DNA from: a virus
Taxonomy: Duplodnaviria > Heunggongvirae > Uroviricota > Caudoviricetes
Direction: 5' to 3' (one strand)
Length of the DNA stretch: 42,569 nucleotides
IMG/VR virus record: IMGVR_UViG_2870469529_000003
Coordinates: 1 to 42,569 of that record
Positions within the stretch are counted from its first letter, which is position 1, and each line of letters opens with the position of its first letter. A program made the position numbers and the translations under genes. The notes beneath the pieces are model-generated. The model was not told where the DNA came from. It saw only the letters and a list, made by a program, of their open reading frames with translations, and ran no database searches. Shown here one piece after another: positions 1 to 42,569 of the stretch.

Positions 1-1158
1 ATGCTCACCGTTAAGCAGATTGAAGCAGCAAAGCCGAAAGAAAAACCATACCGCCTTCTCGATGGTAATGGACTGTACCTTTATGTCCCTGTATCCGGGA
101 AAAAGGTATGGCAGCTTCGCTACAAGATTGACGGCAAGGAGAAAATCCTGACCGTAGGAAAATATCCGCTAATGACTTTGCAGGAGGCAAGAGATAAAGC
201 ATGGACCGCGAGGAAAGACATCTCGGTTGGCATCGATCCGGTAAAAGCGAAAAAGGCTTCGTCTAACAACAATTCCTTTAGTGCGATTTACAAGGAATGG
301 TACGAGCACAAGAAGCAAGTCTGGTCAGTAGGCTATGCAACTGAACTTGCAAAAATGTTTGATGACGACATTTTACCTATCATCGGCGGCCTTGAGATTC
401 AGGATATTGAGCCGATGCAACTGCTGGAAGTAATCCGCAGATTTGAAGATCGCGGCGCAATGGAGCGAGCCAACAAAGCACGCAGAAGATGCGGCGAGGT
501 TTTCCGTTACGCTATTGTCACTGGTAGGGCTAAATATAACCCGGCACCTGACCTTGCTGACGCCATGAAGGGATACCGCAAGAAGAACTTCCCGTTTCTT
601 CCTGCAGACCAGATCCCGGCATTCAACAAAGCACTGGCAACATTTTCAGGAAGTATCGTATCGCTCATTGCGACCAAAGTTTTACGCTACACAGCCCTAA
701 GAACGAAAGAGCTTCGTTCCATGCTATGGAAGAACGTCGATTTTGAAAACAGGATTATCACCATCGACGCCAGTGTGATGAAGGGACGCAAAATTCATGT
801 GGTCCCGATGTCAGACCAGGTGGTTGAACTTCTCACTACGCTAAGCTCCATCACCAAACCAGTATCAGAGTTTGTTTTTGCCGGACGCAACGATAAGAAG
901 AAGCCAATCTGCGAGAACGCGGTGCTACTTGTGATCAAACAAATCGGCTATGAGGGTCTGGAAAGCGGTCACGGATTCAGGCATGAATTCAGCACGATTA
1001 TGAACGAGCACGAATGGCCTGCTGACGCTATTGAAGTGCAACTGGCACATGCCAATGGCGGATCTGTGCGCGGGATTTACAACCATGCTCAGTATCTCGA
1101 TAAGCGCAGAGAAATGATGCAGTGGTGGGCGGACTGGCTTGATGAAAAGGTGGAGTGA
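1..1158 (+). CDS. intS: Tyrosine integrase, P4/IntS family (385 aa)
   Basis: N-terminal MLTVKQIEAAKPKEKPYRLLDGNGLYLYV (DUF4102-type arm-binding domain) and C-terminal catalytic domain (HGFRHEF...AHANGGSVRGIY); matches my recollection of K-12 IntS. Confidence 0.9.
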   Translation: MLTVKQIEAAKPKEKPYRLLDGNGLYLYVPVSGKKVWQLRYKIDGKEKILTVGKYPLMTLQEARDKAWTARKDISVGIDPVKAKKASSNNNSFSAIYKEWYEHKKQVWSVGYATELAKMFDDDILPIIGGLEIQDIEPMQLLEVIRRFEDRGAMERANKARRRCGEVFRYAIVTGRAKYNPAPDLADAMKGYRKKNFPFLPADQIPAFNKALATFSGSIVSLIATKVLRYTALRTKELRSMLWKNVDFENRIITIDASVMKGRKIHVVPMSDQVVELLTTLSSITKPVSEFVFAGRNDKKKPICENAVLLVIKQIGYEGLESGHGFRHEFSTIMNEHEWPADAIEVQLAHANGGSVRGIYNHAQYLDKRREMMQWWADWLDEKVE

Positions 1159-1299
1159 TCCACCTTAACCACTATCGAAGAGCACAAAGCCTTGCAATCC
1201 AGTACAAAACTTTGTTTGTCTCATCAACTACCGCAAGTATCGATCGATTGAGACTTGGATGATAGACTTCATGCCTTTGATTATTAGCTGATAGAAGAA

Positions 1300-1662
1300 A
1301 TGTTAAAGCTATTTGCAAAGTACACCTCTATTGGTGTGCTGAACACCCTTATACACTGGGTGGTTTTTGGTGTTTGTATCTATGTCGCGCATACAAACCA
1401 AGCTCTTGCAAACTTCGCAGGTTTCGTTGTGGCTGTGAGCTTTAGCTTCTTCGCGAATGCAAAATTCACATTCAAGGCATCGACTACAACGATGCGCTAC
1501 ATGCTATATGTTGGGTTCATGGGGACACTGAGTGTTACTGTTGGATGGGCTGCTGATAGATGCGCACTTCCCCCGATGATAACTCTTGTCACCTTCTCCG
1601 CCATCAGCCTGGTGTGCGGTTTCGTCTATTCAAAGTTCATTGTCTTTAGGGATGCGAAATGA
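1300..1662 (+). CDS. gtrA: GtrA-family bactoprenol-linked glucose translocase (flippase), 120 aa
   Basis: Small 4-TM hydrophobic protein immediately upstream of a GT2 glycosyltransferase; resembles K-12 YfdG. Confidence 0.85.
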
Positions 1663-2588
1663 AGATATCTCTTGTAGTTCCTGTCTTCAATGAAGAAGAA
1701 GCGATACCAATTTTTTATAAAACGGTACGTGAATTCGAAGAATTGAAGTCATATGAAGTGGAAATTGTTTTCATAAATGACGGCAGCAAAGACGCTACAG
1801 AGTCAATAATTAATGCTCTGGCTGTTTCAGATCCTCTAGTTGTTCCGCTGTCATTTACACGAAACTTTGGTAAAGAACCAGCATTGTTTGCAGGGTTAGA
1901 CCATGCAACAGGTGATGCCGTTATTCCTATTGATGTTGACCTGCAAGACCCGATTGAGGTCATTCCTCATCTGATTGAAAAGTGGCTAGCAGGTGCTGAC
2001 ATGGTGCTTGCTAAACGATCTGACCGCTCAACGGATGGCAGACTGAAGCGAAAAACGGCTGAGTGGTTCTATAAGCTCCACAATAAAATAAGCAATCCGC
2101 AGATAGAGGAAAATGTTGGAGATTTCAGGCTGATGTCTCGCGAGGTAGTGGAGAATATTAAGATCCTGCCAGAACGCAATCTTTTCATGAAAGGTATTCT
2201 TAGTTGGGTTGGTGGGGATACAGATGTTGTTGAGTATGTCCGCGCTGAGCGTGTAGCTGGCAGCACGAAATTCAATGGGTGGAAATTATGGAATCTGGCG
2301 ATAGAAGGAATAACCAGTTTCTCAACCTTCCCCTTGCGAATCTGGACGTATATCGGCTTAGCGGTAGCTGGATGCGCATTTTTGTATGGTTCATGGATGA
2401 TATTCAACACATTGGCATTTGGTAACGCAGTTCGCGGATATCCTTCACTACTTGTTTCAATCCTGTTTCTTGGTGGGGTACAGCTTATCGGGATAGGTGT
2501 TCTCGGGGAGTACATTGGAAGAATATACATTGAATCTAAAGCAAGACCAAAATATTTATTGAAAGGAAATAATAAAAATGAGAGCTAA
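1659..2588 (+). CDS. gtrB: GtrB-family bactoprenol glucosyltransferase (GT2), 309 aa
   Basis: N-terminal GT2 fold (VVPVFNEEE...INDGSKD...DVDLQDP) plus two C-terminal TM helices; start overlaps gtrA stop by 4 nt. Confidence 0.9.
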
Positions 2589-4389
2589 AACTATATATTT
2601 ATTAATATTTGCTTTTGTTATATCAACATATTTAAGTGGACGATTTCCATATAACATAGTAACTAACTCTGACTCAATATACGCCTATTCATTATTTAAA
2701 TCTATATTAACCGGAAATTCAAGTATTTTTGATTGGTACCCATCACCATCACCTTATGTATTCCCTGATCTATTGTTGTACTTTTTTTCTTTCTTGATAG
2801 GTTTTGGCGATGTGTTTTACGTACCTCTGGTTTATATTGTGTTGCAAATGTCATTGTTTTATATAAGCATAATATACATGCTGCGTAACTTATTCAATGA
2901 TAAAAATCACAGTGAATTATCATTATTGATTCTTTTGTCTTCAATTTTTATGGCATATTATTATGAGACTTACTCTATAATGCTAACGCCATTATTTCAC
3001 TTCGGTGTTTTAATTGCGTGCTTTTTTTCAATTGGATTATTATATGGAAGGGAAAACAAATCGCCAACAAAATACTTTGCACTATATGTTTTATCGTTTA
3101 TAAGCTCTTATTCTGATAACATGTATGTGATCTGGTTTTCTTTACCATCAACTGGAATAGCGATTACTTTATTAATCTTAAAAAATGATAAAAAGTATTT
3201 ACTGCCATCTTTTCTTTGCCTTGCAGCATCTCTATTAGGTATGCTCTCAACAAGGTATTTATTTATTAACTCAAGCATGTATGGCTATTCATTTAACGAG
3301 TCTGTCATCACAAATAACTTAATTGATGCATTCAATATTTTTTCATATTCATGGTATGGTTGCTTATTGCTAATATCTTTATTTATAATTGCTATTTACT
3401 CAGCTAAGTGCACAATAGAAAAAAACTATGGTGTGAAGTTTATAATTTCACTTTATTACATATATTCTTTTTTATCTACTTTAATCATCTTATCATTCCA
3501 AGATTCACTACCGCAGGCCGATAGGTACTACTCAATATCATTCTTTATGATGTTTCCTATGATATTTTATGTGTTTTTGTCTTTTGTAAAGATAAAACAT
3601 ATAACTTACGTATGCGCATTTTTCATTATTTTGGTTTTTTTATCTCTTCCTCATGTTAGCTTTATAGGTGCTGATCAGCAATGTTTGATACAAAACATTA
3701 AGTCAACCAATATCCGCAATGGAGTTTCTGGTTATTGGGATTCGAAAAGGCTAATGGCATACGATGATACATTATCAATATCACAAGTTGACCAAAATAT
3801 GAATGCATACAGATGGATAACATCTGAGACGCAATATCACAATGACGCTTATTTTGCGATATTAAATAACAATGACAGCCAGTCTATTAGGTATGATGCA
3901 TTAATAAATTTAAACGGCAATCCTTCACATGTAGGGCAATGTGGTGATTATAAAGTTTTGTTTTATAATAAACCAATAATAATAAACTCACTAAAAAATG
4001 TAGGTGATACATCAATTTTTAGTGGCGCACTCCTTAACTACGCTAATTACAAAAAGGATGGTAATATAATCTATCCTGCGGATGATTTTTCTGGAGGTAA
4101 CTTTAGCTTTGGTCCATTTGCAAAAGCTTACGAAGGAGATTATGAATATGTAGTAACAATTAAAAACAATAAAATGGAAGATGTAAATGGTTATATTGAT
4201 GTGGCAAATAAAAGTGGGAAAAACATTATCGACATAAATAACTTCAACTCAAACAGTTCTGTTATAAAGGTTAGCGGGAAATTCTCAATAAATTCCGATG
4301 ATAACAACACCAACCTAGAGATAAGGACGTTTCTTAGACATAGATATGATATCAGCATTGATAATATATACATAAAAAAAACAAAATAA
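2578..4389 (+). CDS. Serotype-specific O-antigen glucosyltransferase (GtrC-type), 603 aa: polytopic membrane domain plus ~200-aa hydrophilic N/D/S-rich C-terminal domain
   Basis: Third gene of the gtr operon, overlaps gtrB by 11 nt; many predicted TM helices; visibly AT-rich compared with neighbours. Confidence 0.6.
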
Positions 4390-4394
4390 CATCA

Positions 4395-4447
4395 TTTCCA
4401 CCACACCCACACACATACATTATATTTGATGTGTGGGTGTGGTGGAA
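4395..4447. terminator. Bidirectional hairpin terminator between convergent gtrC and tailspike
   Basis: Near-perfect inverted repeat TTCCACCACACCCACACACAT / ATGTGTGGGTGTGGTGGAA around a ~12-nt loop, with A-run upstream and T-rich tract downstream. Confidence 0.6.
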
Positions 4448-4453
4448 TATTAT

Positions 4454-6382
4454 TTAACTTGTAAAAACATTAACTAGCGTTATCTTTCCGCCTGGACGTT
4501 TATATATATAGCTATATCTATCATTATCCGGGGAAATTATTGTCTGACTGCTGTATTCTATGGCTAACATCGGTGTATTAATAGTGTACTCATTGTCTGC
4601 ATAAATGGCATATGAATCACTTTGTTCTGCCTTAAATACACAAGCAGCACCGATAGTACATCTGGTACTTGGTGATAATGTTCTGATAGCTGCTTTGTTT
4701 TCAGTGCCAGAATCAGAGTTTGTACCCCAGTTATTAAACTCAACTGCATCTATGGTCAATGAGCATTCATCACCCAATACTATTGGATTATTATTTACGC
4801 CTCTAATACTGCCAGCAGAAAATGACATAGATGTAGAATTAGTTGCATTAAGGAAGTTATAGGTACGTCGACTGGGTGTGCTGTATTCTCCCATGCCAAG
4901 TGCATCAAAAGAAGACATAACAAAACCATTAACTTTATCAGCCCTTATAGCTGTCATGTTAGTATTCAATGCGGTTGATGCGTGAACAAAATGAGCGTTA
5001 GATATTTGCACAGATTCTACTTTACGTACTGAGTTTCCGTACAGTGCTAAAATCGGGATAGATACTCCTGAAGTATTAGTTGTCTCACCAATATAAATAT
5101 TACTAAGCGCGGTATTTATATGATTTGTTGAAGTATCTTGTGGCTCTAAAGCTATAGCTCCAATATCATATCCTCCATTGCAAAATATATTGCTAGCTCG
5201 ATTGCCACCGGCTGATAACCTTAATGGGCAGCTTCCTCCGTACACTTCCACAGTGTCTAGAACAGAGTCGCTGTACACACGTATGCCACCTCCCGTTGCA
5301 CGGATTGAGATATCTGATGCATCGGTAGCTTCGCAATAAATATCTCGAAATCTTGCAAGTCCTTGACCGTCATAGATAAACCATGTATTGAATCTCTTGC
5401 CAGTTAACTTCTCGTAATACCACCCAGCACCGCGAGTATGCAGTATGGCGTGATTGCACCTCCACTCCCCGTCGAACTGGATGTTTTTGAACTTAATGCT
5501 GTCCTGGCCATCATTAGACTCACCGGAACTAAAGATAAAGTTCTGATTATCATTTAGTGGTTTTATTACGGTAGTGCCAGTATATGCCTGATTAGCGCCC
5601 TGACCTAAAAATGTCAGGCCTTGGGTATGTCCGGGTATAGTGCAGGGTGACATTCTAAGCTCTCCTTTTGGGAGAATAATGTGTCGCACGCCAGCATCTA
5701 TAGCTCTCAGTATTGCTGGGGTTTGGTCAGCAATATGAACTCCACCACCATAGTTTTCAATGTGATCTGAAACAGGTTCTTTTTTCCAGTTGGTATCTAC
5801 TGTCGGTGTAGTGGGAACCATTGAACCTGGTGTGATTTCCCCCTTGTATGAGTAGTATTCATTATTAAATTTGAATGCCTGTAGCGCAGAGTGCAATGGT
5901 GAATTGCTACCAAAATATCCAGATGGAATAAATGGATGCAAATCATATTGCTGTAATTCAAATAGTTTTATTGCATTATCAAGCGTAGAATCTTCATATC
6001 CAACAAGTGAGGCCCCTTCAGGACCAGATAACTCTTTCCTTAGCTGATCAGGATCATACTTCAGCACATTAGGAAAATAGAACTGCTGTGCACCATACGC
6101 ATCATAAACAGCCATAGAATGGCCTTGCACGGTAACGAATTTGGCAATCTGTCCGTTATATACCGGATAACCAGCAGCGTTAATGATGATTGGTTGAGAA
6201 ACAGGAACGTGAGAGCCGTCTTCGTTCTCCACATAAACCTGAATCTGGTTTTCTGGATTTACCGGATCAGTGTCAATTTTACCGATATAAATTTTACCAT
6301 TGGCTACGGCTTTAAAAGAACGCGCCATAGTGAAGAGTTGCGATGGCATTGATACGATCACATTGGCTGTAATGTCTGTCAT
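4454..6382 (-). CDS. Tailspike protein (P22 gp9-like N-terminal head-binding domain, divergent receptor-binding domain)
   Basis: N-terminus [11 protein letters not shown]...[14 protein letters not shown]...LKYDPDQ matches the P22 tailspike head-binding domain; the remainder is a different beta-helix-type domain. Confidence 0.85.
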
Positions 6383-6439
6383 TTAATTTGCTCCAGATAC
6401 AAGGAATCACCGCAGCATGGCTACGGCAATGCGTCATTG

Positions 6440-6454
6440 AGACCACAGTGGTCT
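6440..6454. promoter_or_regulatory. Candidate Mnt operator, perfect 7-1-7 palindrome AGACCACAGTGGTCT
   Basis: Perfect dyad in the 135-bp gap between tailspike start and mnt start; same architecture as the symmetric P22 Mnt operator. Confidence 0.5.
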
Positions 6455-6517
6455 TATTGTGGATATAACCAGTAGATCATATGATGCCGATCCACTTACA
6501 AAAGTGAGGCATCAAGA

Positions 6518-6769
6518 ATGGGAAGAGATGACCCGCAATTTAATCTGCGGCTACCTTACGAATTAAAGGAAAAACTAAAACAGCGAGCCAAATCCAATGG
6601 CCGCTCTCTTAATTCAGAATTAGTTCAGATAGTGACTGATGCTGTATCAAAGCCATCCAAAATTTCAGGCTATCGAGACGATGCGGAACGCATCGCTGAT
6701 GAGCAGTCTGAACTTGTTAAGAAGATGGTGTTTGATACGCTGAAGGATTTGTACAAAAAACCCACCTGA
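6518..6769 (+). CDS. mnt: Mnt-like ribbon-helix-helix repressor (83 aa)
   Basis: MGRDDPQFNLRLPYELKEKLKQRAKSNGRSLNSELVQIV... is an Arc/Mnt-type RHH; same length and C-terminal tail (DAERIADEQSELVKKMVFDTLKDLYKK) as I recall for P22 Mnt. Confidence 0.8.
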   Translation: MGRDDPQFNLRLPYELKEKLKQRAKSNGRSLNSELVQIVTDAVSKPSKISGYRDDAERIADEQSELVKKMVFDTLKDLYKKPT

Positions 6770-6780
6770 CGGTGGGTTTC
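6750..6780. terminator. Bidirectional terminator hairpin between convergent mnt and the 322-aa gene
   Basis: AAAAAACCCACC-TGAC-GGTGGGTTTCAT: stem flanked by an A-run on one side and T-run on the other. Confidence 0.55.
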
Positions 6781-6784
6781 ATAA

Positions 6785-7753
6785 TTAGATTTCTGGTTTC
6801 ATTCTTCCGAAAACCTTTTCTATTCCTTTTTCGTATTCTTCTCTTGTCTCACTCATCGCTGCGACACCAAGAAGCTTACCGATATGCTGACGCAAAGCCT
6901 TGACACCAATTTCAGAAAGGAACAGATGCAACTTATCAGATTGTTTTCCGTTCTCGTCTCGGCTGGCTCTAATTTGTTCAAGGATTTTACCTTTACTCTT
7001 TGCTAGCGGGGTGTATATCTGCATGTTGGTTAGCTGCCCAAAACGAATAGGCCGTCCTTTCTCTGGCCTATTCAGGCCGTACAGTCGATACCACTCCTCG
7101 TATAGCTCATCTGGAAATTCCTTTTCATATTGACGAGCCTCTTCACGAACAAACGCTTTGAACTCGTCAATGACAGCCTGAACTTCTGGACGATAACCAG
7201 CAAGCGCATACGCAACCCCCTTAATTCCCGCCTTAGCGGAGGCATTAATAAGTCTCTGTGCTGCGGCGGCTGCCTTTAACCGTGATTGTGGTAGATCGTC
7301 ATTATCTTTGGCTTCTATTAGTGCCCTACCAATATCAACAATTGCTGTAATGTCATAACCTAACGCTTGATGAACGGTTTTAGACTTCGAAGTAAGTTGA
7401 AATTTATAGGGATTTTCCATTTTTCGCTGCAATTCTAGATCTCGGTATTTGCTCATATACTGAGCGCCAAGCAGTTGATCTAAATCCCTGGCATGTTCAC
7501 CAATCCCTAGCAACTGAGATAATCCAGTTTTCGTAACAACGACAGTTTTCGACTCGTCATCCAGTACATAACATTCAGCGTCAATGCCAAAATCATCTAA
7601 AAAGTTACCACGATGAGTTGCCCTGAGAATCTTACTTTTCCATCTTGCAGCAGCTGCTTTCTTTGCTATTTCAGAACGCTGCTCTTTAGTCAGCGACTTT
7701 GCGCGAGCGATCCCGCCCTTAGCTTTCCCTTCGCCACTTTTCTTTTCAGTCAT
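6785..7753 (-). CDS. Hypothetical protein (322 aa from MTEKKSG...), basic N-terminal segment, function unknown; occupies the immI/sieA cargo slot
   Basis: Long ORF; plausible start at 7753 preceded by AAAGG; N-terminus GGIARAKSLTKEQRSEIAKKAAAARW looks like a DNA-binding motif; own promoter upstream. Confidence 0.7.
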   Translation of the reverse strand: MTEKKSGEGKAKGGIARAKSLTKEQRSEIAKKAAAARWKSKILRATHRGNFLDDFGIDAECYVLDDESKTVVVTKTGLSQLLGIGEHARDLDQLLGAQYMSKYRDLELQRKMENPYKFQLTSKSKTVHQALGYDITAIVDIGRALIEAKDNDDLPQSRLKAAAAAQRLINASAKAGIKGVAYALAGYRPEVQAVIDEFKAFVREEARQYEKEFPDELYEEWYRLYGLNRPEKGRPIRFGQLTNMQIYTPLAKSKGKILEQIRASRDENGKQSDKLHLFLSEIGVKALRQHIGKLLGVAAMSETREEYEKGIEKVFGRMKPEI

Positions 7754-7754
7754 A

Positions 7755-7844
7755 ATGCAAGCACCTTTGTTGTGATGTATGCTTGCATTATATGCACTGT
7801 ACACACATACAAGCAAGCATAAAACTAAAACAAAATGCTTGCAT
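7755..7844 (-). promoter_or_regulatory. Promoter (-35 TTGCTT, 18-nt spacer, -10 TATAAT) bracketed by two inverted-repeat pairs of the 9-10-bp motif ATGCAAGCA / ATGCTTGCAT
   Basis: Motif copies at ~7755-7763, 7779-7788, 7812-7820 and 7835-7844 in alternating orientation; perfect TATAAT on the minus strand at ~7787-7792. Confidence 0.5.
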
Positions 7845-7909
7845 TACAACCGCGCTACTCCAACTACACATTATCATCTGGTATCCTGCTCAAAACTAAG
7901 GAGGTTGGT

Positions 7910-8098
7910 GTGAAGAAAAAATTTGTAAACGTTGCAAAGTGCGCAATTTTTATATTTTTTATGACCTTTTACGGATTTAGTGCCGGAGAAGGTTTCGATC
8001 GTGATGCCAATGCATTCAGTTTCTTTTGTCTGTCTATAGTGGTCATAATTGTATGGGTGGAGTTAAAGCAAACATTGTTTCATGTGCTAGGGAAATAA
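7910..8098 (+). CDS. Small hydrophobic (probably membrane) protein, 62 aa from a GTG start
   Basis: AGGAGG 5 nt upstream of GTG at 7910; sequence VKKKFVNVAKCAIFIFFMTFYGF...SFFCLSIVVIIVWVEL has two hydrophobic segments; transcribed divergently from the late operon. Confidence 0.4.
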   Translation: MKKKFVNVAKCAIFIFFMTFYGFSAGEGFDRDANAFSFFCLSIVVIIVWVELKQTLFHVLGK

Positions 8099-8115
8099 CC
8101 ATCCATGGCTTTCCG

Positions 8116-10347
8116 TTACTTCTGGTTATCATCACTGTTCATCCAGTACATGATGCCTAGCCTTGATATGGTTTTCTTATCTGATTCTGGAAGTGAGTTG
8201 TAAAACGAGCGCCAAGCAGAAGAGCGTCTTACAGTTGTATCAACGATGCTTTCTGGTGCTTGTTTTACTGCCAGCCTTGCTGCTTTCTGGAATTCTGGTG
8301 AGCTAATTAGCTTTTCTGCAGATTCAATTGATTCAGCGCCGCCCATCGCCCTGATTTTGCTGGCGACTTTTGCCCCAATTTCTGACCCAGCAACAGCACC
8401 TACTGCACTGAACGGTCCTGACACAGTTGAACCAACCGCAGTGCCAATGCGTTGGGCATGGTTAGCAACAAATTCATTTGCCGCAGTGACGCGATTAAAC
8501 CGTTTGACGAACTCGTTTAGTCTTCCTGTAGTTATCTCGTAAGATTTTGCGTCTTTGATAGCCTTTGCGACCTTATATACATCGTTCAGACCTGACATAG
8601 TCTCTTTTGGTAAATGTCGGGCAAGATTGCGCATCTGCCCGTTTGCTAACATGTTTTGATACCAGTCAGCAAACCCTGCAGGATTAAAATCAGCGCCACG
8701 TTTTCCGTTCGAAAGCATATCCCGAAGACCTGTTCCCAGTAGCTCGGTTCTTAGCTTCCTGGACGGCGTGTTTTGCATCAATTCACGAAATCCTTTGGCA
8801 TCGCCTTTCGACATTGCCTGTAGTGCTGTAGTTGCTTTGCGAGAAACATCACCGTTCAGCGTTCTGCCAGTTAGATTAATCATTTGCTCTTCCATGCTTT
8901 TTCGCATCTGAACAAGCCTCTGAGCAACTTCAAAATCACGTAATGCATTTGTCTCTGACAGCGCCGCCTTTTGATCATCGGCGAGCGAACCGTAAAGCCT
9001 CGATAAAGCAGCGCGATCAGCATCTTTATATGGTCCAGAATTCTTATGAAGTGCATCACCAACAAGTCGTCGTTGCTTATTGAGATTTGCATAAGTTAAT
9101 GCGCCGTTCTTGCCTGGATTAACTGCCCGAAAGACTCTCTTTTCAATAGGGTCAAGGTTTTTCATCCCGCCAAGATCTTCTGCCACCTGTTTGAGCATTG
9201 ACCTTGTTGATGGCGCATCAATTTTTGCACCTGCAGGCATCGCCTTTTCAACATTGCGATAAAGCTGGTCGCTTCGTTTCATCAGCGCAGACATTCTTCC
9301 ATTGACCGTATCAATAAACTTGTCGCTCATACCAAGAGCATCTTTTGCACCGGAAACGCGATCAATTATCTCCCCCGCACCCTGTGCTAGCTGCCTGATT
9401 GCTTCATTTTCCTGCACCTGTAGAGCAGAACCCGCACGGGACTTGATTGCTTGCTCAACTGCCTTGTATTGCTCGTTCCCGGAAAAGTGTGAAGGGAGTA
9501 ATGAATCAACATTAAGCCTTTCAGCAGACTCCAGAACTTCAGCCTGAGGATTGATATCTAGTTCATCAAGCGATGAAGCGAGATTTGGCCTTTTTTGTGC
9601 TGCTACTGTGCGAACGACTTCCTCTGGGTTCCTCGTCGCAGGAGTCATTGGTACACCTTGTGCTGCTCTTGCCTCTGCGGCATGAACCGCAGGATTTGTT
9701 GCCTCTGCGGCATCACCGGAGAATGGTGATGTTTCTGTTGGCGCAGTGGTCGCTCTCTGTGCAGATGTTTTATTGCCACTAATTATATTTGATGCACCAC
9801 GAACACCACGGGTAACGCCATTTATCAGGCCATGCGTAGCAATGTTAAGTCCGGCATTAATAGCGGCATTTTCGGCAAAATCACCCCGTTGATTCGCCGC
9901 GTCAGCGAGAGAACCAATGACCATGTTTCCAGCTACACCTGCTCCAGGAACAAGATAACCGCCTATTGACTCTCCAGCTTGCGCATAAGGGTCTGTCGGT
10001 CGATAGACAGGGCGATAAACATCATCCAAAACCTTGGGGCCACCAAGCCCCTGGCTGATTGCATTAATCAGACTTGCGCCACCCTGTAATACGTCAAATG
10101 GTATGTTTACCAGACCACGACCAGCCTGTTCTGCAATTTGCCCTGCACTTTGACCACCAGTGAGCCAATCGCCAGCTTGTTGCATCAATGATGGTTCTTC
10201 CCGTGTTGGTGCATTATTGGCCTGATTAACTGTTTGTTGCTGAACAGCCTGACCAGCAAAATACTCATCAATGGCGGTGCCAATATCTTCCGTGCTCGTA
10301 CCATCAGGGAAGGTAAATGTCTTACCGTTTGCAGTTACTTTCATCAT
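8116..10347 (-). CDS. Ejection (internal virion) protein, P22 gp16-like, 743 aa
   Basis: Position in the P22 gene order (20, 16, cargo, 9) and Ala/Gly/Gln-rich composition typical of E-proteins. Confidence 0.65.
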
Positions 10348-11747
10348 TCCACCGTAAATTGAATGCCTGATTTTGACGTGTAGCTACCTCCTGCTGATTG
10401 CTGAGTAGCTGGCTGTTGCCTTGATGATTTCTTCCCGCCATTACCGACATTAACGTTATATTGCTGGTTGTAATTGTCGGTATATTGCTGAATGTCGCGC
10501 ATTGATTGTTGCAGTGCTTCAGGGCTTGAGAAATCAACCTGTGGCATACCTTGAAAATACATCTTTGCTTCTGCAACGGTGTTGATACCGGATGCCCCCA
10601 TGTCTCTGGCTGCTGCAATGCCCTGATTCTGCATCTTTCCTTGGATTCGCTGTGCAGCGTTGTATAGTTTCCTCTGATCACCACCAGATGCACGGCTACG
10701 AATATCTGCACCAAGAGCAGGAGAACCTGAAGAGCCTGTAATGCCAGTCATGAAGCCAAGATCGTCAATTGATGCACCAGAAATTGCATCAAGATCTTTC
10801 TTCATTGCGTAATTCTGCGCGCTTGCTGCCGATGTAGCCGGAGCGGCAATAGAGCCAGCAGGAACGCGAACCATATTCCCCTCGTTGTCGATACCTTCGT
10901 AGAACGCATTAGCCCCAGCGCCGTGAAGCTTCCCGCCTACCGTTACAGTTCTGCCATCTGATAACTGAACTGTACGCTCATCATTCCCAGCGATTCCTCT
11001 TGTTGACGCTCGCTGCATTGCCAAATCCTGACCTCGTCGCGCAGTAGAAGCAGATAAGTCCTGACCGCGCATCGTGATGTTCTGACCTCGTGCTGTTAGT
11101 GCCTCTCCTGCCTGATTGCTGCGGATTGTCTCTGCCAGTCTGCCTCGGTCAATCTCACGACCAGCCATCTTGTCCTGAACATTGAAGTAGTCAATCGGAC
11201 CGAGAGCAGCCATCCCAAGGTGATCAACAAACTCACCAAATCCTGAAGGATTCTGCTGATACATCTGAGCAACGCTGTTAGGGTCAACACCGACGCGAGT
11301 CAGTTCCTTGGCGTTGTTTTGCAGCCATGATTGCATTGCTTCTGGAGACGATGACGCAAGGCGTGCGCCAGCCGCTAAGGTGCCGATAGAATTACGCTGG
11401 TCTTCATCAATGAATCCCATGCCTTTACGAACGGATTCAATCTGGTCTGGATATTGAGTAGCCAACTGACGCAAAGCACCGCGATCACCAGACGCATAAG
11501 CATTAGCGTACGCCTGCTGAAATTCTTTCTGCCGCTGAGCCTGCTTTTCCTGCTGAAACACCCCTGCAATACCTGAAAGGCCTTGCAAAGCAGTCAGTCC
11601 AACATTGTTAGCGCCTGAACGCTCAATATCATTGTTCTGCCTGATAAGCTGAAGCGTATTGCCGATGTCATTTACGCTCGGAGCGTTTGAGTTGACGCCG
11701 CCTATACCAGCCAACAATCCGCCGTTTGTTCCTTGCCAAGTAGCCAT
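10344..11747 (-). CDS. Ejection protein, P22 gp20-like, 467 aa
   Basis: Position and size match P22 gp20 (about 471 aa). Confidence 0.65.
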
Positions 11748-11756
11748 GATTACCCC

Positions 11757-12449
11757 TTAAAACAACGAGCCAAGCAATCCGATACCAGCACCAATGCCAG
11801 CGCCCCAAGGTGTTGATGTTCCCAAAAGGCTGGCAAGACCTGCACCGGCAATCGCACCAGACGTGCCACCGCTAATTGCAGTCTGAAGACTTGATGGTTT
11901 ATTGGCATTAGCAGCGGCAAGTGCTGCGCTTTGCTGTGCAATGCTGCTCATGTTGTTGGCGTATGTCTGCCCGGCGTTCGCCTGACCTTGCAGCGCACCA
12001 AGGCCAATGTTTGCCAGATTGTTGTAGTTGCTCATCTGGTTTGATAACCACGACTGACCGAGAGTCGGAGCAATCGTAGCCAGTTGATTGCTTGTGGCTG
12101 TCGAACCAAGTCCCCCCGTCGCCTCCGCAGCAGCAAGATTCTGGTAGCGAGCCTGACCTGCCAAGTCTTTATACTGCTGAGAGTTGTAATACTGATTAAG
12201 TGCCTGCCCCTGTCCTTCTAAACTGGAAAGGTTCTGAAGCTGGTTAACATACTGCTCCGCAAGCGGCGTGAACGGAGCAAGGTTTTTCATGATCGTCTGC
12301 CACTGTTGATTTTGCAGGTCTGCGGCATACTTCTGAGCTTCTGCGGCATACTTTGCACTTTTATCAGAACTGCCACCTTTTCCGCCTTTTTCAGGGCAAT
12401 AAGGTTCCTCGCCGCGCAGTTTTCTGCCCAGCTTAAATGCATATAACAT
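11757..12449 (-). CDS. Ejection protein, P22 gp7-like, 230 aa
   Basis: Position and size match P22 gp7 (229 aa). Confidence 0.6.
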   Translation of the reverse strand: MLYAFKLGRKLRGEEPYCPEKGGKGGSSDKSAKYAAEAQKYAADLQNQQWQTIMKNLAPFTPLAEQYVNQLQNLSSLEGQGQALNQYYNSQQYKDLAGQARYQNLAAAEATGGLGSTATSNQLATIAPTLGQSWLSNQMSNYNNLANIGLGALQGQANAGQTYANNMSSIAQQSAALAAANANKPSSLQTAISGGTSGAIAGAGLASLLGTSTPWGAGIGAGIGLLGSLF

Positions 12450-12451
12450 GG

Positions 12452-12907
12452 CTATCTCCCGTGATTCAGGAAGTCGATTAGTTCTTCGCGTGTGGTGCTG
12501 TAAAACGTCACGTCATCCACGCCTTTGAAGTATTTCTTGATGGTTCCTACACGCTTAAGGCCAATCATTGCGCAGTACATCTGACCGTGGCGGAATTTGC
12601 GCGCAGCGAACGATGTGACGCACTGAACGGTGGTGTTAGTCAGAATGTATCGCCAGAACGCCAGCCCGATTTCCTTGCTGAAGCCGCGAATCTCTGGCAG
12701 GTACATGGCGTGGCAATCGAATGTCAGCGGCTGAATCTCCTGATAGTAAACAATGCCGCCGAACTGCCCGTGCACGTTCACCTCAAAGTAACGGCATTCA
12801 GGTTTGTAGTCGTATCCATCACCGTTGTTGCTACCAGCGATAATGTCAGGGTGATTTCCGACTGCTTCGATCAGGTCGATGTTTCGCGTTGGTTTGAATG
12901 TAATCAT
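12452..12907 (-). CDS. P22 gp14-like protein (E-protein assembly/ejection), 151 aa
   Basis: Synteny between the gp26-like and gp7-like genes. Confidence 0.5.
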   Translation of the reverse strand: MITFKPTRNIDLIEAVGNHPDIIAGSNNGDGYDYKPECRYFEVNVHGQFGGIVYYQEIQPLTFDCHAMYLPEIRGFSKEIGLAFWRYILTNTTVQCVTSFAARKFRHGQMYCAMIGLKRVGTIKKYFKGVDDVTFYSTTREELIDFLNHGR

Positions 12908-13608
12908 CAGTCAATCAGCCCATGTAATCTAAGTGCCGTTTCAAGCGCCAGAATACGCTGCCGCGCCTGCTGCAAACCTGTAGCGAGAGCTGCGACTTCG
13001 GATTGTGTGTACGTAGTGCCGACAGTGTATGACTGGTTAGCGTTGAATGAGCCAAGAAGTGGCGTACCTGTGGCTGCAGTCCATCCGGTATTTCTTGCTC
13101 CAACAACCTGAATTCCATCAACTGAATATGATGTTTTTACATCCAGCGGTGACTCAAGAGACTGCAATTCGGTTACGGTTTTCGATACGTAATCACTCTT
13201 AATGCCAGAGACATCGTTTTCTACGTCATCCAGTCTTTGGTCAACAGTGACCAGATGCGCCTGAATATCGATAACCTCATCCAGCAAGTAATCAACATCG
13301 CTACGCAGTACGACTATCTTCCCTTCGGCAGTTGTTAACCTGACCTCAAGGAGATTTATCGCTTTTGTGTTTGCGGAGATTCTTGCATCGTGGTCAGCCA
13401 GTTCGACATCCTGTTCATCGTTTTTCACCTGAGCATCGTAAGCGCCCTGACCAGCCTGATTTGCCTTCCCGGCAATTGCGCCGACATCAGCCCCCTGATT
13501 AATGACATACAGCAGGTAAGACTGGCTGAATATATTGCGTGGAAGGATTGATGTATCGAGTCGTGTAGCCTGAATTGTTACCGGCTCATTGAGATTCGAA
13601 TCAGCCAT
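12907..13608 (-). CDS. Tail needle protein, P22 gp26-like, 233 aa
   Basis: N-terminus [77 protein letters not shown] and C-terminal ...LRLHGLID closely match my recollection of P22 gp26. Confidence 0.85.
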
Positions 13609-15026
13609 TACTCAATCCTTATCTGGCAACCAGACAGAGTGACAGGTGACTTCGTGATAACGCGCAATTTGAAGCCGACATTTTTCCTGATGCGCCCTAC
13701 TCGCTTCCACAAAACGCGTTTGTCGTAAACGAACGGTTCATTCTGCTCAATCATCTGCTCACGTCCGTAATTGATGCCGTCAGTGGTTGCAGAGAGAAAA
13801 AGGCGGTCAGCATACTGCGCAACTCCAGTTGAAGATTCAACTTCAAGGTCGAAAACTCTGGCGTTATCTGCTTTGAACAACGGAGTAAACAGCAGGTGTT
13901 CCTGTTGCTTGTCGTACTGGCTGCTGATATCGAACTGCAATTTCCCGGTCACCGATTCCAGCTTATCGCCGCACGTTATCTGATTGCCTTCGTAAATGAA
14001 GTCGATAGCGCGGTACACATCGTCATACAGGCCTGTTTTCAGCACACACCATTGCGGACCATTGGCGCTTGAAGATGCGTCGTACACGAGGACGTGACGC
14101 GGCAGGTGAATAATCAGCAACTCATGAGCATCAAATCGCAACGATTCCATCAAGCCATCAGCCAGTTCATCAGCAGTGTAGGAGCGGAGGATTTTCTCAA
14201 TGCTCGCGCTGGCGATTGGTGACACCTGACCGGAGCCGATGATGTATACAGACGGCGCACCTGTTGCCGGATTGCTGATGAACGCATAGGAATCAGCAAA
14301 CGGCGTTTTGCAGTAAGTTCCGGCGATGCCTTTTTGCACCATCAGCGATGGCTGTGCGACATACAAAGCGGCACCAACGGTGGTTGCACCAGTCAGGGAG
14401 AAATATTCAATAGTCGATGAACCAAAGCAGACGATGAAGTCTCGCCATGTCCCGATACCGATGATGCCGTCCGGCTGAGACTCGGCACGATATTGTGCGC
14501 TGTAACGGTCAGGATGCGATTCGTCTTCAAGGTCAGTGATAAACCATGAATCAGTGCCGTCTTTTGACCACGCATAACGCCCACGTAAACGCGTAATGTC
14601 GCGAACCGAACCTAACTCATACTGAGTGAATCCGCTGTCTGTAGGCCAGTTTGAGACTGTTTTAACCGTGCCATCATAGCGATACTCGACCAGTTGACCA
14701 TTAACGCCTACCGCCTGAGATGTTCGACCATGCGCCATTGATACGCGACCACTTCCGGCAACATCACCGACCTCGCTTTCGCCCTTATACAACTTGCCAC
14801 CGCAAACGCGATAAACAGCATTCTGCGCCATGTTGTACTCGACACCGCGCGATACACCATTAACATCAGAACGTTTGGCAATGCCCGGGAATGAGCGAAG
14901 ATATCCGCTGCTGTTGAGTATTTCTTTGGGTGTAGCCAGCATATTCACTGGCAGATAGTCGATGTAGTCGGCGTTTCGGAAATCTTTGCCGACACCTTTC
15001 ATAAGCGGAAGTTGCTGAATCGGCAT
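13608..15026 (-). CDS. Tail accessory / portal-plug protein, P22 gp10-like, 472 aa
   Basis: Same length as P22 gp10 (472 aa) and syntenic position. Confidence 0.75.
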
Positions 15027-15527
15027 TTATTCGCCCCCGTTATCGCAAGGTTCCTTCCGGTGGAAGTAATTCCAACCATTCCACTTCGCCAACTGGTTAC
15101 CGCTACCAACAGGCATACGGTTTGGATAACCGGACTTACATTTAGCGGCTTTTGCTCTGTCCATTGCAGACAGTTTGACGAGTCGCTCTTTCCCGTATCT
15201 GGCAGTGGTTATAAGTTTTGCTGGCGCTTCCAGCGCATAGTCTGGAGCAATGCGGCAGGCAAGGTTGAAAATGACGGCATTTATAGCGTTATTTGATAAT
15301 CCGTGCTCATCTCCCTGATCTGGAGCGACATCTGCATCAGCAAAAATGTAGCCAACGTTGATACCAGGTGACACATCACCGCCAAGCCATTCAGCCATCA
15401 TCATTTCAAGGTCGTTGACGCCGTCTTCCATAGACTGCGGTTCGACATCGGTTAACGTGGCATTTGATGCCACACCGAGCTTACGTAATGCCGCAAGAAC
15501 TAAATCACCCTTCGTTGTCAGGTTCAT
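15027..15527 (-). CDS. Tail accessory protein, P22 gp4-like, 166 aa (start at internal Met of the longer ORF)
   Basis: [35 protein letters not shown]... matches the P22 gp4 N-terminus and length; the upstream in-frame extension is just the hexanucleotide repeat. Confidence 0.8.
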
Positions 15528-15747
15528 CTGCTGCCGCCTTAGGTTTTCGACCAGGCTTTTTACGCTGTTTTTCTTCTGGCTCTGGCTCTGGCTCTGGCTC
15601 TGCAACATCCTTCAGAAGATCATCAGGATGTGCAAACCAGCCAGCATCCAGATATTCCTGAAGCTCTTCGGCTTTCACGATTTCAAAGTCGTATCCAACG
15701 CCTTTCCACTTCTTCATGTCTCCATGACGAAAGATCATGTGTGTCAT
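15505..15747 (-). CDS. Small protein with acidic (EP)n repeat and Lys/Pro-rich C-terminus, about 80 aa
   Basis: GGAGA 5 nt upstream of ATG at 15747; sits between the coat and gp4 genes; the EPEPEPEPE tract is encoded by the hexanucleotide repeat. Confidence 0.45.
15565..15600. repeat. Tandem hexanucleotide repeat (CTGGCT)n, about 5 units
   Basis: ctggctctggctctggctctggctctg read directly from the sequence. Confidence 0.8.
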
Positions 15748-15791
15748 GCTTGTCTCCAGATAAAAAAGGGAGCCGAAGCTCCCTCTGGTTA

Positions 15792-17087
15792 TCACGCGGT
15801 CTGGTTAGGCAGACCAACACCAATTGCCTCTGGTCGTACAGCACATGCTGAATACCACACAGCAATACGGCACTTGCCAGACAGAGTGTTGATATCCCCC
15901 TGCGTTGCGAAGATGCCGTTAACACCAATACCTGGAATGCTGAAGGAAGAAGTTTTCATGCCAGCAAACAGTTCATGGGTTACCGGAATCGGCTGAGACA
16001 GCAGGCGGATTGAGTCATCAGCCCAGAACACGTTAGCGGTGGTTGTTGCCACGTTCAGAACGTTTACCGGAGTGGTATCAGCAAGAGAGGTGTTTACGTT
16101 AGCGTAAGCCTTCTCTTCTTTTGTCAGTGACTCGTCATCCAGCGCAATCGGCTTCGGCGTGATTTCGATGTGAGTACCATCGATCACACGGGTGATTGAG
16201 AAAGTCGCATCATCAGTCAGCACGTTCTTCGCCATCTGAGACAGGAATTTCACACCAGTGAAACTGATTTTGTCGCCGCGCTTAAATCCGGTGGTGGAGG
16301 ATACGGTCACCGTTGCAACACGGTTGTCGACGTTCTCTTTGTTACCATCGGTATCAAGGGTGTATGCCTGCGGCTTAAACTTCTGCGCACCAGAAACAGT
16401 TACACCAGTAGCGGCTGACTTGGTAACTGCCGGAAGTTTCGGTGAGCGAAGAATTTCATCAAAGCCAGCAATCTGACGCTGAATAGTACCGTTGCGATAC
16501 GTGTCTTCAGGAACGCGCCCGAAGATGTCACCATCTACCAGGTTGCGGCCTGCTTTGCGGTAATCGTCAGGGTTCAGGAAGTAACTGATGCCCATATCGC
16601 GGTTTAGCTCACGGGAGAACATCAGGCGCTCTGCATCAGACACAAAATCCCAGCCAGACAGGCCAGTAGATGGACCAATTGCTCGGGTATCGTGAACAAC
16701 AAGTGAGCCCATTTCAGTTGCCTGTTTGGCAATTGCTGACTCAATGTTATTCGCCAGTTTTTTAGCTGATGCCTGGATGCGGCGACGGTAAGAACGCTCA
16801 TCACGCAGGTCATCTGCACGAAGCTCGAAGAAATCGTTATCCGGATCGCCCATGTTGCATTTCACGGACAGTTCCAGAATACCGGTAGCGTTGCCAGTTA
16901 AATCCCAGCCAGTCTGAGTTGGCGCTTCCTGCTCAACAGGCATCCACACGGTGTTGCTTGAACGTTGCATGGATTCTGCCGGAGGGGTGTATTTTGTCAC
17001 TTTAGACGCCATTGGCGTCAGGTTCTGGATGGTTTCGATGATTTCATCCAGAGCATACGTGACCAGTTGACCTTCATTTAATGCCAT
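15792..17087 (-). CDS. Major coat protein, P22 gp5-like, 431 aa
   Basis: [27 protein letters not shown]...RADDLRDE...SRELNRDMG... closely matches P22 coat along its length. Confidence 0.9.
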
Positions 17088-17998
17088 TATCGAATTCCTT
17101 TATTCAGTTGCGCCTTGAGCTTGCGGTATGTCTCTACATCCCCTTTGTTTGCTGCCGCTTCCATCTGCTTTTCAATCGCAGAAATATTTGCAGCAACAGC
17201 GTGTCCCTGAATGGGTTCATCAGGTAACGGGGCTTCTGAAACTGGCTTGGCTCGAGGCTTGAGAGTTAAACGTTCTGACAGTCGAGTGAGTTCAATCAGC
17301 GCGGATTGCCCGTCCATCGCCAGCAACTGGCGTGTTTTCTCAGGATTAGCACCAAGGTGATACATGAGAGCGGCGGATTTCTCCGGGAAGAGGCGCATGA
17401 TGTCGGCACCGACTGCTGGCGGCACCAGTTGCATGAATGCATCCTCTTTCTCCTGATAGTCAGGGATATTGAGCTTTTCCGCTGCGTCGTAGTGCTTACG
17501 GGCTGCCTCGACGTATTGCGCTGATTGCTGGGTGAACTCCTGAGTTTTGCGACCCTGCTCGGCGACAGCCTGGCTTCGTGCGTCCATAGCCTTGATCTGC
17601 CATTCACTGTTTGCCTGCTGGAAGGCAGCCAGTGCGCGGCTCTGGTCATAGTCGTACTTAGCCAGTGCATCTTCGGAAAGATAATCGTTAGGGTCTGGTT
17701 GTTTTGGTAACTCAGGGTTCACCCGCAGGTGCTCCGGCAACTCTCCACGCTTAACCGCTTCCATCTGCTGCTCAAGCTCACGCTGGCGTTTGCGTTCAAT
17801 GCGGCGACGGGCAAATTCAGCATTAGTTGCCGGGTCTTGTTTTGGTTTCTCATCGTCTTTCAGGACAATCTCGAAGCCTTCTTCCTGACCTGCGTTGTCG
17901 TTGGCATTATCGACAACTAAGCCATCAGCAGATGCCGCTGCATGATTGCCGGGCAGGGTTAATTCTTCAGAAGCCTGAATGTCGGTGGTTTGGTCCAT
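17087..17998 (-). CDS. Scaffolding protein, P22 gp8-like, 303 aa
   Basis: Position between portal and coat; acidic, helix-rich composition. Confidence 0.75.
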
Positions 17999-18011
17999 GG
18001 TTAACTCTCTC

Positions 18012-20177
18012 TTATTGAGGTGTCTCGGCTACTCCGCCGGAGGGGATTTGAACTTGACGCATAAGATTCGCGAAATCCATGCGTTGTGAATGAGTCTGGT
18101 CTGCATCTTTAAGAAGCAGCTCAGCGTTAGCACGAGCATCTTTGCTGCGCTGTTGCTGGAATTGACCTACGAGCTTGAGGTACTCACGCAGTTCTGCCTG
18201 CTTGTCTAGGTCCATATTGTTGAAGATTTCCGCAATCTTCGCGGCGTTGAGTTGGTTTTGGGCTTCAACCTTGGCGGCTTCAACCTGAATCTGCGCCTGT
18301 TGGTTCTCTGCCTTGAGCAATTCAGCCTGACCTTGCAGAAGGATACCCTGCGCCTGAATTTGCTCTGCTGATGGCTGCTGCGGCTGCTGTTGAGCCTGCT
18401 GTACCATCTCCATCTCTTCAGGTGTTTCTGGTTTCTTCAGCCCCATCATCACCAGTTGCTTGTTCGCGTACTCTCGCATCATCTCGACGCCTTTACCATC
18501 AAGCAGCGTGAAGTATTGCAGCATCAGCATCTGGAACTCTGGAGTACCTTGCGGAACCTTGGTGAGTAACTCCTGAATCTCTGCGCGGTTCTGTTCCTTC
18601 ATACTCTGGAAGGATGGTCCAACGTCTGTATAGCACTCATAGCGACCGCGAATGTCGTTGAGTGTGACCACATTGCCGGACTGGTAATCGACAACTTGCG
18701 CATAGAGTTGAACGTCTTTCTCGCTTCCATCTTCAAGTGTCAGCGTTACATGACGAGGAACGTCATAAATATCGTTGACCATTGAGGCATAAATCTCGCC
18801 ATCACGTCGCATTGCGGTAGCCAGGTTATCCTGAAACACGTATGTCTCAAGGTCTGCCCGCATGTTCAGTTGATTGACGGTATCGAAAGCGACCTGAGAG
18901 CTTGCTGCCTGCGCATCCACACCAAGACTAGCCACCTCTTTCACTGCGTTGGTGGCAGCCTCAAGCATGTAAGCGTTGGCTTGCGGCACTTCAGGGTTTT
19001 CCATGTAGGAGATTGGACCAATCGGCAGGTCGTTGCCGTTTTCATCGGTCTTGTTCTGCAAATAGTACGGATAGTCATCATTTCCACCGTACATGTATTC
19101 ATAGCCTTCGATTTGCTCAGGGAAGAAGGTCGGTTTCTTCTTCGGTGAACGAGCAACAATATCGGCGTTGAATGACATGATCATGTTACGAAGGCGTTGA
19201 CCGTCTTTCGTCAGCCTTACCACTCCTTCGTAGCACTCCTTGTCACCAGCGAATGACCATTCGCCATACACTGGAACGATTGGAATATGCTCTCCGGCTA
19301 TCTTCTCGCGGTCTTTCAGTATCTGCGTGCAGGTGATGATCGACTTATACACACGCCGACGCTTCACCTTGCGCTCTGCTACCTTAATGAATCCACGATT
19401 AGCCAGGTCGTCGATGACGTCTTTAATATCCTGCTGGTAATAGCTGACCGGCTCACCTGTCAGCGGGTCGCGGTAGATGAAGACCTTCTCTTTCTTCTCT
19501 TCGACCTCGTAATACTCAGCGACGTAGACGACATCATTCGATACCCACGGAAACAGCCATGTATCGTTCGGATTCTGGAAAGATGGCAAGGTATCCGGAT
19601 CAATACCGTAATCCTCTGCGAACTCTTTCCAGCCATTGCGTGACAAAGCGTTAATCACCGTGCAGTGCTTAGCGTCGCTCTTATCCATCTGCTTGCTGTT
19701 GGCGTCCCATATGACGTGTGAGCAGGCTTCATGGATTGGAAGGCGTCGGATTACCTGATTGTTGCTTGTTGGATCGTTGTCTTCGTACTGCGTGACCAGA
19801 CGCCATGCACCAACGCCGGACTCTATCTGCTCACGAACGCCAACGTTAACGGCAATTTTTGCCGTGTTATGGCGCATATCAGTACGATACATCCCCATCA
19901 GCACATCGGCAGCATCAGGATTAGCGCCGTCTTTTGGTCTGAAGAGAACATCGATAGGGTTCCGGCGCATCTCTGCGACCAGCTTCCTGACCACCGGGCG
20001 AACAACATCGAATTGTCCGCGATATTGCAGGGTGGTGTAGTTTGATAGCCAGTCATCCCATTGCGACACTCGGCTAAAATACAGGTCATTTGTCGCCTCG
20101 GTTCTGGCTTCATCGCTCGCCATCCAGTCTGCGTCAAACTTACACAGAATGGAATTGAGTCTGTTTTCGTCGGCCAT
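18012..20177 (-). CDS. Portal protein, P22 gp1-like, 721 aa
   Basis: Size and position; long C-terminal Gln/Ala-rich coiled-coil barrel typical of P22 portal. Confidence 0.85.
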
Positions 20178-21677
20178 TTAAGTTCTCCGTGCGATGGGCC
20201 TGATTGGGGCTGGTATCTTTTTCTCTTTTGGTTTTTTGATGTCGCGCATCATTTTTGCGAAGCGGCGCATCATGTATGCATAGCGAACGGCGGATAGCAC
20301 GTCGTCGTTAAGCTTGACGATTTTCCCGTTTTCATCACGGTGATAGAGGCGGAACTCCTCAAAGAATGGCTCACAGGTGTTGAATACTTTGAAGCGACCG
20401 TCGAGCATCATGTCTCGCAATTCAGTGATGCCAGGCTCAACAGCGTTACCGCCATCAGGCCATGTCGCATGCTCCTGCAACATCATAAAACCAGCATCTG
20501 CATACTGCCCTTTGAGCTGCTCACCGCCGCCCTTCTCATGCTGGTTTCCGTCATGAGGCCATGCGGTTGGCACTTTATGCGCCCATGATTTAACGGCTCC
20601 CCACGCCTGAACGGCTGTTTTTTCTTTCGCCTTCCACACGCGTGAAACGTAGATTGTGTCTGCGTCCTTATCCCACCAAAGCTGAACCTGCGCCTGTGGG
20701 TGATCCCATCCGAAATCCATCCCGCCAATTACGTAGAAGTGATCAGGACACTCGAACGGCTGGCACTTAATCGTCTCTTCCGGTATCTGGAAGATTCGAC
20801 CGCTACCCATCGTAGGAATACCGCGAGCACGCGCCTCTCTCTCATGCTCAGGATAGGATGCGATGATTTGCTCTTTCTGCTCGTCGGTGTAGTGCTCTGC
20901 GTCATAGATGGTCATGTTGACCACTTTCTGCGACTTGCTGGGATTCTTCAGGAACTTGGTAACAACGTCAGACATCCCCATCAGCGGGGTAAACGTCAGA
21001 ATTGAGAATTGCCCGTATTTGTTGGTACGGGTAAGACCTTCGCCATAAATACTATATGGTGGTTCTTCGTCAAACCACACGCCGTGGATTGTGTCACCCT
21101 GCCAGCGAGCACGGCCTTGCGAGTATGGTTTGAAGTAGCAGATTGAAATGCCATCTTCAACGCCATCAGCCGTGTGATGCTTAACCAGAAGATGATCAAC
21201 AAGGTTCGGAAAGAAAGGAGACTTCTTCCAGCTAATGATGTCCTCTTTCGGTATTGAACCGTAGCCCGGCTCATCATTCTCTTCAATACGACCGCACAGG
21301 ATGCGTTGAGTCGTTTTGGTTACCGTCTCGTTTGTCTCTCCACCAATCCAGAAGACAACAGGCTCATAGAAACGCTTACCTTTCCACTCACCGCCATATT
21401 TACCATCAGCAGGATAGCCTTTTGTGCCCGGATAACGCCCTGTAAGGTGAAACGCGACTTCGGCAGCACCGGTAAATGACTTACCAAGCTGGTTACCAGC
21501 CATAAAACAGCGCTCTGGATAGTCATGCCCGGCGTCGATGAACTCACGCTGTTTGCTGTATGGCGTAAATTCATATAGCAGGTGTGTGTTACGGTAGTTC
21601 TCTTCTTCTTCGAGTAGCTCGAGCAATTCGATTTGCTCTTCGTCGCTCAGGTTATCAAGAATCGCGTCCAGTTCCAC
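20178..21677 (-). CDS. Terminase large subunit, P22 gp2-like (headful packaging), 499 aa
   Basis: Walker-type motif region ([10 protein letters not shown]) and C-terminal nuclease domain; syntenic with portal. Confidence 0.85.
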
Positions 21678-22149
21678 GGTTGAATAGCTCCTTGATACGA
21701 GAGCGCCGCTTATCGCGATCTCCCTTATCAGGTGTCACGTCTTCAACTTGCGACTGCTCTTTGAGGCCCAAATCACGGGCGATGATGTTAGCGTTGAGAA
21801 GGTCAGCGGCTGCGCCAGAGAATTTCTGGTCGTAGATGATGTCTTCCGCTCGTGATGTGACGTCAGAAAAACCTTCCATTGACCGGAAGGTTCCCCATGT
21901 TTGCCTGGTGATATCAAGGAAGGTACACAATCCTGAAATAGTCATGGCTCGCATCTTAGGGACATTAGCCTTAATTATTTTTCCCTGATATGAAAATACC
22001 TTACCCTCCCATAGCGGGTTATCATCAGCCCACTCGAAGTATTCACAACAAGCAGCCCACAGCGCCTCAGGCGATTCGAATTTAGGGTTTCGCCCATGAC
22101 TACTGCGGGCCTCCCAGAATCGGTTGCCCTTTGGTGCTGCCATATTCAT
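21655..22149 (-). CDS. Terminase small subunit, P22 gp3-like (true start may be 2 codons in, at MAAPKGN)
   Basis: ...[37 protein letters not shown]... closely matches my recollection of P22 gp3; the pac site probably lies inside this gene. Confidence 0.85.
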
Positions 22150-22178
22150 CTCACTTAATCGTTATTTCAGGTTGAGCA

Positions 22179-22421
22179 TCATGCTCCGGTAGTGAACAGG
22201 TCTAACGCTTCCTTCGATTTACGCACCGCTTCGAATGTGCGGATCGTGATATCCGAATTAGCGCCGCCTGACTGGAAGTGAATTTTGAATAGCTCAAGCT
22301 TCAGTTCGTCAGTGCCAATGAACTGAAATGCTTCCTCTGCGGCTGCGTTCTGGTTCATGACCAGTTTGTAAATCTCTAACTGGAATTTCTGTTCTTCAGT
22401 CATGGGAATAATCTCTGCCAT
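22179..22421 (-). CDS. Hypothetical protein, 80 aa
   Basis: ORF immediately upstream of the small terminase gene, same strand; no recognisable motif. Confidence 0.45.
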   Translation of the reverse strand: MAEIIPMTEEQKFQLEIYKLVMNQNAAAEEAFQFIGTDELKLELFKIHFQSGGANSDITIRTFEAVRKSKEALDLFTTGA

Positions 22422-22568
22422 TGTTGGCTCCGTTTATCCGTTAAAAGGGATATCAGTTAAGTTATCCCGTGCAGGGTATAAGCCATTATCAAAGCCACTC
22501 TGTAGGGAATGGCTTTTGTGATGGCAATAAAAAAGGCCGCCTGAGCGACCTTTCATTTTTCATCCGTT

Positions 22569-22787
22569 TTAATCATCTGGGTAATTAAGCGGCATCCAGT
22601 GTGTAACCTTGCTTGCTCCTGAATCGATGAATGCCTTGGTTCTCTGCCAGTAAGAGCCCATACATGATAGTTTGAACACGTCACCAGTATCAGTAAGAGC
22701 TATAACCTCTTTAGACCACATCCCTTCTTTGCTTTCTGGTAGCCGGTGTTCAACATTGATCCATTGGTTTCCGTTATCATCCATCAC
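22569..22787 (-). CDS. Small protein with a DUF551-like C-terminal motif (VTHWMPL), 72 aa
   Basis: C-terminus ...SKVTHWMPLNYPDD shares its motif with the C-terminus of the ORF at 39476-40156. Confidence 0.5.
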   Translation of the reverse strand: MMDDNGNQWINVEHRLPESKEGMWSKEVIALTDTGDVFKLSCMGSYWQRTKAFIDSGASKVTHWMPLNYPDD

Positions 22788-23223
22788 AACCTCGTCTAGT
22801 TGTTCGTCATAGATTCAGTGGCTGGCGGTGACGATTCCGCTTTTCGGGAGCTACCCTAGCCACTGTTTTATTCTATCCGATGTCTTTCCATCAGTCCGCC
22901 ACCACAAAGAATCTTTTTTGCCATAAGGCAGGAGGTTCATCTTTCAGTGGCTGCCAGTGTTATTTCCCCACTTACTGGCTTGGGTTGTTTCGCTGTACTG
23001 CCGTAACTGGTTGCCCAGAATAAATTCCGGTTTCATTATCAAGCCCACCCGTAGATAGGCTTTGTAATGAACTGGCTCTTATCTCAACGCAGCCCCTTAC
23101 CGCGCGCCAGATGCTCAACTTCAAGCATCAGCAATGAGATGTTTAATCTGGATTCACTCCAGAAGTGATCACCACCCTGTCTACAGAGCTAGATGTGAAG
23201 GATGATGAGTAAAATTATCGCTA

Positions 23224-23691
23224 TCATCGAAGGCATTGCGTCCTGATGTATTCCTGAAGCGTTCTCAGTGCTGTTTGGTCGCGGATAATTCCGTCCCGGA
23301 CACCGAGAACGTTTCGTCCAGCAACTGGAGAGAGTTCGACGGTGGCATCATTGCCCATGCCGGAGGCGCCGGAGGTTTCGGCTGAGGATGGCACAGGGCA
23401 TTTTCCTTTGACGAGCACCCTGCCACCATTATCAAGCTTGCGACGAAGAGCATCATTTTCAGCTTTCGCATCAGCTAACTCCTTCGTGTATTTAGCATCG
23501 AGTACATCAGCAGCACGCTGGCGTTGCTGCATGTCAGTAATGGTGGCGGTCGCCTGCTTCAGCTCACTGACTTTTTTATCTCGCTGCTCTTTGTAGGCGA
23601 TGGCGTTATCACGGTAATGATTGACCGCCCATGACAGGCAGACGATGATGCAGATAACCAGAGCGGAGATAATCGCGGTTACTCTGCTCAT
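23224..23691 (-). CDS. Rz-type i-spanin (inner-membrane spanin subunit)
   Basis: N-terminal TM helix, coiled-coil body; directly downstream of the endolysin; contains the embedded Rz1 frame. Confidence 0.8.
23265..23471 (-). CDS. Rz1-type o-spanin lipoprotein, embedded in Rz in another frame
   Basis: Lipobox (LIMVAGC) followed by a Pro-rich segment ([11 protein letters not shown]), entirely inside Rz. Confidence 0.7.
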
Positions 23692-24164
23692 ACCTCAATC
23701 TCTCTGACCGTTCCGCCAGCTTCTTTGAATTTTGCAATCAGGCTATCAGCCTTATGCTCGAACTGACCATAACCAGCCCCCGGCAGTGAAGCCCAGATAT
23801 TGCTGCAACGGTCGATAGCCTGACGGATATCACCGCGATCAATCATCGGTAAAGCGCCACGCTCTTTAATCTGCTGCAATGCCACAGCGTCCTGGCTTTT
23901 GGGAGAGAAGTCTTTCAGGCCAAGCTGCTTACGATAGGCATCCCACCAACGGGAAAGAAGCTGGTAACGTCCGGCTGCTGTTGATTTGAGTTTGGGGTTT
24001 AGCGTGACAAGTTTGCGAGGGTGATCGGAGTAATCAGTAAATAGCTCTCCGCCAACAATGACGTCATAACCATGATTTCTGGTTTTCTGACGTCCGTTAT
24101 CTGTCCCCTCTGACCACGCCAGCATATCGAGGAACGCCTTACGTTGATTATTGATTTCCACCAT
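23688..24164 (-). CDS. Endolysin, lambda R-type lytic transglycosylase, 158 aa
   Basis: [51 protein letters not shown]... appears near-identical to lambda R. Confidence 0.9.
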
Positions 24165-24471
24165 CTTCTACTCCGGCTTTTTTAGCAGCGAAGCGTTTGA
24201 TAAGCGAACCAATCGAGTCAGTACCGATGTAGCCGATAAACACGCTCGTTATATAAGCGAGATTGCTACTTAGTCCGGCGAAGTCGAGAAGGTCACGAAT
24301 GAACCAGGCGATAATGGCGCACATCGTTGCGTCGATTACTGTTTTTGTAAACGCACCGCCATTATATCTGCCGCGAAGGTACGCCATTGCAAACGCAAGG
24401 ATTGCCCCGATGCCTTGTTCCTTTGCCGCGAGAATGGCGGCTAACAGGTCATGTTTTTCTGGCATCTTCAT
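24148..24471 (-). CDS. Holin, lambda S-type class I, 107 aa, with dual-start MKMPEK motif
   Basis: [41 protein letters not shown]... appears near-identical to lambda S. Confidence 0.9.
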
Positions 24472-24761
24472 GTCTTACCCCCAATAAGGGGATTTGCTCT
24501 ATTTAATTAGGAATAAGGTCGATTACTGATAGAACAAATCCAGGCTACTGTGTTTAGTAATCAGATTTGTTCGTGACCGATATGCACGGGCAAAACGGCA
24601 GGAGGTTGTTAGCGCAGCCTCTTGCCACCCGCTTTCACGAAGCCAGCCATTGCGCTGGTTTTCTTTTATGCAAAGCACACCGCACCGTAGCCACAGCGGA
24701 TAAGGTGATTATTTTGGTCTGTCTGGTATTTGGTTTGATGCGCTTTCAGAAAGGTCGTGCT

Positions 24762-24790
24762 TAAAACGCAAAAAGCCCCGAGCTATTAAC
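24762..24790 (-). terminator. Rho-independent terminator of the short pR' leader transcript (tR' equivalent)
   Basis: Minus strand reads AAAGCCCTGAGTTAATAGCTCGGGGCTTTTTGCG: GC stem plus T-tract, roughly 60-70 nt downstream of pR'. Confidence 0.7.
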
Positions 24791-24833
24791 TCAGGGCTTT
24801 ATTTAACGAGTGCATTTATCCATCGTTGAGTCA

Positions 24834-24862
24834 AATTTACCCAACTTTATTCAAAAAGTCAA
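24834..24862 (-). promoter_or_regulatory. Late promoter pR' (with qut region just downstream)
   Basis: Minus strand TTGACT-17 nt-TAAATT immediately downstream of Q, matching the lambda pR' hexamers. Confidence 0.75.
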
Positions 24863-24904
24863 TATTATGCCGTTAATATGTTGCCATCCGTGGCAATCAT
24901 GCTG

Positions 24905-25528
24905 CTAACGTGTGACCGCGTTCAAAATGTTGTCTGCGATTGACTCTTCCTTGTGGCATTGCACCACCAGAGCGTCATACAGCGGCTTAACAGTGCGTGA
25001 CCAGGTGGGTTGAGTAAGGTTTGGGATTAGCATCGTTACAGCGCGATATGCGGCGCTTGCTGGCATTCTTGAATAGCCGACACCTTTGCATCTTCCGCAT
25101 TCTTTCTCAACAACTCTCCCCCACAGCTCTGTTTTTGCTATATCAACCGCACGACCTGTACCGTGGCAATCTCTGCATCTTGCGCCCGGCGTCGCGGCAC
25201 TACGGCAATAATCCGCATAAGCGAATGTTGCGAGCACTTGCAGTACCTTTGCCTTAGTATTTCCTTCGAGCTTTGCCACACCACGGTATTTCCCCGATAC
25301 CTTGTGTGCAAATTGCATCAGATAGTTGATAGCCTTTTGTTTGTCGTTCTGGCTGAGTTCATGCTTACCGCAGAATGCAGCCATTCCGAATCCGGCTTGT
25401 GATTGTGCCATCCCCATAGCAGCCATCACATCAGTACCGGAAAGAGAGTCAGAAGCCGTAGCCCGTGGTGAGTCGCTCATCATCGGGCTTTTTGGCGAAT
25501 GAAATTTAGCTACGCTTTCGAGTCTCAT
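24905..25528 (-). CDS. Late antiterminator Q, lambda-type, 207 aa
   Basis: Sequence appears near-identical to lambda Q, including the Zn-finger CRDCHGTG...CGRCKG. Confidence 0.9.
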   Translation of the reverse strand: MRLESVAKFHSPKSPMMSDSPRATASDSLSGTDVMAAMGMAQSQAGFGMAAFCGKHELSQNDKQKAINYLMQFAHKVSGKYRGVAKLEGNTKAKVLQVLATFAYADYCRSAATPGARCRDCHGTGRAVDIAKTELWGRVVEKECGRCKGVGYSRMPASAAYRAVTMLIPNLTQPTWSRTVKPLYDALVVQCHKEESIADNILNAVTR

Positions 25529-25713
25529 GGCCTTCCCCTCTTGCCCTGCTTGACCATCAGGACGCCGTTAACTATTACGTGACGCTCGCCTTTGCTGTCT
25601 CGGTTGTACTTGAGCACTGTTCCTCTTGCGCAGGAAAGCATCCTTGCCACTTCGGTCTGATTGCCTCGTGTCTGGATAAGAAGCTCTGGTATCGTTTGAA
25701 TTGTGGCGTTCAT
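25525..25713 (-). CDS. NinH-like protein, 62 aa
   Basis: Small basic protein directly upstream of Q, as in the lambda nin region. Confidence 0.6.
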   Translation of the reverse strand: MNATIQTIPELLIQTRGNQTEVARMLSCARGTVLKYNRDSKGERHVIVNGVLMVKQGKRGRP

Positions 25714-26072
25714 GCGTTCTCCAGTTCGGTGATTTTTATTCCAAGCCTTCCGCCTGGTACTTTCACGCCACGAATTACGCGAATGTCATCGAATTGCTCG
25801 TCGTCTTCCGCAAATCCGGCGTGGATAAGGGAGTCGAGTAAACCTTTCAGGATGTTGTCGAGGTCGCGGCGGCGGGAGTCTGGAACGTCTGCGATGACTT
25901 TGATGCGGAGTCGTGATTTGGTGAAAATGTCTAACTTAAGTTGGCGGATGATTTGCTGAACGTCTTTTCGGTATTTCTGGCCTTTATCGCTGATGTAGTA
26001 TTGGCTTCCCCGTCTTCGCCAGTAGGTGTTCACCGACGGCGGGTATGGAAGCACAAACTGATATTCGTTCAT
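25710..26072 (-). CDS. RusA-family Holliday-junction resolvase, 120 aa
   Basis: Motifs ...YPPSVNTYWRRRG... and ...DSRRRDLDNILKGLLDSL... match RusA catalytic residues. Confidence 0.8.
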   Translation of the reverse strand: MNEYQFVLPYPPSVNTYWRRRGSQYYISDKGQKYRKDVQQIIRQLKLDIFTKSRLRIKVIADVPDSRRRDLDNILKGLLDSLIHAGFAEDDEQFDDIRVIRGVKVPGGRLGIKITELENA

Positions 26073-26359
26073 GGCTTAATCTTCCCCTCCTTCAGCAGTA
26101 TCGCCTGCGTCCTGATCACGCCTTCCAGGTGGTAAAGTCTGGCGTCTTTGTTGTCGAGGTTATGGGTGCGTCGGTCGATTTCATCGTGACACGCGCTACA
26201 AGCCCATGCGCCGATCAGGTCGTCAGGCTTCATTCCCGTTCCGCAAATTCCAGCCATCCGGTAATGTGCCAGAACTGTAGTTTCAGGATTACCATTGCAT
26301 ACGCCGTAAATACGTACCTGGCATTCTCTGCCGCGCGCTTCTTTGCGTAGGTTAGCCAT
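26069..26359 (-). CDS. Cys-rich nin-region protein (DUF1364-like), 96 aa
   Basis: Multiple CxxC-like pairs (CQVRIYGVC, CSAC); typical lambdoid nin-region gene. Confidence 0.55.
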   Translation of the reverse strand: MANLRKEARGRECQVRIYGVCNGNPETTVLAHYRMAGICGTGMKPDDLIGAWACSACHDEIDRRTHNLDNKDARLYHLEGVIRTQAILLKEGKIKP

Positions 26360-27081
26360 TAAGCAGCCTCCCCTGTTACTTTCAGCATTCCGTTATCGAG
26401 CAGCTTTCTGGTCAGCCACTGTTGACCACGCCCGGTGATTTTTGTGGTGAACGATATCTGTATTCCGTGATTTGTGTTGACCGTTGTTTCTTTCACTGTG
26501 AAATAGCCGCGATCCATATATTCCTGCATTGGCACATTGCGCCGGGAACCTGAAGCAATAAGGATTTTGTGATCGCGCATCCACGCAAACAGTTTGTTTG
26601 GACCAATCCCAACAACCTTTGCAAAGTTTCCAATCAAAATTCCGCTGGCCTCGCCAACACGATCGGCAAACTCAACTTTAGGTGCGGCAATTGCGAGCTG
26701 GTTTTCCAGTTGCATTTTCTGCTCAGCAAGGTCAGCAGCAAGGCGCAACGCTTCTGGTAGCGTTTTGGGGATATTAACCGCAGCTTCTTCAAGCTCTCGC
26801 CAACGGTCAACAAGACGAGCGGTGAATTCCGGCGACAACTGAGCGACGACAATGATGCTGTCTCGCTTACCTTGTTCGCCCTCAAAAACGTAAGCCTCTA
26901 CGCCACGAAGTAATCCTAAGTTATTGATTTTTTCGAAAACCACCATTGGGGGATTTCGGATCACACCTCGAGCCGCCAGTCGTTCAATAGATTGTTTCAC
27001 CTTGTCATGACGACTTCCCACCAACTCAGCAATTTCAATGCTTGTCATTTTGATGGCATTGCCATTTATTAACTCATTCAT
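26359..27081 (-). CDS. Rha-family regulatory protein with C-terminal KilAC domain (antirepressor-like), 240 aa
   Basis: N-terminal Rha-like region (MTSIEIAELVGSRHDKV...) and C-terminal KilAC-like region (FAKVVGIGPNKLFAWMRDHK...). Confidence 0.65.
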   Translation of the reverse strand: MNELINGNAIKMTSIEIAELVGSRHDKVKQSIERLAARGVIRNPPMVVFEKINNLGLLRGVEAYVFEGEQGKRDSIIVVAQLSPEFTARLVDRWRELEEAAVNIPKTLPEALRLAADLAEQKMQLENQLAIAAPKVEFADRVGEASGILIGNFAKVVGIGPNKLFAWMRDHKILIASGSRRNVPMQEYMDRGYFTVKETTVNTNHGIQISFTTKITGRGQQWLTRKLLDNGMLKVTGEAA

Positions 27082-27250
27082 CGTCTTCTTCCTCGTACAT
27101 TGAGCTATTCGGATCGCTCATCAGTTCTGCACAGCAGTGCTCACACACGTGAACTTCCAGCACATGCAGCTTCTGACCGCAGTTAGCGCACGTTAAAGCT
27201 CGCTCGACGCTTTCTTTCTGGTATTGAAGGGATTGGGATGGGCTAAGCAT
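27074..27250 (-). CDS. Small Zn-ribbon protein (CxxC...CxxC), 58 aa
   Basis: Not in the ORF track (under 60 aa); ATG overlaps the stop of the upstream gene and its TGA overlaps the Rha start, a coupled arrangement. Confidence 0.4.
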   Translation of the reverse strand: MLSPSQSLQYQKESVERALTCANCGQKLHVLEVHVCEHCCAELMSDPNSSMYEEEDDE

Positions 27251-27641
27251 TATTGGCGTCCTGCATCATGAGAAAGACAATCATGGCGGCGCGTAGTGGA
27301 TTAGACTGATGCTGAATTCCGAACTTTTGACAAGATGAAATCGCATCACACCACTCGTGATATTCGCCTTCATATCTCGTATCGGTACTATCAAACATTA
27401 TGCTGATTTTGTTTTCAGTGATAATTGGCCATGCGTCTTCAGGATTATTGCAGTAGTCGTACCATCGATAATTACCATTTGATTCATTGCCGACAGACCG
27501 TCCATCTGCGTTGTGCGGATAACCTAATGGTTTTGCCCCAACTATCGCTTTAAATACTCGCTTGTTAATTTCAAAATCACTTAACTGTGAATAATCCATT
27601 GTCATTTCCTCGCACGATGTCTTAGCCACCGGATATCCCAC
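27243..27641 (-). CDS. Conserved nin-region protein of unknown function, 132 aa
   Basis: ORF in operon context; Trp/Tyr-rich; no motif I can assign. Confidence 0.5.
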
Positions 27642-27744
27642 AGGTGAGCCGTGTAGTTGAAGGTTTTTACGTCAGATTCTTTTGGGATTGACTTGCGTTT
27701 ATTTCTGAAGCGTTTCGTTGGAAGGTATTTGAAGTTTTCGCAGA

Positions 27745-27936
27745 TTATGTCGGTGATGCTTCGTCGCTGTCTCGCCACACGTCCTCCTTTTCCTGCGGTA
27801 GTGGTAACACCCCTGTTGGTGTTCTTTCACACCGGAGACACCATCGATTCCAGTAAGGCTGTCCTGGTCGAAAGCGATCGTCTTCCTTTCGCTCTCCACA
27901 TCGATAACAGTGCTTCATGCGATCACCATTTTGCAT
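27745..27936 (-). CDS. Small Zn-ribbon protein (CYRC...CLRC), 63 aa
   Basis: Two CxxC pairs; start overlaps the end of the methyltransferase gene by about 22 nt. Confidence 0.35.
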
Positions 27937-28505
27937 GGTTTAATCGCCATGCCGGGAGCCAGTTCAAAATCGGAGTCGCACTGATTGCCCCACATATCCC
28001 ACCCGGTCACTTTGTCGCGGCTAAATAACTCACAGCGCGGCACGTCGCCAAGCAACTTAGCTAACATGTCTCTTACGATCGGTGGTTTTGCACTGTGCTC
28101 CATTCTCGGTGCGGTAAAGTGCTGGCATATGGAAGCGTCCATTCTCTCAGGCAGCCGCCCTCGAACAGCAAACAAGCAATCCTCGCTATTTGCCCTGGTC
28201 ATATGCCCCATTCCGATCGCACTGTTTCCTTTGTGCTTATTGGTTTTATGCCAGGTAAAGCCTTTCATAGTCATCAACCTGAATCCCCACGCCTCAACTA
28301 CCTTTAGCGCTTCGGCTGGCTGTGTCGGCACCCACCACATCGCTAACAAGCAAGATTCTGGATCCGCTAAATCCCATACTGGCAGTCGGCAAATGTCCTG
28401 AACATTCATAACATCGTATTTATGTCCAGCACCGCGATTGCCATCGTTGGCTTTGTCGCGATATTGCCAAGGCGGATCTGCGTAAATAAGTCGGTATTTG
28501 TTCAT
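27915..28505 (-). CDS. Orphan DNA N6-adenine methyltransferase, MT-A70 family, 196 aa
   Basis: Catalytic DPPW motif near the N-terminus (YADPPWQY); no adjacent restriction endonuclease. Confidence 0.8.
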
Positions 28506-28945
28506 TCAGTTTTATCTCCCCATCTCGCTTTCCACTCCAGAGCCAGTCGCGCTTCGTCTGACCACTTAACGCCATGTTCTGTACCGAATGCCTGTATAAG
28601 CTCTAATAGCTCCGCAAATTCGCTTACACGCATCCTGCTGGTTGACTGTCCTATTACCACAAAGCCATTCCCGGCAAGGTTAGGAACAACGTCCTGCTGC
28701 TTTAATGCTGCGGTAAACACACACTTCCAGCTTTCTGCATCCAGCCAGCGCCCATGCCATTCAACCTGACGAGAGACGTCACCAAGGCAAGCCCAAAGCT
28801 TTCGATTCTGGTCTAAGCTGCGGTTGCGTTCCTGAATGGTTACTACGATTGGTTTGGTTGGGTCTGGAAGAATTTGCTGTACCGCGTGAATAGCGTTCTG
28901 CTGATGGATGGGGCTTCTTAGTTCAAACGTTAGTTTCCTCACCAT
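28502..28945 (-). CDS. ninB: NinB/Orf-family recombination mediator, 147 aa
   Basis: Resembles lambda NinB; syntenic downstream of the replication genes. Confidence 0.7.
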   Translation of the reverse strand: MVRKLTFELRSPIHQQNAIHAVQQILPDPTKPIVVTIQERNRSLDQNRKLWACLGDVSRQVEWHGRWLDAESWKCVFTAALKQQDVVPNLAGNGFVVIGQSTSRMRVSEFAELLELIQAFGTEHGVKWSDEARLALEWKARWGDKTE

Positions 28946-29087
28946 TTACGCTCCTGTAATCGTCAAGTGCAGCTGCAATAGTCCCTATCGGGTCATGGTC
29001 TTGTCCGATAATCTCATTTACGTTTTCATCTTCTTCCACACCGAAAAAGAATCGCAGGGCTAACATGATTTCTTCGTATGCGCTCAT
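28923..29087 (-). CDS. Small acidic protein, 54 aa
   Basis: Not in the ORF track; GGAG RBS; stop overlaps the ninB start. Confidence 0.3.
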   Translation of the reverse strand: MSAYEEIMLALRFFFGVEEDENVNEIIGQDHDPIGTIAAALDDYRSVNGEETNV

Positions 29088-29089
29088 AC

Positions 29090-29353
29090 TCACTCCTTCA
29101 CTTTGATTCCAGCGGCGCGGATGGCGTCAGCGCAATAATCGATAGCGCAGTTGTGTCCTTTGTCGAAATCATCCTCAGCCATCACTTTGTCATCGAGTTT
29201 TATCTCGATAGCTGCGCGAGACTTAACCCATGACTGCCAGGCAATCATCTTGATGGCCTGAACGTGAAGTTCTTCGCTGTTGTTAATAGACTCGAACTCT
29301 TCACCAAACCACTCCAAAAACTGCTTTCTTGATTCGTCCATATCACTCTCCAT
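29090..29353 (-). CDS. Hypothetical protein, 87 aa
   Basis: ORF in nin-region operon context. Confidence 0.45.
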   Translation of the reverse strand: MESDMDESRKQFLEWFGEEFESINNSEELHVQAIKMIAWQSWVKSRAAIEIKLDDKVMAEDDFDKGHNCAIDYCADAIRAAGIKVKE

Positions 29354-29368
29354 CGATGATTTTTTGGG

Positions 29369-29551
29369 TTACCAATAATATTTGATAGTCGCCATAATTA
29401 TCGGTAGCAACGCGCAGACGACTGAAAACCGTAAAACAAAACCTACCCCCAATATGCGATATGCATTATTCCAGAGAACAAAACTCATCATCAGAAGGAA
29501 TCCATGAAAAATCGCGACAAGAAATAAACTACAAATAAACGCATTTACCAT
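29369..29551 (-). CDS. Small hydrophobic protein, 60 aa
   Basis: Two predicted TM segments; operon context. Confidence 0.35.
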   Translation of the reverse strand: MVNAFICSLFLVAIFHGFLLMMSFVLWNNAYRILGVGFVLRFSVVCALLPIIMATIKYYW

Positions 29552-29637
29552 CGGTACTTACCCCTCGCTCTTAATCCAATAAAAAAGGGCTACTGTGTAA
29601 ATAGCCCCTGTTATTAGCTCAGTGATGTAGATGGTCA

Positions 29638-31089
29638 TCAGAATCCTCCTTTCTTCTTGGACTGCGGTTCCTCGCGTTCACGGCGGCGCATTTCAGCAGA
29701 CTGTTGGTCTGTGTCATAAATAGCGCCATTTGCCTGAATGCAATACACCGTGCCGGTATTGCCATGACGATTGAGACGAAGGATTAGTTCGGTTTCACCA
29801 GGTGGAACATTGTCATCAAAAGCACCTTCACGATGGATCCCCACCCAATAATCGCAATCCTGTTCAATCTGCCCTGTATCTCGTGAGTCACTTGGTAATG
29901 GGCGTTTATTGGTTCGGCTTTCCAGTGCGCGGTTAAGCTGCGTCAGAAGCACAACAACGCAATCAAGCTCTTTGGCAAGGTTCTTCAGTCCTTTGGTGAT
30001 CATGCCGTAAGCAAGGTCGTTGCGATCGGCCTTTTCAGCGGTCATTAGTGTCAGGTAATCGACCAGAATCATGCCAACACATCCTTTTTCTCGCTTGATT
30101 CGACGGCTTTCGCTGACGATTTGAGCCAGAGATAATCCCGGCGTGTCGTCGATGTAAAGCAGGTCGATTTCACTCAAGCGATTGGCTGTTTCGATCGCCC
30201 TGTTGAAGTCACCATCGTAATCACCCTGATAGCCGTCATCAGCGTCATTTGTCGCCGGAAGGTAAAAAATATTCGGGTTAACACCTGACTTCTGTCCTAC
30301 CAGTTTTTCCAGTATCTGATCACCTGGCATTTCAAGGCTGAACATCAGAGCAGGCTTTTTCTCATGCACTGCGCAGTTGATTGCCATCTGGCTGTATAGC
30401 GTCGTTTTCCCCATCTTAGGGCGAGCGCCAATGACAAACAAAGAGCCTTTCACCAGACCTTTCGGTGACAGCATCCTGTCCAGCGATGGGATCCCTGTGC
30501 TCATTCCTCGTTGTTCACCTGACGGGTCAAAACGCTTCTCAAGGTCGCTAACCCAGTCTTCCATGACATCACCAAATGAGCGAAGTCCGCGACGCGATCC
30601 GGTTTTTGCATGGTCTGTCAGTTGCGTGAAAATCGCCTGAATAGCTTCGTACTTCTGCGTTGCAGTCATTCCGTTGCGGGAATAGAGCAATTCCGTCGCT
30701 TCAGTCATGCGGTTGATGGCGTAGCGTTCCATTGCGGTTTCACGAACCTGCATTGCATAGGCAACGATGTTTGCGGCGCTTGGCGTGTTCTTTGCGATCT
30801 CAGCGATATAAGCAAAACCGCCAACAGACGCCGTTAATGATTTGCGATCCAGTTCATCGAAAAGCGTCAGCCCATCTACTGGCTTTTGCTCCCGGTGCAT
30901 TCTGGTTATTTCATCGAAAATGATTTTGTGTGGTCGGCTGTAAAATGAATCAGGCTTCAGCATCGCCAGAACTTTCCGGACGCGCTCACTGCTGTCATCA
31001 TCCAGAAGCAATCCACCAATAACCGCCTGCTCTGCCTCGATGCTATGGGGCGGCGCATAAAAATTATCGGTCATCGTGTTCACCCTCAC
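29638..31089 (-). CDS. Replicative DNA helicase, DnaB family (P22 gene 12-like), 483 aa
   Basis: N-terminal DnaB domain (PHSIEAEQAVIGGLLLD) and Walker A (GARPKMGKT). Confidence 0.9.
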   Translation of the reverse strand: MRVNTMTDNFYAPPHSIEAEQAVIGGLLLDDDSSERVRKVLAMLKPDSFYSRPHKIIFDEITRMHREQKPVDGLTLFDELDRKSLTASVGGFAYIAEIAKNTPSAANIVAYAMQVRETAMERYAINRMTEATELLYSRNGMTATQKYEAIQAIFTQLTDHAKTGSRRGLRSFGDVMEDWVSDLEKRFDPSGEQRGMSTGIPSLDRMLSPKGLVKGSLFVIGARPKMGKTTLYSQMAINCAVHEKKPALMFSLEMPGDQILEKLVGQKSGVNPNIFYLPATNDADDGYQGDYDGDFNRAIETANRLSEIDLLYIDDTPGLSLAQIVSESRRIKREKGCVGMILVDYLTLMTAEKADRNDLAYGMITKGLKNLAKELDCVVVLLTQLNRALESRTNKRPLPSDSRDTGQIEQDCDYWVGIHREGAFDDNVPPGETELILRLNRHGNTGTVYCIQANGAIYDTDQQSAEMRRREREEPQSKKKGGF

Positions 31090-31954
31090 GAACTTTCAGG
31101 TAGGTATTGTCGTTAAGCAGGAAATCAAATCCCTTTTTGTGCCAGACGGTTCCGCGTTGATGGTTTGGGCGTTCTTCGAACATCCATCGGCAATTTTCGC
31201 CTACGTAGCTCAAATAATTTCTCCAGTCCTGCATCGTGAACCCATGCCCGTCAAGCTGGCGGGTTATCACTCCGGCTTTGCGCCAGAACGTTCGGATCTG
31301 GTTTTTACGCTTGTCATTCAGTGCGCGGATTCTTGGCGCTTCAGGAAGGATTTCGTGGTAAGCATCGACAACATCCTGACAGCTAACGGAAGGTTTTTTC
31401 TTGTCAGACTTTTTGTCTGCTGTGGCACTCTCTAATACGTCAGTATTAGAGATATTATTTATATTATTGTTTATGGACAACCGTTGGACAACCGTTGGAC
31501 AATCTCCGCTGAGAGCCGCGCCATTACTGGTGTTTGCGTTGGACAACCGTTGGACAACCGTTGGACAATTTTTTGCCTGAAAATCGTCATATTTAACGAT
31601 TGTAAACAGGCTAAATTTCTTCCCCATCGAGCAAATATTAAGCATCCCTTTCGACTCAAAAGTCCGTAATAAGCTCCGAACTTTGTTGTCGGGGATGAAT
31701 GTTTCTCTGACCAGCGACGGGCGTCCAGTTATCATCTGACCGCGATCAACAGTTATCGGACCGATATCCGTATTGACGACAGTAGATTCGTGATTAGCCT
31801 TGAGGATTAAGTGAAGCCAAAGATGTACTGCCTGAGAGTCCTTATAGAGACTGCTGTCCATAAACTGGCGGTGTATAGAGACATACCCCATACTGGATGC
31901 CTCCTGATGTTGTACAGGGTTATGCCTGTAATCAGCTAACTTAACGACGCCCAT
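31064..31954 (-). CDS. Replication initiator (lambda O / P22 gene 18 analogue) containing the origin iterons
   Basis: AGGAG RBS before ATG at 31954; the iterons encode a repeated CPTVVQRLS peptide in the linker. Confidence 0.75.
   Translation of the reverse strand: MGVVKLADYRHNPVQHQEASSMGYVSIHRQFMDSSLYKDSQAVHLWLHLILKANHESTVVNTDIGPITVDRGQMITGRPSLVRETFIPDNKVRSLLRTFESKGMLNICSMGKKFSLFTIVKYDDFQAKNCPTVVQRLSNANTSNGAALSGDCPTVVQRLSINNNINNISNTDVLESATADKKSDKKKPSVSCQDVVDAYHEILPEAPRIRALNDKRKNQIRTFWRKAGVITRQLDGHGFTMQDWRNYLSYVGENCRWMFEERPNHQRGTVWHKKGFDFLLNDNTYLKVREGEHDDR
31478..31570. repeat. Origin of replication: two clusters of 11-bp iteron CCGTTGGACAA followed by an AT-rich tract
   Basis: GGACAACCGTTGGACAACCGTTGGACAA ... 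TTGGACAACCGTTGGACAACCGTTGGACAATTTTTTGCC inside the initiator gene. Confidence 0.8.
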
Positions 31955-32136
31955 GTTTCACTCCTGCTTTGGCTAGTCTGTAAACACCAACAAGGCGCTC
32001 TGCGAACGCCCTGTTATTTGCTGCGGCTACCACTAATCCCTCAGGTGAATCAGGGTGTCGAATCTCTTCTTTTTCCTGGTATTTCTTACGACGTTTTGTC
32101 ATAATTACTCCTGTGGATTGATCCAGTCTTTCTACA

Positions 32137-32418
32137 TCAGGCCTCGAAGAATTCGCCGTTCTTCGGGGCTTTTTCTTTTGTCAGGTAATTGGCAAGCCGC
32201 TTAGTCAGCTCAGCCATTTCATCGTCTTCGATTCCGTATTCCAGAACAGCCAGCATCATGCTTACCTGCGAGAAGAAACCATTCTTCCATCGGCTTACCT
32301 GATATTCAGGAACCCCCATTGCTCGAGCGAATGTCTTCTGCCCCATCAGTGCCAGTTTGTTCAGCAAGGCTGACTCGATGCGAGCCGCTTTCTTGCTTTT
32401 AGTTGCAATAGTACCCAT
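32137..32418 (-). CDS. cII: CII-type transcriptional activator, 93 aa
   Basis: ...ARIESALLNKLALMGQKTFARAMGVPEYQVSRWKNGF...MLAVLEYGIEDDEM... resembles lambda CII. Confidence 0.85.
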   Translation of the reverse strand: MGTIATKSKKAARIESALLNKLALMGQKTFARAMGVPEYQVSRWKNGFFSQVSMMLAVLEYGIEDDEMAELTKRLANYLTKEKAPKNGEFFEA

Positions 32419-32494
32419 AGATAATTTCCTTAATGATTAGATAGAGTTGGCTTCGCAAAGAAACGCAAAACCATAGAGATTTGTTTCTGGTAAT

Positions 32495-32509
32495 GCCCTT
32501 TTTCAGGGC
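32495..32509 (-). promoter_or_regulatory. nutR boxB (minus strand GCCCTGAAAAAGGGC)
   Basis: Exact lambda nutR boxB hairpin sequence between cro and cII. Confidence 0.75.
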
Positions 32510-32534
32510 TGGGATGTGTAAGAGCGGGAATGTC

Positions 32535-32750
32535 TTAAGCGGCTTTGTGTTCCGGCGGGAACACGTCATCAAGACTGACTTTTGCGCCTAACTTGTTTAG
32601 GCACTCAACAAGAGCACGGCATGTTTTAAGGTCTGGGAAGCGACGACCAGATTCCCAATGTCCGATAGCTCCCTGTGTGCATCCAACTGCCTTAGCAAGT
32701 GTTGTTTGAGAGATATTCAGTGACTCTCGATATTTTCGTAGGTTGCTCAT
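32535..32750 (-). CDS. cro: Cro-type repressor (HTH), 71 aa from MSNLRKYRESL...
   Basis: GGAGGG RBS; HTH ISQTTLAKAVGCTQGAIGHWESGRRFP; the longer track ORF 32535-32921 is an upstream extension. Start placed by frame arithmetic. Confidence 0.75.
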   Translation of the reverse strand: MSNLRKYRESLNISQTTLAKAVGCTQGAIGHWESGRRFPDLKTCRALVECLNKLGAKVSLDDVFPPEHKAA

Positions 32751-32777
32751 ATGCCCTCCATAGTAACCATGAAACAA

Positions 32778-32806
32778 TAATACGATATGTACTTTTAGAA
32801 TGCAAA
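32778..32806 (-). promoter_or_regulatory. pR-like promoter (-35 TTGCAT, 17-nt spacer, -10 TATTAT) within the OR region
   Basis: Hexamers read on the minus strand; AGTAC-containing operator-like half-sites overlap. Confidence 0.55.
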
Positions 32807-32867
32807 CAAAAAATACATCTTGTGCATGGATGGTTTTAGTACAGAGCGTAATAATAAGGGTATGAAA

Positions 32868-33521
32868 ATGAAATGGTATGAACTGGCTAGATCCAGAATG
32901 AAAGAGCTCGGCATAACTCAAGAGAAGTTAGCTGAAGAGCTTGGTATGACGCAGGGTGGAATTGGTCACTGGTTGCGCGGATCTCGTCATCCATCTCTTG
33001 ACGAGATTGGTGTGGTGTTTAAATACCTTGGTATTGATAACGTCTCATTCAACCACGACGGTACATTTTCACCTGTTGGCGAATACTCATCTGCCCCCGT
33101 TAAAAAACAATATGAGTACCCTGTTTTTTCTCATGTTCAGGCCGGGATGTTCTCGCCTGAGCTTAGAACCTTTACCAAAGGTGATGCGGAGAGATGGGTC
33201 AGCACAACCAAAAAAGCCAGTGATTGTGCGTTCTGGCTTGAAGTTGAAGGTAATTCCATGACCGCGCCAACAGGATCCAAGCCAAGCTTTCCTGACGGGA
33301 TGTTAATTCTCGTTGACCCTGAGCAGGCTGTTGAGCCAGGTGATTTCTGCATAGCCAGACTTGGTGGTGACGAGTTTACCTTCAAGAAACTGATCAGGGA
33401 TAGCGGTCAGGTGTTCCTACAGCCACTAAACCCGCAATATCCAATGATTCCATGCAATGATAGCTGTTCCGTAGTAGGGAAAGTTATCGCCAGCCAGTGG
33501 CCTGAAGAGACATTTAGTTAA
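32868..33521 (+). CDS. cI: CI-type prophage repressor: lambda-like C-terminal domain, distinct N-terminal HTH (start uncertain; alternatives 32826 and 32862)
   Basis: C-terminal ~110 aa ([17 protein letters not shown]...[10 protein letters not shown]...[13 protein letters not shown]) appears near-identical to lambda CI; N-terminal HTH resembles the cro HTH in this window. Confidence 0.8.
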
Positions 33522-33553
33522 CAGCCTCACAACTCTAAAACACACAACAATAA

Positions 33554-33585
33554 CCCGACCTTAGCGTCGGGTTTTCTTTTTCCAA
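33554..33585 (+). terminator. Rho-independent terminator downstream of cI
   Basis: CCCGACCTTAGCGTCGGG stem followed by TTTTCTTTTT. Confidence 0.7.
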
Positions 33586-33646
33586 AACATAAACCCATTA
33601 AATACAAAGCGTTATAAAAAACCAATCATATTTAGAACATTTTGTA

Positions 33647-33675
33647 TTGACTCGATAAAGTACAAATCGTACTAT
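33647..33675 (+). promoter_or_regulatory. pL-like promoter (-35 TTGACT, 17-nt spacer, -10 TACTAT) with overlapping operator palindrome AGTACAAATCGTACT
   Basis: Perfect 5-5-5 inverted repeat at ~33659-33673 overlapping the spacer and -10. Confidence 0.6.
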
Positions 33676-33713
33676 TTAGCCATCAGCAGGACGCACTAAC
33701 CACCATGAAGGTG

Positions 33714-33745
33714 ATGCTCTTAAAAATTAAGCCCTGAAGAAGGGC
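33714..33745 (+). promoter_or_regulatory. nutL (boxA-like TGCTCTTAA plus boxB GCCCTGAAGAAGGGC)
   Basis: boxB is identical to lambda nutL boxB; sits between pL and N. Confidence 0.75.
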
Positions 33746-33943
33746 GGCTTTCAAAGCAGAAGGCTTTGGGATTGGATGAATGAGCAGGCTGATGCTCGAC
33801 CAATGTATAAACAGCGCTCATGGCAAGCAGTAACCAATCTGCGCCTCAAGACAGCGTCACTGGTAGTGCGGGCGCTCTAACCAGTAAGCCGGGGTTCAGC
33901 GCCGGCCATCCAATCACCAAAGCTAACTGACAGGAGAATCCAG

Positions 33944-34276
33944 ATGGATGCACAAACACGCCGCCGCGAACGTCGCGCAGAGAAACAGGCTCAATGGAAA
34001 GCAGCAAATCCCCTGTTGGTTGGGGTAAGCGCAAAACCAGTTAACCGCCCTATTCTCTCGCTGAATCGCAAACCGAAATCACGAGTAGAAAGCGCACTGA
34101 ATCCGATAGACCTTACGGTGCTGGCTGAATACCACGAACAGATTGAAAGCAACCTGCAACGTATTGAGCGCAAGAATCAGCGCACATGGTACAGCAAGCC
34201 ACGCAGTGAAATGGGTGTGACCTGTTCAGGCCGCCAGAAGCAACGCGGAAAATCAATTCCAGCCTATTACGATTGA
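33944..34276 (+). CDS. N: Antiterminator N, lambda-type, 110 aa
   Basis: MDAQTRRRERRAEKQAQWKAANPLLVGVSAKPVNRPILSLNRKPKSRVESALNPIDLTVLAEYH... appears near-identical to lambda N including the Arg-rich motif. Confidence 0.9.
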   Translation: MDAQTRRRERRAEKQAQWKAANPLLVGVSAKPVNRPILSLNRKPKSRVESALNPIDLTVLAEYHEQIESNLQRIERKNQRTWYSKPRSEMGVTCSGRQKQRGKSIPAYYD

Positions 34277-34545
34277 GGTGGTCATGCTCAAGAAAATCAA
34301 ACGCCGACTTTACAAAGAAGGTAGATATTCATGCCAATTGCCAAAATGCGACACAACAAAATGGAGTGTCGATGATTGGTGTAACTGGATAGATAGATAC
34401 GGAACTTGGTGGGATAAATAACAGGTAACTTAAGCGTATTTACTTTCGCGGCAAACCACATATTTGAGGTGAGATATGGAAGAAGAATTTGAAGAGTTCG
34501 AAGAGCATCCTCAGGATGTGATGGAACAATACCAGGACTATCCGT

Positions 34546-34746
34546 ATGACTACGACTATTGATACAAATCAATGGTGTGGACAATTCAAGCGATGCAATG
34601 GATGCAAGCTGCAATCGGAATGCATGGTTAAGCCTGAAGAAATGTTTCCTGTAATGGAAGATGGGAAATATGTCGATAAATGGGCAATACGAACGACGGC
34701 AATGATTGCCAGAGAACTTGGTAAACAGAATAACAAGGCTGCCTGA
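34546..34746 (+). CDS. ral: Ral-type restriction-alleviation protein, 66 aa
   Basis: MTTTIDTNQWCGQFKRCNGCKLQSECMVKPEEMFPVMEDGKYVDKWAIRTTAMIARELGKQNNKAA matches my recollection of lambda Ral. Confidence 0.75.
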   Translation: MTTTIDTNQWCGQFKRCNGCKLQSECMVKPEEMFPVMEDGKYVDKWAIRTTAMIARELGKQNNKAA

Positions 34747-34779
34747 TGGTGGCCTTTATTTTTGGCGTAAACAACAGAG

Positions 34780-35079
34780 GTGAATATGAATTATACACCC
34801 GGCCCATGGAAATGGTGGACAAGTAACAGCTTTCTGCGATTAAGCAGTCAAGCAACAGGTAAAGATGGTGGTGTCATCGACTCTTATGTCATGAAGGATG
34901 GTCACTCATCACTAATCGTTAGCAAAGAAGATATGAATCTGATAGCGGCAGCACCAGACCTTTTAAATGCCCTGCAAGCGATGCTAAACAAGGCATACAA
35001 GCAAAACTGGAATGACCATTATCCTGATGAAGTATCGAAAGCACAGTCAGCAATCAGCAAAGCTCTTGGGGAAGAATGA
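34780..35079 (+). CDS. Hypothetical early-left protein, 99 aa
   Basis: ORF in pL operon context; no recognisable motif. Confidence 0.5.
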   Translation: MNMNYTPGPWKWWTSNSFLRLSSQATGKDGGVIDSYVMKDGHSSLIVSKEDMNLIAAAPDLLNALQAMLNKAYKQNWNDHYPDEVSKAQSAISKALGEE

Positions 35080-35237
35080 TGAATAAGAAATACATCGTTG
35101 AAGTTATAGAGCGAGAAACGAAAGAAGTAATTAAACATTTCGAATTTGATAATTATAGAAAAGCTGACCGCGTAGAAGAGGGATTGTTGCGACAAAGTAA
35201 TCTCGAAAAATTTGATGTTGTCATGCGATGCGAATAA
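35076..35237 (+). CDS. Hypothetical small protein, 53 aa
   Basis: Not in the ORF track; start overlaps the upstream stop (ATGA); charged, helix-like. Confidence 0.3.
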   Translation: MMNKKYIVEVIERETKEVIKHFEFDNYRKADRVEEGLLRQSNLEKFDVVMRCE

Positions 35238-35420
35238 GCACCTATAGCAGATTTGCGAGTCTGCTATGTGGGCAATGTCGCTCGTAACTAAACAGGAGCC
35301 GACTTGTTCTGATTATTGGAAATCTTCTTTGCCCTCCAGTGTGAGGGCCTTTTTATATGCATACCAATAATGCTTCACGAGAGGCATTTTAGTTATGCAA
35401 TCAAATATAAGGAGTTACCC

Positions 35421-35555
35421 ATGATGCACTTTCAGCTCGCGGGTAGCGGCGTCATGTCCGCTTTCTACCCGCACGAATCTGAATTATCACGCCGAGTTAA
35501 ACAATTAATCAGAGCAGCAAAGAAACAACTGGAGGCGTTATGCGCAATGAAATAG
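35421..35555 (+). CDS. CIII-like protein (putative FtsH inhibitor), 44 aa
   Basis: AGGAG RBS; MMHFQLAGSGVMSAFYPHESELSRRVKQLIRAAKKQL resembles the lambda CIII core. Confidence 0.5.
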   Translation: MMHFQLAGSGVMSAFYPHESELSRRVKQLIRAAKKQLEALCAMK

Positions 35556-35692
35556 CCATCAATCACCAGATGCTTCGTGCTGCACAGAACAAAGCAGTAA
35601 TAGCCAGGTTTATTGGTGATTCAAAAATGTGGCTTGAAGCAAATAAAGCGATGAAATCAGCTATCAACCTTCCGTGGTATCGCAGGAAATGA
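35540..35692 (+). CDS. Kil-like protein (putative FtsZ inhibitor), 50 aa
   Basis: GGAGG RBS; ...KAVIARFIGDSKMWLEANKAMKSAI resembles lambda Kil; follows the cIII-like gene as in lambda. Confidence 0.45.
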   Translation: MRNEIAINHQMLRAAQNKAVIARFIGDSKMWLEANKAMKSAINLPWYRRK

Positions 35693-35946
35693 GTTTTACA
35701 GATAACTGGTCAGACGGAGAATTCATTCGTCAGATGAAAGAATTAATCGGTAACGAAGGAGATATTCATGTCACTTGCAACCACAGTGAAGGAGAGCAAG
35801 TTACAGAGACGCATGTACACGCAGAAAGCTCTCTGGTATCGCCATAATGGTGACCGCGAAGGAATGCGGGTATGCCTTAATTTGTCCCGAGTCGAAGTAT
35901 TAAATCAGCGTTATTTCCTTGGGCCGTGTCCATTCTGAGGTGAATT

Positions 35947-36654
35947 ATGGATTTGAATAAATTCGATGAGCCATTCAGCCCTGAAGATATCGAATGGCGA
36001 ATACAGCAAAGCGGTAAAACACGCGATGGAAAAGTGTGGGCTATGGTGCTGGCTTATGTCACGAACCGGGCAATCATGAAACGCCTGGACGATGTTTGCG
36101 GCAAAGCAGGATGGCGCAATGAATACCGCGATATTCCCAACAACGGCGGAGTTGAATGCGGCATATCAATCAAGATTGATTCCGAATGGGTAACCAAATG
36201 GGATGCTGCTGAAAACACGCAGGTAGAAGCCGTCAAAGGTGGTCGTTCAGGTGCAATGAAGCGTGCTGCCGTTCAGTGGGGAATCGGTCGGTATCTGTAT
36301 AACCTTGAGGAAGGTTTCGCACAAACATCTCTCGATAAAAAGCATGGGTGGCACAGGGCAAAACTGAAGGATGGAACAGGATTTTACTGGCTCCCTCCAT
36401 CGCTGCCGGGATGGGCAATCCCAGCATCAGATAACAAACCATCACCAGAAAATACCAACCAGAAATCTCCATCGGTTGACTGCGAACAAATCCTGAAAGA
36501 CTTCAGCGATTATGCATCAACAGAAACTGACAAGAAAAAACTCATCGAGCGTTATCAGCGTGACTGGCAATTAATGGCTGGCAACGAGGAGGCGCAGGCT
36601 AAATGCGTTCAGGTAATGAACATCAGAGTTAACGAACTAAAACAGGCGGCATAA
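35947..36654 (+). CDS. Single-strand annealing protein: Rad52-like N-terminal domain with P22 Erf-like C-terminal tail, 235 aa
   Basis: N-terminal ...KGGRSGAMKRAAVQWGIGRYLYN (Rad52-type); C-terminal ...YASTETDKKKLIERYQRDWQLMAGNEEAQAKCVQVMNIRVNELKQAA matches my recollection of the P22 Erf C-terminus. Confidence 0.7.
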   Translation: MDLNKFDEPFSPEDIEWRIQQSGKTRDGKVWAMVLAYVTNRAIMKRLDDVCGKAGWRNEYRDIPNNGGVECGISIKIDSEWVTKWDAAENTQVEAVKGGRSGAMKRAAVQWGIGRYLYNLEEGFAQTSLDKKHGWHRAKLKDGTGFYWLPPSLPGWAIPASDNKPSPENTNQKSPSVDCEQILKDFSDYASTETDKKKLIERYQRDWQLMAGNEEAQAKCVQVMNIRVNELKQAA

Positions 36655-37122
36655 ATGTCTCACTTGGACGGAATTATTAAAAGATTCGAGTCCAGCTACA
36701 AAGTTAATGAAACAACAGGTTGCTGGGAGTCTACCTATTCAAAAAACAAAGGAGGATACACAAAATTTGTAGCCTTTGGCGTAACAATGCTTTCTCATCG
36801 GGTTGCTTTTGAGCTTTATCACTCCCCCATTCCATCTGGGAAGATGGTTTGCCACAAATGCGATAACCCATGCTGCGTTAATCCTGAACATCTCTTTTTA
36901 GGTAGCGCGCAAGAAAACATGGACGACAAGATAGCAAAAGGAAGGCATCGTGGAGCCAAGAAAGGTCATGCTCATCATGGTGCAAAATTAACAGAGTGGC
37001 AGGTTATAGAAATTAGGAAAAGACTCTCTGAAAAAGAGAGTCAGTACAAGATAGCAAAAGACATGGGTGTATCTCAATCAATTATAAGCAACATAAAAAC
37101 TGGCAAGAGGTGGAGCAAATGA
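36655..37122 (+). CDS. HNH endonuclease, 155 aa
   Basis: HNH core ([25 protein letters not shown]) plus a C-terminal basic helix-turn-helix-like segment. Confidence 0.8.
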
Positions 37123-37625
37123 GTTCTCGCGGGATAAATAAGGTGATTATCCTTGGTCGGGTAGGACAAGACCCGGAAGTTCGATACTCACCATCAGGAA
37201 CAGCGTTCGCTAACCTGACAATAGCCACGTCAGAACAATGGCGAGATAAAAATACTGGCGAGCAAAAGGAATTGACTGAATGGCATCGTGTTGCTGTATC
37301 CGGGAAACTGGCTGAGGTCGTGGGGCAGTATGTGAAAAAAGGTGATCAGATTTATTTCGAGGGAATGCTGAGAACCAGAAAGTGGAAAGACCAGTCAGGG
37401 CAAGACCGTTACACAACCGAGGTTCATGTCGGAATTAATGGCGTGATGCAAATGCTTGGCGGCATTGGCGACAGCAAACAACAAGCAGCCAGCAGGCAAT
37501 CACAGAAGCCACAGCAGCAATCATCACCAGCACAACACAACGAACCTCCGATGGATTTTGACGACGATATACCCTTTGCACCAGTAACTCTCCCCTTCCC
37601 TCGTCACGCTATTCACGCAATTTAA
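37119..37625 (+). CDS. ssb: Single-stranded DNA-binding protein (start placed at MSSRGINK...)
   Basis: [23 protein letters not shown]...EWHRVAV...; Gln-rich linker; acidic C-terminal tip MDFDDDIPF. Confidence 0.9.
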
Positions 37626-37638
37626 TCAGGAGAAAATC

Positions 37639-37932
37639 ATGCCAGCGCCTCTGTATGGTGCGGATGACGCGCGCCGCTGTTCCGGCAATTCCGTATCGGA
37701 GGTGCTGGATAAATTCAGAAAAAACTACGATCGGATAATGTCGCTACCGCAGGAAACGAAAGAGGAAAAGGAATTTCGCCACTGTATATGGCTTGCAGAG
37801 AAAGAAGAACGAGAGCGAATTTACCAGACATCAATCCGACCATTCCGCAAAGCCACATATACCCACTTCCCTGAAATTGACCCGCGCCTGCGTAATTACC
37901 GCTCACGCTATGGCGCTATCAGTAATGACTGA
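37639..37932 (+). CDS. Hypothetical protein, 97 aa
   Basis: ORF in early-left operon context. Confidence 0.45.
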   Translation: MPAPLYGADDARRCSGNSVSEVLDKFRKNYDRIMSLPQETKEEKEFRHCIWLAEKEERERIYQTSIRPFRKATYTHFPEIDPRLRNYRSRYGAISND

Positions 37933-37942
37933 GGAATTAACA

Positions 37943-38233
37943 ATGAAAACAATGAAGCTAAACATCGACCTCGGAAAATACGTTATTACCGGAACCAAAC
38001 ACGATCTGATTCTTAGCGAAAGAGGAATTATCAAAGAAGGTGAGAATGCAGGGAAAGAAACACTAAGCCGTATCGGTTATTACAGCAAGTTTGAGCATCT
38101 GGTCAAAGAGTTATGCAACCGTGAAATCCTGTTATCTCAGGCGCAGACGCTACAGGATATTCAGCAGCATATCGAGACTTTAGGTGTATCACTTAGCATG
38201 GCTGTTGACCAGTTCGTGGAGAGTAAGTCATGA
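37943..38233 (+). CDS. Hypothetical protein, 96 aa
   Basis: GAGGA RBS before ATG at 37943. Confidence 0.5.
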
Positions 38234-38390
38234 GAGGACTTGCATACAATCCCGGCATTCTTCCGGCAGAAATGATTATTCGCCAACGCGTAAAGCCAAT
38301 GCCATCGAGAGATGAATTGCTTAAGAGAAAGAGTTTCGGTTCTGTTAATGACAACAAATATCTGAATGCGATGTGGCGGAGTGGGAAGAA

Positions 38391-38840
38391 ATGAAACAAA
38401 TGTCACTAATTGAGATGGATGGATTTCTGAAAGGTAAATGCATCCCACGAGATTTAAAGGTTAACGAAACAAACGCTGAATACCTTGTCCGTAAGTTCGG
38501 TGAACTTGAATCAAAACTGGAAACGGCGTTGCGGGAGTGTCGTTCTGCTGGAATCACGATTGATAACCTTGAGGCTAAATGCGCGAAGATGGCTGCTGAA
38601 AATACCTCACTTAAGCAATCTGAGAAGGAATTTAATGACTTTTGTCGTGAGGAGTTTAGCGAATGGGAAGATGATGTTACTGAAACCCCAGCCACCGACG
38701 CATTCCTGGCTGAAGTACGGGCGCAGGGAGTGGAGATGGCTATGGAGCATATGCAGTCGAGCGGTTCGTTAACATTTGGAGATTGCTACATATCACTTAA
38801 CGAGTTCGCCGCCCAGCTTCGTAAAGGAGGCAACCAGTGA
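38391..38840 (+). CDS. Hypothetical protein, 149 aa
   Basis: ORF in operon context; stop overlaps the next start (GTGA). Confidence 0.5.
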
Positions 38841-39280
38841 GCGAAATTAATTATCAGGCACTGCGTGAAGCGGCAGAAAAAGCAACGTGTGGTGTGTGGT
38901 CGCTCGAATATGGAGAGGAGAGATTTGATGCTGGTGATGCGCTAATTCATCGTGAAGTTGTTGGATATCTTCCCATTTGCAGAATTGAAGGAGCGCATCC
39001 TGAAAGCGGTTTCGATGAAGGTTTCCAAATGGAACAGCAGGCCAATGCTGAATTCATCGCCGCAGCCAATCCGGCTACCGTGCTAACACTGCTGAACGAG
39101 CTGGAAACAGCAAAAAAGCGCATAGCAGAACTGGAGGAGCGGGAAATACTGCTCCCGGAACGTAGCAGCATGCTTCATCGAACAGATTTTCACGATGATT
39201 ACCAAACGGTAATGGCATACAAAGTTTCTGAAGTCATCGATGCAATCCGCGCTACTGGCATTCGCATCAAAGGAGAGTGA
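38837..39280 (+). CDS. Ead/Ea22-like early protein, 147 aa
   Basis: ...ANAEFIAAANPATVLTLLNELE...AELEERE... is the typical Ead/Ea22 family motif. Confidence 0.65.
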   Translation: MSEINYQALREAAEKATCGVWSLEYGEERFDAGDALIHREVVGYLPICRIEGAHPESGFDEGFQMEQQANAEFIAAANPATVLTLLNELETAKKRIAELEEREILLPERSSMLHRTDFHDDYQTVMAYKVSEVIDAIRATGIRIKGE

Positions 39281-39475
39281 GATGAACGGACAGATATCAA
39301 TTGTTCGACCAGGAGCATGTGACGATCGCGAAATACGAATGATTATTCGTCTGGCGATGGTGAAAACAATAACAGCTCTCATTACTCCAGAAAATCTCGC
39401 ATTAGCTTTAACCGGAAAGTCAGACCTGCCAGTGGAGCTAAAGCTGCGAAATGTTGAGATTAAGGTGAAATAGCT

Positions 39476-40156
39476 ATGACCACTATTACCAAAGAACGTA
39501 TCGAATTGTTCATTAAAAATCCGCTTGATAACGGACTTACTCGTGGCGAACAAATGGAACTGGCACGAATTGCACTGGCCTCGCTTGAGGCAGAGCTAGT
39601 TGGTGCATTCCACATTGCTGAACAGCAAGTTGACGGCACAAGTGACTATCTCAAGGATGGAGAATGGCCTATTGATAATGGGATTATTGAAGTCTACGCC
39701 GCCCCGCCAGCGCCGGTAGTGCCTGATGAAATGACAGAACACGGCGCAAGACGGGCAACAGGTTTTAACCGTTATATCGTAGCAGGGTACGTAGAAGGCT
39801 GGAACGCCTGCCGTGCAGCCATGCTTCAGAGTCAATCCGAACAACCACAAAACGCCCAACAAAATATTCCTGAAAATATTCCTGGTGGCAACTCTCCGGT
39901 AATTCCGGAGGGTTGGATAAACTGTAGTGAGCGAATGCCTGTAATTGGCGAGCTAAATTGGAGAACTAGTTTTCCTTTGCTGGTTACGTGTGAGATCGGC
40001 GTTATACCTGCTTATTACGGCTTTGTGAGCGTTAATGGTGATAGGCATTATGGCTTTATGGAGAGTCTTAAATACGGAGACGATAGCGGCGGCCATCCTC
40101 AAACTAATGAATATGGTCTGATTAGCAATGTAACCCACTGGATGCCGCTGCCATAA
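39476..40156 (+). CDS. Hypothetical protein with DUF551-like C-terminal motif (VTHWMPLP), 226 aa
   Basis: C-terminal motif shared with the ORF at 22569-22787. Confidence 0.55.
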   Translation: MTTITKERIELFIKNPLDNGLTRGEQMELARIALASLEAELVGAFHIAEQQVDGTSDYLKDGEWPIDNGIIEVYAAPPAPVVPDEMTEHGARRATGFNRYIVAGYVEGWNACRAAMLQSQSEQPQNAQQNIPENIPGGNSPVIPEGWINCSERMPVIGELNWRTSFPLLVTCEIGVIPAYYGFVSVNGDRHYGFMESLKYGDDSGGHPQTNEYGLISNVTHWMPLP

Positions 40157-40517
40157 CCGCCGAGCAGGATGGTGAATAATGCCGCCAGTTAAAGTTGTGA
40201 TTATCACTTTGGTGATGATAGTGATTGCGAGAATCATGTCTGGTGAAGTTTGGTGGATATGGTAATGGCTAAGGCAGCAGCAGAGCGCAACTAACAATCC
40301 TAGCACTCGCGGGGATTTCTTTTATCTGAACTCGCTACGGCGAGTTTTGTTTTATGGAGATGATAAATGCACTTCCGAGTCACAGGTGAATGGAATGGAG
40401 AGCCATTCAACAGAGTTATCGAAGCAGAGAACATCAACGACTGCTATGACCACTGGATGATATGGGCGCAGATAGCACATGCAGACGTAACCAATATTCG
40501 AATTGAAGAACTGAAAG

Positions 40518-40545
40518 AACACCAAGCCGCCTGATGGCGGTTTTT
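40518..40545 (+). terminator. Rho-independent terminator upstream of the excisionase gene
   Basis: CCGCC-TGAT-GGCGG followed by TTTTTTATT. Confidence 0.6.
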
Positions 40546-40591
40546 TATTACCTGATTTGCAGGTTCGATTCCCTATTCGGAGATAGCACTC

Positions 40592-40792
40592 ATGCAACAC
40601 GAACTACAGCCTGATTCCCTGGTTGATTTGAAATTCATCATGGCCGATACTGGCTTCGGTAAAACCTTCATCTATGACCGGATTAAGTCCGGAGACCTGC
40701 CTAAAGCCAAAGTTATCCACGGGCGAGCAAGATGGTTATATCGTGACCATTGTGAATTCAAAAATAAGCTCTTAAGCCGCGCCAATGGGTAA
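40592..40792 (+). CDS. torI: Excisionase / recombination directionality factor, TorI (AlpA/Xis) family, 66 aa
   Basis: MQHELQPDSLVDLKFIMADTGFGKTFIYDRIKSGDLPKAKVIHGRARWLYRDHCEFKNKLLSRANG matches my recollection of K-12 TorI; winged-helix excisionase fold. Confidence 0.85.
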   Translation: MQHELQPDSLVDLKFIMADTGFGKTFIYDRIKSGDLPKAKVIHGRARWLYRDHCEFKNKLLSRANG

Positions 40793-40865
40793 AATAGCGG
40801 GTAAAATATTTCTCACATCCAAAAAACACCATTCCAATCAACCCCCTGCCGCGTCAAGTAGATGT

Positions 40866-40880
40866 CTGCAGGGGACACCA
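40866..40880 (+). other. attR core: 15-bp match to the 3' end of tRNA-Arg (argW type)
   Basis: CTGCAGGGGACACCA matches the acceptor-stem/CCA end of tRNA-Arg(CCU) as I recall it; about 75 bp downstream of torI. Confidence 0.6.
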
Positions 40881-41321
40881 GATACCCTTCAAACGAAATC
40901 TACCTTCACCCCGTAAAAGATGGGTTTGGCAGCACACTTGCCTTATATCTACTCATTTTTACTGCAACAGGTTGAAATCTCAGCACTGTCAGAAAGCGCT
41001 GATGACTAAACAGCCCTGGGCCGGGCGATGTAACCATCACACAGAATCCTGATAGCGAAATATGGCGTGACTCGATACTTCACTCCGCAATGCATTCCTT
41101 GATGAATTCGCAGGACCGTGATACACGGGACAGGTCACTGAATGACGACAATGTCCTGGAAATCAGCGAACCGCGCATCTGAAGTACATTTGAGCGACTG
41201 TACCAGAACATGAATGAGGCGTTTGGATTAGGCGATTATTAGCAGGGCTAAGCATTTTACTATTATTATTTTCCGGTTGAGGGATATAGAGCTATCGACA
41301 ACAACCGGAAAAAGTTTACGT

Positions 41322-42569
41322 CTATATTGCTGAAGGTACAGGCGTTTCCATAACTATTTGCTCGCGTTTTTTACTCAAGAAGAAAATGCCAAATAGCAAC
41401 ATCAGGCAGACAATACCCGAAATTGCGAAGAAAACTGTCTGGTAGCCTGCGTGGTCAAAGAGTATCCCAGTCGGCGTTGAAAGCAGCACAATCCCAAGCG
41501 AACTGGCAATTTGAAAACCAATCAGAAAGATCGTCGACGACAGGCGCTTATCAAAGTTTGCCACGCTGTATTTGAAGACGGATATGACACAAAGTGGAAC
41601 CTCAATGGCATGTAACAACTTCACTAATGAAATAATCCAGGGGTTAACGAACAGCGCGCAGGAAAGGATACGCAACGCCATAATCACAACTCCGATAAGT
41701 AATGCATTTTTTGGCCCTACCCGATTCACAAAGAAAGGAATAATCGCCATGCACAGCGCTTCGAGTACCACCTGGAATGAGTTGAGATAACCATACAGGC
41801 GCGTTCCTACATCGTGTGATTCGAATAAACCTGCATAAAAGACAGGAAAAAGTTGTTGATCAAAAATGTTATAGAAAGACCACGTCCCCACAATAAATAT
41901 GACGAAAACCCAGAAGTTTCGATCCTTGAAAACTGCGATAAAATCCTCTTTTTTTACCCCTCCCGCATCTGCCGCTACGCACTGGTGATCCTTATCTTTA
42001 AAACGCATGTTGATCATCATAAATACAGCGCCAAATAGCGAGACCAACCAGAAGTTGATATGGGGACTGATACTAAAAAATATGCCGGCAAAGAACGCGC
42101 CAATAGCATAGCCAAAAGATCCCCAGGCGCGCGCTGTTCCATATTCGAAATGAAAATTTCGCGCCATTTTTTCGGTGAAGCTATCAAGCAAACCGCATCC
42201 CGCCAGATACCCCAGGCCAAAAAATAGCGCCCCCAGAATTAGACCTACAGAAAAATTGCTTTGCAGTAACGGTTCATAAACGTAAATCATAAACGGTCCG
42301 GTCAAGACCAGGATGAAACTCATACACCAGATGAGCGGTTTCTTCAGACCGAGTTTATCCTGAACGATGCCGTAGAACATCATAAATAGAATGCTGGTAA
42401 ACTGGTTGACCGAATAAAGTGTACCTAATTCCGTCCCTGTCAACCCTAGATGTCCTTTCAGCCAAATAGCGTATAACGACCACCACAGCGACCAGGAAAT
42501 AAAAAAGAGAAATGAGTAACTGGATGCAAAACGATAGTACGCATTTCTGAATGGAATATTCAGTGCCAT
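41322..42569 (-). CDS. cscB: Sucrose:H+ symporter, LacY/oligosaccharide-H+ symporter family (MFS), 415 aa; host gene
   Basis: 12-TM MFS protein with clear LacY-like pattern; matches my recollection of CscB. Confidence 0.8.
   Translation of the reverse strand: MALNIPFRNAYYRFASSYSFLFFISWSLWWSLYAIWLKGHLGLTGTELGTLYSVNQFTSILFMMFYGIVQDKLGLKKPLIWCMSFILVLTGPFMIYVYEPLLQSNFSVGLILGALFFGLGYLAGCGLLDSFTEKMARNFHFEYGTARAWGSFGYAIGAFFAGIFFSISPHINFWLVSLFGAVFMMINMRFKDKDHQCVAADAGGVKKEDFIAVFKDRNFWVFVIFIVGTWSFYNIFDQQLFPVFYAGLFESHDVGTRLYGYLNSFQVVLEALCMAIIPFFVNRVGPKNALLIGVVIMALRILSCALFVNPWIISLVKLLHAIEVPLCVISVFKYSVANFDKRLSSTIFLIGFQIASSLGIVLLSTPTGILFDHAGYQTVFFAISGIVCLMLLFGIFFLSKKREQIVMETPVPSAI

Follow-up and report, generated by a model that had tools for sequence, protein, structure and literature searches.

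The 3′ end of argW, the tRNA-Arg(CCU) gene of E. coli, harbors KplE1 (CPS-53) in strain K-12. This prophage is a 10.2-kb remnant that lacks repressor, virion and lysis genes. Its recombination module at argW, with the integrase IntS beside attL and the excisionase TorI beside attR, was described by Panis et al. (PMC2951348, PMC3509656). Publications on KplE1, HK620, Sf6, CUS-3 and Kapi1 (PMC2951348, PMC3509656, PMC8787464) state this module and this arrangement for all of them. An attP between xis and int was thus described years ago, and the layout discussed below is known and not new in kind.

HK620, IME10, Bas106 (CurroJimenez), APC_JM3.2, Kapi1 and the Shigella phage Sf6 are P22-like phages with this argW/IntS/TorI module. 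Phages of the HK620/IME10/Bas106/Sf6 type share their gene order, torI-attP-intS, P22-type virion genes and lambdoid early and late control. In P22 itself int and xis are adjacent on one side of attP and gtrA lies on the other, which places int and xis at the same prophage end. P22 integrates at thrW, and its integrase has no similarity to IntS. Satellite P4 (11.6 kb) integrates at leuX; its integrase belongs to the IntS family, its attP core directly precedes int, its arm repeats overlap the int start and its excisionase gene is far from int.

We analyzed a stretch of 42,569 nucleotides (the window) against these systems. The window very probably contains all but a small part of a temperate lambdoid prophage of 41.0 kb, which is P22-like (short-tailed, headful-packaging) and inserted in the 3′ end of argW by way of the KplE1/HK620/Sf6-type module.

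Extent and Insertion Site

The initial annotation had the prophage run from 1 to 40880. Its right end is exact: alignment with attP of HK620, Bas106 and IME10 and with attR of K-12 puts the phage/host junction at 40880/40881. Its left end is about 175 nt short. The window begins at the ATG of intS, so that attL and about 175 nt (P′ arm and intS promoter) fall outside, which is also why ARAGORN detects no tRNA in the window. For the left end we used a public contig (L039) that is 100% identical to positions 1-20347. This contig contains argW (tRNA-Arg(CCT)) and a second exact copy of the core 176-162 nt upstream of the intS ATG, and thereby confirms two predictions, a tRNA-Arg upstream of intS and a direct core repeat at the left end. 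argW also precedes intS in three further relatives with the same gtrC. With the left end added the element measures 41,041 bp, close to the genomes of isolated relatives (38.3-41.7 kb). The remainder of the window is bacterial:

40881-42569: host chromosome, right flank, 97-99% nucleotide matches to E. coli chromosomes
41322-42569, minus strand: cscB, sucrose/oligosaccharide MFS permease, annotated as oligosaccharide MFS transporter/cscB beside torI in the E. coli matches

The right-hand neighbor is cscB, in place of dsdC in K-12.

Recombination Module

1-1158, plus strand: intS, P4-type tyrosine integrase of 385 aa, first prophage gene, transcribed away from argW/attL
40592-40792, plus strand: torI, recombination directionality factor (excisionase) of 66 aa, last prophage gene
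40787-40880, plus strand: attR, with direct repeats, inverted repeat and core

As initially proposed, intS and torI stand at opposite ends of the element. Both proteins are 100% identical to their K-12 counterparts, and TorI is also identical to HK620 HkaC and to the IME10 and Bas106 homologues. The function of TorI was established experimentally with the identical K-12 protein (PMC3509656). IntS contains the domains Arm-DNA-bind_3 (PF13356), Phage_int_M (PF22022) and Phage_integrase (PF00589), as does P4 Int, with which it shares 35% identity over its full length (402 aligned positions). The core and arm sequences of P4 differ from those found here, and its gene content is unrelated.

The predicted 15-bp core beyond torI is present: the argW 3′ end CTGCAGGGGACACCA occurs as a single exact copy in the window (40866-40880, plus strand), and the chance expectation for this 15-mer is 0.11 even with two mismatches permitted. 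In K-12 the core measures 16 nt because the next host base is T; here the next base is G and the core ends at 15 nt. The sequence is nearly identical to attP of HK620, Bas106 and IME10 and to K-12 attR from a point upstream of torI to the end of the core, and it diverges completely from 40881. The attR has two copies of the direct repeat GGGTAAAA (at 40787 and 40799) and the inverted repeat CCCCTGC/GCAGGGG (40843/40868). The minimal functional attR of K-12 begins at a primer site, CTCTTAAGCCGCGCCAATGG, that has a homologous counterpart here (PMC3509656). The attL in L039 carries all five TorI pentamer sites, together with arm-type repeats and the -35/-10 elements of PintS; it shares the pentamers, the repeats and PintS with the attL of KplE1.

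That attP lies between xis and int in related free phages is borne out by the attP alignment and by the GenBank record of HK620, where the attP core is annotated between hkaC (TorI) and int. Since the circular phage order is torI-attP-intS, integration puts the two genes at opposite ends.

The occupants of the argW hot spot vary greatly (thousands of matches with partial coverage), and the sequence is strongly mosaic. Both observations would also fit two elements, adjacent or in tandem, in place of a single phage, with the intS-gtr end and the torI end derived from different argW integrations, such that the 40.9 kb would not be one excisable unit. We consider this highly improbable: there is only one integrase, no functional module occurs twice, the element contains no third core in its interior, both arms match one attP, the genes from torI round to intS follow the order seen in the single free phages HK620, IME10 and Bas106, and the length fits one P22-like genome.

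The initial description as a full-length relative of KplE1 applies to the two ends only. K-12 CPS-53 aligns at 1-2554 (intS-gtrA-gtrB, 92% nucleotide identity) and at 40542-40880 (torI-attR, 97%), and nothing aligns between these segments. No nucleotide similarity to the element is detectable in the KplE1 interior (tfaS, yfdK-yfdT), and at the protein level only one short segment matches.

Serotype Conversion, Tailspike and immI Position

1300-1662, plus strand: gtrA, 99% identical to K-12 YfdG and 78% to P22 GtrA
1659-2588, plus strand: gtrB, 92% identical to K-12 YfdH and 87% to P22 GtrB
2578-4389, plus strand: gtrC, low GC (about 30%)
4454-6382, minus strand: gene 9, tailspike
6518-6769, plus strand: mnt, 76% identical to P22 Mnt
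6785-7753/7816, minus strand: P63C-domain ORF (PF10546, phrog_2384)
7835-8098, plus strand: 87-aa ORF with two predicted TM segments (phrog_21338)

An O-antigen-modifying moron between tailspike and int is common to this element and to phages of the HK620/IME10/Bas106 type, which carry oac or polymerase-type morons. Here the moron is an O-antigen glucosylation (serotype conversion) cassette, gtrABC (1300-4389), as found beside the tailspike in P22. The identical gtrA/gtrB-region genes of L039 match PF04138 and PF00535. GtrC, with at least nine predicted hydrophobic segments and a predicted C-terminal domain, has neither a Pfam match nor a tblastn match among 50,697 phage records. The same gtrABC-tailspike cassette also occurs in prophages adjoining ybhB/bioA, with no integrase beside gtrA (a P22-like layout).

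The tailspike fuses a P22-type head-binding domain to a receptor-binding domain of other origin. Residues 1-113 correspond to PF09008, and the N-terminus is 74-90% identical to P22, HK620 and IME10; residues 114-641 share 68% identity with tailspikes from Salmonella phages of 155-163 kb, among them SJ3 and SenASZ3. In the immI-position region (6518-8098), where the gene calls are supported by the annotation of L039, mnt is kept although arc and ant are absent.

Virion, Lysis and Late Control

The P22-type morphogenesis operon (8116-22149, minus strand) comprises 12 genes, from 16 to terS (3):

8116-10347, minus strand: gene 16
10344-11747, minus strand: gene 20
11757-12449, minus strand: gene 7
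12452-12907, minus strand: gene 14
12907-13608, minus strand: gene 26
13608-15026, minus strand: gene 10
15027-15527, minus strand: gene 4
15792-17087, minus strand: gene 5, coat
17087-17998, minus strand: gene 8, scaffold
18012-20177, minus strand: gene 1, portal
20178-21677, minus strand: gene 2, terL
21655-22149, minus strand: gene 3, terS
22804-22866, minus strand: int-alpA RNA motif (RF02996), between lysis and terminase genes
23224-23691, minus strand: Rz, 91% identical to HK620
23265-23471, minus strand: embedded, intact Rz1 lipoprotein, with signal peptide and lipobox (...VAGC) in the translation
23688-24164, minus strand: R endolysin
24148-24471, minus strand: S holin
24905-25528, minus strand: Q late-gene antiterminator, 100% amino acid identity to lambda Q
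25525-29353, minus strand: nin region (ninH, rusA, HNH gene, roi-like antirepressor, ninF, ninX-like, ninE, ninD, ninB and small ORFs)
27915-28505, minus strand: MT-A70 DNA methyltransferase within the nin region (PF05063, phrog_359)

All P22 virion genes (3, 2, 1, 8, 5, 4, 10, 26, 14, 7, 20, 16, 9) are present at full length, in the P22 order and with a headful-type terminase (TerL 93% amino acid identity to P22). The morphogenesis proteins give full-length matches with 96-100% amino acid identity to IME10/Bas106 and 59-93% to P22, and the identical virion genes in L039 match P22-specific Pfam families. At the nucleotide level the virion half is 96% identical to IME10/Bas106 over 11 kb (11211-22522 for IME10), whereas identity to the P22 virion genes reaches only 73-77%. 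Gp16 (743 aa), distal gp20 and the receptor part of the tailspike differ from those of HK620/IME10/Bas106-type phages and have no close counterpart in six reference phages; their putative functions follow from length, position and Pfam family.

Within the lysis cassette (23224-24471), the S and R proteins share 99% identity with their lambda counterparts and 99-100% with those of HK620. A region of 96% nucleotide identity to lambda (24805-25538) covers the segment just downstream of Q, where lambda has PR′. The nin-region genes give tblastn matches to HK620, P22 and lambda, the roi-like gene matches PF03374, and P22 likewise has ninB-ninH genes, mnt and abc2. The RF02996 motif scores 42 bits (gathering score, 35.8) and was not found in HK620, IME10 or P22.

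Replication, Immunity and the Early-Left Operon

29638-31089, minus strand: DnaB-like helicase "P", 99% amino acid identity to IME10 and 98% to HK620
31064-31954, minus strand: O-like initiator, 99% amino acid identity to IME10
32137-32418, minus strand: cII
about 32526/32509, minus strand: nutR boxA/boxB
32535-32750, minus strand: cro
about 32777-32855: PR/OR, predicted promoter-like site
about 32868-33521, plus strand: cI, HTH_3 and Peptidase_S24 domains
33552-33573: predicted terminator
about 33600-33675: OL/PL, predicted promoter-like site
33731-33745: nutL boxB
33944-40534, plus strand: PL (early-left) operon, also with cIII-like, kil and ea-type ORFs
33944-34276, plus strand: N, 93% identical to lambda and 98% to Bas106
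34546-34746, plus strand: ral, 98% identical to lambda
35947-36654, plus strand: erf, 99% identical to IME10
36655-37122, plus strand: HNH endonuclease (HNH_3 domain)
37110-37625, plus strand: ssb
37639-37932, plus strand: abc2 (93-98%)
40367-40534, plus strand: lambda orf55 homologue upstream of xis, 100% identical to lambda
40524-40543, plus strand: intrinsic terminator directly 5′ of torI, 8-bp stem followed by a T-run

Replication genes occupy 29638-31954 and the immunity region 32137-33943. The C-terminal 135 or so residues of CI are about 98% identical to lambda CI, including the Ala-Gly cleavage site and the Ser/Lys motifs. The N-terminal HTH differs from that of lambda, and nucleotide identity to lambda within cI is confined to 33111-33515. 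OL and OR share operators of the AGTACnnnnnGTAYT type, and both boxB sequences are identical to those of lambda nutL and nutR. The virion, int/xis, O/P and CI N-terminal sequences of lambda are absent, and the morphology genes are of the podovirus (P22) type. We can therefore uphold the initial reading of a three-way mosaic, with P22-like virion and terminase, lambda-like Q, S, R, N, Ral and CI C-terminus, and an integrase related to that of P4. Compared with HK620/IME10/Bas106-type phages the allele combination differs: the element has its own CI HTH/operator specificity, the lambda CI C-domain, and lambda Q and N.

The argW T-arm recurs just 5′ of torI as a conserved copy, GGTTCGATTCC, which includes the published TorI recognition pentamer GTTCG. 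The region (40557-40580) contains two elements, and GGTTCGATT is invariant upstream of torI homologues across several genera.

40557-40572, plus strand: T-arm-like element TTGCAGGTTCGATTCC, exact 16-nt identity to argW
40575-40579, plus strand: second (A/G)T(T/C)CG pentamer, abutting the torI Shine-Dalgarno sequence

Intactness

Unlike KplE1, the element has complete virion, lysis (S/R/Rz/Rz1), replication (O/P) and immunity and control (cI, cro, cII, N, Q) modules, as initially claimed. We found no IS element, truncation or frameshift in it, a comparison that reveals truncating lesions and lets missense ones escape. The essential P22-type genes align end to end with counterparts in viable IME10, Bas106, HK620, P22 and lambda, in agreement with the earlier expectation of no inactivating lesion.

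The exact mosaic is absent from 5,426 complete E. coli genomes, where the best coverage of either half is 71%; phage records cover at best 59% and 51% of the two halves, and a search of the viral contig collection did not recover this allele's exact attP junction. Free circulation of this mosaic is therefore without independent support. These results would fit a complete-looking but cryptic prophage, excisable through IntS/TorI like the 10-kb KplE1 remnant yet producing no infectious particles owing to missense lesions, loss of immI control or a mosaic junction whose parts are incompatible (lambda Q/PR′ acting on a foreign late-operon leader, for instance, or the novel gp16, gp20 and tailspike parts). 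The divergence of gp16, part of gp20 and the distal tailspike domain, and an mnt kept without arc and ant, point the same way. However, the mnt-without-ant layout is also that of the isolated phage IME10, and several assemblies of independent origin carry the same gp16, gtrC and tailspike alleles, which speaks for recent mobility. Given also the uninterrupted essential genes and a length near that of isolated relatives, we regard a cryptic prophage as unlikely and favor an apparently complete temperate phage.

Proposed Life Cycle

Both inducibility and virion production would be expected from the gene content and the known biology of these families. In the lysogen, CI, with its novel HTH and lambda-type autocleavage domain, would keep PL and PR shut; the O-antigen would meanwhile be glucosylated by gtrABC, and intS would be held at an idling level by autorepression of its own promoter in attL. 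SOS-induced cleavage of CI would derepress PL, and lambda-type N acting at nutL would allow readthrough of terminators, including that at 40524-40543, so that transcription extends to torI at the operon's distal end. TorI, IntS and IHF would then excise the genome, O and P would replicate the DNA, and lambda Q would switch on the late operon. P22-type terminase, portal, coat and tail proteins would form particles whose tailspike may aim at an O-antigen, and S, R, Rz and Rz1 would lyse the cell.

Results and Discussion

Ends of the element

The window consists of DNA from the chromosome of E. coli. The 1.7 kb at its right end are 97-99% identical to E. coli chromosomes, with the cscB locus beside torI, and its left end matches the intS-yfdG-yfdH region that is present in about half of complete E. 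coli genomes. The genes fall into blocks with the shape expected of a lambdoid prophage opened at an attP that separates the integrase gene from the end of the PL operon:

1-4389, rightward: short gene block
4454-32750, leftward: long gene block
32868-40792, rightward: third gene block
40881-42569: host flank right of attR, the csc (sucrose) locus; cscB, an oligosaccharide/sucrose MFS permease gene, adjoins the torI end, and K-12 has dsdC at this place

The initial annotation described an apparently intact prophage at argW that is bracketed by intS and torI. This observation is confirmed. The first prophage gene, intS (1-1158, +), lies downstream of argW in the same orientation and encodes a 385-residue protein with 100% amino acid identity to K-12 IntS. 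The last, torI (40592-40792, +), adjoins attR and encodes 66 residues that are 100% identical to K-12 TorI and, by tblastn, to the excision factors (RDFs) of phages HK620, IME10 and Bas106. Its stop codon lies 73 nt ahead of the expected tRNA-Arg core, the argW 3' 15-mer CTGCAGGGGACACCA, which occurs only once in the window (40866-40880). To place the right junction we aligned window positions 40532-41000 with the torI-to-int interval of HK620, Bas106 and IME10 and with attR of K-12. The window is near-identical to all four sequences from upstream of torI through the core and splits from all of them at 40881; therefore, the right prophage/host junction lies exactly at 40880/40881. Past the core, the three phages run on into the P' arm (TTTATCAGTTCGC...) and K-12 runs into its own host flank. 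The base after the core is G here, and the att identity comprises 15 nt versus 16 nt in K-12. The junctions expected after excision are as follows:

attP of the circular form: ...GTCAAGTAGATGT-CTGCAGGGGACACCA-TTTATCAGTTCGC...
empty attB: argW core, then GATACCCTTCAAACG

ARAGORN finds no tRNA gene in the window because the window begins at the intS start codon. We settled this point by way of contigs with the same gp16 allele as the window, among which L039 (GCA_053257835.1, JBNDCP010000014.1) matches window positions 1-20347 with zero mismatches and continues leftward of intS into argW, a tRNA-Arg(CCT) gene, and then into yfdC and mlaA. As predicted, argW stands upstream of intS, at a distance of 161 nt in this contig as well as in three more prophages with the same gtrC allele (L007, L010 and L012). 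A second exact copy of the core lies 176-162 nt upstream of the intS ATG in L039. Hence the argW 3' core (CTGCAGGGGACACCA[T]) is directly repeated at both prophage ends, the left copy being outside the window, and the spacing of the two copies defines an element of 41,041 bp. In the GenBank record of HK620, the attP core is placed between hkaC (TorI) and int, which bears out the proposal that attP sits between xis and int in the phage genome.

The mechanism of this type of recombination module is known. IntS and IHF integrate, whereas IntS, TorI and IHF excise, and the core is the argW 3' end (PMC2951348, PMC3509656). The known attL contains five TorI sites (8-mers with GTTCG, GTCCG or GATCG, pentamers defined in PMC2951348) and arm-type IntS sites, which overlap the intS promoter, with the result that both IntS and TorI repress intS and that production of TorI is enough to set off excision (PMC2951348, PMC3509656). 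Panis et al. described the KplE1 module as highly conserved in full-length CUS-3, HK620, Sf6 and prophages of APEC-O1 and UTI89, with int and RDF transcription uncoupled. Upstream of intS, L039 carries all five TorI pentamers, TTGACA and the GGGTAAAA/TTTTACCC repeats. The window attR is 97% identical to that of K-12 at the nucleotide level and holds two GGGTAAAA repeats and a CCCCTGC/GCAGGGG inverted repeat. IntS/TorI/IHF excision was demonstrated for identical proteins on K-12/HK620 substrates (PMC3509656), and by analogy we predict that the same three proteins would excise the present element.

A tRNA T-arm copy upstream of torI

Right behind a terminator and 19 nt short of the torI ATG, the 16-mer TTGCAGGTTCGATTCC (40557-40572) reproduces the argW T-arm exactly, from the 5' stem through the loop to the second base of the 3' stem. 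It extends a conserved part, GGTTCGATTCC, at 40562-40572. In argW this 16-mer directly adjoins the att core and shares one C with it. The phage therefore carries the final 30 nt of argW split in two, with 293 bp that include torI and the P arm in between. The same element is found in K-12, HK620, IME10 and Bas106. This copy may be a neutral relic derived from the tRNA gene, and it possibly descended from a longer tRNA identity block. In more distant relatives, GGTTCGATT stands unchanged about 30 nt ahead of torI homologues at 11 of the 18 loci examined (in Enterobacter, Serratia, Citrobacter, Pantoea, Edwardsiella and others), with flanking columns that diverge (mean column identity 63%), and it persists even before the gene of an RDF that has only 39% identity to TorI. 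An alternative function would be that of a core-type site for IntS. The element lies outside the 135-bp attR that is sufficient in vitro (PMC3509656).

Several other candidates were rejected. A scan of 40200-41320 for sigma-70 promoters returned two unrelated sites and no other, which eliminates the element as the torI promoter. The CII site annotated in HK620 (TTGC-N5-TTGC) is not conserved, since the first TTGC reads TTAC in both the window and K-12. A search for known RNA families at the element gave sub-threshold Rfam noise only, and a conserved T-arm-like hairpin was dismissed by eye because the flanks capable of pairing differ between lineages and share no common stem. Finally, the motif is not generally linked to other genes: 34 of 80 viral-contig matches to the motif followed by a Shine-Dalgarno sequence and ATG precede TorI homologues, and the remaining 46 look, by inspection, like 3' ends of real tRNA genes.

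The reading that we prefer, tentatively and with more doubt than confidence, is that the T-arm copy acts in cis, most likely as a TorI operator for autoregulation or as a roadblock. This suggestion is based on its position right after the terminator and on two pentamers: the published TorI pentamer GTTCG lies inside the element, and another, ATTCG of the form (A/G)T(T/C)CG, follows 12 nt downstream, abutting the Shine-Dalgarno sequence, and reads GTTCG or GTCCG in several relatives. If a TorI operator is indeed present, the excision factor would regulate its own production by feedback, and the T-loop DNA beside the core in attB and attL would be a natural TorI target.

Gene content

We ran 67 candidate ORFs in tblastn against the CPS-53 region of K-12 and the phages HK620, IME10, Bas106, P22 and lambda, and used blastn for nucleotide matches. 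All P22 virion genes are full length and in P22 order, 3-2-1-8-5-4-10-26-14-7-20-16-(immI)-9:

terS (3), terL (2), portal (1), scaffold (8), coat (5), 4, 10, 26, 14, 7, 20, 16 and tailspike (9)

The products of the genes from 7 to terS are 96-100% identical to those of the viable phages IME10 and Bas106, and nucleotide identity to IME10 over 11211-22522 is 96%. For genes 20, 16 and 9, the match is confined to the N-terminal parts. The identical genes of L039 carry the Pfam domains P22_portal, Phage-scaffold, P22_CoatProtein, P22_Tail-4, Phage_stabilise, P22_gp7, Inj_translocase, Phage_P22_gp16 and Head_binding. The lysis genes S, R and Rz are present, with an embedded Rz1 that has a lipoprotein signal; Q is 100% identical to lambda Q, and the replication genes share 99% identity with their IME10 counterparts. 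We saw no transposase, frameshift or truncation in the element. Thus, the virion, lysis, replication and immunity modules are all present at full length and uninterrupted, as the initial annotation had it, and judged by sequence the element is complete. With argW, the left core copy and the essential genes all checked, none of the three defects that this annotation named as grounds against itself (no tRNA-Arg upstream of intS, no direct repeat of the core, an inactivating lesion) was found. The remaining uncertainties on intactness are the divergence of gp16, of distal gp20 and of the tailspike receptor domain, and the retention of mnt with arc and ant missing. The isolated phage IME10 likewise has an mnt homologue directly beside its tailspike gene.

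Further genes and motifs of note are listed by position:

6518-8098, the immI position: mnt kept (76% to P22 Mnt), arc and ant absent; between gene 16 and mnt, a P63C-domain ORF of 322/343 residues (phrog_2384) and an 87-residue ORF with two TM segments
22804-22866 (-), between Rz and terS: Rfam int-alpA RNA motif (RF02996; 42 bits, above the gathering score), just upstream of a 72-residue ORF matching phrog_924 (unknown function); the motif is absent from HK620, IME10 and P22
27915-28505 (-), nin region: MT-A70-family DNA methyltransferase gene, not at that position in P22, HK620 or lambda
36655-37122 (+): HNH_3 endonuclease gene inserted between erf and ssb, with no equivalent there in P22, HK620 or lambda

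Immunity and regulation

A lambdoid control circuit is present, consisting of cI-PRM/OR-cro, cII, N with nut sites, and Q upstream of the lysis and late operon, with a terminator after cI and PL- and PR-like promoters. OL and OR both carry related 15-bp operators (AGTACnnnnnGTAYT), and the boxB sequences are identical to those of lambda nutL and nutR. The cI product has its own HTH domain, and its last approximately 135 residues are about 98% identical to lambda CI. This part belongs to Peptidase_S24 (PF00717) and contains the Ala-Gly cleavage site and the Ser/Lys dyad; the motifs VQAGMF, GNSMT and FKKL are identical to those of lambda CI. By domain and motifs, this repressor is of the SOS-inducible LexA/CI S24 type and is predicted to be cleaved. 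As a side observation, CI (32868-33521) is a hybrid that joins a non-lambda HTH with its own operators (~32779-32855 and ~33603-33673) to a lambda C-terminal domain, with the recombination junction at the linker, near residue 100.

Two intrinsic terminators stand ahead of torI (40328-40347 and 40524-40543). Behind them, torI would be the last gene of an N-antiterminated PL operon, so that TorI synthesis should await both CI cleavage and N action and excision would be coupled to induction. Q-dependent late transcription, headful packaging, O-antigen-directed adsorption and seroconversion by gtrABC would be expected by analogy with known families.

Putative seroconversion cassette and tailspike

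In the gtrABC cassette we identified the GtrA flippase and the GtrB bactoprenol glucosyltransferase. The third gene (2578-4389, +; ~30% GC) encodes a polytopic protein of 603 residues with at least nine hydrophobic segments, and its position and size fit GtrC. No Pfam family covers the protein, and a tblastn comparison with 50,697 phage records gave no hit. An assembly collection nevertheless indexes the identical sequence in 96 blocks, and the relatives among viral contigs amount to one match at 73%. Presumably this is a serotype-specific GtrC of uncharacterised specificity. In the tailspike (4454-6382, -), a P22-type head-binding domain is joined to residues 114-641, which share 68% identity with the tailspikes of SJ3, SenASZ3 and other large Salmonella phages (155-163 kb). 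This suggests an exchange of receptor-binding domains between very different phage types.

Identical gtrABC genes also occur in P22-like prophages at two sites, argW (L007, L010 and L012) and ybhB/bioA (L008, L009 and L011), and a 642-residue tailspike gene is called beside them in four of these six loci. At argW, intS adjoins gtrA, whereas no integrase stands beside gtrA at ybhB/bioA; the latter layout is that of P22, with int and xis together at the other end. The occurrence of gtrABC and tailspike at both sites implies that conversion and receptor genes move as a unit, independent of the integration module, and illustrates the ordinary module shuffling of the P22-like group.

Relationship to known phages

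The proposed three-way mosaic of P22-like virion, lambda-like control and P4-like integrase proved correct but conservative when segments were mapped by blastn and tblastn:

Closest relatives of window segments
P22: virion and terminase genes, 73-77% nucleotide identity
Lambda: S/R 95%, Q 96%, N 99% and ral 97% nucleotide identity; ninB/D/E also of lambda type
Lambda: C-terminal half of CI only (33111-33515), 94% nucleotide identity; orf55 homologue just upstream of torI, 97%
HK620/IME10 type: O, P and part of the nin region
P4: IntS 35% identical to P4 Int over its full length (402 aligned positions, E = 1e-77), with the PF13356 N-terminal arm-binding domain
K-12 CPS-53/KplE1: 1-2554 (intS, gtrA and most of gtrB; 92% nucleotide identity) and 40542-40880 (torI and attR; 97%) only

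The local layout in P4 is also the same: its attP core shortly precedes int, arm repeats overlap the start of int, and the excisionase gene is remote from int. The interior of CPS-53 has no blastn match to the window at the nucleotide level. Therefore, the description as a full-length relative of KplE1 holds for the recombination and gtr modules at the ends, and for these only. The interpretation is otherwise supported.

The virion half is 96% identical in nucleotides to IME10, which is classed as a Lederbergvirus, but no single phage record covers more than 48-59% of each half. We did not find the same prophage elsewhere: complete E. coli genomes cover at most 71% per half, phage records cover at most 59% and 51%, and viral contigs lack the exact attP junction of this allele. 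This mosaic has thus not been sighted independently as a free phage. A tandem or composite element was considered as a rival explanation for the arrangement and rejected. Integrase and excisionase at opposite ends, the argW site and P22/lambda mosaicism are textbook matter since HK620 (2001), Sf6 (2004), KplE1 (2007-2012) and Kapi1 (2022). The element is a new combination of alleles, an ordinary mosaic member of the argW P22-like phages whose biology is already known.

Conclusion

For general phage biology little is changed, as several publications already describe this arrangement. An inducible phage of the generalised-transducing type that also modifies O-antigen is probably present in the host strain. 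With IntS, TorI and att sites identical to those of K-12 and an intact CI/N circuit, the element would be a convenient natural system for work on the coupling of KplE1-type excision to induction, which is out of reach in the K-12 remnant. The conserved T-arm/GTTCG element ahead of torI offers a small, testable lead on RDF regulation.

Follow-up and report, generated by a model that had tools for sequence, protein, structure and literature searches.

The window analysed here (the whole 42,569-nucleotide stretch of viral DNA) carries a gtrABC-type operon, located between int and a convergent tailspike gene in an Escherichia coli P22-like prophage. Judging from sequence comparisons, its third gene, gtrC, is inherited as one block with the adjoining terminator and the tailspike receptor domain, and the three move together between phages. 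We propose, with a probability of about 0.7, that the operon encodes a three-component periplasmic glycosylation system, that its acceptor is the O-antigen of the tailspike, and that enzyme and receptor domain are exchanged as a linked cassette. The features of the locus are listed in Table 1.

Table 1. Features of the gtr-tailspike locus, in window coordinates
Feature	Position	Strand	Remarks
int	1-1158	+	From the ORF list
Region upstream of gtrA	1214-1299	+	Presumed gtr promoter region; common to the window and a second E. coli prophage
gtrA (120 aa)	1300-1662	+	Proposed undecaprenyl-phosphate glucose flippase; PF04138, E=2.4e-13; phrog_2224, E=9e-70
gtrB (309 aa)	1659-2588	+	Predicted GT2 undecaprenyl-phosphate glucose synthase; PF00535, E=1.8e-30; phrog_841 and phrog_34335 (GtrB)
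gtrC (603 aa)	2578-4389	+	Third ORF; from the ORF list
gtrC, aa 1-364	2578-3669	+	Polytopic GT-C membrane domain; family-invariant D32, H141, S179-D180, R316-Y317
gtrC, aa 365-470	3670-3987	+	Conserved periplasmic alpha/beta domain; invariant C369 and C455
gtrC, aa 471-603 and stop codon	3988-4389	+	C-terminal beta-sandwich, CBM-like
Terminator hairpin	4396-4447	.	Bidirectional, intrinsic, between convergent gtrC and tailspike; near-perfect stem of ~19 bp
Tailspike	4454-6382	-	Convergent with gtrC; PF09008 at aa 1-113
Tailspike receptor-binding region, aa 114-642	4454-6043	-	Co-inherited with gtrC; phrog_34776, E=7.6e-255
Tailspike head-binding domain, aa 1-113	6044-6382	-	P22-like anchor; right-hand recombination arm; PF09008, E=1.4e-66

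Organization of the operon

As the sequence-only reading had proposed, gtrA and gtrB are conserved family members (PF04138 and PF00535), their products being 88-99% identical to those of Shigella phages and E. coli K-12. GtrA shares 99% of its residues with K-12 YfdG and 88-89% with GtrA of SfII and SfV, while GtrB is 90-91% identical to GtrB of SfII, SfV and K-12. The reading frames overlap by 4 nt (gtrA/gtrB) and 11 nt (gtrB/gtrC). The description of the third gene product also held, namely 603 aa comprising a polytopic membrane domain and a hydrophilic C-terminus rich in N, D, S and Y; this C-terminus is periplasmic and measures about 240 aa (13.8% N, 8.8% D, 9.2% S and 7.1% Y over the 239 residues 365-603). 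In the NCBI annotation, GtrC is labelled "hypothetical protein".

Between gtrC and the tailspike gene, the terminator hairpin has a free energy of -35.5 kcal/mol on the + strand and -37.2 kcal/mol on the - strand (z = -6.5 and -6.9; 0 of 200 shuffled sequences equally stable). A hairpin of different sequence lies at the same place in L001, a lambda-like siphovirus prophage that carries a homologous gtrC.

Linkage of gtrC with the tailspike receptor domain

The suspected pairing of gtrC with the receptor domain was borne out by comparison of the known gtrC lineages. In all three, gtrC and one family of receptor domains are adjacent and convergent, and the prophages concerned are of both podovirus and siphovirus type; the third lineage adjoins a remnant (decayed copy) of the same receptor-domain family. 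The window and L001 align colinearly over a single 4.7-kb stretch which ends at tailspike residue ~125. Beyond the anchor, the two tailspikes are 67% identical over 528 aa of the receptor-binding region, and their anchors differ: PF18668 in L001, and in the window a head-binding domain for which the PDB has matches in the N-domains of the Sf6 and P22 tailspikes. A second E. coli prophage (L051/L052) has a core made up of gtrC, terminator and receptor domain that is 99.5-99.8% identical to that of the window, flanked by gtrA and head-binding sequence diverged by 7-8%. Divergence from L052 is 0.17% for gtrC, 0% for the intergenic region and 0.45% for the receptor domain, as against 7.8% for gtrA and 6.6% for the head-binding domain. 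GCA_012307305.1 and SRR9852774 are examples of E. coli genomes with the module. The extension of the shared block specifically with L001 to gtrAB was considered and rejected, as the window gtrAB is closer to E. coli/Shigella gtrAB than to that of L001. Receptor specificity and a receptor-masking enzyme would thus be swapped jointly between phages of different morphology.

The adjacency might instead be merely positional, with no functional match between the two genes, if P22-like phages generally took up genes for O-antigen modification in the slot between int/att and the tailspike. Indeed, 1674 of 5426 E. coli genomes have the same gtrAB and head-binding arms with a gtrC and a receptor domain of other types between them. 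We nevertheless regard this explanation as unlikely: the close gtrC family is a great rarity, represented by 3 clusters in a set of 5.8 billion proteins, yet every lineage of it adjoins the same receptor-domain family; the linkage extends to the siphovirus prophage with its PF18668 anchor and to the decayed copy; and the near-identical core covers both genes together with the terminator.

Relatives of GtrC and the donor and acceptor question

No family could be assigned to GtrC in Pfam, NCBIfam, PHROG or PADLOC; its single match, to phrog_35399 (function unknown), was marginal. Searches with blastn and tblastn retrieved neither GtrC nor its remote relative P0004 from sequenced phages or complete E. 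coli genomes, and a profile search of a word-indexed database yielded almost no further relatives. GtrC does belong to a wider, unnamed GT-C family (~669 representatives at E<=1e-3, aligned over the full length), which mostly accompanies polyprenyl-phosphate pentofuranose pathways: genes for UbiA, DprE1-like and DprE2-like proteins adjoin 3 of 6 metagenomic relatives and are present in 15 of 30 named genomes. Other relatives are adjoined by a GT2 gene with or without gtrA. Going by these contexts and by gtrAB in the window, GtrC may use a lipid-phosphate-linked donor.

In the literature, Shigella-phage and K-12 GtrB are described as glucose-donor enzymes, and as the window GtrB is 90% identical to them, we infer that glucose is the donor sugar. 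That the GT-C enzyme itself would use undecaprenyl-phosphate glucose is suggested by one line of evidence, the operon context, since its relatives mostly accompany pentofuranose donors and not glucose. The O-antigen, for its part, is assumed by analogy to be the receptor of the window tailspike. Its receptor-binding region is ~67% identical to the C-termini of TSP4 of the Kuttervirus phages EP75, SJ3, PhiSH19 and SPTD1, and the analogy has to serve because the homologous TSP4 of EP75 and SPTD1 had no activity on any tested strain (PMC8217332, PMC9965104).

Alternatively, the target of GtrC could be other than the O-antigen (capsule, enterobacterial common antigen or protein), or its donor other than the undecaprenyl-phosphate glucose made by GtrB. 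The pentofuranose-donor genes beside most relatives speak for such a reading, as does the linkage to a receptor-domain family with no identified receptor; in addition, one PHROG match of the tailspike is annotated as colanic-acid related, a match that includes the common head-binding domain. Against it stand the 11-nt overlap of gtrC with gtrB, the 90-99% identity of the operon's GtrA and GtrB to their Shigella-phage and K-12 counterparts, and the absence of any pentofuranose-pathway gene from the first 8 kb of the window. On balance this alternative seems improbable to us, and we retain the O-antigen as acceptor and glucose as donor. A new O-antigen modification specificity, as suggested by the sequence-only reading, is plausible for the operon.

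Base composition and length of gtrC

The sequence-only reading had singled out gtrC as unusually AT-rich and unusually long. With 29.7% GC (GC3, 28%), the gene does lie below its neighbours (gtrA, 45.7%; gtrB, 42.0%; int, 48.2%) and below the window as a whole (46.5%), and the low-GC tract runs on into the 3' half of the tailspike gene (37% GC for aa 400-642). There is, however, nothing unusual in this, low GC being the norm among gtrC genes: gtrII has 31.8%, gtrV 33.3%, yfdI 27.6% and the P22-type gene 32.0%, and the five known genes span 27.6-38%. As for length, GtrC is larger than K-12 YfdI, as had been noted (603 versus 443 aa, a difference of 160 aa), but among its own relatives a protein of 603 aa does not stand out, since family lengths are bimodal, at ~500 and ~640 aa. 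The shorter natural form ends at query position ~465, and the longer one carries a carbohydrate-binding module (CBM).

Domain structure and selection

A structure model built from 40 sequences predicted the fold of GtrC with confidence (an earlier model from 3 sequences, with a pLDDT of 42, was unusable). It comprises ~13 membrane helices, in agreement with hydropathy, and its multi-helix membrane core is superimposable on solved GT-C enzymes. A sequence search of the PDB with GtrC gave no matches, and in BFVD only the beta-sandwich domain was matched. In the 40 sequences, which share ~20% mutual identity, D32 in the first periplasmic loop is invariant and D64 nearly so, both residues lying between model helices 1 and 2; H141, R316-Y317, C369 and C455 are invariant across the family. 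D32 is the likely candidate for the catalytic base. The domain formed by residues 365-470 occurs in short and long family forms alike.

Compared with the L001 homologue, this periplasmic domain is 90% identical at the amino acid level (dS 0.25) and the membrane domain 66% (dS 1.1), a disparity pointing to domain-level recombination in which the periplasmic half, with its putative role in acceptor recognition, has been exchanged separately from the membrane half. In every domain dN/dS is 0.1-0.3. The long C-terminus is genuine and under purifying selection. The notion that its last 200-240 aa are a frameshift or two-gene fusion artefact, or that the gene is decaying, for which compositional oddity alone could be cited, can be dismissed, given three homologues of the same length that align without gaps (exactly 603 aa in those at 73% and 63% identity), remote relatives that align through position 600-603, a protein 100% identical in two different prophages whose genes show 3 synonymous differences, a dN/dS of 0.19-0.27 for the C-terminal domain and the confidently predicted fold. 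The C-terminal domain was also considered as a homologue of part of the tailspike, and no similarity was seen.

Proposed mechanism

In the system that we propose, GtrA would flip undecaprenyl-phosphate glucose made by GtrB to the periplasmic face, where GtrC, acting as a GT-C glycosyltransferase with D32 as its likely catalytic base, would move the glucose onto a host surface polysaccharide. The conserved periplasmic domain and the C-terminal CBM-like beta-sandwich most likely hold this acceptor. Most probably the acceptor is the very O-antigen to which the tailspike of the phage attaches and which it cleaves, in which case the lysogen would be masked from its own phage and from others using that receptor. 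Because both proteins would be useful only on one polysaccharide, gtrC, terminator and receptor domain would be kept together and exchanged as a cassette, presumably by recombination between conserved flanking sequences, with gtrA/gtrB at one end and the tailspike anchor domain at the other. The analysis establishes the gene order and the fold, the family to which GtrC belongs, its purifying selection, the linkage and the footprint of recombination; the donor sugar, the acceptor, the function of the CBM and the masking effect are proposals.

The locus also offers a lead to the receptor of an orphan tailspike of Kuttervirus, which is widely conserved and serves as a scaffold for engineering. 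Phage-encoded O-antigen modification affects serotype, vaccine targets and the host range of phages in therapy. The footprint of conserved arms around a near-identical core should help in sequence-based prediction of host range and of immunity to superinfection.

Comparison with known systems

A closely similar arrangement is that of the classical gtrABC operons of Shigella phages SfII, SfV and SfX, Salmonella phages P22 and ε34, E. coli K-12 CPS-53 (yfdGHI) and E. coli phage Hf4s. Like these, the window operon consists of gtrA, gtrB and a gene for a type-specific membrane protein, lies beside int, converges with a tail gene, has a low-GC gtrC, and encodes GtrA and GtrB that are 88-99% identical to classical ones. 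Unlike them, it has a GtrC without detectable similarity to GtrII, GtrV, YfdI or the P22-type and Hf4s/ε34-type proteins (hhalign probabilities of 0.3-27% against GtrII, GtrV, Hf4s GtrC, YfdI and P22-type GtrC), so that the K-12 gene, taken earlier for its counterpart, is no sequence relative, nor are the Shigella and P22 types. Known GtrC types are mutually dissimilar (PMC2629481), which makes homology a weak criterion for a GtrC. The protein also differs from E. coli proteins in the gtrC position that are named for Glucos_trans_II or DUF6056, matching neither Pfam family, and it is 115-190 aa longer than classical GtrC proteins, with the CBM-like domain at its C-terminus. The locus thus adds a gtrC type missed by annotation resources.

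In architecture, GtrC resembles ORF12 of Citrobacter youngae O1, the founding member of CAZy family GT136 (Kelly et al. 2024), a GT-C protein of 652 aa with a CBM at 503-652, in which D31, H106 and R349 are essential (PMC11127046). The CBM of ORF12 binds unmodified O-polysaccharide, and in the conditions that were tested catalysis did not depend on it (PMC11127046), so the role of the CBM-like domain of GtrC (471-603) is uncertain. Both proteins combine a GT-C membrane domain with such a C-terminal module, have a candidate catalytic Asp just after TM1 (D31 in ORF12, D32 in GtrC), a His that is essential in the former and invariant in the latter, and a late Arg-Tyr pair (R349-Y350 and R316-Y317, respectively), and both belong to three-component systems for post-polymerisation modification. 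In contrast to ORF12, which works with a phosphoribose synthase and a MATE flippase, GtrC is partnered by GtrA and GtrB with a presumed glucose donor, and its locus is phage-borne and tailspike-linked. An ORF12-type neighbourhood does occur at remote relatives of GtrC, many of which lie beside a UbiA-type polyprenyl-phosphoribose synthase, some with a HAD module, with or without epimerases, genes that in the window are replaced by gtrAB. None of the best 150 family matches had the residue pattern of ORF12 at the positions that it occupies there. We call GtrC GT136-like from its architecture and residue positions and regard it as a candidate member of that family. The mycobacterial arabinofuranosyltransferases AftA, EmbA/B/C and AftD also count among the closest known systems.

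A more far-reaching reading, which we offer tentatively and hold to be possible rather than probable, is that a pentofuranose-linked, GT136-like GT-C+CBM family, normally found in environmental Proteobacteria with polyprenyl-phosphate pentofuranose partners, was recruited into a phage gtrAB operon, its periplasmic half being exchanged separately and the enzyme co-evolving with the tailspike receptor domain. On this reading the linked pair would be a portable module dedicated to a single polysaccharide, in which the tailspike is the key and the glycosyltransferase the lock-changer, and it would point to the receptor of the orphan TSP4 of EP75 and SPTD1. The locus would link the glucose system of classical operons to pentofuranose enzymes of the GT-C + CBM type, which have been described recently.

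Exchange of tailspike receptor domains across morphotypes has parallels in P22, 9NA and Det7 and in the TSP modules of Kuttervirus. In the window tailspike, too, the junction falls just after the anchor domain. The window receptor domain occurs in podovirus-type (window) and siphovirus-type (L001) prophages and, at 67% identity, in Kuttervirus myoviruses, where its counterpart is the orphan TSP4 (EP75 and SPTD1), which has no known host. Unlike in those exchanges, the domain is accompanied in temperate phages by a specific gene for O-antigen modification and a shared terminator.

Upstream region and integration site

In a blastn comparison, the similarity of the second prophage (L051/L052) to the window starts at 1214. 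No match to the sigma-70 consensus was found in positions 1159-1299 upstream of gtrA. A subclass of Salmonella gtr operons has a Dam/OxyR promoter with four GATC sites, in two pairs, inside OxyR half-sites upstream of gtrA; this phase-variation signature is absent here, positions 1150-1299 containing two GATC sites ~85 bp apart. An attP between int and gtrA, in the manner of P22, was ruled out for the window prophage, which is integrated at argW and has the argW core repeat at 40866-40880, beyond xis. The order argW-int-gtrA is likewise that of K-12 CPS-53, and in the second prophage with the module a lambda att core lies directly upstream of gtrA.

Organization of the gtrABC-tailspike locus

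Five genes occupy the first 6.4 kb of the window (Table), the third gtr gene encoding a 603-aa protein for which searches of Pfam and NCBIfam gave no family. The GC content of gtrC is 29.7% (GC3 28%), against 42.0% for gtrB, 45.7% for gtrA and 46.5% for the window; residues 365-603 of its product make up a hydrophilic, N- and D-rich segment, and K-12 YfdI measures only 443 aa. The sequence-only reading had described a third gene far more AT-rich than its neighbours, with a hydrophilic C-terminal region and larger than its K-12 counterpart, and is therefore correct in every particular as an observation. Neither the AT-richness nor the length is unusual in itself, however: the former is normal for gtrC genes, and the latter for the protein's own family, whose members form two length classes, near 500 aa and near 640 aa. 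A strong bidirectional terminator hairpin lies between gtrC and the tailspike gene, and a diverged homologue carries a hairpin, of different sequence, at the equivalent intergenic position. Between the tailspike and ejection-protein genes lies an immI-like moron region (6518-8098).

Table. Features of the window discussed in the text
Feature	Position	Strand	Remarks
int	1-1158	+	Pfam integrase domains
gtrA	1300-1662	+	PF04138
gtrB	1659-2588	+	PF00535
gtrC	2578-4389	+	603 aa
Bidirectional terminator hairpin	4396-4447		-35.5 and -37 kcal/mol; z about -6.5 to -6.9
Tailspike gene, convergent	4454-6382	-	PF09008 (P22 head-binding domain, aa 1-113)
Tailspike receptor domain	4454-6043	-	
Mnt/Arc repressor	6518-6769	+	moron region
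P63C-domain protein	6785-7816	-	343 aa; moron region
Hydrophobic ORF	7835-8098	+	87 aa, no family; moron region
xis (excisionase)	40592-40792		
argW 3'-end repeat, 15 nt	40866-40880		CTGCAGGGGACACCA
cscB	41322-42569	-	host sucrose permease gene

gtrC and the tailspike receptor domain form a single cassette

We found that gtrC and the tailspike receptor domain are inherited as a single cassette across phage morphotypes, which is new. A gtrC homologue with 73% identity (L001) belongs to a siphovirus-type prophage whose tail genes (tape measure, gpJ) are lambda-like and whose host is a member of the Enterobacteriaceae other than E. coli. The tailspike gene convergent with this homologue specifies another anchor domain (PF18668), and the C-terminal 528 aa of its product share 67% identity with aa 114-642 of the window tailspike. 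At the DNA level, the two loci form one colinear 4.7-kb alignment (window 1299-6007), ending at about tailspike residue 125. The gtrAB share of this alignment reflects only general gtrAB conservation, the window gtrAB being nearer to those of E. coli and Shigella than to those of L001; the block specifically common to the two prophages therefore consists of gtrC, terminator and receptor domain. The L001 gtrA (6653-7084) was called as 143 aa, and its homology to the window gtrA begins at residue 24, an internal ATG, so that the start codon giving rise to the N-terminal extension was probably called wrongly. In the third lineage (L004), downstream of the 63% gtrC homologue lies a remnant of the same receptor-domain family, decayed and interrupted by an IS4 element. 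In this stretch (L004 2216-4137) the remnant is 65 aa long and is accompanied by fragments of an IS4-family transposase and of an integrase; the contig is of lower GC (37%), and the arrangement looks like a decaying prophage end.

The gtrABC-tailspike module of a second E. coli P22-like prophage (L051/L052) is 98.3% identical to that of the window, with divergence unevenly distributed: gtrA 7.8%, gtrB 1.0%, gtrC 0.17%, intergenic region 0%, receptor domain 0.45% and head-binding domain 6.6%. Exchange of the core, from gtrC to the receptor domain, through homologous recombination within the conserved flanks would be expected to leave such a footprint. Among 5426 complete E. coli genomes, 1674 (about 31%) carry these arms only (gtrAB and the head-binding domain), with other gtrC types and receptor domains between them, and none carries the window-type gtrC. 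These genomes, in which the arms lie 4.5-4.8 kb apart (e.g. H84-H95) and enclose Glucos_trans_II-like and DUF6056 gtrC families, offer a ready data set for co-variation of gtrC and receptor domain.

Sequence comparison gave no structurally solved homologue of the receptor domain. The domain shares about 67% identity with the C-terminal part of TSP4, a tailspike of the Kuttervirus myoviruses EP75 (gp169; ORF169, L013), SJ3, PhiSH19, moki and SPTD1. The receptor of TSP4 has been described as elusive, no host or activity having been found (PMC8217332, PMC9965104). Temperate E. coli phages with a related receptor domain provide a lead, and the serogroup of E. coli lysogens bearing a window-type prophage could nominate that receptor.

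gtrC belongs to an unnamed family and is mosaic

Close relatives of gtrC fall into only 3 clusters in a collection of 5.8 billion proteins (100%, 73% and 63% identity), all of 603 aa and aligning without gaps, with dN/dS of 0.1-0.3 (Nei-Gojobori) in the membrane, middle and C-terminal domains alike. A frameshift artefact, named beforehand by the sequence-only reading as a refutation, is thereby excluded as the source of the C-terminal extension, which is real. Searched with a profile, 1.84 billion representatives yielded 669 relatives at E<=1e-3, among which 52 reached E<=1e-30; those of the long class align up to the final residues of the query, and alignments of the short class end near position 465. 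Pfam gave no hit for any of 40 family members, and every named member bears the label "hypothetical protein". The invariant residues are (i) D32 in the first periplasmic loop, (ii) H141, S179-D180 and R316-Y317, and (iii) C369 and C455 within the post-membrane domain. Profile comparison with GtrII, GtrV, Hf4s GtrC, YfdI and P22-type GtrC showed no significant similarity, and by this measure gtrC is a new type, unrelated in sequence to known GtrC types.

The two halves of gtrC differ in history, as their identity and dS patterns are opposite. In the membrane domain (aa 1-364), L001 and L004 are close (91% aa, dS 0.16), with the window distant from both (66%, dS 1.1 and 64%, dS 1.2, respectively). 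In the periplasmic domain (aa 365-470), it is the window and L001 that are close (90%, dS 0.25), with L004 distant from L001 (64%, dS 1.6) and from the window (66%, dS 2.1). This fits a catalytic, donor-binding membrane half and an exchangeable half that would recognize the acceptor.

Predicted structure, donor and comparison with ORF12

An AlphaFold2 model built from a 40-sequence alignment was confident (pLDDT 88, pTM 0.84); the values tabulated with the model are AglB 18.3, AftA 16.0, ArnT 15.4, ALG12 15.3, Pmt4 15.1 and PimE 14.1. As GtrB shares 90-91% identity with its Shigella SfII/SfV and K-12 counterparts, and GtrA 99% with K-12 YfdG, the donor supplied to gtrC would almost certainly be undecaprenyl-phosphate glucose. 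Remote relatives mostly adjoin genes for a UbiA-type prenyl-phosphoribose synthase and DprE1-like and DprE2-like epimerases (3 of 6 metagenomic contexts; 15 of 30 named-genome loci, e.g. Serratia proteamaculans, Massilia and Pseudomonas bohemica), others adjoining GT2 genes with or without GtrA.

ORF12 of Citrobacter youngae O1, the 652-aa GT-C enzyme that founded CAZy GT136, depends on D31, E34, H106 and R349, and its C-terminal CBM (residues 503-652) binds unmodified O-polysaccharide (Kelly et al. 2024, PMC11127046). By its published description, it closely parallels gtrC in architecture, in the Asp after TM1, in the His and in the Arg-Tyr pair, and natural CBM-less gtrC relatives mirror the active truncation ORF12(1-502). 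An architecture of GT-C plus CBM, hitherto reported from pentofuranose systems, is here joined to a glucose-donor pair, which is new. The functional reading made earlier, of a new O-antigen modification specificity paired with receptor specificity, was broadly right; the sugar added, the acceptor, the role of the CBM and the masking effect are put forward as proposals.

One module joined to two integration systems

The window holds a prophage in its integrated state. The 15 nt at the 3' end of tRNA-Arg argW are repeated just past the excisionase gene, and the host gene cscB follows, placing a prophage-host junction inside the window (40592-42569); the window therefore opens with the start codon of int, immediately inside attL. 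The int-then-gtrA order is the same as in K-12 CPS-53 (argW-intS-yfdG-yfdH-yfdI). In the second E. coli prophage, the order is bioA, ybhB, core TTAGTATAAAAAAGC and gtrA, with no int beside gtrA (L051 2270-2730; L052 1-365). That prophage is integrated at the lambda att site and shares the gtrABC-tailspike module with the argW prophage; one module is thus joined to two integration systems.

What the first reader, a model, noticed from the sequence alone, without database searches (positions are those of the whole stretch)
6383..8110. Cargo module in the immI/sieA slot: Mnt and its operator are retained, arc/ant are absent, and an unknown 322-aa protein plus a divergent small membrane protein sit in their place
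In P22 the interval between gene 16 and the tailspike holds sieA and the immI region (mnt, arc, ant). Here only an Mnt-like RHH gene (6518-6769) and a perfect operator palindrome (6440-6454) remain. The adjacent 322-aa gene (6785-7753) is hydrophilic, has a basic N-terminus (GGIARAKSLTKEQRSEIAKKAAAARW) and resembles neither P22 Ant nor SieA. It has its own promoter with inverted repeats, and a 62-aa hydrophobic ORF (7910-8098) is transcribed divergently. This slot is a known hotspot for superinfection-exclusion and defence cargo in P22-like phages, so this is my best candidate for an undescribed lysogen-expressed system.
Basis: partly seen in the sequence, partly recalled or inferred. Interest (0 to 1): 0.78.

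Follow-up and report, generated by a model that had tools for sequence, protein, structure and literature searches.

The report
Self-regulated P63C prophage gene cassette
Beside the Mnt repressor gene of this P22-like E. coli prophage sits a common but uncharacterised 'P63C-domain' gene with its own promoter and four conserved binding sites; it probably represses itself and may be a distant cousin of the BstA anti-phage protein, which is untested, while the small membrane gene next to it is separate cargo in the sieA slot.

Summary
The features exist, but the layout was misread. arc, sar and ant are cleanly missing, and Mnt with a cognate operator remains. This mnt-only layout is already common in sequenced P22-like phages (SE1, ST160, Gally). 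The 322-aa gene does not replace arc/ant. It lies on the other side of mnt and coexists with arc/ant in phage vB_EcoP-611R6.

The gene is not unknown. It is RefSeq WP_000136767.1, Pfam P63C (PF10546), a very large family with no described function.

New here:
- The gene is an autonomous cassette of promoter, gene and terminator. It has four conserved TGCAAGCA/TGCTTGCA sites over the -35, the -10/+1 and the start codon.
- These sites follow the gene into unrelated phages and hosts. They are present only where the protein has the basic N-terminal motif GGxARA...RW, which points to autorepression.
- Residues about 61-200 align weakly with the N-terminal domain of the BstA abortive-infection protein (hhalign 57-71%). 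Relatives often sit in the bstA slot, just downstream of the prophage repressor.
- The C-terminal domain differs from BstA, and BstA models do not match.

The 62-aa ORF is independent cargo that uses sieA's ribosome site and GTG start. A defence role is plausible but untested.

The parts
4454..6382 (-). Tailspike gene (context). Its leader abuts the Pant/Omnt region directly.
   Evidence: ORF of 642 aa. The N-terminal part and the 44-bp leader align to the 611R6 and P22 gene 9.
6383..6426 (-). Gene 9 (tailspike) 5' leader, fused to the Pant region by the loss of arc-sar-ant.
   Evidence: 94% identical to 611R6 and 77% to P22 over 6200-6426, ending at 6426.
6440..6454 (.). Mnt operator, AGACCAC-A-GTGGTCT (the 17-bp version spans 6439-6455). 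It lies just downstream of a Pant-like promoter (-35 at 6485-6490, -10 at 6462-6467, minus strand).
   Evidence: Perfect palindrome. Same position as P22 Omnt. The arms are conserved while the centre base varies (A/G/T) in SE1, Gally and elppa4, and the arms differ from P22 together with Mnt residues 6, 9 and 11.
6457..6485 (+). Pmnt-like promoter: TTGTGG (6457-6462), 17-nt spacer, TATGAT (6480-6485).
   Evidence: Read from the sequence by alignment with P22 Pmnt, TTGAGA-17-TATCAT. Inferred, not scored by the promoter scan.
6518..6769 (+). mnt, a ribbon-helix-helix repressor.
   Evidence: Pfam Arc and Repressor_Mnt. 77% amino-acid identity to P22 Mnt.
6761..6776 (.). Bidirectional terminator hairpin between the convergent mnt and P63C genes (CCCACC-TGAC-GGTGGG, flanked by A6 and T3).
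   Evidence: Folding energy -14.2 kcal/mol on the plus strand and -16.2 kcal/mol on the minus strand, where T6 follows the stem.
6785..7753 (-). 322-aa P63C-family gene (identical to RefSeq WP_000136767.1).
   Evidence: Pfam PF10546 at E 6.8e-14; phrog_2384 at E 1.7e-104. 100% DNA match with the RefSeq annotation in E. coli E189 and NCTC8623.
7640..7717 (-). Codons 13-38, the basic motif GGIARAKSLTKEQRSEIAKKAAAARW. Proposed operator-binding module.
   Evidence: Invariant G13, G14, A16, R17, R26, A30, R37 and W38. Predicted helical hairpin 11-39 at low to medium confidence. Presence, absence and divergence of the motif track the upstream repeats.
7154..7627 (-). [quoted passage not shown]
   Evidence: Block-mean pLDDT is 78-92 over residues 41-190 apart from one block at 70, and falls to 65 over 191-200. 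hhalign aligns residues 61-201 to BstA 30-162 at Prob 57.5% (E 1e-4); with N-terminal sub-alignments the value is 70.6% (E 3.9e-5).
6803..7186 (-). Codons 190-317, the P63C module (the Pfam hit covers codons 199-286, coordinates 6896-7159).
   Evidence: hhalign Prob 98.8%, E 9.5e-17, to residues 119-240 of the KilA-N+P63C family. Pfam hit.
7755..7764 (.). Operator-like site S1 (ATGCAAGCAC on the plus strand, TGCTTGCA in gene sense). It abuts the start codon at 7751-7753.
   Evidence: It is found 7-11 nt upstream of the ATG in most homologues, partly as the variant TGCTTACA.
7779..7788 (.). Operator-like site S2 (ATGCTTGCAT). It overlaps the -10 element and the predicted transcription start.
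   Evidence: The -10 TATAAT lies at 7787-7792 on the minus strand.
7811..7820 (.). Operator-like site S3 (AAGCAAGCAT). It contains the -35 TTGCTT (7811-7816, minus strand), 18 nt from the -10.
7835..7844 (.). Operator-like site S4 (ATGCTTGCAT), the distal site.
7795..7814 (.). SOS-box-like element in the promoter spacer (gene sense GCTTGTATGTGTGTACAGTG). Sub-threshold in this copy.
   Evidence: 9 of 60 distinct homologue promoters score at least 12.7 bits at the same position.
7879..7909 (+). sieA-type leader with Shine-Dalgarno TAAGGAGG (7897-7904).
   Evidence: 97% identical to the 34 bp that include the P22 sieA ribosome site and GTG.
7910..8098 (+). 62-aa ORF with two hydrophobic segments, sitting in the sieA slot. 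Independent cargo.
   Evidence: phrog_21338 at E 4.3e-45 over 1-62/62. No similarity to SieA. GC content 35%. Found without the P63C gene in phiv205-1, JEP4 and UPF_BP1.
8116..10347 (-). Gene 16 homologue, an ejection (DNA transfer) protein. Context only.
   Evidence: ORF of 743 aa. Annotated as DNA transfer protein in relatives.

Best explanation
The 322-aa gene is a portable, self-contained prophage cargo gene (a 'moron') of the P63C family. It carries its own sigma-70 promoter. Four TGCAAGCA/TGCTTGCA sites lie upstream of the -35, over the -35, over the -10/+1, and at the ribosome site and start codon.

The most likely mechanism is autorepression. The protein binds these sites through its basic N-terminal helical motif (residues about 13-38). 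This holds expression at a low, constant level that does not depend on the regulation of whichever phage carries the cassette. The cis-element and its link to the motif are shown by comparison; binding itself is inferred.

The rest of the protein has two parts. A central domain is probably related to the DNA-associated N-terminal domain of BstA. The C-terminal P63C module is shared with KilA-N+P63C proteins.

From its family's preferred positions (directly downstream of prophage repressors, next to immI, near integrases), I infer that it is made in the lysogen. I further infer that it acts on incoming or competing phage DNA, as a BstA-like replication block or abortive infection.

Mnt, its operator and the Pant-like promoter are an ordinary arc/ant-less immI remnant. 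The 62-aa ORF is separate envelope cargo in the sieA slot.
For: Family and size:
- Pfam P63C above its cut-off and RefSeq naming.
- 1682 homologues with full-length conservation; 3150 cluster representatives at E<=1e-3.

Cassette structure:
- The 98%-identical module spans window 6755-7912 in 611R6.
- -10 TATAAT, -35 TTGCTT and a terminator.

Cis-element:
- TGCWWGCA density is 15.5 per kb in -160..+9 against 0.048 per kb in the flanks, over 63 distinct upstream regions.
- The alignment shows four conserved islands separated by variable spacers.
- The same sites occur in E. coli, Salmonella ST104 (29% protein identity), Leminorella, Burkholderia, Pseudomonas and Paracoccus phages and a metagenomic phage.

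Link to the N-terminal motif:
- Homologues without the motif (Javan515, Midgardsormr38, SI8, KilA-N+P63C) lack the sites.
- 933W has a divergent motif and different repeats (ACGTGCAT). DC1 varies in both.

Not an RNA hairpin:
- There are no compensatory changes. Arm variants such as TGCTTACA simply break pairing.

Relation to BstA:
- hhalign Prob 57.5-70.6% for residues 61-201 against BstA 30-162, the region the BstA authors call KilA-N-like (PMC8585504).
- ST104 orf23, SI8 and Midgardsormr38 homologues sit exactly between the repressor and the N/24 gene, as bstA does in BTP1.
- 22 of 80 viral loci lie within 1.5 kb downstream of a CI-type repressor.
- Other copies are next to integrases or repressors in Gordonia, Pseudomonas, Burkholderia and Streptococcus phages.
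Against: - There is no experimental datum for any P63C protein in the searchable literature.
- There is no hit to the PADLOC BstA model or to any other defence model, while BstA-BTP1 itself scores 1.9e-124.
- The C-terminal domains are unrelated (hhalign 0.1%).
- The similarity in the N-terminal domain is below the level usually accepted as homology.
- The N-terminal motif is modelled with low confidence, and DNA binding by it is inferred only.
- The repeats are the same across the family, whereas BstA's aba elements are specific to each homologue. A self-immunity role cannot therefore be copied over directly.
- A subset of promoters carries an SOS-box-like element, and many copies sit beside antirepressor-type genes. 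Both would fit a regulatory role equally well.
Confidence: 0.45

Rival explanations
1. The protein is a regulator of phage development, an antirepressor or transcription factor of the Bro/KilA-N/Ant class. It would be kept silent by its operator array, and in some relatives by LexA, and switched on during the SOS response.
For: - P63C is found fused to a canonical KilA-N DNA-binding domain.
- To my recollection it was defined in the Iyer-Koonin-Aravind 2002 survey of viral transcription regulators. I did not check this here.
- Weak BFVD fold hits are enriched in Bro-N, Ant N-terminal and 'repressor domain' proteins (E 0.06-0.5).
- Copies sit beside mnt/arc/ant or similar modules in the window, 611R6, L006, Paracoccus Pkon1 and L063, beside roi in 933W, and beside Bro-N and KilA-N genes in L009.
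- An SOS-box-like sequence occupies the promoter spacer. 9 of 60 distinct promoters score at least 12.7 bits, and two have a perfect CTG-N10-CAG.
Against: - There is no similarity to P22 Ant, and hhalign gives 0.1% to the canonical KilA-N domain.
- This copy's SOS-like box scores only 9.7 bits, below every genuine box in my set.
- About half of the homologue promoters have no such box.
- The family occurs in phages with many different immunity repressors. An antirepressor would be expected to co-vary with its target.
- Copies immediately downstream of the repressor gene, some without a promoter of their own (SI8, Javan515), would be co-expressed with the repressor. That is odd for an antirepressor.
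Confidence: 0.25
2. The four repeats act mainly at the RNA level. In late-operon read-through transcripts (gene 16 through to the tailspike) they would fold into a long hairpin that buries the ribosome site and start codon. The gene would then be translated only from its own promoter.
For: - The gene is co-oriented with the late operon, between gene 16 and the tailspike.
- The -100..+20 leader folds with -48 kcal/mol, pairing S4 with S1 and S3 with S2.
- Rfam sub-threshold hits reflect a long hairpin at 7746-7851.
Against: - No covariation: 0 core pairs show compensatory change, and the observed measures are no better than shuffles. 8 of 40 sequences carry an uncompensated C-A mismatch at one position of helix 2.
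- The predicted start of the cassette's own transcript lies inside S2, so its mRNA lacks the 5' arm (sequence reading).
- The same array is kept in cassettes that are preceded by a terminator and are not inside late operons.
Confidence: 0.1
3. The 322-aa gene and the divergent 62-aa ORF form one two-gene, lysogen-expressed exclusion system.
For: The two genes are adjacent and divergent, with a shared 156-bp intergenic region that holds the repeats. The slot is where sieA resides (PMC10883804).
Against: - The P63C cassette is found with SieA (elppa4), with an unrelated 109-134-aa ORF (611R6), and in many contexts with no such partner.
- The 62-aa ORF's DNA occurs in phiv205-1, JEP4 and UPF_BP1 without the P63C gene.
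- The homology break lies exactly at 7912, between the two modules.
Confidence: 0.05
4. The cassette is a selfish, recombination-prone passenger with no benefit to the host or the phage. It would persist because it is autonomous and tightly autorepressed.
For: - Very varied insertion sites: tail-gene islands, upstream of lysis genes, the nin region, and next to IS elements.
- Mosaic alleles share only the promoter plus the first ~40 codons, or only the 3' 454 bp.
Against: - Strong full-length purifying conservation across more than 1000 homologues down to 25-30% identity.
- No nuclease or transposase motif, and no domain hit beyond P63C.
- Preference for lysogeny modules.
Confidence: 0.1

Closest known systems
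BstA of prophage BTP1 (Owen et al. 2021, PMC8585504), an abortive-infection protein with the aba self-immunity DNA element
   Same: - Both are prophage-encoded proteins of about 310-320 aa with two domains.
- Residues 61-201 align to BstA 30-162, its KilA-N-like domain, at hhalign Prob 57-71%.
- Family members (ST104 orf23, SI8, Midgardsormr38, 22 of 80 viral loci) occupy the bstA position just downstream of the repressor.
- In both, a short repeat-bearing DNA element brackets the ribosome site and start codon of the gene.
   Different: - The C-terminal domain is P63C, not the BstA-like C-terminal domain PF26567.
- There is no match to the PADLOC BstA model.
- The protein has an extra basic N-terminal motif.
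- The repeats are four TGCAAGCA sites that overlap a promoter and are shared by the whole family, not a cognate element specific to each homologue.
- The copy in this window sits next to mnt, not next to the immC repressor.
- There are no phenotype data.
KilA-N+P63C proteins (PF04383+PF10546; for example L009 3931-4686; 972 homologues)
   Same: The C-terminal ~125 residues are the same module (hhalign 98.8%, E 9.5e-17). They are also phage cargo genes, and one is a near neighbour of a family member in L009.
   Different: - The N-terminal half is a canonical KilA-N domain, which does not match the window protein (0.1%).
- They have no basic N-terminal motif, and the one copy examined (L009) has no TGCAAGCA sites upstream.
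- They are about 250 aa rather than 322 aa.
P22 immI region (mnt, Omnt, Pant/Pmnt, arc, sar, ant)
   Same: mnt, a Mnt operator at the same position, and divergent Pant-like and Pmnt-like promoters are retained.
   Different: arc, sar and ant are deleted, so the Pant-like promoter reads straight into the tailspike leader. The operator arms and Mnt residues 6, 9 and 11 are of a second specificity type. The same arrangement is already present in SE1, ST160, Gally and 720R6.
P22 SieA (inner-membrane superinfection exclusion protein; Leavitt et al. 2024, PMC10883804)
   Same: The 62-aa ORF uses the identical ribosome site and GTG start, and occupies the position between genes 16 and 9 where sieA always resides. 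It is predicted to be a membrane protein.
   Different: There is no sequence similarity. It is 62 aa with two hydrophobic segments, against 164 aa for SieA. Its function is untested.

Membership tests
Pfam P63C (PF10546) domain proteins | Match to the P63C profile above the curated gathering score | tested here: met
   52.7 bits against a cut-off of 26.1, residues 199-286. All 33 aligned homologues match. hhalign 98.8% to the P63C part of KilA-N+P63C proteins.
BstA abortive-infection family | Full-length match to a BstA profile (PADLOC PDLC02356) | tested here: not met
   No hit at E<=10 for the window protein or for ST104 orf23 and the SI8 homologue. The positive control, BstA-BTP1, scores E 1.9e-124.
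BstA abortive-infection family | [quoted passage not shown] | tested here: inconclusive
   hhalign Prob 14% (A1 against A2). This rises to 57.5% with a diversified alignment and to 70.6% (E 3.9e-5) with N-terminal sub-alignments. The alignment is collinear over 105-114 columns but falls below the usual homology threshold.
BstA abortive-infection family | BstA-like C-terminal domain (PF26567) | tested here: not met
   hhalign of the two C-terminal halves gives Prob 0.1%. All listed BstA homologues carry PF26567, while all P63C homologues carry PF10546.
BstA abortive-infection family | Prophage-encoded, often directly downstream of the prophage repressor | tested here: met
   Met for the family: ST104, SI8, Midgardsormr38, Javan515, L007 and 22 of 80 viral loci. 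The copy in this window is instead next to mnt.
BstA abortive-infection family | Short DNA element at the 5' end of the gene that gives self-immunity (aba) | not testable with these tools
   A conserved repeat array does bracket the ribosome site and start codon. Its function cannot be tested here. Unlike aba, it is not specific to each homologue.
BstA abortive-infection family | Blocks replication of infecting phages (abortive infection) | not testable with these tools
   No experimental data were found for any P63C protein.
KilA-N domain proteins (PF04383) | Match to the KilA-N profile | tested here: not met
   No Pfam hit at E<=10 in any of 33 members. hhalign of residues 40-200 against the KilA-N part of alignment A3 gives Prob 0.1%.
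P22 Ant-type antirepressor | Sequence similarity to P22 Ant, or the P22_AR_N / ANT domains | tested here: not met
   BLASTP E 0.13 over 77 residues. No such Pfam domain.
P22 immI region | mnt gene with a cognate palindromic operator downstream of Pant | tested here: met
   Binding itself was not tested.
P22 immI region | arc, sar RNA and ant | tested here: not met
   Only 135 bp separate the tailspike start from the mnt start (6383-6517), and this stretch holds the gene 9 leader and the Pant/Pmnt region. No arc or ant homology. No Rfam hit above threshold in 6000-8400.
SieA superinfection exclusion proteins | Sequence similarity to SieA (for the 62-aa ORF) | tested here: not met
   No BLASTP hit at E<=10 to SieA of P22 or elppa4. 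Only the position, ribosome site and start codon are shared.
LexA (SOS)-regulated promoters | SOS box CTG-N10-CAG of genuine strength overlapping the promoter | tested here: inconclusive
   The window copy scores 9.7 bits with TTG in place of CTG, below the weakest of 23 E. coli boxes (12.7 bits). 9 of 60 distinct homologue promoters reach at least 12.7 bits.

The most novel reading that the evidence does not exclude
P63C-family proteins would be a large, overlooked class of prophage-encoded anti-phage proteins: 3150 cluster representatives, spread across Proteobacteria, Actinobacteria and Firmicutes phages. They would be built from a BstA-type DNA-associated domain plus the P63C effector module.

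The free-standing versions carry a portable N-terminal DNA-binding motif and a four-site operator array. The array would both autorepress the gene and, like aba, mark the carrier phage's own replicating DNA as self, titrating the protein away during induction.
Probability: 0.2. Interest if true: 0.75.

Novelty: new variant of a known kind. Interest (0 to 1): 0.5.

Why it matters
P63C has been a named domain without a described function in anything I could search, yet it is one of the commoner cargo genes of temperate phages. This allele alone is in 74 of 5426 complete E. coli genomes.

This analysis turns it into a testable object: a defined promoter, four defined sites, a 26-residue candidate DNA-binding motif, and a specific analogue (BstA) to guide phenotype tests.

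If it proves to be a defence protein, it would extend BstA-type immunity to a second effector domain. It would also explain a recurrent gene in the repressor-proximal and immI-proximal slots of many prophages, including Stx phages. If it proves to be a regulator, it would be a new self-contained control module.

The remaining parts of the finding (Mnt, its operator, the loss of arc/ant, and the variable cargo of the sieA slot) are ordinary mosaicism of P22-like phages.

Tried and rejected
- **RNA hairpin or riboregulator for the repeats.** Rejected as the main role. There is no covariation and no Rfam family.
- **Canonical KilA-N or Bro-N assignment of the N-terminal half.** No Pfam hit and hhalign 0.1%. 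Only weak BFVD fold hints.
- **Antirepressor Ant homology.** None.
- **SieA homology of the 62-aa ORF.** None.
- **Known defence systems.** PADLOC gives nothing, with a positive control.
- **NCBIfam.** Nothing for the 322-aa or the 62-aa protein.
- **The afdb50 fold library** was unavailable.
- **Literature.** 'P63C', 'P63C domain', P63C+phage, P63C/KilA-N/Bro-N and L0095+933W gave nothing functional.
- **Two-gene system with the 62-aa ORF.** Rejected on gene distribution.
- **LexA control of this copy.** The box is sub-threshold. bstA of BTP1 has none.
- **Pfam on other cargo of the slot** (P22 hkcC-like ORF, Gally 139-aa and 171-aa ORFs, 611R6 ORF). Uninformative.
- **The consensus promoter scan** did not report the promoters. 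They were read by eye and by comparison.


Full report
**What is there.** The window is a P22-like (Lederbergvirus) E. coli prophage read against the late operon.
- The order of genes is: tailspike 4454-6382(-), mnt 6518-6769(+), a 322-aa ORF 6785-7753(-), a 62-aa ORF 7910-8098(+), and the gene 16 homologue 8116-10347(-).
- The 1733-bp interval is 100% identical in E. coli E189, E148 and NCTC8623. RefSeq annotates the two larger genes there as 'Arc family DNA-binding protein' and 'P63C domain-containing protein' (WP_000136767.1).

**The immI remnant.**
- mnt is genuine: Pfam Arc and Repressor_Mnt, and 64/83 identity to P22 Mnt.
- Window 6200-6426 aligns to the tailspike N-terminus plus its 44-bp leader in both 611R6 and P22. 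Window 6427-6517 corresponds to the P22 Omnt/Pant/Pmnt region. So arc, sar and ant are cleanly missing.
- The palindrome AGACCAC-A-GTGGTCT (6440-6454) sits where P22 has Omnt.
- A perfect 7-N-7 palindrome is not rare by itself. The window has two, and I calculate about 2.6 expected by chance (count).
- Its arms are conserved while the centre base varies (A, G, T) in SE1, Gally and elppa4. These phages share an Mnt with Gln6/Leu9/Leu11.
- P22 and L006 pair His6/Phe9/Met11 with GGTCCAC-N-GTGGACC. That co-variation supports a cognate repressor-operator pair.
- The mnt-only layout is not new. SE1, Gally and elppa4 were checked directly, and ST160 and 720R6 show the same contiguous match from the tailspike start into mnt.

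**Where the 322-aa gene really sits.**
- It is on the far side of mnt, convergent with it across a bidirectional terminator (6761-6776; -14.2 and -16.2 kcal/mol).
- In phage vB_EcoP-611R6 the same gene (98% DNA identity over 6755-7912) coexists with arc and ant. A 54%-identical allele does the same in L006. It therefore does not replace arc/ant.
- The late-strand slot it occupies holds other cargo elsewhere: an hkcC-like ORF in P22 and SE1, and a 139-aa ORF in Gally.

**The 62-aa ORF is a separate module.**
- Window 7879-7912 is 97% identical to the P22 sieA ribosome site and GTG start.
- In E. coli elppa4, sieA itself starts at that point next to an identical mnt and P63C gene.
- 611R6 and Gally carry yet other envelope-type ORFs there.
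- The 62-aa ORF's DNA occurs in phiv205-1, JEP4 and UPF_BP1 without the P63C gene.
- It has two hydrophobic segments, no similarity to SieA, 35% GC, and matches phrog_21338 end to end.
- sieA is known to reside always between genes 16 and 9, and to be absent from two thirds of P22-like phages (PMC10883804).
- The hotspot idea is therefore right, but the 'system' idea is not.

**The protein.**
- Pfam finds only P63C, at residues 199-286. PHROGs assigns an unknown-function family. PADLOC and NCBIfam find nothing.
- The family is large and conserved over its full length: 1682 homologues and 3150 cluster representatives at E<=1e-3.
- This allele is in 74 of 5426 complete E. coli genomes.
- An AlphaFold model (pLDDT 73.7) shows three parts: a helical hairpin at 11-39, a well-predicted alpha/beta domain at 43-135 continuing into helices, and a helical C-terminal part.
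- No solved structure resembles it. Weak BFVD hits lean towards Bro-N, Ant N-terminal and 'repressor domain' proteins.

**The main new observation: a conserved cis-element.**
- The 156-bp region upstream of the gene holds four ATGCWWGCAT sites (7755, 7779, 7811, 7835) with alternating AA and TT centres. The only two exact matches in the window lie in this cluster.
- In gene sense the sites lie about 90 and 65 nt upstream (the latter containing the -35 TTGCTT), at about -33 (abutting a perfect -10 TATAAT), and at about -9 (touching the ATG).
- The same array precedes homologues in very different settings:
  - a lambdoid immunity region (L007);
  - a lone opposite-strand gene in a metagenomic phage (L008);
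  - a tail-gene island in a Leminorella prophage (L009);
  - Salmonella ST104 orf23, at only 29% protein identity (L010);
  - Burkholderia, Pseudomonas and Paracoccus phages.
- Over 63 distinct upstream regions from 80 viral contigs, the motif density is 15.5 per kb against 0.048 per kb in the flanks.
- The alignment shows four conserved islands in otherwise variable sequence, often preceded by a terminator.

**Who binds the sites.** Three lines of evidence point to the protein's own N-terminal motif, GGxARAxxLTxEQRxxIAxKAAxARW.
1. Homologues that lack the motif (Streptococcus Javan515, Erwinia Midgardsormr38, Salmonella SI8, and the KilA-N+P63C protein of L009) also lack the sites.
2. 933W L0095 has a divergent motif and different repeats (ACGTGCAT). 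Burkholderia DC1 varies in both.
3. The sites persist across hosts from Gammaproteobacteria to Alphaproteobacteria, with one copy in a Gordonia phage. A shared host factor is therefore unlikely.

An RNA-hairpin reading is not supported. The arms show no compensatory change and vary only by breaking pairs, although a read-through leader could fold (-48 kcal/mol). I therefore read the array as operators for autorepression. This is inferred, not shown.

**Relation to BstA.**
- A literature lead was BstA, a 307-aa prophage abortive-infection protein. It has a KilA-N-like N-terminal domain and a 63-bp self-immunity element (aba) spanning -29..+34 of its own gene (PMC8585504).
- BLASTP and a first profile comparison were negative or weak.
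- With a diversified P63C alignment, residues 61-201 align collinearly to BstA 30-162 at Prob 57.5%. With N-terminal sub-alignments the value is 70.6% (E 3.9e-5).
- The C-terminal halves are unrelated (0.1%). BstA homologues carry PF26567 instead. The PADLOC BstA model rejects the window protein while scoring BstA at 1.9e-124.
- The C-terminal 190-317 is the module found after a canonical KilA-N domain in a 972-member family (98.8%).
- The protein is therefore not a BstA family member. It looks like a domain-shuffled relative.

**Genomic niche.**
- Of 80 related viral loci, about 29 lie between gene 16 and mnt, and 22 lie within 1.5 kb downstream of a CI-type repressor on the same strand.
- ST104, SI8 and Midgardsormr38 copies sit exactly where bstA sits in BTP1.
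- Others are next to integrases (Barco, Lodos, DC1), between repressor and integrase (Javan515), in the nin region beside roi (933W), or in tail-gene cargo islands.
- This favours expression from the prophage.
- Recurrent neighbours of the antirepressor type (mnt/arc/ant, Bro-N, KilA-N, roi) keep a regulatory role alive as the main rival.

**SOS-like elements.**
- The promoter spacer carries GCTTGTATGTGTGTACAGTG, which scores 9.7 bits on a LexA matrix I built from 23 E. coli boxes recalled from memory. That is below the weakest real box (12.7 bits).
- At the same position, 9 of 60 distinct homologue promoters reach 12.7-16.7 bits, and two have a perfect CTG-N10-CAG.
- This copy is probably not LexA-controlled. 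Some relatives may be.

**Verdict.**
- The immI remnant and the sieA-slot cargo are ordinary.
- The 322-aa gene is a known but functionally undescribed family member.
- This analysis adds a defined autoregulatory cassette and a plausible, unproven kinship with BstA.
- Confidence in the cis-element is high. Confidence in autorepression by the N-terminal motif is moderate (about 0.65). Confidence in a defence role is modest (about 0.35-0.4).

Noticed in passing
window 6455-6474: TATTGTGGATATAACCAGTA is the best LexA-box-like sequence in the whole window. It scores 16.1 bits on my from-memory matrix, with 0.03 such sites expected per shuffled window. It lies where P22 has the Arc operator and spans the Pmnt -35/spacer and the Pant-like -10. 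It is conserved in the mnt-only phages SE1 (14.6 bits) and elppa4, degraded in Gally, and absent in arc-containing P22, L006 and 611R6.
   Followed up: partly
window 7795-7814; homologue promoters in L057, L067, L084, L040, L070, L009, L042, L069, L073: An SOS-box-like element sits in the spacer of the P63C promoter. It is sub-threshold here (9.7 bits) but scores 13.5-16.7 bits in nine homologue promoters, including perfect CTG-N10-CAG in L057 and L073. Part of the family may be damage-inducible.
   Followed up: partly
L005 (P22, NC_002371) 2850-3227, + strand: P22 has a 121-125-aa ORF on the late strand between sieA and orf59a that the RefSeq record does not annotate. It contains an HExxH-like AHECAH motif. 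SE1 gp64 ('similar to HK620 unknown protein') occupies the same slot. There is no Pfam hit.
   Followed up: partly
L008 3601-3858, - strand: An 85-aa ORF convergent with the P63C gene ends in the same basic motif (GGPARAAALSPKKRSSIAKKAASARW). The motif is therefore a mobile module that also occurs on a small separate protein. No Pfam hit.
   Followed up: partly
window 6785-7850 compared with L006 and E. coli MRE162 (hits H158/H159): The P63C gene is mosaic. L006 shares an identical promoter and first ~40 codons but is only 54% identical overall. MRE162 shares only the 3' 454 bp at 99%, next to a DnaB-like gene.
   Followed up: no
L102 (Paracoccus phage Pkon1) 2465-4920; L063 5034-7644: In distant phages the P63C homologue again lies beside an immI-like module. 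In Pkon1 this is an Arc-like gene, an Arc-family repressor and a KilA-N protein. In L063 it is an Ant-like gene plus a Mnt-like ribbon-helix-helix gene. This echoes the mnt adjacency in the window.
   Followed up: partly
window 7910; L003 5528; L001 5081-5485; L098 4439-4954: The sieA slot keeps the same ribosome site and GTG while the coding sequence is swapped: SieA (164 aa), the 62-aa two-TM ORF, a TM plus coiled-coil ORF, or a lipoprotein-like ORF. The ATG annotated as the 611R6 ORF's start lies inside operator site S4 and is probably too far upstream.
   Followed up: partly
L006 7047-7583, - strand: In an E. coli P22-like prophage, a 178-aa ClpP-like protease ORF sits between the P63C gene and mnt. 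This is one more kind of cargo in the interval.
   Followed up: no
L011 (933W) 3880-3965: The RefSeq start of the 933W P63C protein (MCMIDL...) lies inside the repeat region. The homology and a conserved CACAACACGAG leader suggest that the true start is the downstream MLMKNDD... or MKNDD....
   Followed up: no

What the first reader, a model, noticed from the sequence alone, without database searches (positions are those of the whole stretch)
6430..6460. Perfect 15-bp palindrome AGACCACAGTGGTCT upstream of mnt: an orphaned Mnt operator left after arc/ant loss
The 7-1-7 dyad sits in the 135-bp gap between the tailspike start (6382, minus) and the mnt start (6518, plus), exactly where P22 places the Mnt operator over Pant. 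With no ant gene, Mnt may be purely autoregulatory, may gate read-through into tailspike, or may have been co-opted to control the neighbouring cargo.
Basis: partly seen in the sequence, partly recalled or inferred. Interest (0 to 1): 0.5.

Follow-up and report, generated by a model that had tools for sequence, protein, structure and literature searches.

The report
Variant Mnt operator without antirepressor
The palindrome is real and is the binding site of the neighbouring Mnt repressor in an E. coli P22-like prophage, a conserved specificity variant of the classic P22 operator that has outlived the antirepressor genes it once controlled; this gene layout is already published and its present job is still unknown.

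Summary
The dyad AGACCACAGTGGTCT is at 6440-6454, in the 135-bp gap between tailspike (4454-6382, minus) and mnt (6518-6769, plus). A perfect 7-1-7 dyad alone is not beyond chance (2 in the window, 2.6 expected). Its meaning comes from position and conservation.

It aligns without gaps to the P22 Mnt operator, one base upstream of the -35 of the mnt promoter. It is not the P22 sequence. Loci with P22-type Mnt (DPHFNFR) have GGTCCAC-N-GTGGACC plus arc and ant. Loci with this Mnt (DPQFNLR) have AGACCAC-N-GTGGTCT and no arc or ant.

About 100 viral-contig loci, phages L, ST64T, ST160 and SE1, and 112 of 5,426 complete E. coli genomes share this second type. Its mnt evolves under purifying selection (dN/dS about 0.1). 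The Pant equivalent has decayed (TCGGCA-17-TATATC). No second site exists in the prophage.

Best reading: a working operator whose remaining cis target is mnt's own promoter, and possibly leftward transcription into tailspike. What output keeps it selected is inferred, not shown. The mnt-only layout is published (2008, 2020); the operator variant and the selection evidence are modest additions.

The parts
6439..6455 (.). 17-bp Mnt operator, class B (GAGACCAC-A-GTGGTCTT). The perfect 7-1-7 core is 6440-6454 and the centre is 6447.
   Evidence: Gap-free alignment to the annotated P22 O_mnt. Conserved in 29 haplotypes from 99 loci, with the centre base free to vary.
6457..6462 (+). -35-like hexamer of the mnt promoter (TTGTGG), one base from the operator edge.
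   Evidence: Same columns as the annotated P22 Pmnt -35 TTGAGA. The TTG is invariant in class-B loci. Weak by consensus, so the scan did not list it.
6480..6485 (+). -10-like hexamer of the mnt promoter (TATGAT), 17-nt spacer. The predicted start is near 6492, which puts the operator centre at about -45.
   Evidence: Same columns as P22 Pmnt -10 TATCAT. The start site is inferred, not measured.
6462..6467 (-). Decayed equivalent of the Pant -10 (TATATC on the minus strand, with C where the essential last T should be).
   Evidence: In register with P22 TATATT and L116 TATCTT. It varies among class-B loci as TATATC, TGTATC or TGCATC.
6485..6490 (-). Decayed equivalent of the Pant -35 (TCGGCA on the minus strand).
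   Evidence: In register with TTGACA of P22 and L116.
6518..6769 (+). mnt, 83 aa, class B (GRDDPQFNLR...): ribbon-helix-helix N-terminal domain plus Mnt tetramerisation domain.
   Evidence: Pfam PF03869 at 2.8e-22 and PF11423 at 2.2e-18. PDB 1MNT at 2.8e-34 and 1QEY at 3.1e-12. 76% identical to P22 Mnt. dN/dS about 0.10.
6755..6779 (.). Bidirectional intrinsic terminator overlapping the mnt stop codon. It ends mnt transcription and faces late-operon transcription with a U run.
   Evidence: RNA fold of -17.1 kcal/mol, z = -2.85. Terminators are annotated at the same spot in phage L and epsilon34.
4454..6382 (-). Tailspike gene (P22 gp9-type head-binding domain with a different receptor-binding part). 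Its start codon is 57 bp from the operator edge.
   Evidence: Pfam Head_binding at 1.4e-66. 74% identical to the P22 gp9 N-terminus.

Best explanation
The dyad is the working operator of the Mnt repressor encoded 63 bp to its right. It is a second specificity class ('class B', half-site AAGACCAC) of the P22 Mnt operator (half-site AGGTCCAC).

By analogy with P22, an Mnt tetramer places one ribbon-helix-helix dimer on each half-site. The central base pair is not read. In P22 this occupancy covers the start of Pant and shuts off arc and ant, while the divergent mnt promoter (Pmnt) stays active.

Here arc, sar, ant and the ant terminator are missing and the Pant hexamers have decayed. The only promoter still coupled to the site is therefore Pmnt itself. 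The operator edge lies one base upstream of the Pmnt -35, and the operator centre is at about -45. So the cis role is autoregulation of mnt. The sign of that regulation is not known.

The bound tetramer also sits 57 bp in front of the tailspike start, in the path of leftward transcription. It may block stray, non-antiterminated transcripts in the lysogen.

Shown: identity of the protein, register, conservation, co-variation, purifying selection, decay of Pant, and absence of other sites. Inferred: binding itself, the autoregulatory effect, and the output that keeps the pair under selection. That output could be trans repression of incoming phages whose ant promoter carries a class-B operator, or the tailspike gate.
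For: Protein and register:
- The adjacent ORF is Mnt by Pfam and by PDB sequence match.
- The alignment runs dyad (17) - A - TTGnnn - 17 nt - TAnnAT with no gaps across the window, phage L, an E. coli phage, P22, epsilon34, L116 and a third class. The P22 features were taken from its annotation and recovered by the promoter scan.

Co-variation of dyad and Mnt class:
- DPHFNFR goes with GGTCCAC-N-GTGGACC in P22, epsilon34, L127, L128 and 13 viral-contig loci.
- DPQFNLR goes with AGACCAC-N-GTGGTCT in the window and in all 36 phage loci with the perfect 8-1-8 dyad. That set includes proteins only 58-72% identical and with three different C-terminal domains.
- EEPQINIR goes with TGGTATAAC-C-GTTATACCA in L129.

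Selection and conservation:
- dN/dS is about 0.10 among 23 class-B alleles, and mnt was intact in all 36 of those loci.
- The 6+6 core shows only singleton changes in 29 haplotypes. The centre is the only one of 337 sites with all four bases.
- Against 95 E. coli genomes, sequence homology starts exactly at the left edge of the operator (query position 20 = window 6439).

Promoters:
- The Pant equivalent fails the promoter scan, lacks the last T of the -10, and varies between lineages.
- Both promoters are intact in P22 and in the complete class-B module L116.

Other:
- There is only one site in the whole window.
- Genetics quoted in PMC8022706 says phage L lacks a functional P22-type immI. 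That fits a repressor that does not read the P22 operator.
Against: - No binding or expression data exist for any class-B Mnt.
- Pmnt is weak by consensus here (8 of 12 against 10 of 12 in P22) and was not listed by the scan.
- A purely autoregulatory loop has no output, so it cannot by itself explain purifying selection.
- Candidate trans targets are rare. Only one complete class-B mnt-arc-ant module was found (L116/L250, in a non-P22-like tail-fibre context), plus L251, which has arc and a degenerate, class-B-like dyad. None was found in complete E. coli genomes.
- The residue-6 story is not a simple code. Class C and more distant relatives also have Gln at that position but sit next to other dyads.
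- Much of the conservation between operator and ATG could reflect recent common ancestry.
Confidence: 0.6

Rival explanations
1. Mnt still represses a live leftward promoter at the old Pant position, or another promoter overlapping the dyad. That promoter now drives tailspike directly, so the pair is a lysogen-specific switch on tailspike.
For: The operator lies where the Pant start would be, 57 bp from the tailspike ATG, with no terminator between them. PMC2629481 notes that the P22 ant moron affects transcription into the tailspike gene and that Mnt and Arc may take part.
Against: The Pant equivalent is TCGGCA-17-TATATC, with C at the essential last -10 position. In sister lineages it is TGTATC or TGCATC, and these are the most variable positions of the region. 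No promoter-like site on either strand passes a scan that does recover Pant in P22 and L116.
Confidence: 0.15
2. A decaying relic: neither mnt nor the dyad does anything now. They persist only because the deletion of arc and ant is recent.
For: [quoted passage not shown] Both promoters are weaker than in P22. No target gene is evident.
Against: dN/dS is about 0.10, with dS up to 0.5 between alleles. The ORF is intact in all 36 loci with the perfect dyad and in lineages from Salmonella, E. coli and Proteus. The dyad core is kept where the left flank changes.
Confidence: 0.1
3. The dyad acts as RNA, not as a protein site: a hairpin in the late transcript just upstream of tailspike that serves as a pause, processing or termination signal.
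For: On the late strand it folds into a 6-bp hairpin. In the E. coli-type loci, the hairpin plus a T-rich tail scores as terminator-like.
Against: The window haplotype has no T tail. The fold of the leader is no better than shuffles (z = -1.1). The arm sequence changes together with the Mnt class and keeps a fixed distance to Pmnt, which an RNA signal for tailspike would not require.
Confidence: 0.04
4. A chance palindrome.
For: Perfect 7-1-7 dyads occur at the chance rate in this window: 2 seen against 2.6 expected.
Against: Position, register with P22 O_mnt, conservation across about 100 loci, and class-specific co-variation.
Confidence: 0.01

Closest known systems
Phage P22 immI: Mnt repressor and its operator O_mnt over Pant (annotated in BK000583)
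   Same: Homologous repressor (76% identity, both domains). A 17-bp 8-1-8 dyad with an unread centre. The same one-base gap to the Pmnt -35 and the same distance class to the mnt start. The same location between the gene 16 and gene 9 homologues.
   Different: The half-site is AAGACCAC rather than AGGTCCAC, two symmetric changes per half. Mnt has Gln6 and Leu9 rather than His6 and Phe9. arc, sar, ant and the ant terminator are absent. Pant has decayed, so the classical target of repression is gone.
The mnt-only 'ant moron' of ST64T, ST104, Para1 and phage L (Villafane et al. 2008, PMC2629481; phage L genome paper, PMC8022706)
   Same: The same architecture and the same operator class. Phage L carries AAGACCACGGTGGTCTT and an identical Mnt N-terminus. 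mnt is followed by a bidirectional terminator and one unrelated gene.
   Different: The host is E. coli. The companion gene is a P63C-domain ORF instead of orf62. The outermost left base is G and the centre is A. The papers read here describe the gene content but do not mention the operator or its altered sequence.
Complete class-B immI module in IMG/VR contig 2795385501_000005 (L116/L250)
   Same: The same operator, AAGACCACCGTGGTCTT, and the same Mnt strand DPQFNLR.
   Different: It keeps arc and ant with strong Pant (TTGACA-17-TATCTT) and Pmnt. Its Mnt is 103 aa with another C-terminus. It sits among tail-fibre and baseplate genes of a non-P22-like phage.
P22 Arc repressor and its operator
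   Same: The same fold. The DNA-reading strand of this Mnt (PQFNLR) is identical to that of Arc.
   Different: Arc is a 53-aa dimer that binds a 21-bp site between the -35 and -10 hexamers. No such dyad is present here; only a single GTAGAT motif remains, out of register.

Membership tests
P22-type Mnt operator (O_mnt) | Adjacent, divergently placed gene encodes an Mnt-family ribbon-helix-helix repressor with the C-terminal tetramerisation domain | tested here: met
   PF03869 and PF11423. 1MNT at 2.8e-34 and 1QEY at 3.1e-12.
P22-type Mnt operator (O_mnt) | 17-bp dyad, 8-1-8, with a free central base pair | tested here: met
   6439-6455, with 15 of 16 arm positions symmetric and a perfect 7-1-7 core. 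The centre is the only four-allele site among relatives.
P22-type Mnt operator (O_mnt) | Fixed register: the dyad lies one base upstream of the Pmnt -35 | tested here: met
   Gap-free alignment with P22, epsilon34, L116 and L129.
P22-type Mnt operator (O_mnt) | The P22 operator sequence AGGTCCAC-N-GTGGACCT | tested here: not met
   The half-site is AAGACCAC or GAGACCAC, two symmetric differences per half. This is a different specificity class.
P22-type Mnt operator (O_mnt) | Overlaps the start of an active Pant that drives arc and ant | tested here: not met
   No arc or ant. The Pant equivalent is TCGGCA-17-TATATC and does not pass the promoter scan.
P22-type Mnt operator (O_mnt) | Bound by the cognate Mnt tetramer | not testable with these tools
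   Needs a gel-shift or footprint. Only class-level co-variation supports it.
Complete immI region (mnt-arc-sar-ant) | Presence of arc, the sar antisense RNA and ant between mnt and gene 9 | tested here: not met
   tblastn with P22 Arc and Ant finds nothing in the window other than mnt itself. The gap is 135 bp.
mnt-only 'ant moron' (ST64T / ST104 / phage L type) | Lies between the gene 16 and gene 9 homologues, with mnt plus one unrelated gene and no arc, ant or sieA | tested here: met
   The order is gp16-like 8116-10347, P63C ORF 6785-7816, mnt, tailspike. The same layout is found in phage L and ST160 and is described in PMC2629481.

The most novel reading that the evidence does not exclude
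The repressor and operator have been kept as a stand-alone gate directly in front of the tailspike gene. Mnt bound at 6439-6455 would set how much leftward (late or stray) transcription reaches tailspike. A regulator that evolved to control an antirepressor would then control a virion structural gene. Its Arc-like reading strand might also let it do the work of both Arc and Mnt at this promoter.
Probability: 0.12. Interest if true: 0.55.

Novelty: new member of a known kind. Interest (0 to 1): 0.3.

Why it matters
The Mnt and Arc system is a textbook model for DNA recognition by beta-sheets. Here nature provides a matched pair of changes: Mnt His6 to Gln, and operator GGTCC to AGACC. That pair can be compared directly with the published in vitro work on Mnt residue 6.

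The comparative data also bear on a question left open in the phage L genome paper. The lone mnt of L/ST64T-type phages is under purifying selection together with its operator, so it is probably not a decaying remnant. That raises the question of what a repressor without its antirepressor is for, in about 2% of complete E. coli genomes and in many Salmonella phages.

The practical consequence is small. It is a better annotation of a common prophage region and a defined hypothesis for heteroimmunity at immI.

Tried and rejected
2. The search for L116-like complete class-B modules in complete E. coli genomes found only distant ant genes. No place covered 80% or more of the query. No close relative of the L116 Mnt was found in sequenced phages either.
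3. The search for other operators or half-sites in the window found nothing. The best other full-site match has 5 mismatches. Core matches with 3 or fewer mismatches number 8 against 13.4 expected. One of them, at 8032 upstream of the P63C ORF, is judged to be chance.
4. I considered an Arc-operator remnant in the Pmnt spacer. A GTAGAT motif resembles one Arc subsite, but it is 4 nt out of register and has no inverted partner. I rejected it as an operator.
5. I considered 'ATGACGCA' next to the dyad as a relic of the arc start codon (compare L116 ATGAAAGACGCA). It is too short to support.
6. I considered a simple residue-6 recognition code. It is weakened because class C and distant relatives also have Gln6 but sit next to other dyads.
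7. The key experimental papers are not held in the library: Man et al. 2004 (PMC506813), Silbaq et al. 2002 (PMC140065), Man and Stormo 2001 (PMC55749), and Adams et al. 1985 (PMC255003). Statements about their content are from memory. The exception is the sentence in PMC1184061 that one Mnt residue change alters preference mainly at two adjacent operator positions.
8. I checked whether loci with about 290 extra bp between the dyad and tailspike carry a new Mnt-controlled gene. They do not. That stretch is a tailspike replacement that left a 5-codon stub.

Full report
**1. What is in the sequence**

The window is an almost complete P22-like prophage of E. coli. It runs from integrase at 1-1158, through gtr-like genes, tailspike and the virion genes, to the early region, and ends in host lacY at 41322-42569. 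It is 98.9% identical to E. coli strain E189 over 6000-8200.

The local gene order is:
- tailspike, 4454-6382, minus strand (Pfam Head_binding, 1.4e-66);
- a 135-bp gap;
- mnt, 6518-6769, plus strand (Pfam Arc 2.8e-22 and Repressor_Mnt 2.2e-18; PDB 1MNT 2.8e-34; 1QEY 3.1e-12);
- a hairpin terminator overlapping the mnt stop codon;
- a P63C-domain ORF, 6785-7816, minus strand;
- a gp16-like ejection protein, 8116-10347, minus strand.

AGACCACAGTGGTCT lies at 6440-6454.

**2. Is it more than chance?**

Not as a bare palindrome. The window has 2 perfect 7-1-7 dyads and shuffles give 2.6. The case rests on comparison with related sequences.

**3. Register with P22**

The curated P22 record annotates mnt, Pmnt, Pant, the Arc operator and the Mnt operator. 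A simple consensus scan recovers Pant (TTGACA-17-TATATT) and Pmnt (TTGAGA-17-TATCAT) at exactly those coordinates.

I aligned the window, phage L, an E. coli phage, P22, epsilon34, a complete module from IMG/VR (L116) and a third class (L129). No gaps appear from the dyad to the Pmnt -10. The shared pattern is dyad (17 bp), one A, TTGnnn, 17 nt, TAnnAT.

In the window this gives:
- operator 6439-6455;
- Pmnt -35 TTGTGG at 6457-6462;
- Pmnt -10 TATGAT at 6480-6485;
- an inferred start near 6492, so the operator centre is at about -45;
- a GAGG ribosome-binding site at 6506-6509.

**4. A different specificity class**

P22 has AGGTCCAC-C-GTGGACCT. The window has GAGACCAC-A-GTGGTCTT, and phage L has the perfect form AAGACCAC-G-GTGGTCTT.

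Across 85 loci the dyad type follows the Mnt N-terminus:
- ARDDPHFNFR with the P22 dyad. Apart from one small group that has neither the dyad nor arc (L069-L071), these loci carry arc and ant.
- GRDDPQFNLR with the AGACCAC dyad, next to tailspike and without arc or ant.

All 36 phage loci that carry the perfect 8-1-8 class-B dyad encode a DPQFNLR protein. That includes proteins only 58-72% identical and with three unrelated C-terminal domains. A Proteus phage with TQFNLR keeps the promoter-proximal half-site. An E. coli prophage with EEPQINIR has a third dyad, TGGTATAAC-C-GTTATACCA, in the same register.

E. coli prophages whose flanks are about 97-99% identical to the window but which retain arc and ant carry the P22-type Mnt and dyad. 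The cassette as a whole is therefore exchanged between otherwise similar prophages.

Caveat: class C and more distant relatives also have Gln at the position of P22 His6 yet sit next to other dyads. The co-variation is between protein class and site. It is not a one-residue code. A held paper states that one Mnt residue change alters preference mainly at two adjacent operator positions (PMC1184061). The primary papers could not be read.

**5. Relic or functional?**

Among 23 class-B alleles of the 83-aa form, dN/dS is about 0.10. Between the window and the Salmonella alleles dS reaches 0.44-0.52 while dN stays at 0.04-0.05.

In 29 upstream haplotypes from 99 loci, the 6+6 core shows only singleton changes. 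The centre is the only one of 337 aligned sites with all four bases. That is what an unread central pair predicts.

Against 95 of the 112 E. coli genomes that carry this region, BLAST homology begins at query position 20, which is window 6439, the first base of the operator. To the left, identity falls to about 70% and there is an 11-nt indel. Several different left flanks abut the same dyad.

**6. What has decayed**

On the tailspike strand, the Pant equivalent is TCGGCA-17-TATATC in exact register. The last -10 base is C in every class-B mnt-only locus. The two preceding variable positions give TATATC, TGTATC or TGCATC.

No promoter-like site passes the scan in the window or in the E. coli-type locus. 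Both promoters pass in P22 and in the complete class-B module L116, where Pant is TTGACA-17-TATCTT.

Pmnt itself is weaker than in P22, 8 of 12 consensus matches against 10 of 12. It keeps TTG and the A2 and T6 positions of the -10.

**7. Targets**

The window holds no Arc or P22-type Ant homologue. A Rha/KilAC-domain ORF at 26359-27081 has no dyad near it.

The operator is unique in the window. The next best full-site match has 5 mismatches, and core matches with 3 or fewer mismatches are below the chance number.

Complete class-B modules are rare. One was found, in a non-P22-like tail-fibre context. A related locus (L251) has arc and a degenerate dyad. None was found in complete E. coli genomes.

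**8. Mechanism**

The best-supported reading is a live operator for its neighbouring Mnt. The site was inherited from an immI module in which it repressed Pant. It is now coupled only to Pmnt, giving autoregulation of unknown sign. In P22 the stimulation of Pmnt by Mnt is, from my memory of Vershon et al. 1987, indirect through Pant. That route cannot apply here.

The invariant one-base gap to the -35 in all mnt-only lineages, including Proteus and proteins of 60-72% identity, argues for functional coupling to Pmnt.

Autoregulation alone has no selectable output, so there must be one. Two candidates exist:
- Trans repression of incoming phages whose ant promoter carries this operator type.
- Blocking of leftward transcription 57 bp ahead of tailspike. 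PMC2629481 notes that the P22 moron influences read-through into gene 9.

Neither can be decided here.

Phage L lysogens are described as lacking functional P22-type immI (PMC8022706). That agrees with a repressor that does not read the P22 operator.

**9. Rivals**

- A still-active Mnt-controlled tailspike promoter is disfavoured by the decayed and variable -10.
- A functionless relic is disfavoured by dN/dS and by the intact ORFs.
- An RNA hairpin role is disfavoured because the leader fold is no better than shuffles (z = -1.1) and because the arms track the Mnt class. In the E. coli-type flank, however, the dyad plus a T-rich tail does look terminator-like.

**10. Novelty**

The mnt-only arrangement is published for ST64T, ST104, Para1 and phage L. 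The phage L paper explicitly leaves open whether its mnt is a remnant or has a new function.

What this analysis adds:
- the operator variant;
- its class-level co-variation with Mnt;
- evidence for purifying selection;
- the decay of Pant.

This is a new specificity member of a well-known repressor and operator family in a known layout. It is of moderate interest to people who study beta-sheet DNA recognition and prophage immunity.

Noticed in passing
window 6406-6430 (minus-strand RNA): An 11-bp hairpin (AUUGCCGUAGC-CAU-GCUGCGGUGAU) lies in the tailspike leader between the operator and the tailspike ribosome-binding site. A 7-bp core is kept in P22, phage L and the E. coli loci, partly through changes that preserve G.U pairs only on the late strand.
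   Followed up: partly
window 6755-6779: A bidirectional terminator (ACCCACC-TGAC-GGTGGGT) has the mnt stop codon in its loop. It faces late-operon transcription with a run of six U. The consensus terminator scan missed it.
   Followed up: partly
window 26359-27081 (-): An ORF with Rha (weak match) and ANT/KilAC antirepressor domains lies in the nin region. No Mnt-type dyad or half-site is near it.
   Followed up: partly
window 6447 and homologous position in about 80 loci: The central base of the dyad is the only one of 337 aligned sites with all four alleles among 35 class-B haplotypes. This fits an unread centre but may also point to a local mutation hotspot.
   Followed up: partly
window 6470-6477; L125 and L124 equivalents: A CAGTAG(A/G)T motif inside the Pmnt spacer is conserved from E. 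coli and Salmonella to the Proteus and IME10 lineages. It resembles one P22 Arc subsite but is 4 nt out of register. The class-B Mnt strand PQFNLR is identical to that of Arc.
   Followed up: no
window 6475-6478 and 6489-6492: Two GATC (Dam) sites bracket the Pmnt -10 in this haplotype. The E. coli-type haplotype keeps only the second.
   Followed up: no
L002 1702-1716 (E. coli phage vB_EcoP-720R6): In the E. coli-type flank, the dyad followed by CTTTGTTTGA scores as a terminator-like site in the late direction just upstream of tailspike. The window lacks the T-rich tail.
   Followed up: no
L004 (P22) about 16045-16175: A 17-nt direct repeat, TGGCTACGGTGAATTTT, flanks about 110 bp between the ant terminator and gene 9 in P22. 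The E. coli class-A prophages L127 and L128 have a single copy. This suggests an insertion or duplication in P22.
   Followed up: no
L101 6130-6420: In one E. coli lineage the old tailspike start is cut after 5 codons. It is followed by about 290 AT-rich bp and a new tailspike N-terminus, the scar of a tailspike swap.
   Followed up: partly
L093, L105, L112 and others: The constant class-B N-terminal DNA-binding domain of Mnt is joined to at least three unrelated C-terminal domains. This suggests shuffling of the oligomerisation domain. Some contigs carry two Mnt-like genes.
   Followed up: no
L124 2655-2677 (phage IME10 / Sf101): A fourth Mnt type (strand AQFHLR) has only a weak TACC-5-GGTA dyad in the operator register. 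It has a perfect 9-5-9 inverted repeat, ATGCAATCA-TGATG-TGATTGCAT, just upstream.
   Followed up: no

Follow-up and report, generated by a model that had tools for sequence, protein, structure and literature searches.

A four-box array over the promoter of a P63C-domain gene in a P22-like prophage and its probable role as operators

The P63C cassette and its promoter region

In the window (the whole stretch of P22-like prophage DNA analysed, 42,569 nucleotides), a P63C-domain gene lies between mnt and a gene-16-like ejection gene, forming a self-contained cassette that carries both its promoter and its terminator. The 322-aa product matched Pfam PF10546 (P63C) over residues 199–286 with 52.7 bits, against a gathering threshold of 26.1. 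It belongs to PHROG 2384, of function unknown, and has 1682 homologs; the P63C domain was reportedly defined in a 2002 paper. The features of the cassette are listed below, numbered on the window.

6753..6779, minus strand: terminator hairpin CCCACC-GTCA-GGTGGG followed by TTTTTT, directly past the stop codon; read from the sequence
6785..7753, minus strand: 322-aa P63C-domain gene, the regulated gene and also the proposed regulator
7637..7729, minus strand: region coding for the basic two-helix module, residues 9–39, GKAKGGIARAKSLTKEQRSEIAKKAAAARWK; candidate box-reading head
7753–7751, minus strand: start codon ATG of the 322-aa gene
7755..7764, minus strand: box 4, gene-sense GTGCTTGCAT, occupying the gap between Shine-Dalgarno and ATG
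7765..7769, minus strand: Shine-Dalgarno AAAGG, abutting box 4 directly
7779..7788, minus strand: box 3, gene-sense ATGCAAGCAT, spanning the edge of the -10 and the predicted transcription start
7787..7792, minus strand: -10 hexamer TATAAT, sharing its final two bases with the beginning of box 3
7795..7814, plus strand: weak LexA-box-like CACTGTACACACATACAAGC in the -35/-10 spacer, probably degenerate here
7816–7811, minus strand: -35 hexamer TTGCTT, with an 18-nt spacer to the -10
7811..7820, minus strand: box 2, gene-sense ATGCTTGCTT, containing the -35 hexamer
7835..7844, minus strand: box 1, the distal one, lying 24 nt upstream of box 2; gene-sense ATGCAAGCAT

The N-terminal module, with helices predicted at residues 12–20 and 23–38, follows the consensus KGGxARAxxLTxEQRSEIAKKAAxARW, a motif present in a single copy in the window; no Pfam or NCBIfam model matched it. 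PHROGs, NCBIfam and PADLOC gave no functional name to the module, to the P63C protein or to its 62-aa neighbour, and at E ≤ 0.1 neither the P63C protein nor the neighbouring 62-aa ORF matched a PADLOC defence model. No solved structural relative of the P63C protein was found, and the literature searches returned nothing on P63C function, regulation or the box motif and nothing relevant on ISPa14 and IS1-family passenger genes. A preliminary description of the region had proposed a toxic or abortive-infection effector, conditionally induced; this is unsupported, as the PADLOC, structure and literature searches provided no evidence of a toxicity or defence role.

Comparison with vB_EcoP-611R6 placed the boundaries of the cassette at ~6755 and 7912, the match stopping exactly at the start codon of the neighbouring gene (7912). 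Different genes occupy the same slot in phage epsilon34, where a Rho-independent terminator is annotated at the position equivalent to 6753–6779; in the window this terminator is common to the P63C cassette and the convergent mnt gene. Own promoter and terminator, mosaic boundaries and alternative cargo in other phages are the hallmarks of a phage moron. In ST104, SI8, Midgardsormr38 and Javan484, the cassette is located directly downstream of the repressor gene.

The promoter had been described as near-consensus, which holds for the -10, a perfect TATAAT, and is overstated for the -35: TTGCTT agrees with TTGACA in only 3/6 positions, and a consensus scan called neither the promoter nor the 6753–6779 terminator. 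Both elements were read from the sequence, with the backing of conservation. From the position of the -10, transcription would start at ~7780. A divergent promoter for the 62-aa ORF, with box 1 as its -35, was rejected: where the -10 would be needed the window reads AACTAC, whereas the transposon relatives described below do have one. The LexA-like site was scored with a position weight matrix for the CTGT-N8-ACAG 20-mer, built from known E. coli sites. The window site reached 10.9 bits, whereas the lowest-scoring training site had 15.0, and it ranked seventh within the window; LexA control of this copy was rejected as weak. A LexA box is plausible in some relatives, with sites at the same position scoring 15.8–18.2 bits (L059, L066, L081, L079, L027, L078 and L029).

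Each of the four boxes is a 10-bp quasi-palindrome ATGC(AA/TT)GCAT (motif ATGCWWGCAT). Two inverted-repeat pairs, with 9–10-bp arms and spacers of about 14–15 nt, had been noted previously, and all four arms are present. The repeat search recovered the second pair, boxes 1 and 2, as a perfect 8/8 inverted repeat (7813–7820 and 7835–7842) with the expected 14-nt spacer; the first pair, boxes 3 and 4, proved longer, a perfect 12/12 inverted repeat (7752–7763 and 7780–7791) separated by 16 nt. Their placement was also correctly described: the first pair covers the predicted +1 (box 3, ~7780) and has its 3′ arm, box 4, between AAAGG and ATG, and the second overlaps the -35, which falls within box 2. 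A 12-nt direct repeat ATGCTTGCATTA occurs at 7779 and 7835, and the entire box region forms an imperfect palindrome with 34-nt arms.

Exact TGC(AA/TT)GCA octamers occurred three times in the 42.5-kb window, all inside one 90-bp stretch, compared with about 3.4 expected, scattered window-wide, in dinucleotide-preserving shuffles. Allowing one mismatch to ATGCWWGCAT, we found four sites at the array and, elsewhere in the window, scattered single-mismatch sites at chance rate. The motif is therefore not a generic repeat scattered through the prophage, a possibility that the preliminary description had proposed to check. Four GC(AA/TT)GC hexamers within 100 bp were attained in 3/300 such shuffles. 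This cluster statistic is modest by itself; the decisive evidence is the conservation of the four boxes in 121/155 related loci.

Conservation of the boxes and their link with the N-terminal module

The 121 loci, corresponding to 96 unique sequences, keep the order GCAAGC, ~24 nt, GCTTGC, ~32 nt, GCAAGC, ~24 nt, GCTTGC, start codon, a layout being counted as kept when all four boxes were present and no hexamer deviated at more than one position. Spacings among them range over 22–25, 30–34 and 22–25 nt, and the spacers are otherwise unalignable. Hosts include Enterobacterales, Beta-, Alpha- and Deltaproteobacteria, Acidobacteriota, Myxococcota, Firmicutes and Abditibacteriota, and retention of the boxes across these phyla rules out a host-specific or P22-specific factor. 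Over the 96 unique sequences the consensus of box 1 is AATGCAAGCAT, and the GCTTGC hexamer of box 2 is 98–100% conserved. Among 16 close relatives, 2/40 columns vary in the boxes versus 20/77 outside (Fisher p = 0.006).

The register of the boxes with the expression signals is fixed: -35 in box 2, TAnAAT against box 3, Shine-Dalgarno against box 4. The -35 of the relatives is TTGCAT or TTGCTT, 17–18 nt from the -10, and the TAnAAT next to box 3 is retained at T 84%, A 90%, A 63%, A 88% and T 95% (96 unique sequences). The purine-rich GG adjoining box 4 is also conserved, appearing as the reverse-complement CC columns of that box, and in many distant loci the start codon overlaps box 4 (TGCTTGCATG).

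As to pairing, every core box position showed one pair type, with no compensatory change in the 96 unique sequences; about 12% of these carry an uncompensated mismatch, and the box flanks pair no better than shuffled columns. By this comparison, what is conserved is the sequence of the boxes and not their ability to pair.

Presence of the boxes was associated with the N-terminal module. When the module is present, some 7-mer recurs at least three times in the upstream 190 nt in 122/145 unique loci, the top recurring 7-mers being pieces of the box; when the module is absent, such recurrence was observed in 1/11 loci. The two also co-vary. Proteins with ..EIAKKAA..ARW are paired with GCAAGCA, including ST104 orf23, only 29% identical overall; ..ESSRKAV.. 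is paired with ACGTGCA (933W, L211 and L213), ..SESARNAA.. with GTACGCA (L212) and ..IARAAIQARW with GCAAGTATA (Acidobacteria group). In addition, the promoter-operator region and the first ~73 codons recombine as a single unit onto a gene body of 54% identity. As far as the sequences tell, box presence tracks the N-terminal module: boxes are missing from paralogs that have lost it, and an altered module, as in the 933W type, goes with different boxes; this is association and co-variation among related, non-independent sequences. It could partly reflect linkage of the promoter and the first codons.

Outside the enterobacteria, in environmental bacteria, the cassette makes up the middle of an IS1-family transposon, arranged as transposase, boxes 1–4 and P63C with the two genes divergent. 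The transposase of these relatives matched Pfam DDE_Tnp_IS1 and NCBIfam transpos_IS1; their small transposon protein had no Pfam match. Repeat search and local alignment found no inverted repeats right at the edges of the transposase by itself or of the gene pair; the transposon ends were located after mapping the extent of the conserved DNA, giving terminal inverted repeats GGTAGTGnnTCAGTTTGAA, with 8-bp target duplications in 9 loci. The divergent transposase promoter, as read from L085, L088 and L095, takes its -35, TTGCAT, from the complement of box 1. The window contains no transposase and no terminal repeat, and among the 74 viral loci the transposase was found in 0/74 and either neighbour gene in 0/74. 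A deletion between box 1 and box 3 was observed in the L032 group.

Possible functions of the array

We consider that the boxes are four operators for autorepression through the N-terminal module of the P63C protein, with a probability of roughly 0.7. The P63C protein would bind the boxes via its basic two-helix module (residues ~9–39), occupancy of the array would hide the promoter from RNA polymerase, and P63C would thereby be kept at a low, steady level in the lysogen. In the transposon relatives, boxes 1 and 2 are the -35s of back-to-back promoters, for transposase and P63C respectively, and there P63C binding would also shut down the transposase. Whatever binds the boxes must move with the cassette: the window has neither a transposase nor a second copy of the N-terminal motif and the 74 viral loci lack the neighbour genes. 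We infer binding, repression by binding and the position of the transcript start from this arrangement. The absence of any Rfam family matching the region is further support for a DNA operator.

The preliminary description had suggested a two-operator repressor site. A cis-element over the promoter, best fitted by a repressor-operator system, is retained; the division into two operators is not, the four boxes being better understood as one array. Since autorepression leads to steady low expression and not to induction, the gene is probably clamped at a low level in the lysogen, and not silent until induced. There are counter-points to autorepression by the P63C protein. For a reader that uses helices, 10 bp is a short site, and the 24-bp spacing in the pairs 1–2 and 3–4 does not amount to whole helical turns. 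The weakness of the -35 (3/6), the silent promoter scan and the failure of the module to match a Pfam or NCBIfam model belong here as well.

The alternative put forward earlier, that a hairpin in the leader RNA of the gene masks the region from ribosome site to AUG, has the 3′ arm in the right place, between Shine-Dalgarno and ATG, and the 12-bp stem of box 3 with box 4 would be stable (-16.4 kcal/mol, z = -3.5) if both arms were transcribed. However, the -10 overlaps the 5′ arm in 96/96 unique sequences; given this conserved -10 abutting box 3 and the predicted start at ~7780, the 5′ arm lies outside the gene's own predicted mRNA. Folding of the leader, proposed as a check, accordingly gave an essentially unstructured transcript from ~7780 (-2.8 kcal/mol). 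There is no covariation: compensatory changes are absent and ~12% of the sequences are mismatched. No Rfam match supports the hairpin either, a scan of 7500–8150 returning only chance microRNA-like long hairpins far below gathering scores, and boxes 1 and 2, upstream of the promoter, are equally conserved. Occlusion of the gene's own mRNA by a hairpin is thus very unlikely, and such a hairpin would be possible only in read-through transcripts.

For read-through transcripts, folding may have a function of its own: RNAs entering from upstream would carry all four boxes and bury the start codon, the gene's own transcript remaining open. The sources would be late-operon read-through in the phage and outside transcription in the transposon, and such insulation could coexist with operators. 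The read-through RNA 7860–7735 (minus strand) is predicted to form one long hairpin, with the pairs box 1:box 4 and box 2:box 3, at -48.1 kcal/mol (z = -5.1; 0/200 shuffles equally stable), compared with only -2.8 kcal/mol for the own transcript. The gene shares its strand with the gene-16-like and tailspike genes, so that late read-through is expected from the established organization of the P22 late operon. Against this, pairing alone needs no single invariant sequence for all four boxes across phyla, and compensatory changes are again absent, with ~12% of sequences carrying an uncompensated mismatch. Moreover, many relatives are located directly behind a terminator (GGTCGCAGAGATGCGGCCTTTTTT), so little read-through would arrive, and the fold is an automatic by-product of identical sites in alternating orientation. 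We consider insulation by fold-back to be rather unlikely.

Proteins other than P63C were also considered. A host or helper-phage factor acting on the boxes, of SlyA/MarR type, Mnt or a phage repressor, would agree with the GCAAGC core that the boxes share with the SlyA/MarR-type consensus, TTAGCAAGCTAA, and with the position of the gene adjoining mnt. But the same boxes recur across many phyla and in settings as unrelated as transposons, podovirus and siphovirus prophages, and chromosomes, the motif is missing from the remainder of the window, its immunity region included, and box sequence shifts with the gene's own N-terminal module, so that there is little likelihood of such a factor. More improbable still is that the boxes are transposon relics, such as internal sites for transposase binding or recombination, that do nothing in the phage. 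The IS1-family core position of the cassette, with its terminal inverted repeats and 8-bp target duplications, and the deletion in the L032 group would be in line with relics, yet the boxes are under purifying selection in transposase-free phage and enterobacterial loci (0/74 viral loci with transposase), their register with -35, -10 and ribosome site is fixed, and the terminal repeats GGTAGTGnnTCAGTTTGAA are unrelated to them.

Relation to known systems and significance

In the Tn3 res/TnpR system, a multi-site array lies between divergent transposase and accessory genes, and one protein represses both promoters. The IS1-family relatives show the same layout, transposase-boxes 1–4-P63C. Unlike TnpR, P63C has no similarity to serine recombinases (its only Pfam match is PF10546), with no indication of a recombination role, and the P63C cassette, unlike Tn3 res/TnpR, also stands alone in phages in the absence of transposase. 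Similarly, IS1 InsA binds the terminal inverted repeats via a zinc finger and a helix-turn-helix and down-regulates the transposase promoter. It resembles the P63C protein as an element-encoded DNA-binding repressor, which P63C is proposed to be, of an IS1-family transposase promoter; the sites here are internal, unlike those of InsA, and the candidate binder, a passenger protein, is not related to InsA.

Lambda OR/CI and P22 immI Mnt/Arc offer arrays of short palindromic sites over -35, -10 and transcript start that serve autoregulation. They are alike in their promoter-overlapping sites, and the mnt gene of the window is an immediate neighbour of the cassette; they differ in box sequence, in the 24/32/24-bp geometry and in the proposed reader, a 30-residue module on a 322-aa protein. 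In IS10/Tn10, outside transcripts fold over the translation start, whereas the 5′ arm is missing from the transcript that the element itself makes, a contrast reproduced here by the folds of read-through and own transcripts. Unlike in IS10/Tn10, the arms here are copies of a conserved sequence-specific motif and show no covariation; folding is probably incidental, or else a secondary function.

Morons are known from lambdoid and P22-like phages, among them those of the sieA/hkc slot between gene 16 and mnt. The P63C cassette is the same kind of promoter-gene-terminator unit between conserved late-region genes, with sharp mosaic boundaries; unlike other morons, its cargo is P63C with a conserved putative operator array, derived from or shared with a transposon.

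A broader proposal is advanced tentatively and at less than even odds: a new DNA-reading module and its target would form a mobile cassette, a regulator of an IS1-family transposon captured repeatedly by temperate phages. The 10-bp target would be near-invariant because protein and operator move as one mobile cassette, which would have begun as, or still be, a regulator shutting off the divergent transposase promoter. Captures by phages would have occurred at positions expressed in lysogeny, beside mnt or downstream of the repressor gene, and in phages the P63C body may help to exclude other mobile elements or to compete with them.

The P63C family (PF10546), widespread among phages and mobile elements, is without known function. 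The locus provides a first testable handle on it, with a defined promoter, four candidate sites and a candidate 30-residue module, and the natural variants GCAAGCA, ACGTGCA, GTACGCA and GCAAGTATA would represent different specificities. A putative operator near-invariant across phyla is unusual; it would be so because protein and sites move as one, both within an IS1-family transposon and in the form of phage cassettes. This shared travel would link transposon regulation with accessory genes expressed by prophages in lysogeny.

Four boxes in register with the P63C promoter

All repeat sequences reported in the preliminary description were found in place upstream of the 322-aa gene, hereafter the P63C gene. 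The proximal pair is a perfect 12/12 inverted repeat (7752-7763 and 7780-7791, 16-nt spacer) and the distal pair a perfect 8/8 repeat (7813-7820 and 7835-7842, 14-nt spacer). A more useful description is of a single quasi-palindromic 10-mer, ATGC(AA/TT)GCAT, present four times in alternating orientation; the starts of successive hexamers are separated by 24, 32 and 24 bp:

7835-7844, minus strand, box 1
7811-7820, minus strand, box 2
7779-7788, minus strand, box 3
7755-7764, minus strand, box 4

Outside the array the motif is not repeated in the window; the 42.5 kb contain three exact TGC(AA/TT)GCA octamers, and every one falls within the array. The promoter had been called near-consensus: its -10, TATAAT, is indeed perfect, but the term is too strong since the -35, TTGCTT (18-nt spacer), matches at only 3/6 positions and a consensus scan left the promoter uncalled.

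Conservation was examined in 74 viral loci (relatives 52-100% identical) and in 80 genome loci, one genome per species (relatives 41-72% identical), from Enterobacterales, Beta-, Alpha-, Gamma- and Deltaproteobacteria, Acidobacteriota, Myxococcota, Firmicutes (Oscillospiraceae, Heliobacteriaceae), Abditibacteriota and others. The four boxes are kept, with at most one mismatch per hexamer, in 121/155 loci (96 unique sequences), at spacings of 22-25, 30-34 and 22-25 nt and with unalignable spacer sequences. Each box has the consensus AATGCAAGCAT, GCAAGCA being present at 95-100% in the 96 unique sequences. The boxes are in fixed register with the expression signals: box 2 contains the -35 (TTGCAT or TTGCTT), the last two bases of a TAnAAT motif (T 84%, A 90%, A 63%, A 88%, T 95%) are the first two of box 3, the Shine-Dalgarno GG adjoins box 4, and box 4 is followed or overlapped by the start codon. 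Within a set of 16 sequences closely related to the window, 2/40 box columns were polymorphic vs 20/77 non-box columns (p = 0.006). Seven loci (L032-L036, L038 and L041) carry boxes 3 and 4 only; compared with L030 and L039, they lack the stretch from box 1 to box 3, including box 2, -35 and -10, a deletion that apparently arose by recombination between two identical direct boxes.

In enterobacterial relatives, the -35/-10 spacer contains a LexA-like (C/T)TGT-N8-ACAG with a variable AT-rich centre. Scored with a LexA matrix derived from known E. coli sites (training range 15.0-28.3 bits), seven loci (L059, L066, L081, L079, L027, L078 and L029) reached 15.8-18.2 bits, within the training range and at the same promoter position, and SOS control is plausible in some relatives. 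It is doubtful for the P63C gene of the window, whose copy (7795-7814) scored 10.9 bits, no better than several coding-region matches there. The top match in the window (6455-6474, 14.8 bits), in the 6383-6517 intergenic region, probably arose by chance or belongs to the Pant/Pmnt operator region.

DNA sites versus RNA hairpin

An RNA hairpin occluding translation had also been proposed, and the predicted transcript does not accommodate it. As the -10 overlaps box 3, this box falls outside the mRNA (predicted start ~7780), and the resulting 47-nt leader is predicted to be unstructured (-2.8 kcal/mol, less stable than the mean of shuffled sequences). Only a single pair type was found at each core position of the 96 unique sequences, hence not one compensatory change (0 among 96), and 12% of them carry an uncompensated change of GCTTGC to GCTTAC in box 4, the most frequent variant. 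Flank pairing was no better than in shuffled columns, except for weak signals at three box 2:box 3 flank positions and one box 3:box 4 position, which relatedness of the sequences can generate. The same sequence is used in both 'hairpins', which pairing alone does not require, and Rfam gave no family match to the region. We conclude from these comparisons that what has been conserved is a DNA sequence recognised by a protein. Folding at the RNA level would be confined to read-through transcripts, such as those of the late operon on the same strand: RNA entering from upstream is predicted to make a single long hairpin (-48.1 kcal/mol, z = -5.1), with the AUG buried in it. Such a fold is a possible but unlikely secondary function of the boxes, given the lack of compensatory changes and the uncompensated box 4 variant.

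The N-terminal module as candidate reader

The phylogenetic spread of the boxes rules out a host factor as binder of the DNA sites, and their varied contexts rule out one specific to P22. Whatever binds has to move with the cassette, of which the P63C gene is the sole constant companion; the candidate is therefore the gene's own product. The evidence points to its N-terminal ~30 residues (GKAKGGIARAKSLTKEQRSEIAKKAAAARWK; predicted helices 12-20 and 23-38) as putative box reader. The window holds no second copy of this motif and no transposase.

We scored the module with an HMM of residues 9-39 and counted repeated 7-mers without bias in the upstream 190 nt. With the module, some 7-mer occurred at least three times in 122/145 unique loci, the top words all being box fragments; without it, this was seen in 1/11 loci. 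Paralogs lacking the module include those of Erwinia phage Midgardsormr38, Salmonella phage SI8 and Streptococcus phage Javan484. ST104 orf23 shows only 29% overall identity, yet retains a nearly unchanged module (KGGVARANALSAEERSAIARKAAAARW) and all four boxes. Where the second helix differs, the box sequence differs and the layout stays.

Module variants and their boxes
933W type (933W, L211, L213): module ..KESSRKAVAAKKE; boxes ACGTGCA / TGCACGT / ACGTGCATG-start
L212: module ..SESARNAALAKS; boxes GTACGCA / TGCGTAC
Acidobacteria group: module ..EIARAAIQARW; boxes TATACTTGC ... GCAAGTATA
DC1: module ..EIARAGAVARW; boxes ATGCTTGACA / ATGCTAAGCAT, third copy TGCCAAGCAT in place of TGTCAAGCA
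L083: boxes ATGCTTGACA / ATGCTAAGCAT and TGTCAAGCA
L140: module ..EIARAGAFARW; box TGTCAAGCA

Upstream of the gene and over the first ~220 nt of its coding sequence, loci L069-L076 match window 7533-7912 (88% DNA identity); they then diverge, their protein being only 52-54% identical, with a mosaic junction within the gene, after the module. The promoter-operator region and these 220 nt recombine as one block onto a gene body of only 54% identity. Linkage contributes in part to the module-box association, the sequences being related and not independent.

The distant P63C paralogs of ST104, SI8, Midgardsormr38 and Javan484 lie directly downstream of a phage repressor gene on the same strand, that of Javan484 with an integrase on its other side; the 933W paralog is in the nin region, beside roi. 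In lambda, rexAB occupies the same slot, directly after the repressor gene. Such positions are typical of lysogeny-expressed genes.

Phage and transposon settings of the cassette

The phage or prophage of the window is P22-like (Lederbergvirus-type), with these features around the P63C gene:

4454-6382, minus strand, tailspike gene (P22 head-binding domain match)
6518-6769, plus strand, Mnt repressor gene (Arc and Repressor_Mnt domains)
6753-6779, P63C strand, hairpin CCCACC-N4-GGTGGG with T-run, between the convergent mnt and P63C genes
6785-7753, minus strand, 322-aa P63C gene (PF10546, 52.7 bits; PHROG 2384, unknown function)
7910-8098, plus strand, 62-aa ORF (strong AAGGAGG ribosome site, GTG start)
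8116-10347, minus strand, 743-aa gene, counterpart of DNA-transfer (ejection) protein genes annotated there in vB_EcoP-611R6 and epsilon34

The hairpin overlaps the mnt stop codon and is absent from the output of a terminator scan of the window. Escherichia phage vB_EcoP-611R6 is the sole deposited phage sharing the P63C gene and upstream region at DNA level (98.4% identity); the shared stretch begins at ~6755 and stops exactly at 7912, where the divergent ORF has its start codon. In epsilon34, unrelated genes occupy the same slot. Given these sharp limits and the unrelated cargo, the P63C gene is, on comparative grounds, an independently acquired cassette with its own predicted promoter and hairpin/T-run terminator. 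The mnt gene directly adjoins the tailspike gene (6383-6517 intergenic), arc and ant being missing; between the two, the closest deposited phage, vB_EcoP-611R6, carries arc, a small ORF and ant. The 62-aa ORF is preceded by a leader with ribosome site (7866-7912, plus strand, CATTATCATCTGGTATCCTGCTCAAAACTAAGGAGGTTGGTGTG) that also occurs in >100 E. coli genomes and 933W, beside varied genes, and homology in related phages ends exactly at the start codon after it; it looks like a common linker where accessory genes are swapped.

In 47/80 genome loci, and 0/74 viral loci, the divergent gene across the boxes encodes an IS1-family transposase (Pfam DDE_Tnp_IS1 and Zn_ribbon_InsA; best NCBIfam match transpos_IS1, below its cut-off). 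The unit, found in many phyla, has terminal inverted repeats GGTAGTGnnTCAGTTTGAA / TTCAAACTGAnnCACTACC at its ends. After the repeat GGTAGTGnnTCAGTTTGAA come the transposase, the four boxes, P63C, a small basic protein and the other terminal repeat. Element length is 2.3-3.8 kb, longer copies having added cargo between left end and transposase; examples among L084-L152 are L085 (1974-4278), L090, L135, L127, L095, L088, L131, L100 and L132. From the terminal repeats and perfect 8-bp target duplications (nine loci), the unit is, by its sequence features, an active transposon with the cassette aboard. The small protein (73-96 aa; L085 3969-4208, minus strand; L087 3452-3685, minus strand; and equivalents) is encoded convergently, downstream of P63C. 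Its C-terminus is the same module as the P63C N-terminus (KGGKARAxKLTPEERSEIAKKAAKARW / GGxARAxxLTxEERxEIAxKAAxARW); it has thousands of metagenomic homologs (7,989 at E <= 0.001), some NCBI records saying 'histone H1', and no Pfam or NCBIfam model. A related half-box, CGCTCAAGCAT, lies in the promoters of this protein and the transposase.

On the opposite strand, box 1 of the transposon relatives (TTGCAT) is the transposase -35, with a -10, (C/T)ATAAT, 16-17 nt away (L085, L088, L095), so that boxes 1 and 2 are back-to-back -35 elements; the phage copy lost this -10 and kept box 1. The four-box element is real, functional-looking and deeply conserved. We infer that the module would recognise the boxes and that P63C would repress its own promoter through the array; binding, repression and transcript start being deduced from sequence, we give this autoregulation a probability of about 0.7, as the sequences are related and linkage feeds the association. 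The repressor-operator reading proposed at the outset fits best, as one four-site array instead of two operators. In transposon relatives, occupied boxes 1 and 2 would repress the transposase too, a layout like that of Tn3 res/TnpR, from which the protein family differs. Mechanisms of this type are familiar; what appears undescribed is the family, its module, a site so constant across phyla, and the link between transposon and phage.

What the first reader, a model, noticed from the sequence alone, without database searches (positions are those of the whole stretch)
7910..8098. Divergently transcribed 62-aa hydrophobic protein next to the gp16-like gene: candidate superinfection-exclusion factor
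Good RBS (AGGAGG, 5-nt spacing, GTG start) and two hydrophobic segments. It is the only plus-strand gene embedded in the minus-strand virion operon apart from mnt. Small prophage inner-membrane proteins in this slot (SieA/Cor/Imm-like) often block DNA entry by related phages.
Basis: inference. Interest (0 to 1): 0.5.

Follow-up and report, generated by a model that had tools for sequence, protein, structure and literature searches.

The report
Small membrane protein in sieA slot
This is a real but mostly unannotated 62-residue inner-membrane protein gene in the slot where phage P22 keeps its superinfection-exclusion gene sieA, using the same start signals, so it is a good but untested candidate for a new kind of phage-entry blocker.

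Summary
The ORF is there as described: 7910-8098, + strand, AAGGAGG, 5-nt spacer, GTG, 62 aa, two hydrophobic helices. One correction: it is convergent with gp16 and divergent from a P63C-domain gene.

It is a real gene.
- It matches PHROG 21338 (unknown function) over its full length.
- Homologues of 61-66 codons exist down to about 32% identity.
- dN/dS is 0.15-0.3, and only this frame stays open.

Every context examined puts it convergent with, and nearly always directly abutting, the gp16 ejection-protein gene of a P22-like phage.

The 31 nt before the start codon, plus the GTG, match the P22 sieA initiation region at all but one position. In IMG/VR this leader precedes at least 11 unrelated ORF families, nearly all with a membrane segment or signal peptide. 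SieA is the only one with a known function. Many of these cargos end in a shared motif, CCATCCnTGGC.

The protein is not a SieA homologue (hhalign probability 0.1%). It matches nothing in Pfam, NCBIfam, PADLOC or the PDB.

Best reading: a prophage-expressed two-pass inner-membrane protein that excludes superinfecting P22-like phages at the DNA-entry step. That function rests on position and expression signals only (confidence about 0.45).

The parts
7879..7909 (+). Conserved 31-nt leader (TGGTATCCTGCTCAAAACTAAGGAGGTTGGT) shared with P22 sieA and with at least 11 unrelated cargo ORFs. It corresponds to the stretch between the annotated P22 PsieA promoter and the sieA start codon.
   Evidence: alignment with P22; the annotated PsieA ends where the shared leader begins. 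(at least 120 IMG/VR contigs carry the leader in front of different ORFs and behind different upstream sequences).
7872..7887 (+). Candidate promoter -10 elements: TATCAT (7872-7877, at the position of the P22 PsieA -10 TTTCAT) and the extended -10-like TGgTATCCT (7879-7887) inside the invariant leader. Inference only.
   Evidence: Read from the sequence. The consensus promoter scan did not call a site here. In P22, 85 bp upstream of sieA suffice for expression (Leavitt 2024, PMC10883804).
7898..7904 (+). Shine-Dalgarno AAGGAGG, 5 nt before the GTG.
   Evidence: Homologues in other upstream contexts each have their own SD at the same spacing.
7910..8098 (+). CDS for a 62-aa two-helix membrane protein (PHROG 21338 family). 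Predicted N-in/C-in: TM1 about residues 5-25, acidic loop 26-35, TM2 about 36-50, followed by a W49-x-E51-L-K53 motif.
8099..8109 (+). 3' boundary motif CCATCCATGGC directly after the stop codon, shared by many unrelated cargos of this slot. Role unknown.
   Evidence: 87 copies in 1.74 Mb of fetched loci against about 3 expected. Not a convincing terminator in the window.
8116..10347 (-). gp16-type ejection (DNA transfer) protein gene, 743 aa, convergent with the small ORF. gp16 is one of the two proteins where SieA escape mutations map in P22.
   Evidence: Homologous N-terminus in L169 gp16. Pfam Phage_P22_gp16 on the equivalent neighbours of the homologues. Leavitt 2024.
6785..7753 (-). P63C-domain protein gene, divergent from the small ORF, in the place of P22 ant.
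7752..7846 (.). Operator-like palindromes (ATAATGCAAGCA / TGCTTGCATTAT; ATGCTTGCATTA twice) flanking a leftward TTGCTT-18-TATAAT promoter for the P63C gene. Context only; this is not shown to control the small ORF.

Best explanation
The ORF is a genuine gene for a 62-residue helical-hairpin protein of the inner membrane. Predicted topology is N-terminus and C-terminus in the cytoplasm, with a short acidic periplasmic loop.

It is the cargo of the sieA expression cassette of a P22-like prophage. That cassette has a short conserved leader (5'UTR, SD and GTG, with a weak promoter at or just upstream of it) and points against the end of ejection-protein gene 16.

By analogy with SieA, the only characterised cargo of this cassette, it is most likely made at a low constitutive level in the lysogen. 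There it would act in the inner membrane to stop superinfecting P22-like phages from completing DNA delivery, probably by interfering with membrane insertion or function of the gp16/gp20 conduit. On this reading it is a functional analogue of SieA, not a homologue.

Shown here: the gene is real, it is under purifying selection, it looks like a membrane protein, it shares the leader, and its linkage to gp16 is conserved. Inferred: expression from the prophage, inner-membrane location, and the exclusion function and its target.
For: **Gene reality**
- Full-length PHROG 21338 match, E = 4e-45.
- 62-aa homologues at 79-82% identity in Salmonella and Serratia, and distant ones at 32-53%.
- dN/dS 0.15-0.30, with only this frame open; Fisher p = 0.004.
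- Each upstream context supplies its own SD.

**Slot and expression**
- P22 sieA has the same position and orientation, and its leader, SD and GTG differ at one position.
- 85 bp upstream suffice for sieA function in single copy (PMC10883804).
- The window has no sieA elsewhere.
- Of at least 11 cargo families behind the same leader, nearly all carry TM segments or signal peptides.

**Linkage to the ejection apparatus**
- Every sub-family examined is convergent with a gp16 gene: the stops are 45 nt or less apart or overlap by 4 nt in L173, and one 95-aa ORF intervenes in L174/L175.
- In L169-L172 and L176 it is the only gene between gp16 and the tailspike gene.
- SieA escape mutations map to the C-terminal regions of gp16 and gp20.

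**Protein anatomy**
- Two hydrophobic helices.
- N-terminus KKK..K, loop GEGFDRDANA, consistent with the positive-inside rule.
- An i, i+4 conserved stripe K10-F14-M18-G22 on TM1, and W49/E51/K53 at the end of TM2.
Against: - No sequence or profile similarity to SieA or to any defence or exclusion family in PADLOC, Pfam or NCBIfam.
- Ten other unrelated cargo families of unknown function use the same leader, so the slot is not specific for exclusion proteins.
- In some prophages the gene follows another envelope gene, a lipoprotein or a Rap1a-like gene.
- No promoter was called by the consensus scan.
- No transcript, translation or phenotype data exist.
- The AlphaFold confidence is only moderate (pLDDT 71).
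Confidence: 0.45

Rival explanations
1. It is a real prophage-expressed membrane moron, but its job is not to block DNA entry by P22-like phages. It could modulate a host inner-membrane protein (a transporter, or a receptor used by other phage types). It could protect against colicins or T6SS effectors. It could otherwise improve lysogen fitness.
For: The leader drives many unrelated envelope proteins of unknown function. In Serratia the gene sits next to a Rap1a-like T6SS immunity gene, and in Salmonella next to a lipoprotein gene, which suggests a general 'envelope armour' locus. The conserved one-face stripe on TM1 fits binding to any membrane partner.
Against: The linkage to gp16 persists down to about 32% identity and holds in phages that have no other moron gene. 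The only characterised occupant of the slot is an injection blocker. HMMER found the family only 12 times among 1.84 billion representative proteins, and every context examined was a P22-like phage. A general fitness factor would be expected to spread more widely.
Confidence: 0.3
2. It is a membrane-damaging peptide: a type I toxin, an abortive-infection effector, or a holin/antiholin-like lysis-timing factor.
For: It is small, very hydrophobic and has two TM segments with N-in/C-in topology, as class II holins do. In L013-15 a 22-aa hydrophobic ORF follows it.
Against: No holin, toxin or Abi family matches. No antisense sRNA family or antisense promoter was found. The window has its own lambda-family holin at 24151-24471. 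At 62 aa with two TMs it is larger than typical type I toxins. The shared leader with sieA, which does not affect growth when expressed, points to constitutive expression, which a toxin would not tolerate.
Confidence: 0.1
3. The ORF is not functional as a protein. [quoted passage not shown]
For: PGAP and three phage records leave it unannotated. A conserved non-coding motif abuts it. The 'ant moron' is thought to modulate read-through into the tailspike gene (PMC2629481).
Against: dN/dS is well below 1 and third-position variation predominates. The reading frame, length and specific residues are kept at 32-44% identity, where the DNA is no longer alignable. An SD is maintained independently in different contexts. 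RNA folds of the 3' region in the window are no better than shuffles.
Confidence: 0.05

Closest known systems
P22 SieA (superinfection exclusion protein A, types A-C; Leavitt et al. 2024, PMC10883804)
   Same: Same genomic slot and orientation, convergent with gene 16 in a P22-like prophage. The 31-nt leader, SD and GTG start differ at one position. Both are integral inner-membrane proteins encoded against the late operon.
   Different: No detectable homology (BLASTP E = 0.29; hhalign probability 0.1%). 62 aa with 2 TM helices against 164-200 aa with 3-4 TM. Lacks the FxRYPxEAxxFNK cytoplasmic motif. Function untested.
[quoted passage not shown]
   Same: Small size, predicted two-pass inner-membrane topology, and a phage-encoded function proposed to act at DNA entry.
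   Different: No Pfam hit at E <= 10 for the window protein, and no consistent family across the 12 members at E <= 1. Imm belongs to a lytic myovirus and is expressed early in infection. This gene belongs to a temperate podovirus and sits in a prophage cassette.
HK97 gp15 / YebO-like moron exclusion protein (Cumby et al. 2012; from general knowledge)
   Same: A small moron-encoded inner-membrane protein of a temperate phage that blocks genome entry of its own phage type by acting on the DNA-delivery proteins.
   Different: No sequence relationship was detected by the library scans. gp15 has a single TM, belongs to a different phage type (siphovirus) and sits at a different locus.
HK620 HkcB / epsilon34 gp14 and the other cargo families of the same cassette (PHROGs 5962, 8100, 2651, 7294, 19844, 10450, 21022)
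   Same: They are alternative occupants of exactly this slot, behind the same leader and often followed by the same 3' motif. Almost all are membrane-anchored or secreted, and all have unknown function.
   Different: Unrelated sequences and architectures, for example one TM plus a coiled coil, or signal-peptide proteins.

Membership tests
SieA (P22 superinfection exclusion protein A; Pfam PF26849 as precomputed for its homologues) | Sequence or profile homology to SieA | tested here: not met
   BLASTP against P22 SieA gave E = 0.29. hhalign of the 62-aa family (A2) against a 9-member type A SieA alignment (A3) gave probability 0.1% and E = 0.49. Types B and C were not tested directly. The local Pfam copy lacks PF26849, since P22 SieA itself returned no family.
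SieA | About 160-200 aa with three or more TM segments and the cytoplasmic motif FxRYPxEAxxFNK | tested here: not met
   62 aa and two TM helices. Only a chance-level resemblance, GE..GF(D/N), which hhalign did not recover. The motif definition comes from PMC10883804.
SieA | Location between genes 16 and 9 of a P22-like prophage, transcribed against the late operon, with its own promoter and leader | tested here: met
   The leader and GTG differ from those of P22 sieA at one position.
SieA | Blocks DNA injection by P22-like phages, with escape mutations in gp16 and gp20 | not testable with these tools
   Needs plating, K+ efflux and escape-mutant experiments.
PHROG 21338 (unknown function) | Full-length match to the family HMM | tested here: met
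   E = 4.3e-45, residues 1-62 on profile positions 1-62 of 62.
T4 Imm / HK97 gp15-YebO / other curated exclusion or defence families | Match to the curated family model | tested here: not met
   No family for the window protein in Pfam, NCBIfam or PADLOC at E <= 10. No consistent Pfam family across the 12 members at E <= 1. Whether each named family is present in these library releases was not checked individually.
Type I toxin-antitoxin (Hok, Ldr, TisB, Ibs/Sho-like) | Small toxin family match plus an antisense sRNA with its own promoter | tested here: not met
   No family hit. No Rfam sRNA near gathering score in 6300-8400. No antisense promoter-like site.
Class II holin | Holin family match and location in the lysis cassette | tested here: not met
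   The only PHROG match has unknown function, and there is no Pfam holin match. The window's lambda-family holin lies at 24151-24471. The two-TM topology alone is shared.
Cor / Llp-type exclusion lipoproteins | Signal peptide with a lipobox cysteine | tested here: not met
   No lipobox in the sequence. The N-terminal hydrophobic segment is followed by a second TM helix, not by a mature domain.

The most novel reading that the evidence does not exclude
The gene-16-proximal slot of P22-like phages may be a true exchangeable cassette site. It would be bounded by a 31-nt expression leader and an 11-nt 3' motif (CCATCCnTGGC), and phages would shuffle a repertoire of at least 11 unrelated envelope proteins through it. 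Each of these could be a distinct anti-entry or envelope-defence device. On this reading the 62-aa hairpin is the minimal and most deeply conserved member. It is the only moron gene in several lineages, and it might directly obstruct the gp16 inner-membrane channel, making it the smallest known injection blocker for short-tailed phages.
Probability: 0.2. Interest if true: 0.7.

Novelty: new member of a known kind. Interest (0 to 1): 0.5.

Why it matters
[quoted passage not shown] A second, unrelated and much smaller protein in the same cassette would be an easy probe of that step: 62 residues, two helices and a handful of conserved positions.

The wider picture matters too. One conserved leader drives at least 11 unrelated envelope proteins, only one of them characterised. 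That turns the 'rapid flux' already noted for the P22 'ant moron' into a defined list of candidate exclusion or defence genes.

There is also an annotation gap. Most RefSeq E. coli genomes listed as carrying the full ORF show no annotated feature there (88 of 5,426 genomes carry at least 80% of the query).

Tried and rejected
- **Family libraries.** Pfam, NCBIfam and PADLOC gave no family for the window protein. Pfam on all 12 family members gave only scattered single weak hits.
- **PDB.** A sequence profile search found nothing at E <= 1.
- **Fold search.** Foldseek of the AlphaFold model against BFVD gave no match at E <= 0.001, only generic helical hairpins. No further fold searches were run because a 62-aa hairpin is uninformative.
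- **Homology to SieA.** Rejected. The weak overlap with the SieA FxRYPxEAxxFNK motif seen in BLASTP was not supported by the profile comparison.
- **Rfam on 6300-8400.** Only sub-threshold miRNA-like hits caused by the palindromes at 7745-7852.
- **Promoter.** The consensus promoter scan called nothing upstream of the ORF, so the promoter assignment stays an inference.
- **3' motif as terminator.** Not supported in the window or in Salmonella (z-scores about 0). It is terminator-like only in L176 and L169.
- **Leader scan of genome contigs.** Zero hits, probably because the species-representative genomes lack such prophages.
- **Hofer et al. 1995** (mapping of sieA expression signals) is not held in the library.
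- **Window coordinates from E. coli E189.** The two sequences are in register only over about 6-10 kb. E189 annotation was therefore not transferred to window coordinates elsewhere, and the holin and gtrA were located in the window by tblastn.

Full report
**1. The observation**

The window carries a P22-like (Lederbergvirus-type) prophage. Around the finding, the gene order is:
- tailspike, 4454-6382 (-)
- mnt-type Arc/Mnt repressor, 6518-6769 (+)
- a P63C-domain gene, 6785-7753 (-)
- the small ORF, 7910-8098 (+)
- the ejection-protein genes gp16 (8116-10347, -), gp20 (10344-11747, -) and gp7 (11757-12449, -)

One correction is needed. The ORF is convergent with gp16, with 17 nt between the two stop codons. 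It is divergent only from the P63C gene.

**2. It is a gene**

- The protein matches PHROG 21338 (62-position profile, unknown function) end to end at E = 4e-45. The longer ATG-initiated 87-aa reading matches only through its last 62 residues.
- The word-indexed search of 5.8 billion proteins returned 15 hits. They include 62-aa proteins at 79-82% identity, annotated as hypothetical in Salmonella and Serratia.
- A HMMER profile search of 1.84 billion representatives found only 12 proteins. Seven are newly found, more distant relatives of 61-98 aa at 32-53% identity.
- In nucleotide comparisons between the E. coli, Salmonella and Serratia alleles, dN/dS is 0.15-0.30 at dS up to 0.38. Only the annotated frame is open in all sequences. 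For window versus Serratia, Fisher p = 0.004.
- In 59 fetched loci the ORF is intact, as 13 distinct alleles that are all 189 nt long.
- Where the upstream DNA differs, each context supplies its own Shine-Dalgarno sequence at the right distance, and an ATG or GTG start.
- GC falls to 0.37 and GC skew flips to +0.35 across the ORF.
- The ORF is unannotated in phages phiv205-1, JEP4 and UPF_BP1. Of 5,426 complete E. coli genomes, 88 carry at least 80% of the query, and most of the full-length matches listed show no annotated feature there.

**3. It sits in the sieA cassette**

In P22, sieA (13336-13830, - strand) is convergent with gene 16 and 22 nt from its stop. Aligning the two upstream regions gives TGGTATCCTGCnCAAAACTAAGGAGGTTGGTGTG in both. 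That is 31 nt plus the GTG, differing only at the n position, and similarity drops sharply on both sides. The annotated P22 PsieA promoter (13861-13891) ends exactly where the shared stretch begins, so the shared stretch corresponds to the sieA 5'UTR.

Leavitt et al. 2024 showed that sieA with 85 bp of upstream DNA, in single copy, is sufficient for exclusion. [quoted passage not shown] The window has no sieA homologue anywhere.

**4. The leader is a shared expression module with exchangeable cargo**

An exact-pattern scan of IMG/VR found at least 120 contigs with the leader. The ORF that starts at its GTG belongs to at least 11 unrelated families:
- SieA type A (164 aa)
- three HkcB/epsilon34-gp14-like groups (107-109 aa; one TM plus a coiled coil)
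- a 129-aa signal-peptide protein
- a 75-aa multi-TM protein
- the 62-aa protein (13 loci)
- proteins of 149, 140, 116, 106, 99 and 68 aa

Nearly all have a TM segment or signal peptide (two N-terminal segments fall below the Kyte-Doolittle threshold and were judged by eye). Apart from SieA, the ten families scanned either match PHROGs of unknown function or match none.

Upstream sequence types and cargo types occur in many combinations. In the loci with enough flanking sequence, nearly all cargos end 0-63 nt from the stop of a long convergent gp16-type ORF. The exception is the 75-aa family, for which none was found. Many unrelated cargos are followed directly by CCATCCnTGGC. This motif also separates tandem cassettes in L173. 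It occurs 87 times in 1.74 Mb of fetched loci against about 3 expected.

The region as a whole was already described as the rapidly fluxing 'ant moron' (Villafane et al. 2008, PMC2629481). I did not find the leader-cargo-motif architecture described in the papers I could read.

**5. The 62-aa family is tied to gene 16**

Every context examined places the gene convergent with a P22 gp16-type gene, and nearly always directly abutting it. The stop codons are 45 nt or less apart. They overlap by 4 nt in L173, and one 95-aa ORF intervenes in L174/L175. The contexts are:
- the window
- three cultured phages
- Serratia and two Salmonella sub-types
- L168 and L169
- the distant homologues P0031-P0035

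This holds although the gp16 proteins range from about 600 to 786 aa with different C-terminal tails, and although the upstream neighbours vary. Those neighbours include the P63C gene, a C2-like repressor, a lipoprotein, a Rap1a-like gene and the tailspike gene. In L169-L172 and L176 it is the only gene between gp16 and the tailspike gene, making it the minimal moron of those phages.

**6. Protein anatomy**

Kyte-Doolittle windows and AlphaFold (pLDDT 71) both give two helices, at residues 3-24 and 29-61. The charge distribution predicts N-in/C-in by the positive-inside rule: the N-terminus is KKK..K, the loop is GEGFDRDANA, and the C-terminus is ELKQ...GK. This topology is an inference.

Across 12 diverse members, K10, F14, M18, G22 and W49 are invariant. 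S37, F38, I43, I46, I47, E51 and K53 are nearly so. K10 is Q in L168. The i, i+4 stripe on TM1 and the W-x-E-[IL]-K motif at the cytoplasmic end of TM2 suggest a specific helix-packing or partner-binding surface.

**7. What it is not**

- Not a SieA homologue: BLASTP E = 0.29 and hhalign probability 0.1%.
- No Pfam, NCBIfam or PADLOC family, no PDB relative, and no significant BFVD fold match.
- No sRNA family or antisense promoter that would indicate a type I toxin-antitoxin pair.
- Not the lysis-cassette holin, which lies at 24151-24471.

**8. Mechanism**

The best-supported reading is a prophage-expressed, two-pass inner-membrane protein that acts like SieA. It would interfere at the inner membrane with the gp16/gp20 DNA-delivery conduit of superinfecting P22-like phages.

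The gene, its constraint, its membrane character, the shared expression leader and the gp16 linkage are shown here. Expression in the lysogen, localisation and the exclusion activity are inferred. I put this at about 0.45.

The main rival (about 0.3) is a different envelope-level moron function. It is supported by the fact that ten other uncharacterised families share the cassette, and that the gene sometimes travels with a lipoprotein or a T6SS-immunity-like gene. A toxin or holin-like role (about 0.1) and a non-protein explanation (about 0.05) are much less likely, for the reasons given with each rival.

**9. Novelty and verdict**

The family already exists as an unnamed PHROG and as 'hypothetical protein' entries. 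Nothing is published on its function in the literature I could search.

It is best filed as a new, unrelated member of a known kind: small prophage inner-membrane proteins encoded in exclusion slots. Interest 0.5.

Noticed in passing
window 6785-7753 (-) and 7752-7846: A P63C-domain protein occupies the place of P22 ant. Its upstream region has perfect palindromes (ATAATGCAAGCA / TGCTTGCATTAT, and ATGCTTGCATTA twice) that bracket a leftward TTGCTT-18-TATAAT promoter with its -10 at 7792..7787. They look like operators for the adjacent Mnt-type repressor (6518-6769).
   Followed up: partly
window 8099-8109 and 24884-24894; many loci: The motif CCATCCnTGGC follows the stop codon of many unrelated cargo ORFs of the gene-16-proximal slot, and it separates tandem cassettes in L173. 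There are 87 copies in the fetched loci against about 3 expected. It is not a convincing terminator in the window, and its function is unknown. A second copy (TTGCCATCCGTGGCAA) lies at about 24882-24897.
   Followed up: partly
window 8116-10347 (-): gp16 is an intact 743-aa ORF in the window. PGAP annotates the in-register region of E. coli E189 as a partial 'lytic transglycosylase domain-containing' pseudogene, and no Pfam family matches the protein.
   Followed up: no
L010-L012 (Salmonella) 4483-4968: Here the sieA-type leader drives a 161-aa lipoprotein (MKKSLLIIPLLLAGC...). The 62-aa gene follows with its own SD, giving a two-gene envelope cassette. The lipoprotein could be a Cor/Llp-like exclusion factor.
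   Followed up: no
L007-L009, L138 (Serratia) about 4644-4991: A Rap1a-like gene (PF18602, a T6SS immunity protein family) with a signal peptide sits directly upstream of the 62-aa gene inside a P22-like prophage. It is a possible prophage-borne orphan T6SS immunity gene.
   Followed up: no
L013-L015, L166: about 27 nt after the 62-aa stop (L013 5216-5284): A 22-aa hydrophobic ORF (MVTVGWIIVALLVALWAKNRYY) with a GGGAGG SD follows the boundary motif and runs antisense into the 3' end of gp16. The same start region follows the 68-aa and 99-aa cargos.
   Followed up: no
L170 3920-3941 and L172 3947-3968 (- strand): A strong intrinsic terminator (7-9 bp GC-rich stem plus a T-run) lies on the late-operon strand between the small ORF and the tailspike gene. 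It sits where read-through into the tailspike gene would have to be antiterminated.
   Followed up: no
JEP4 (L002 3415-3984), L010, L013, L015: Several P22-like prophages carry a second C2/LexA-like (HTH plus peptidase S24) repressor gene just upstream of the cassette, in the immI region.
   Followed up: no
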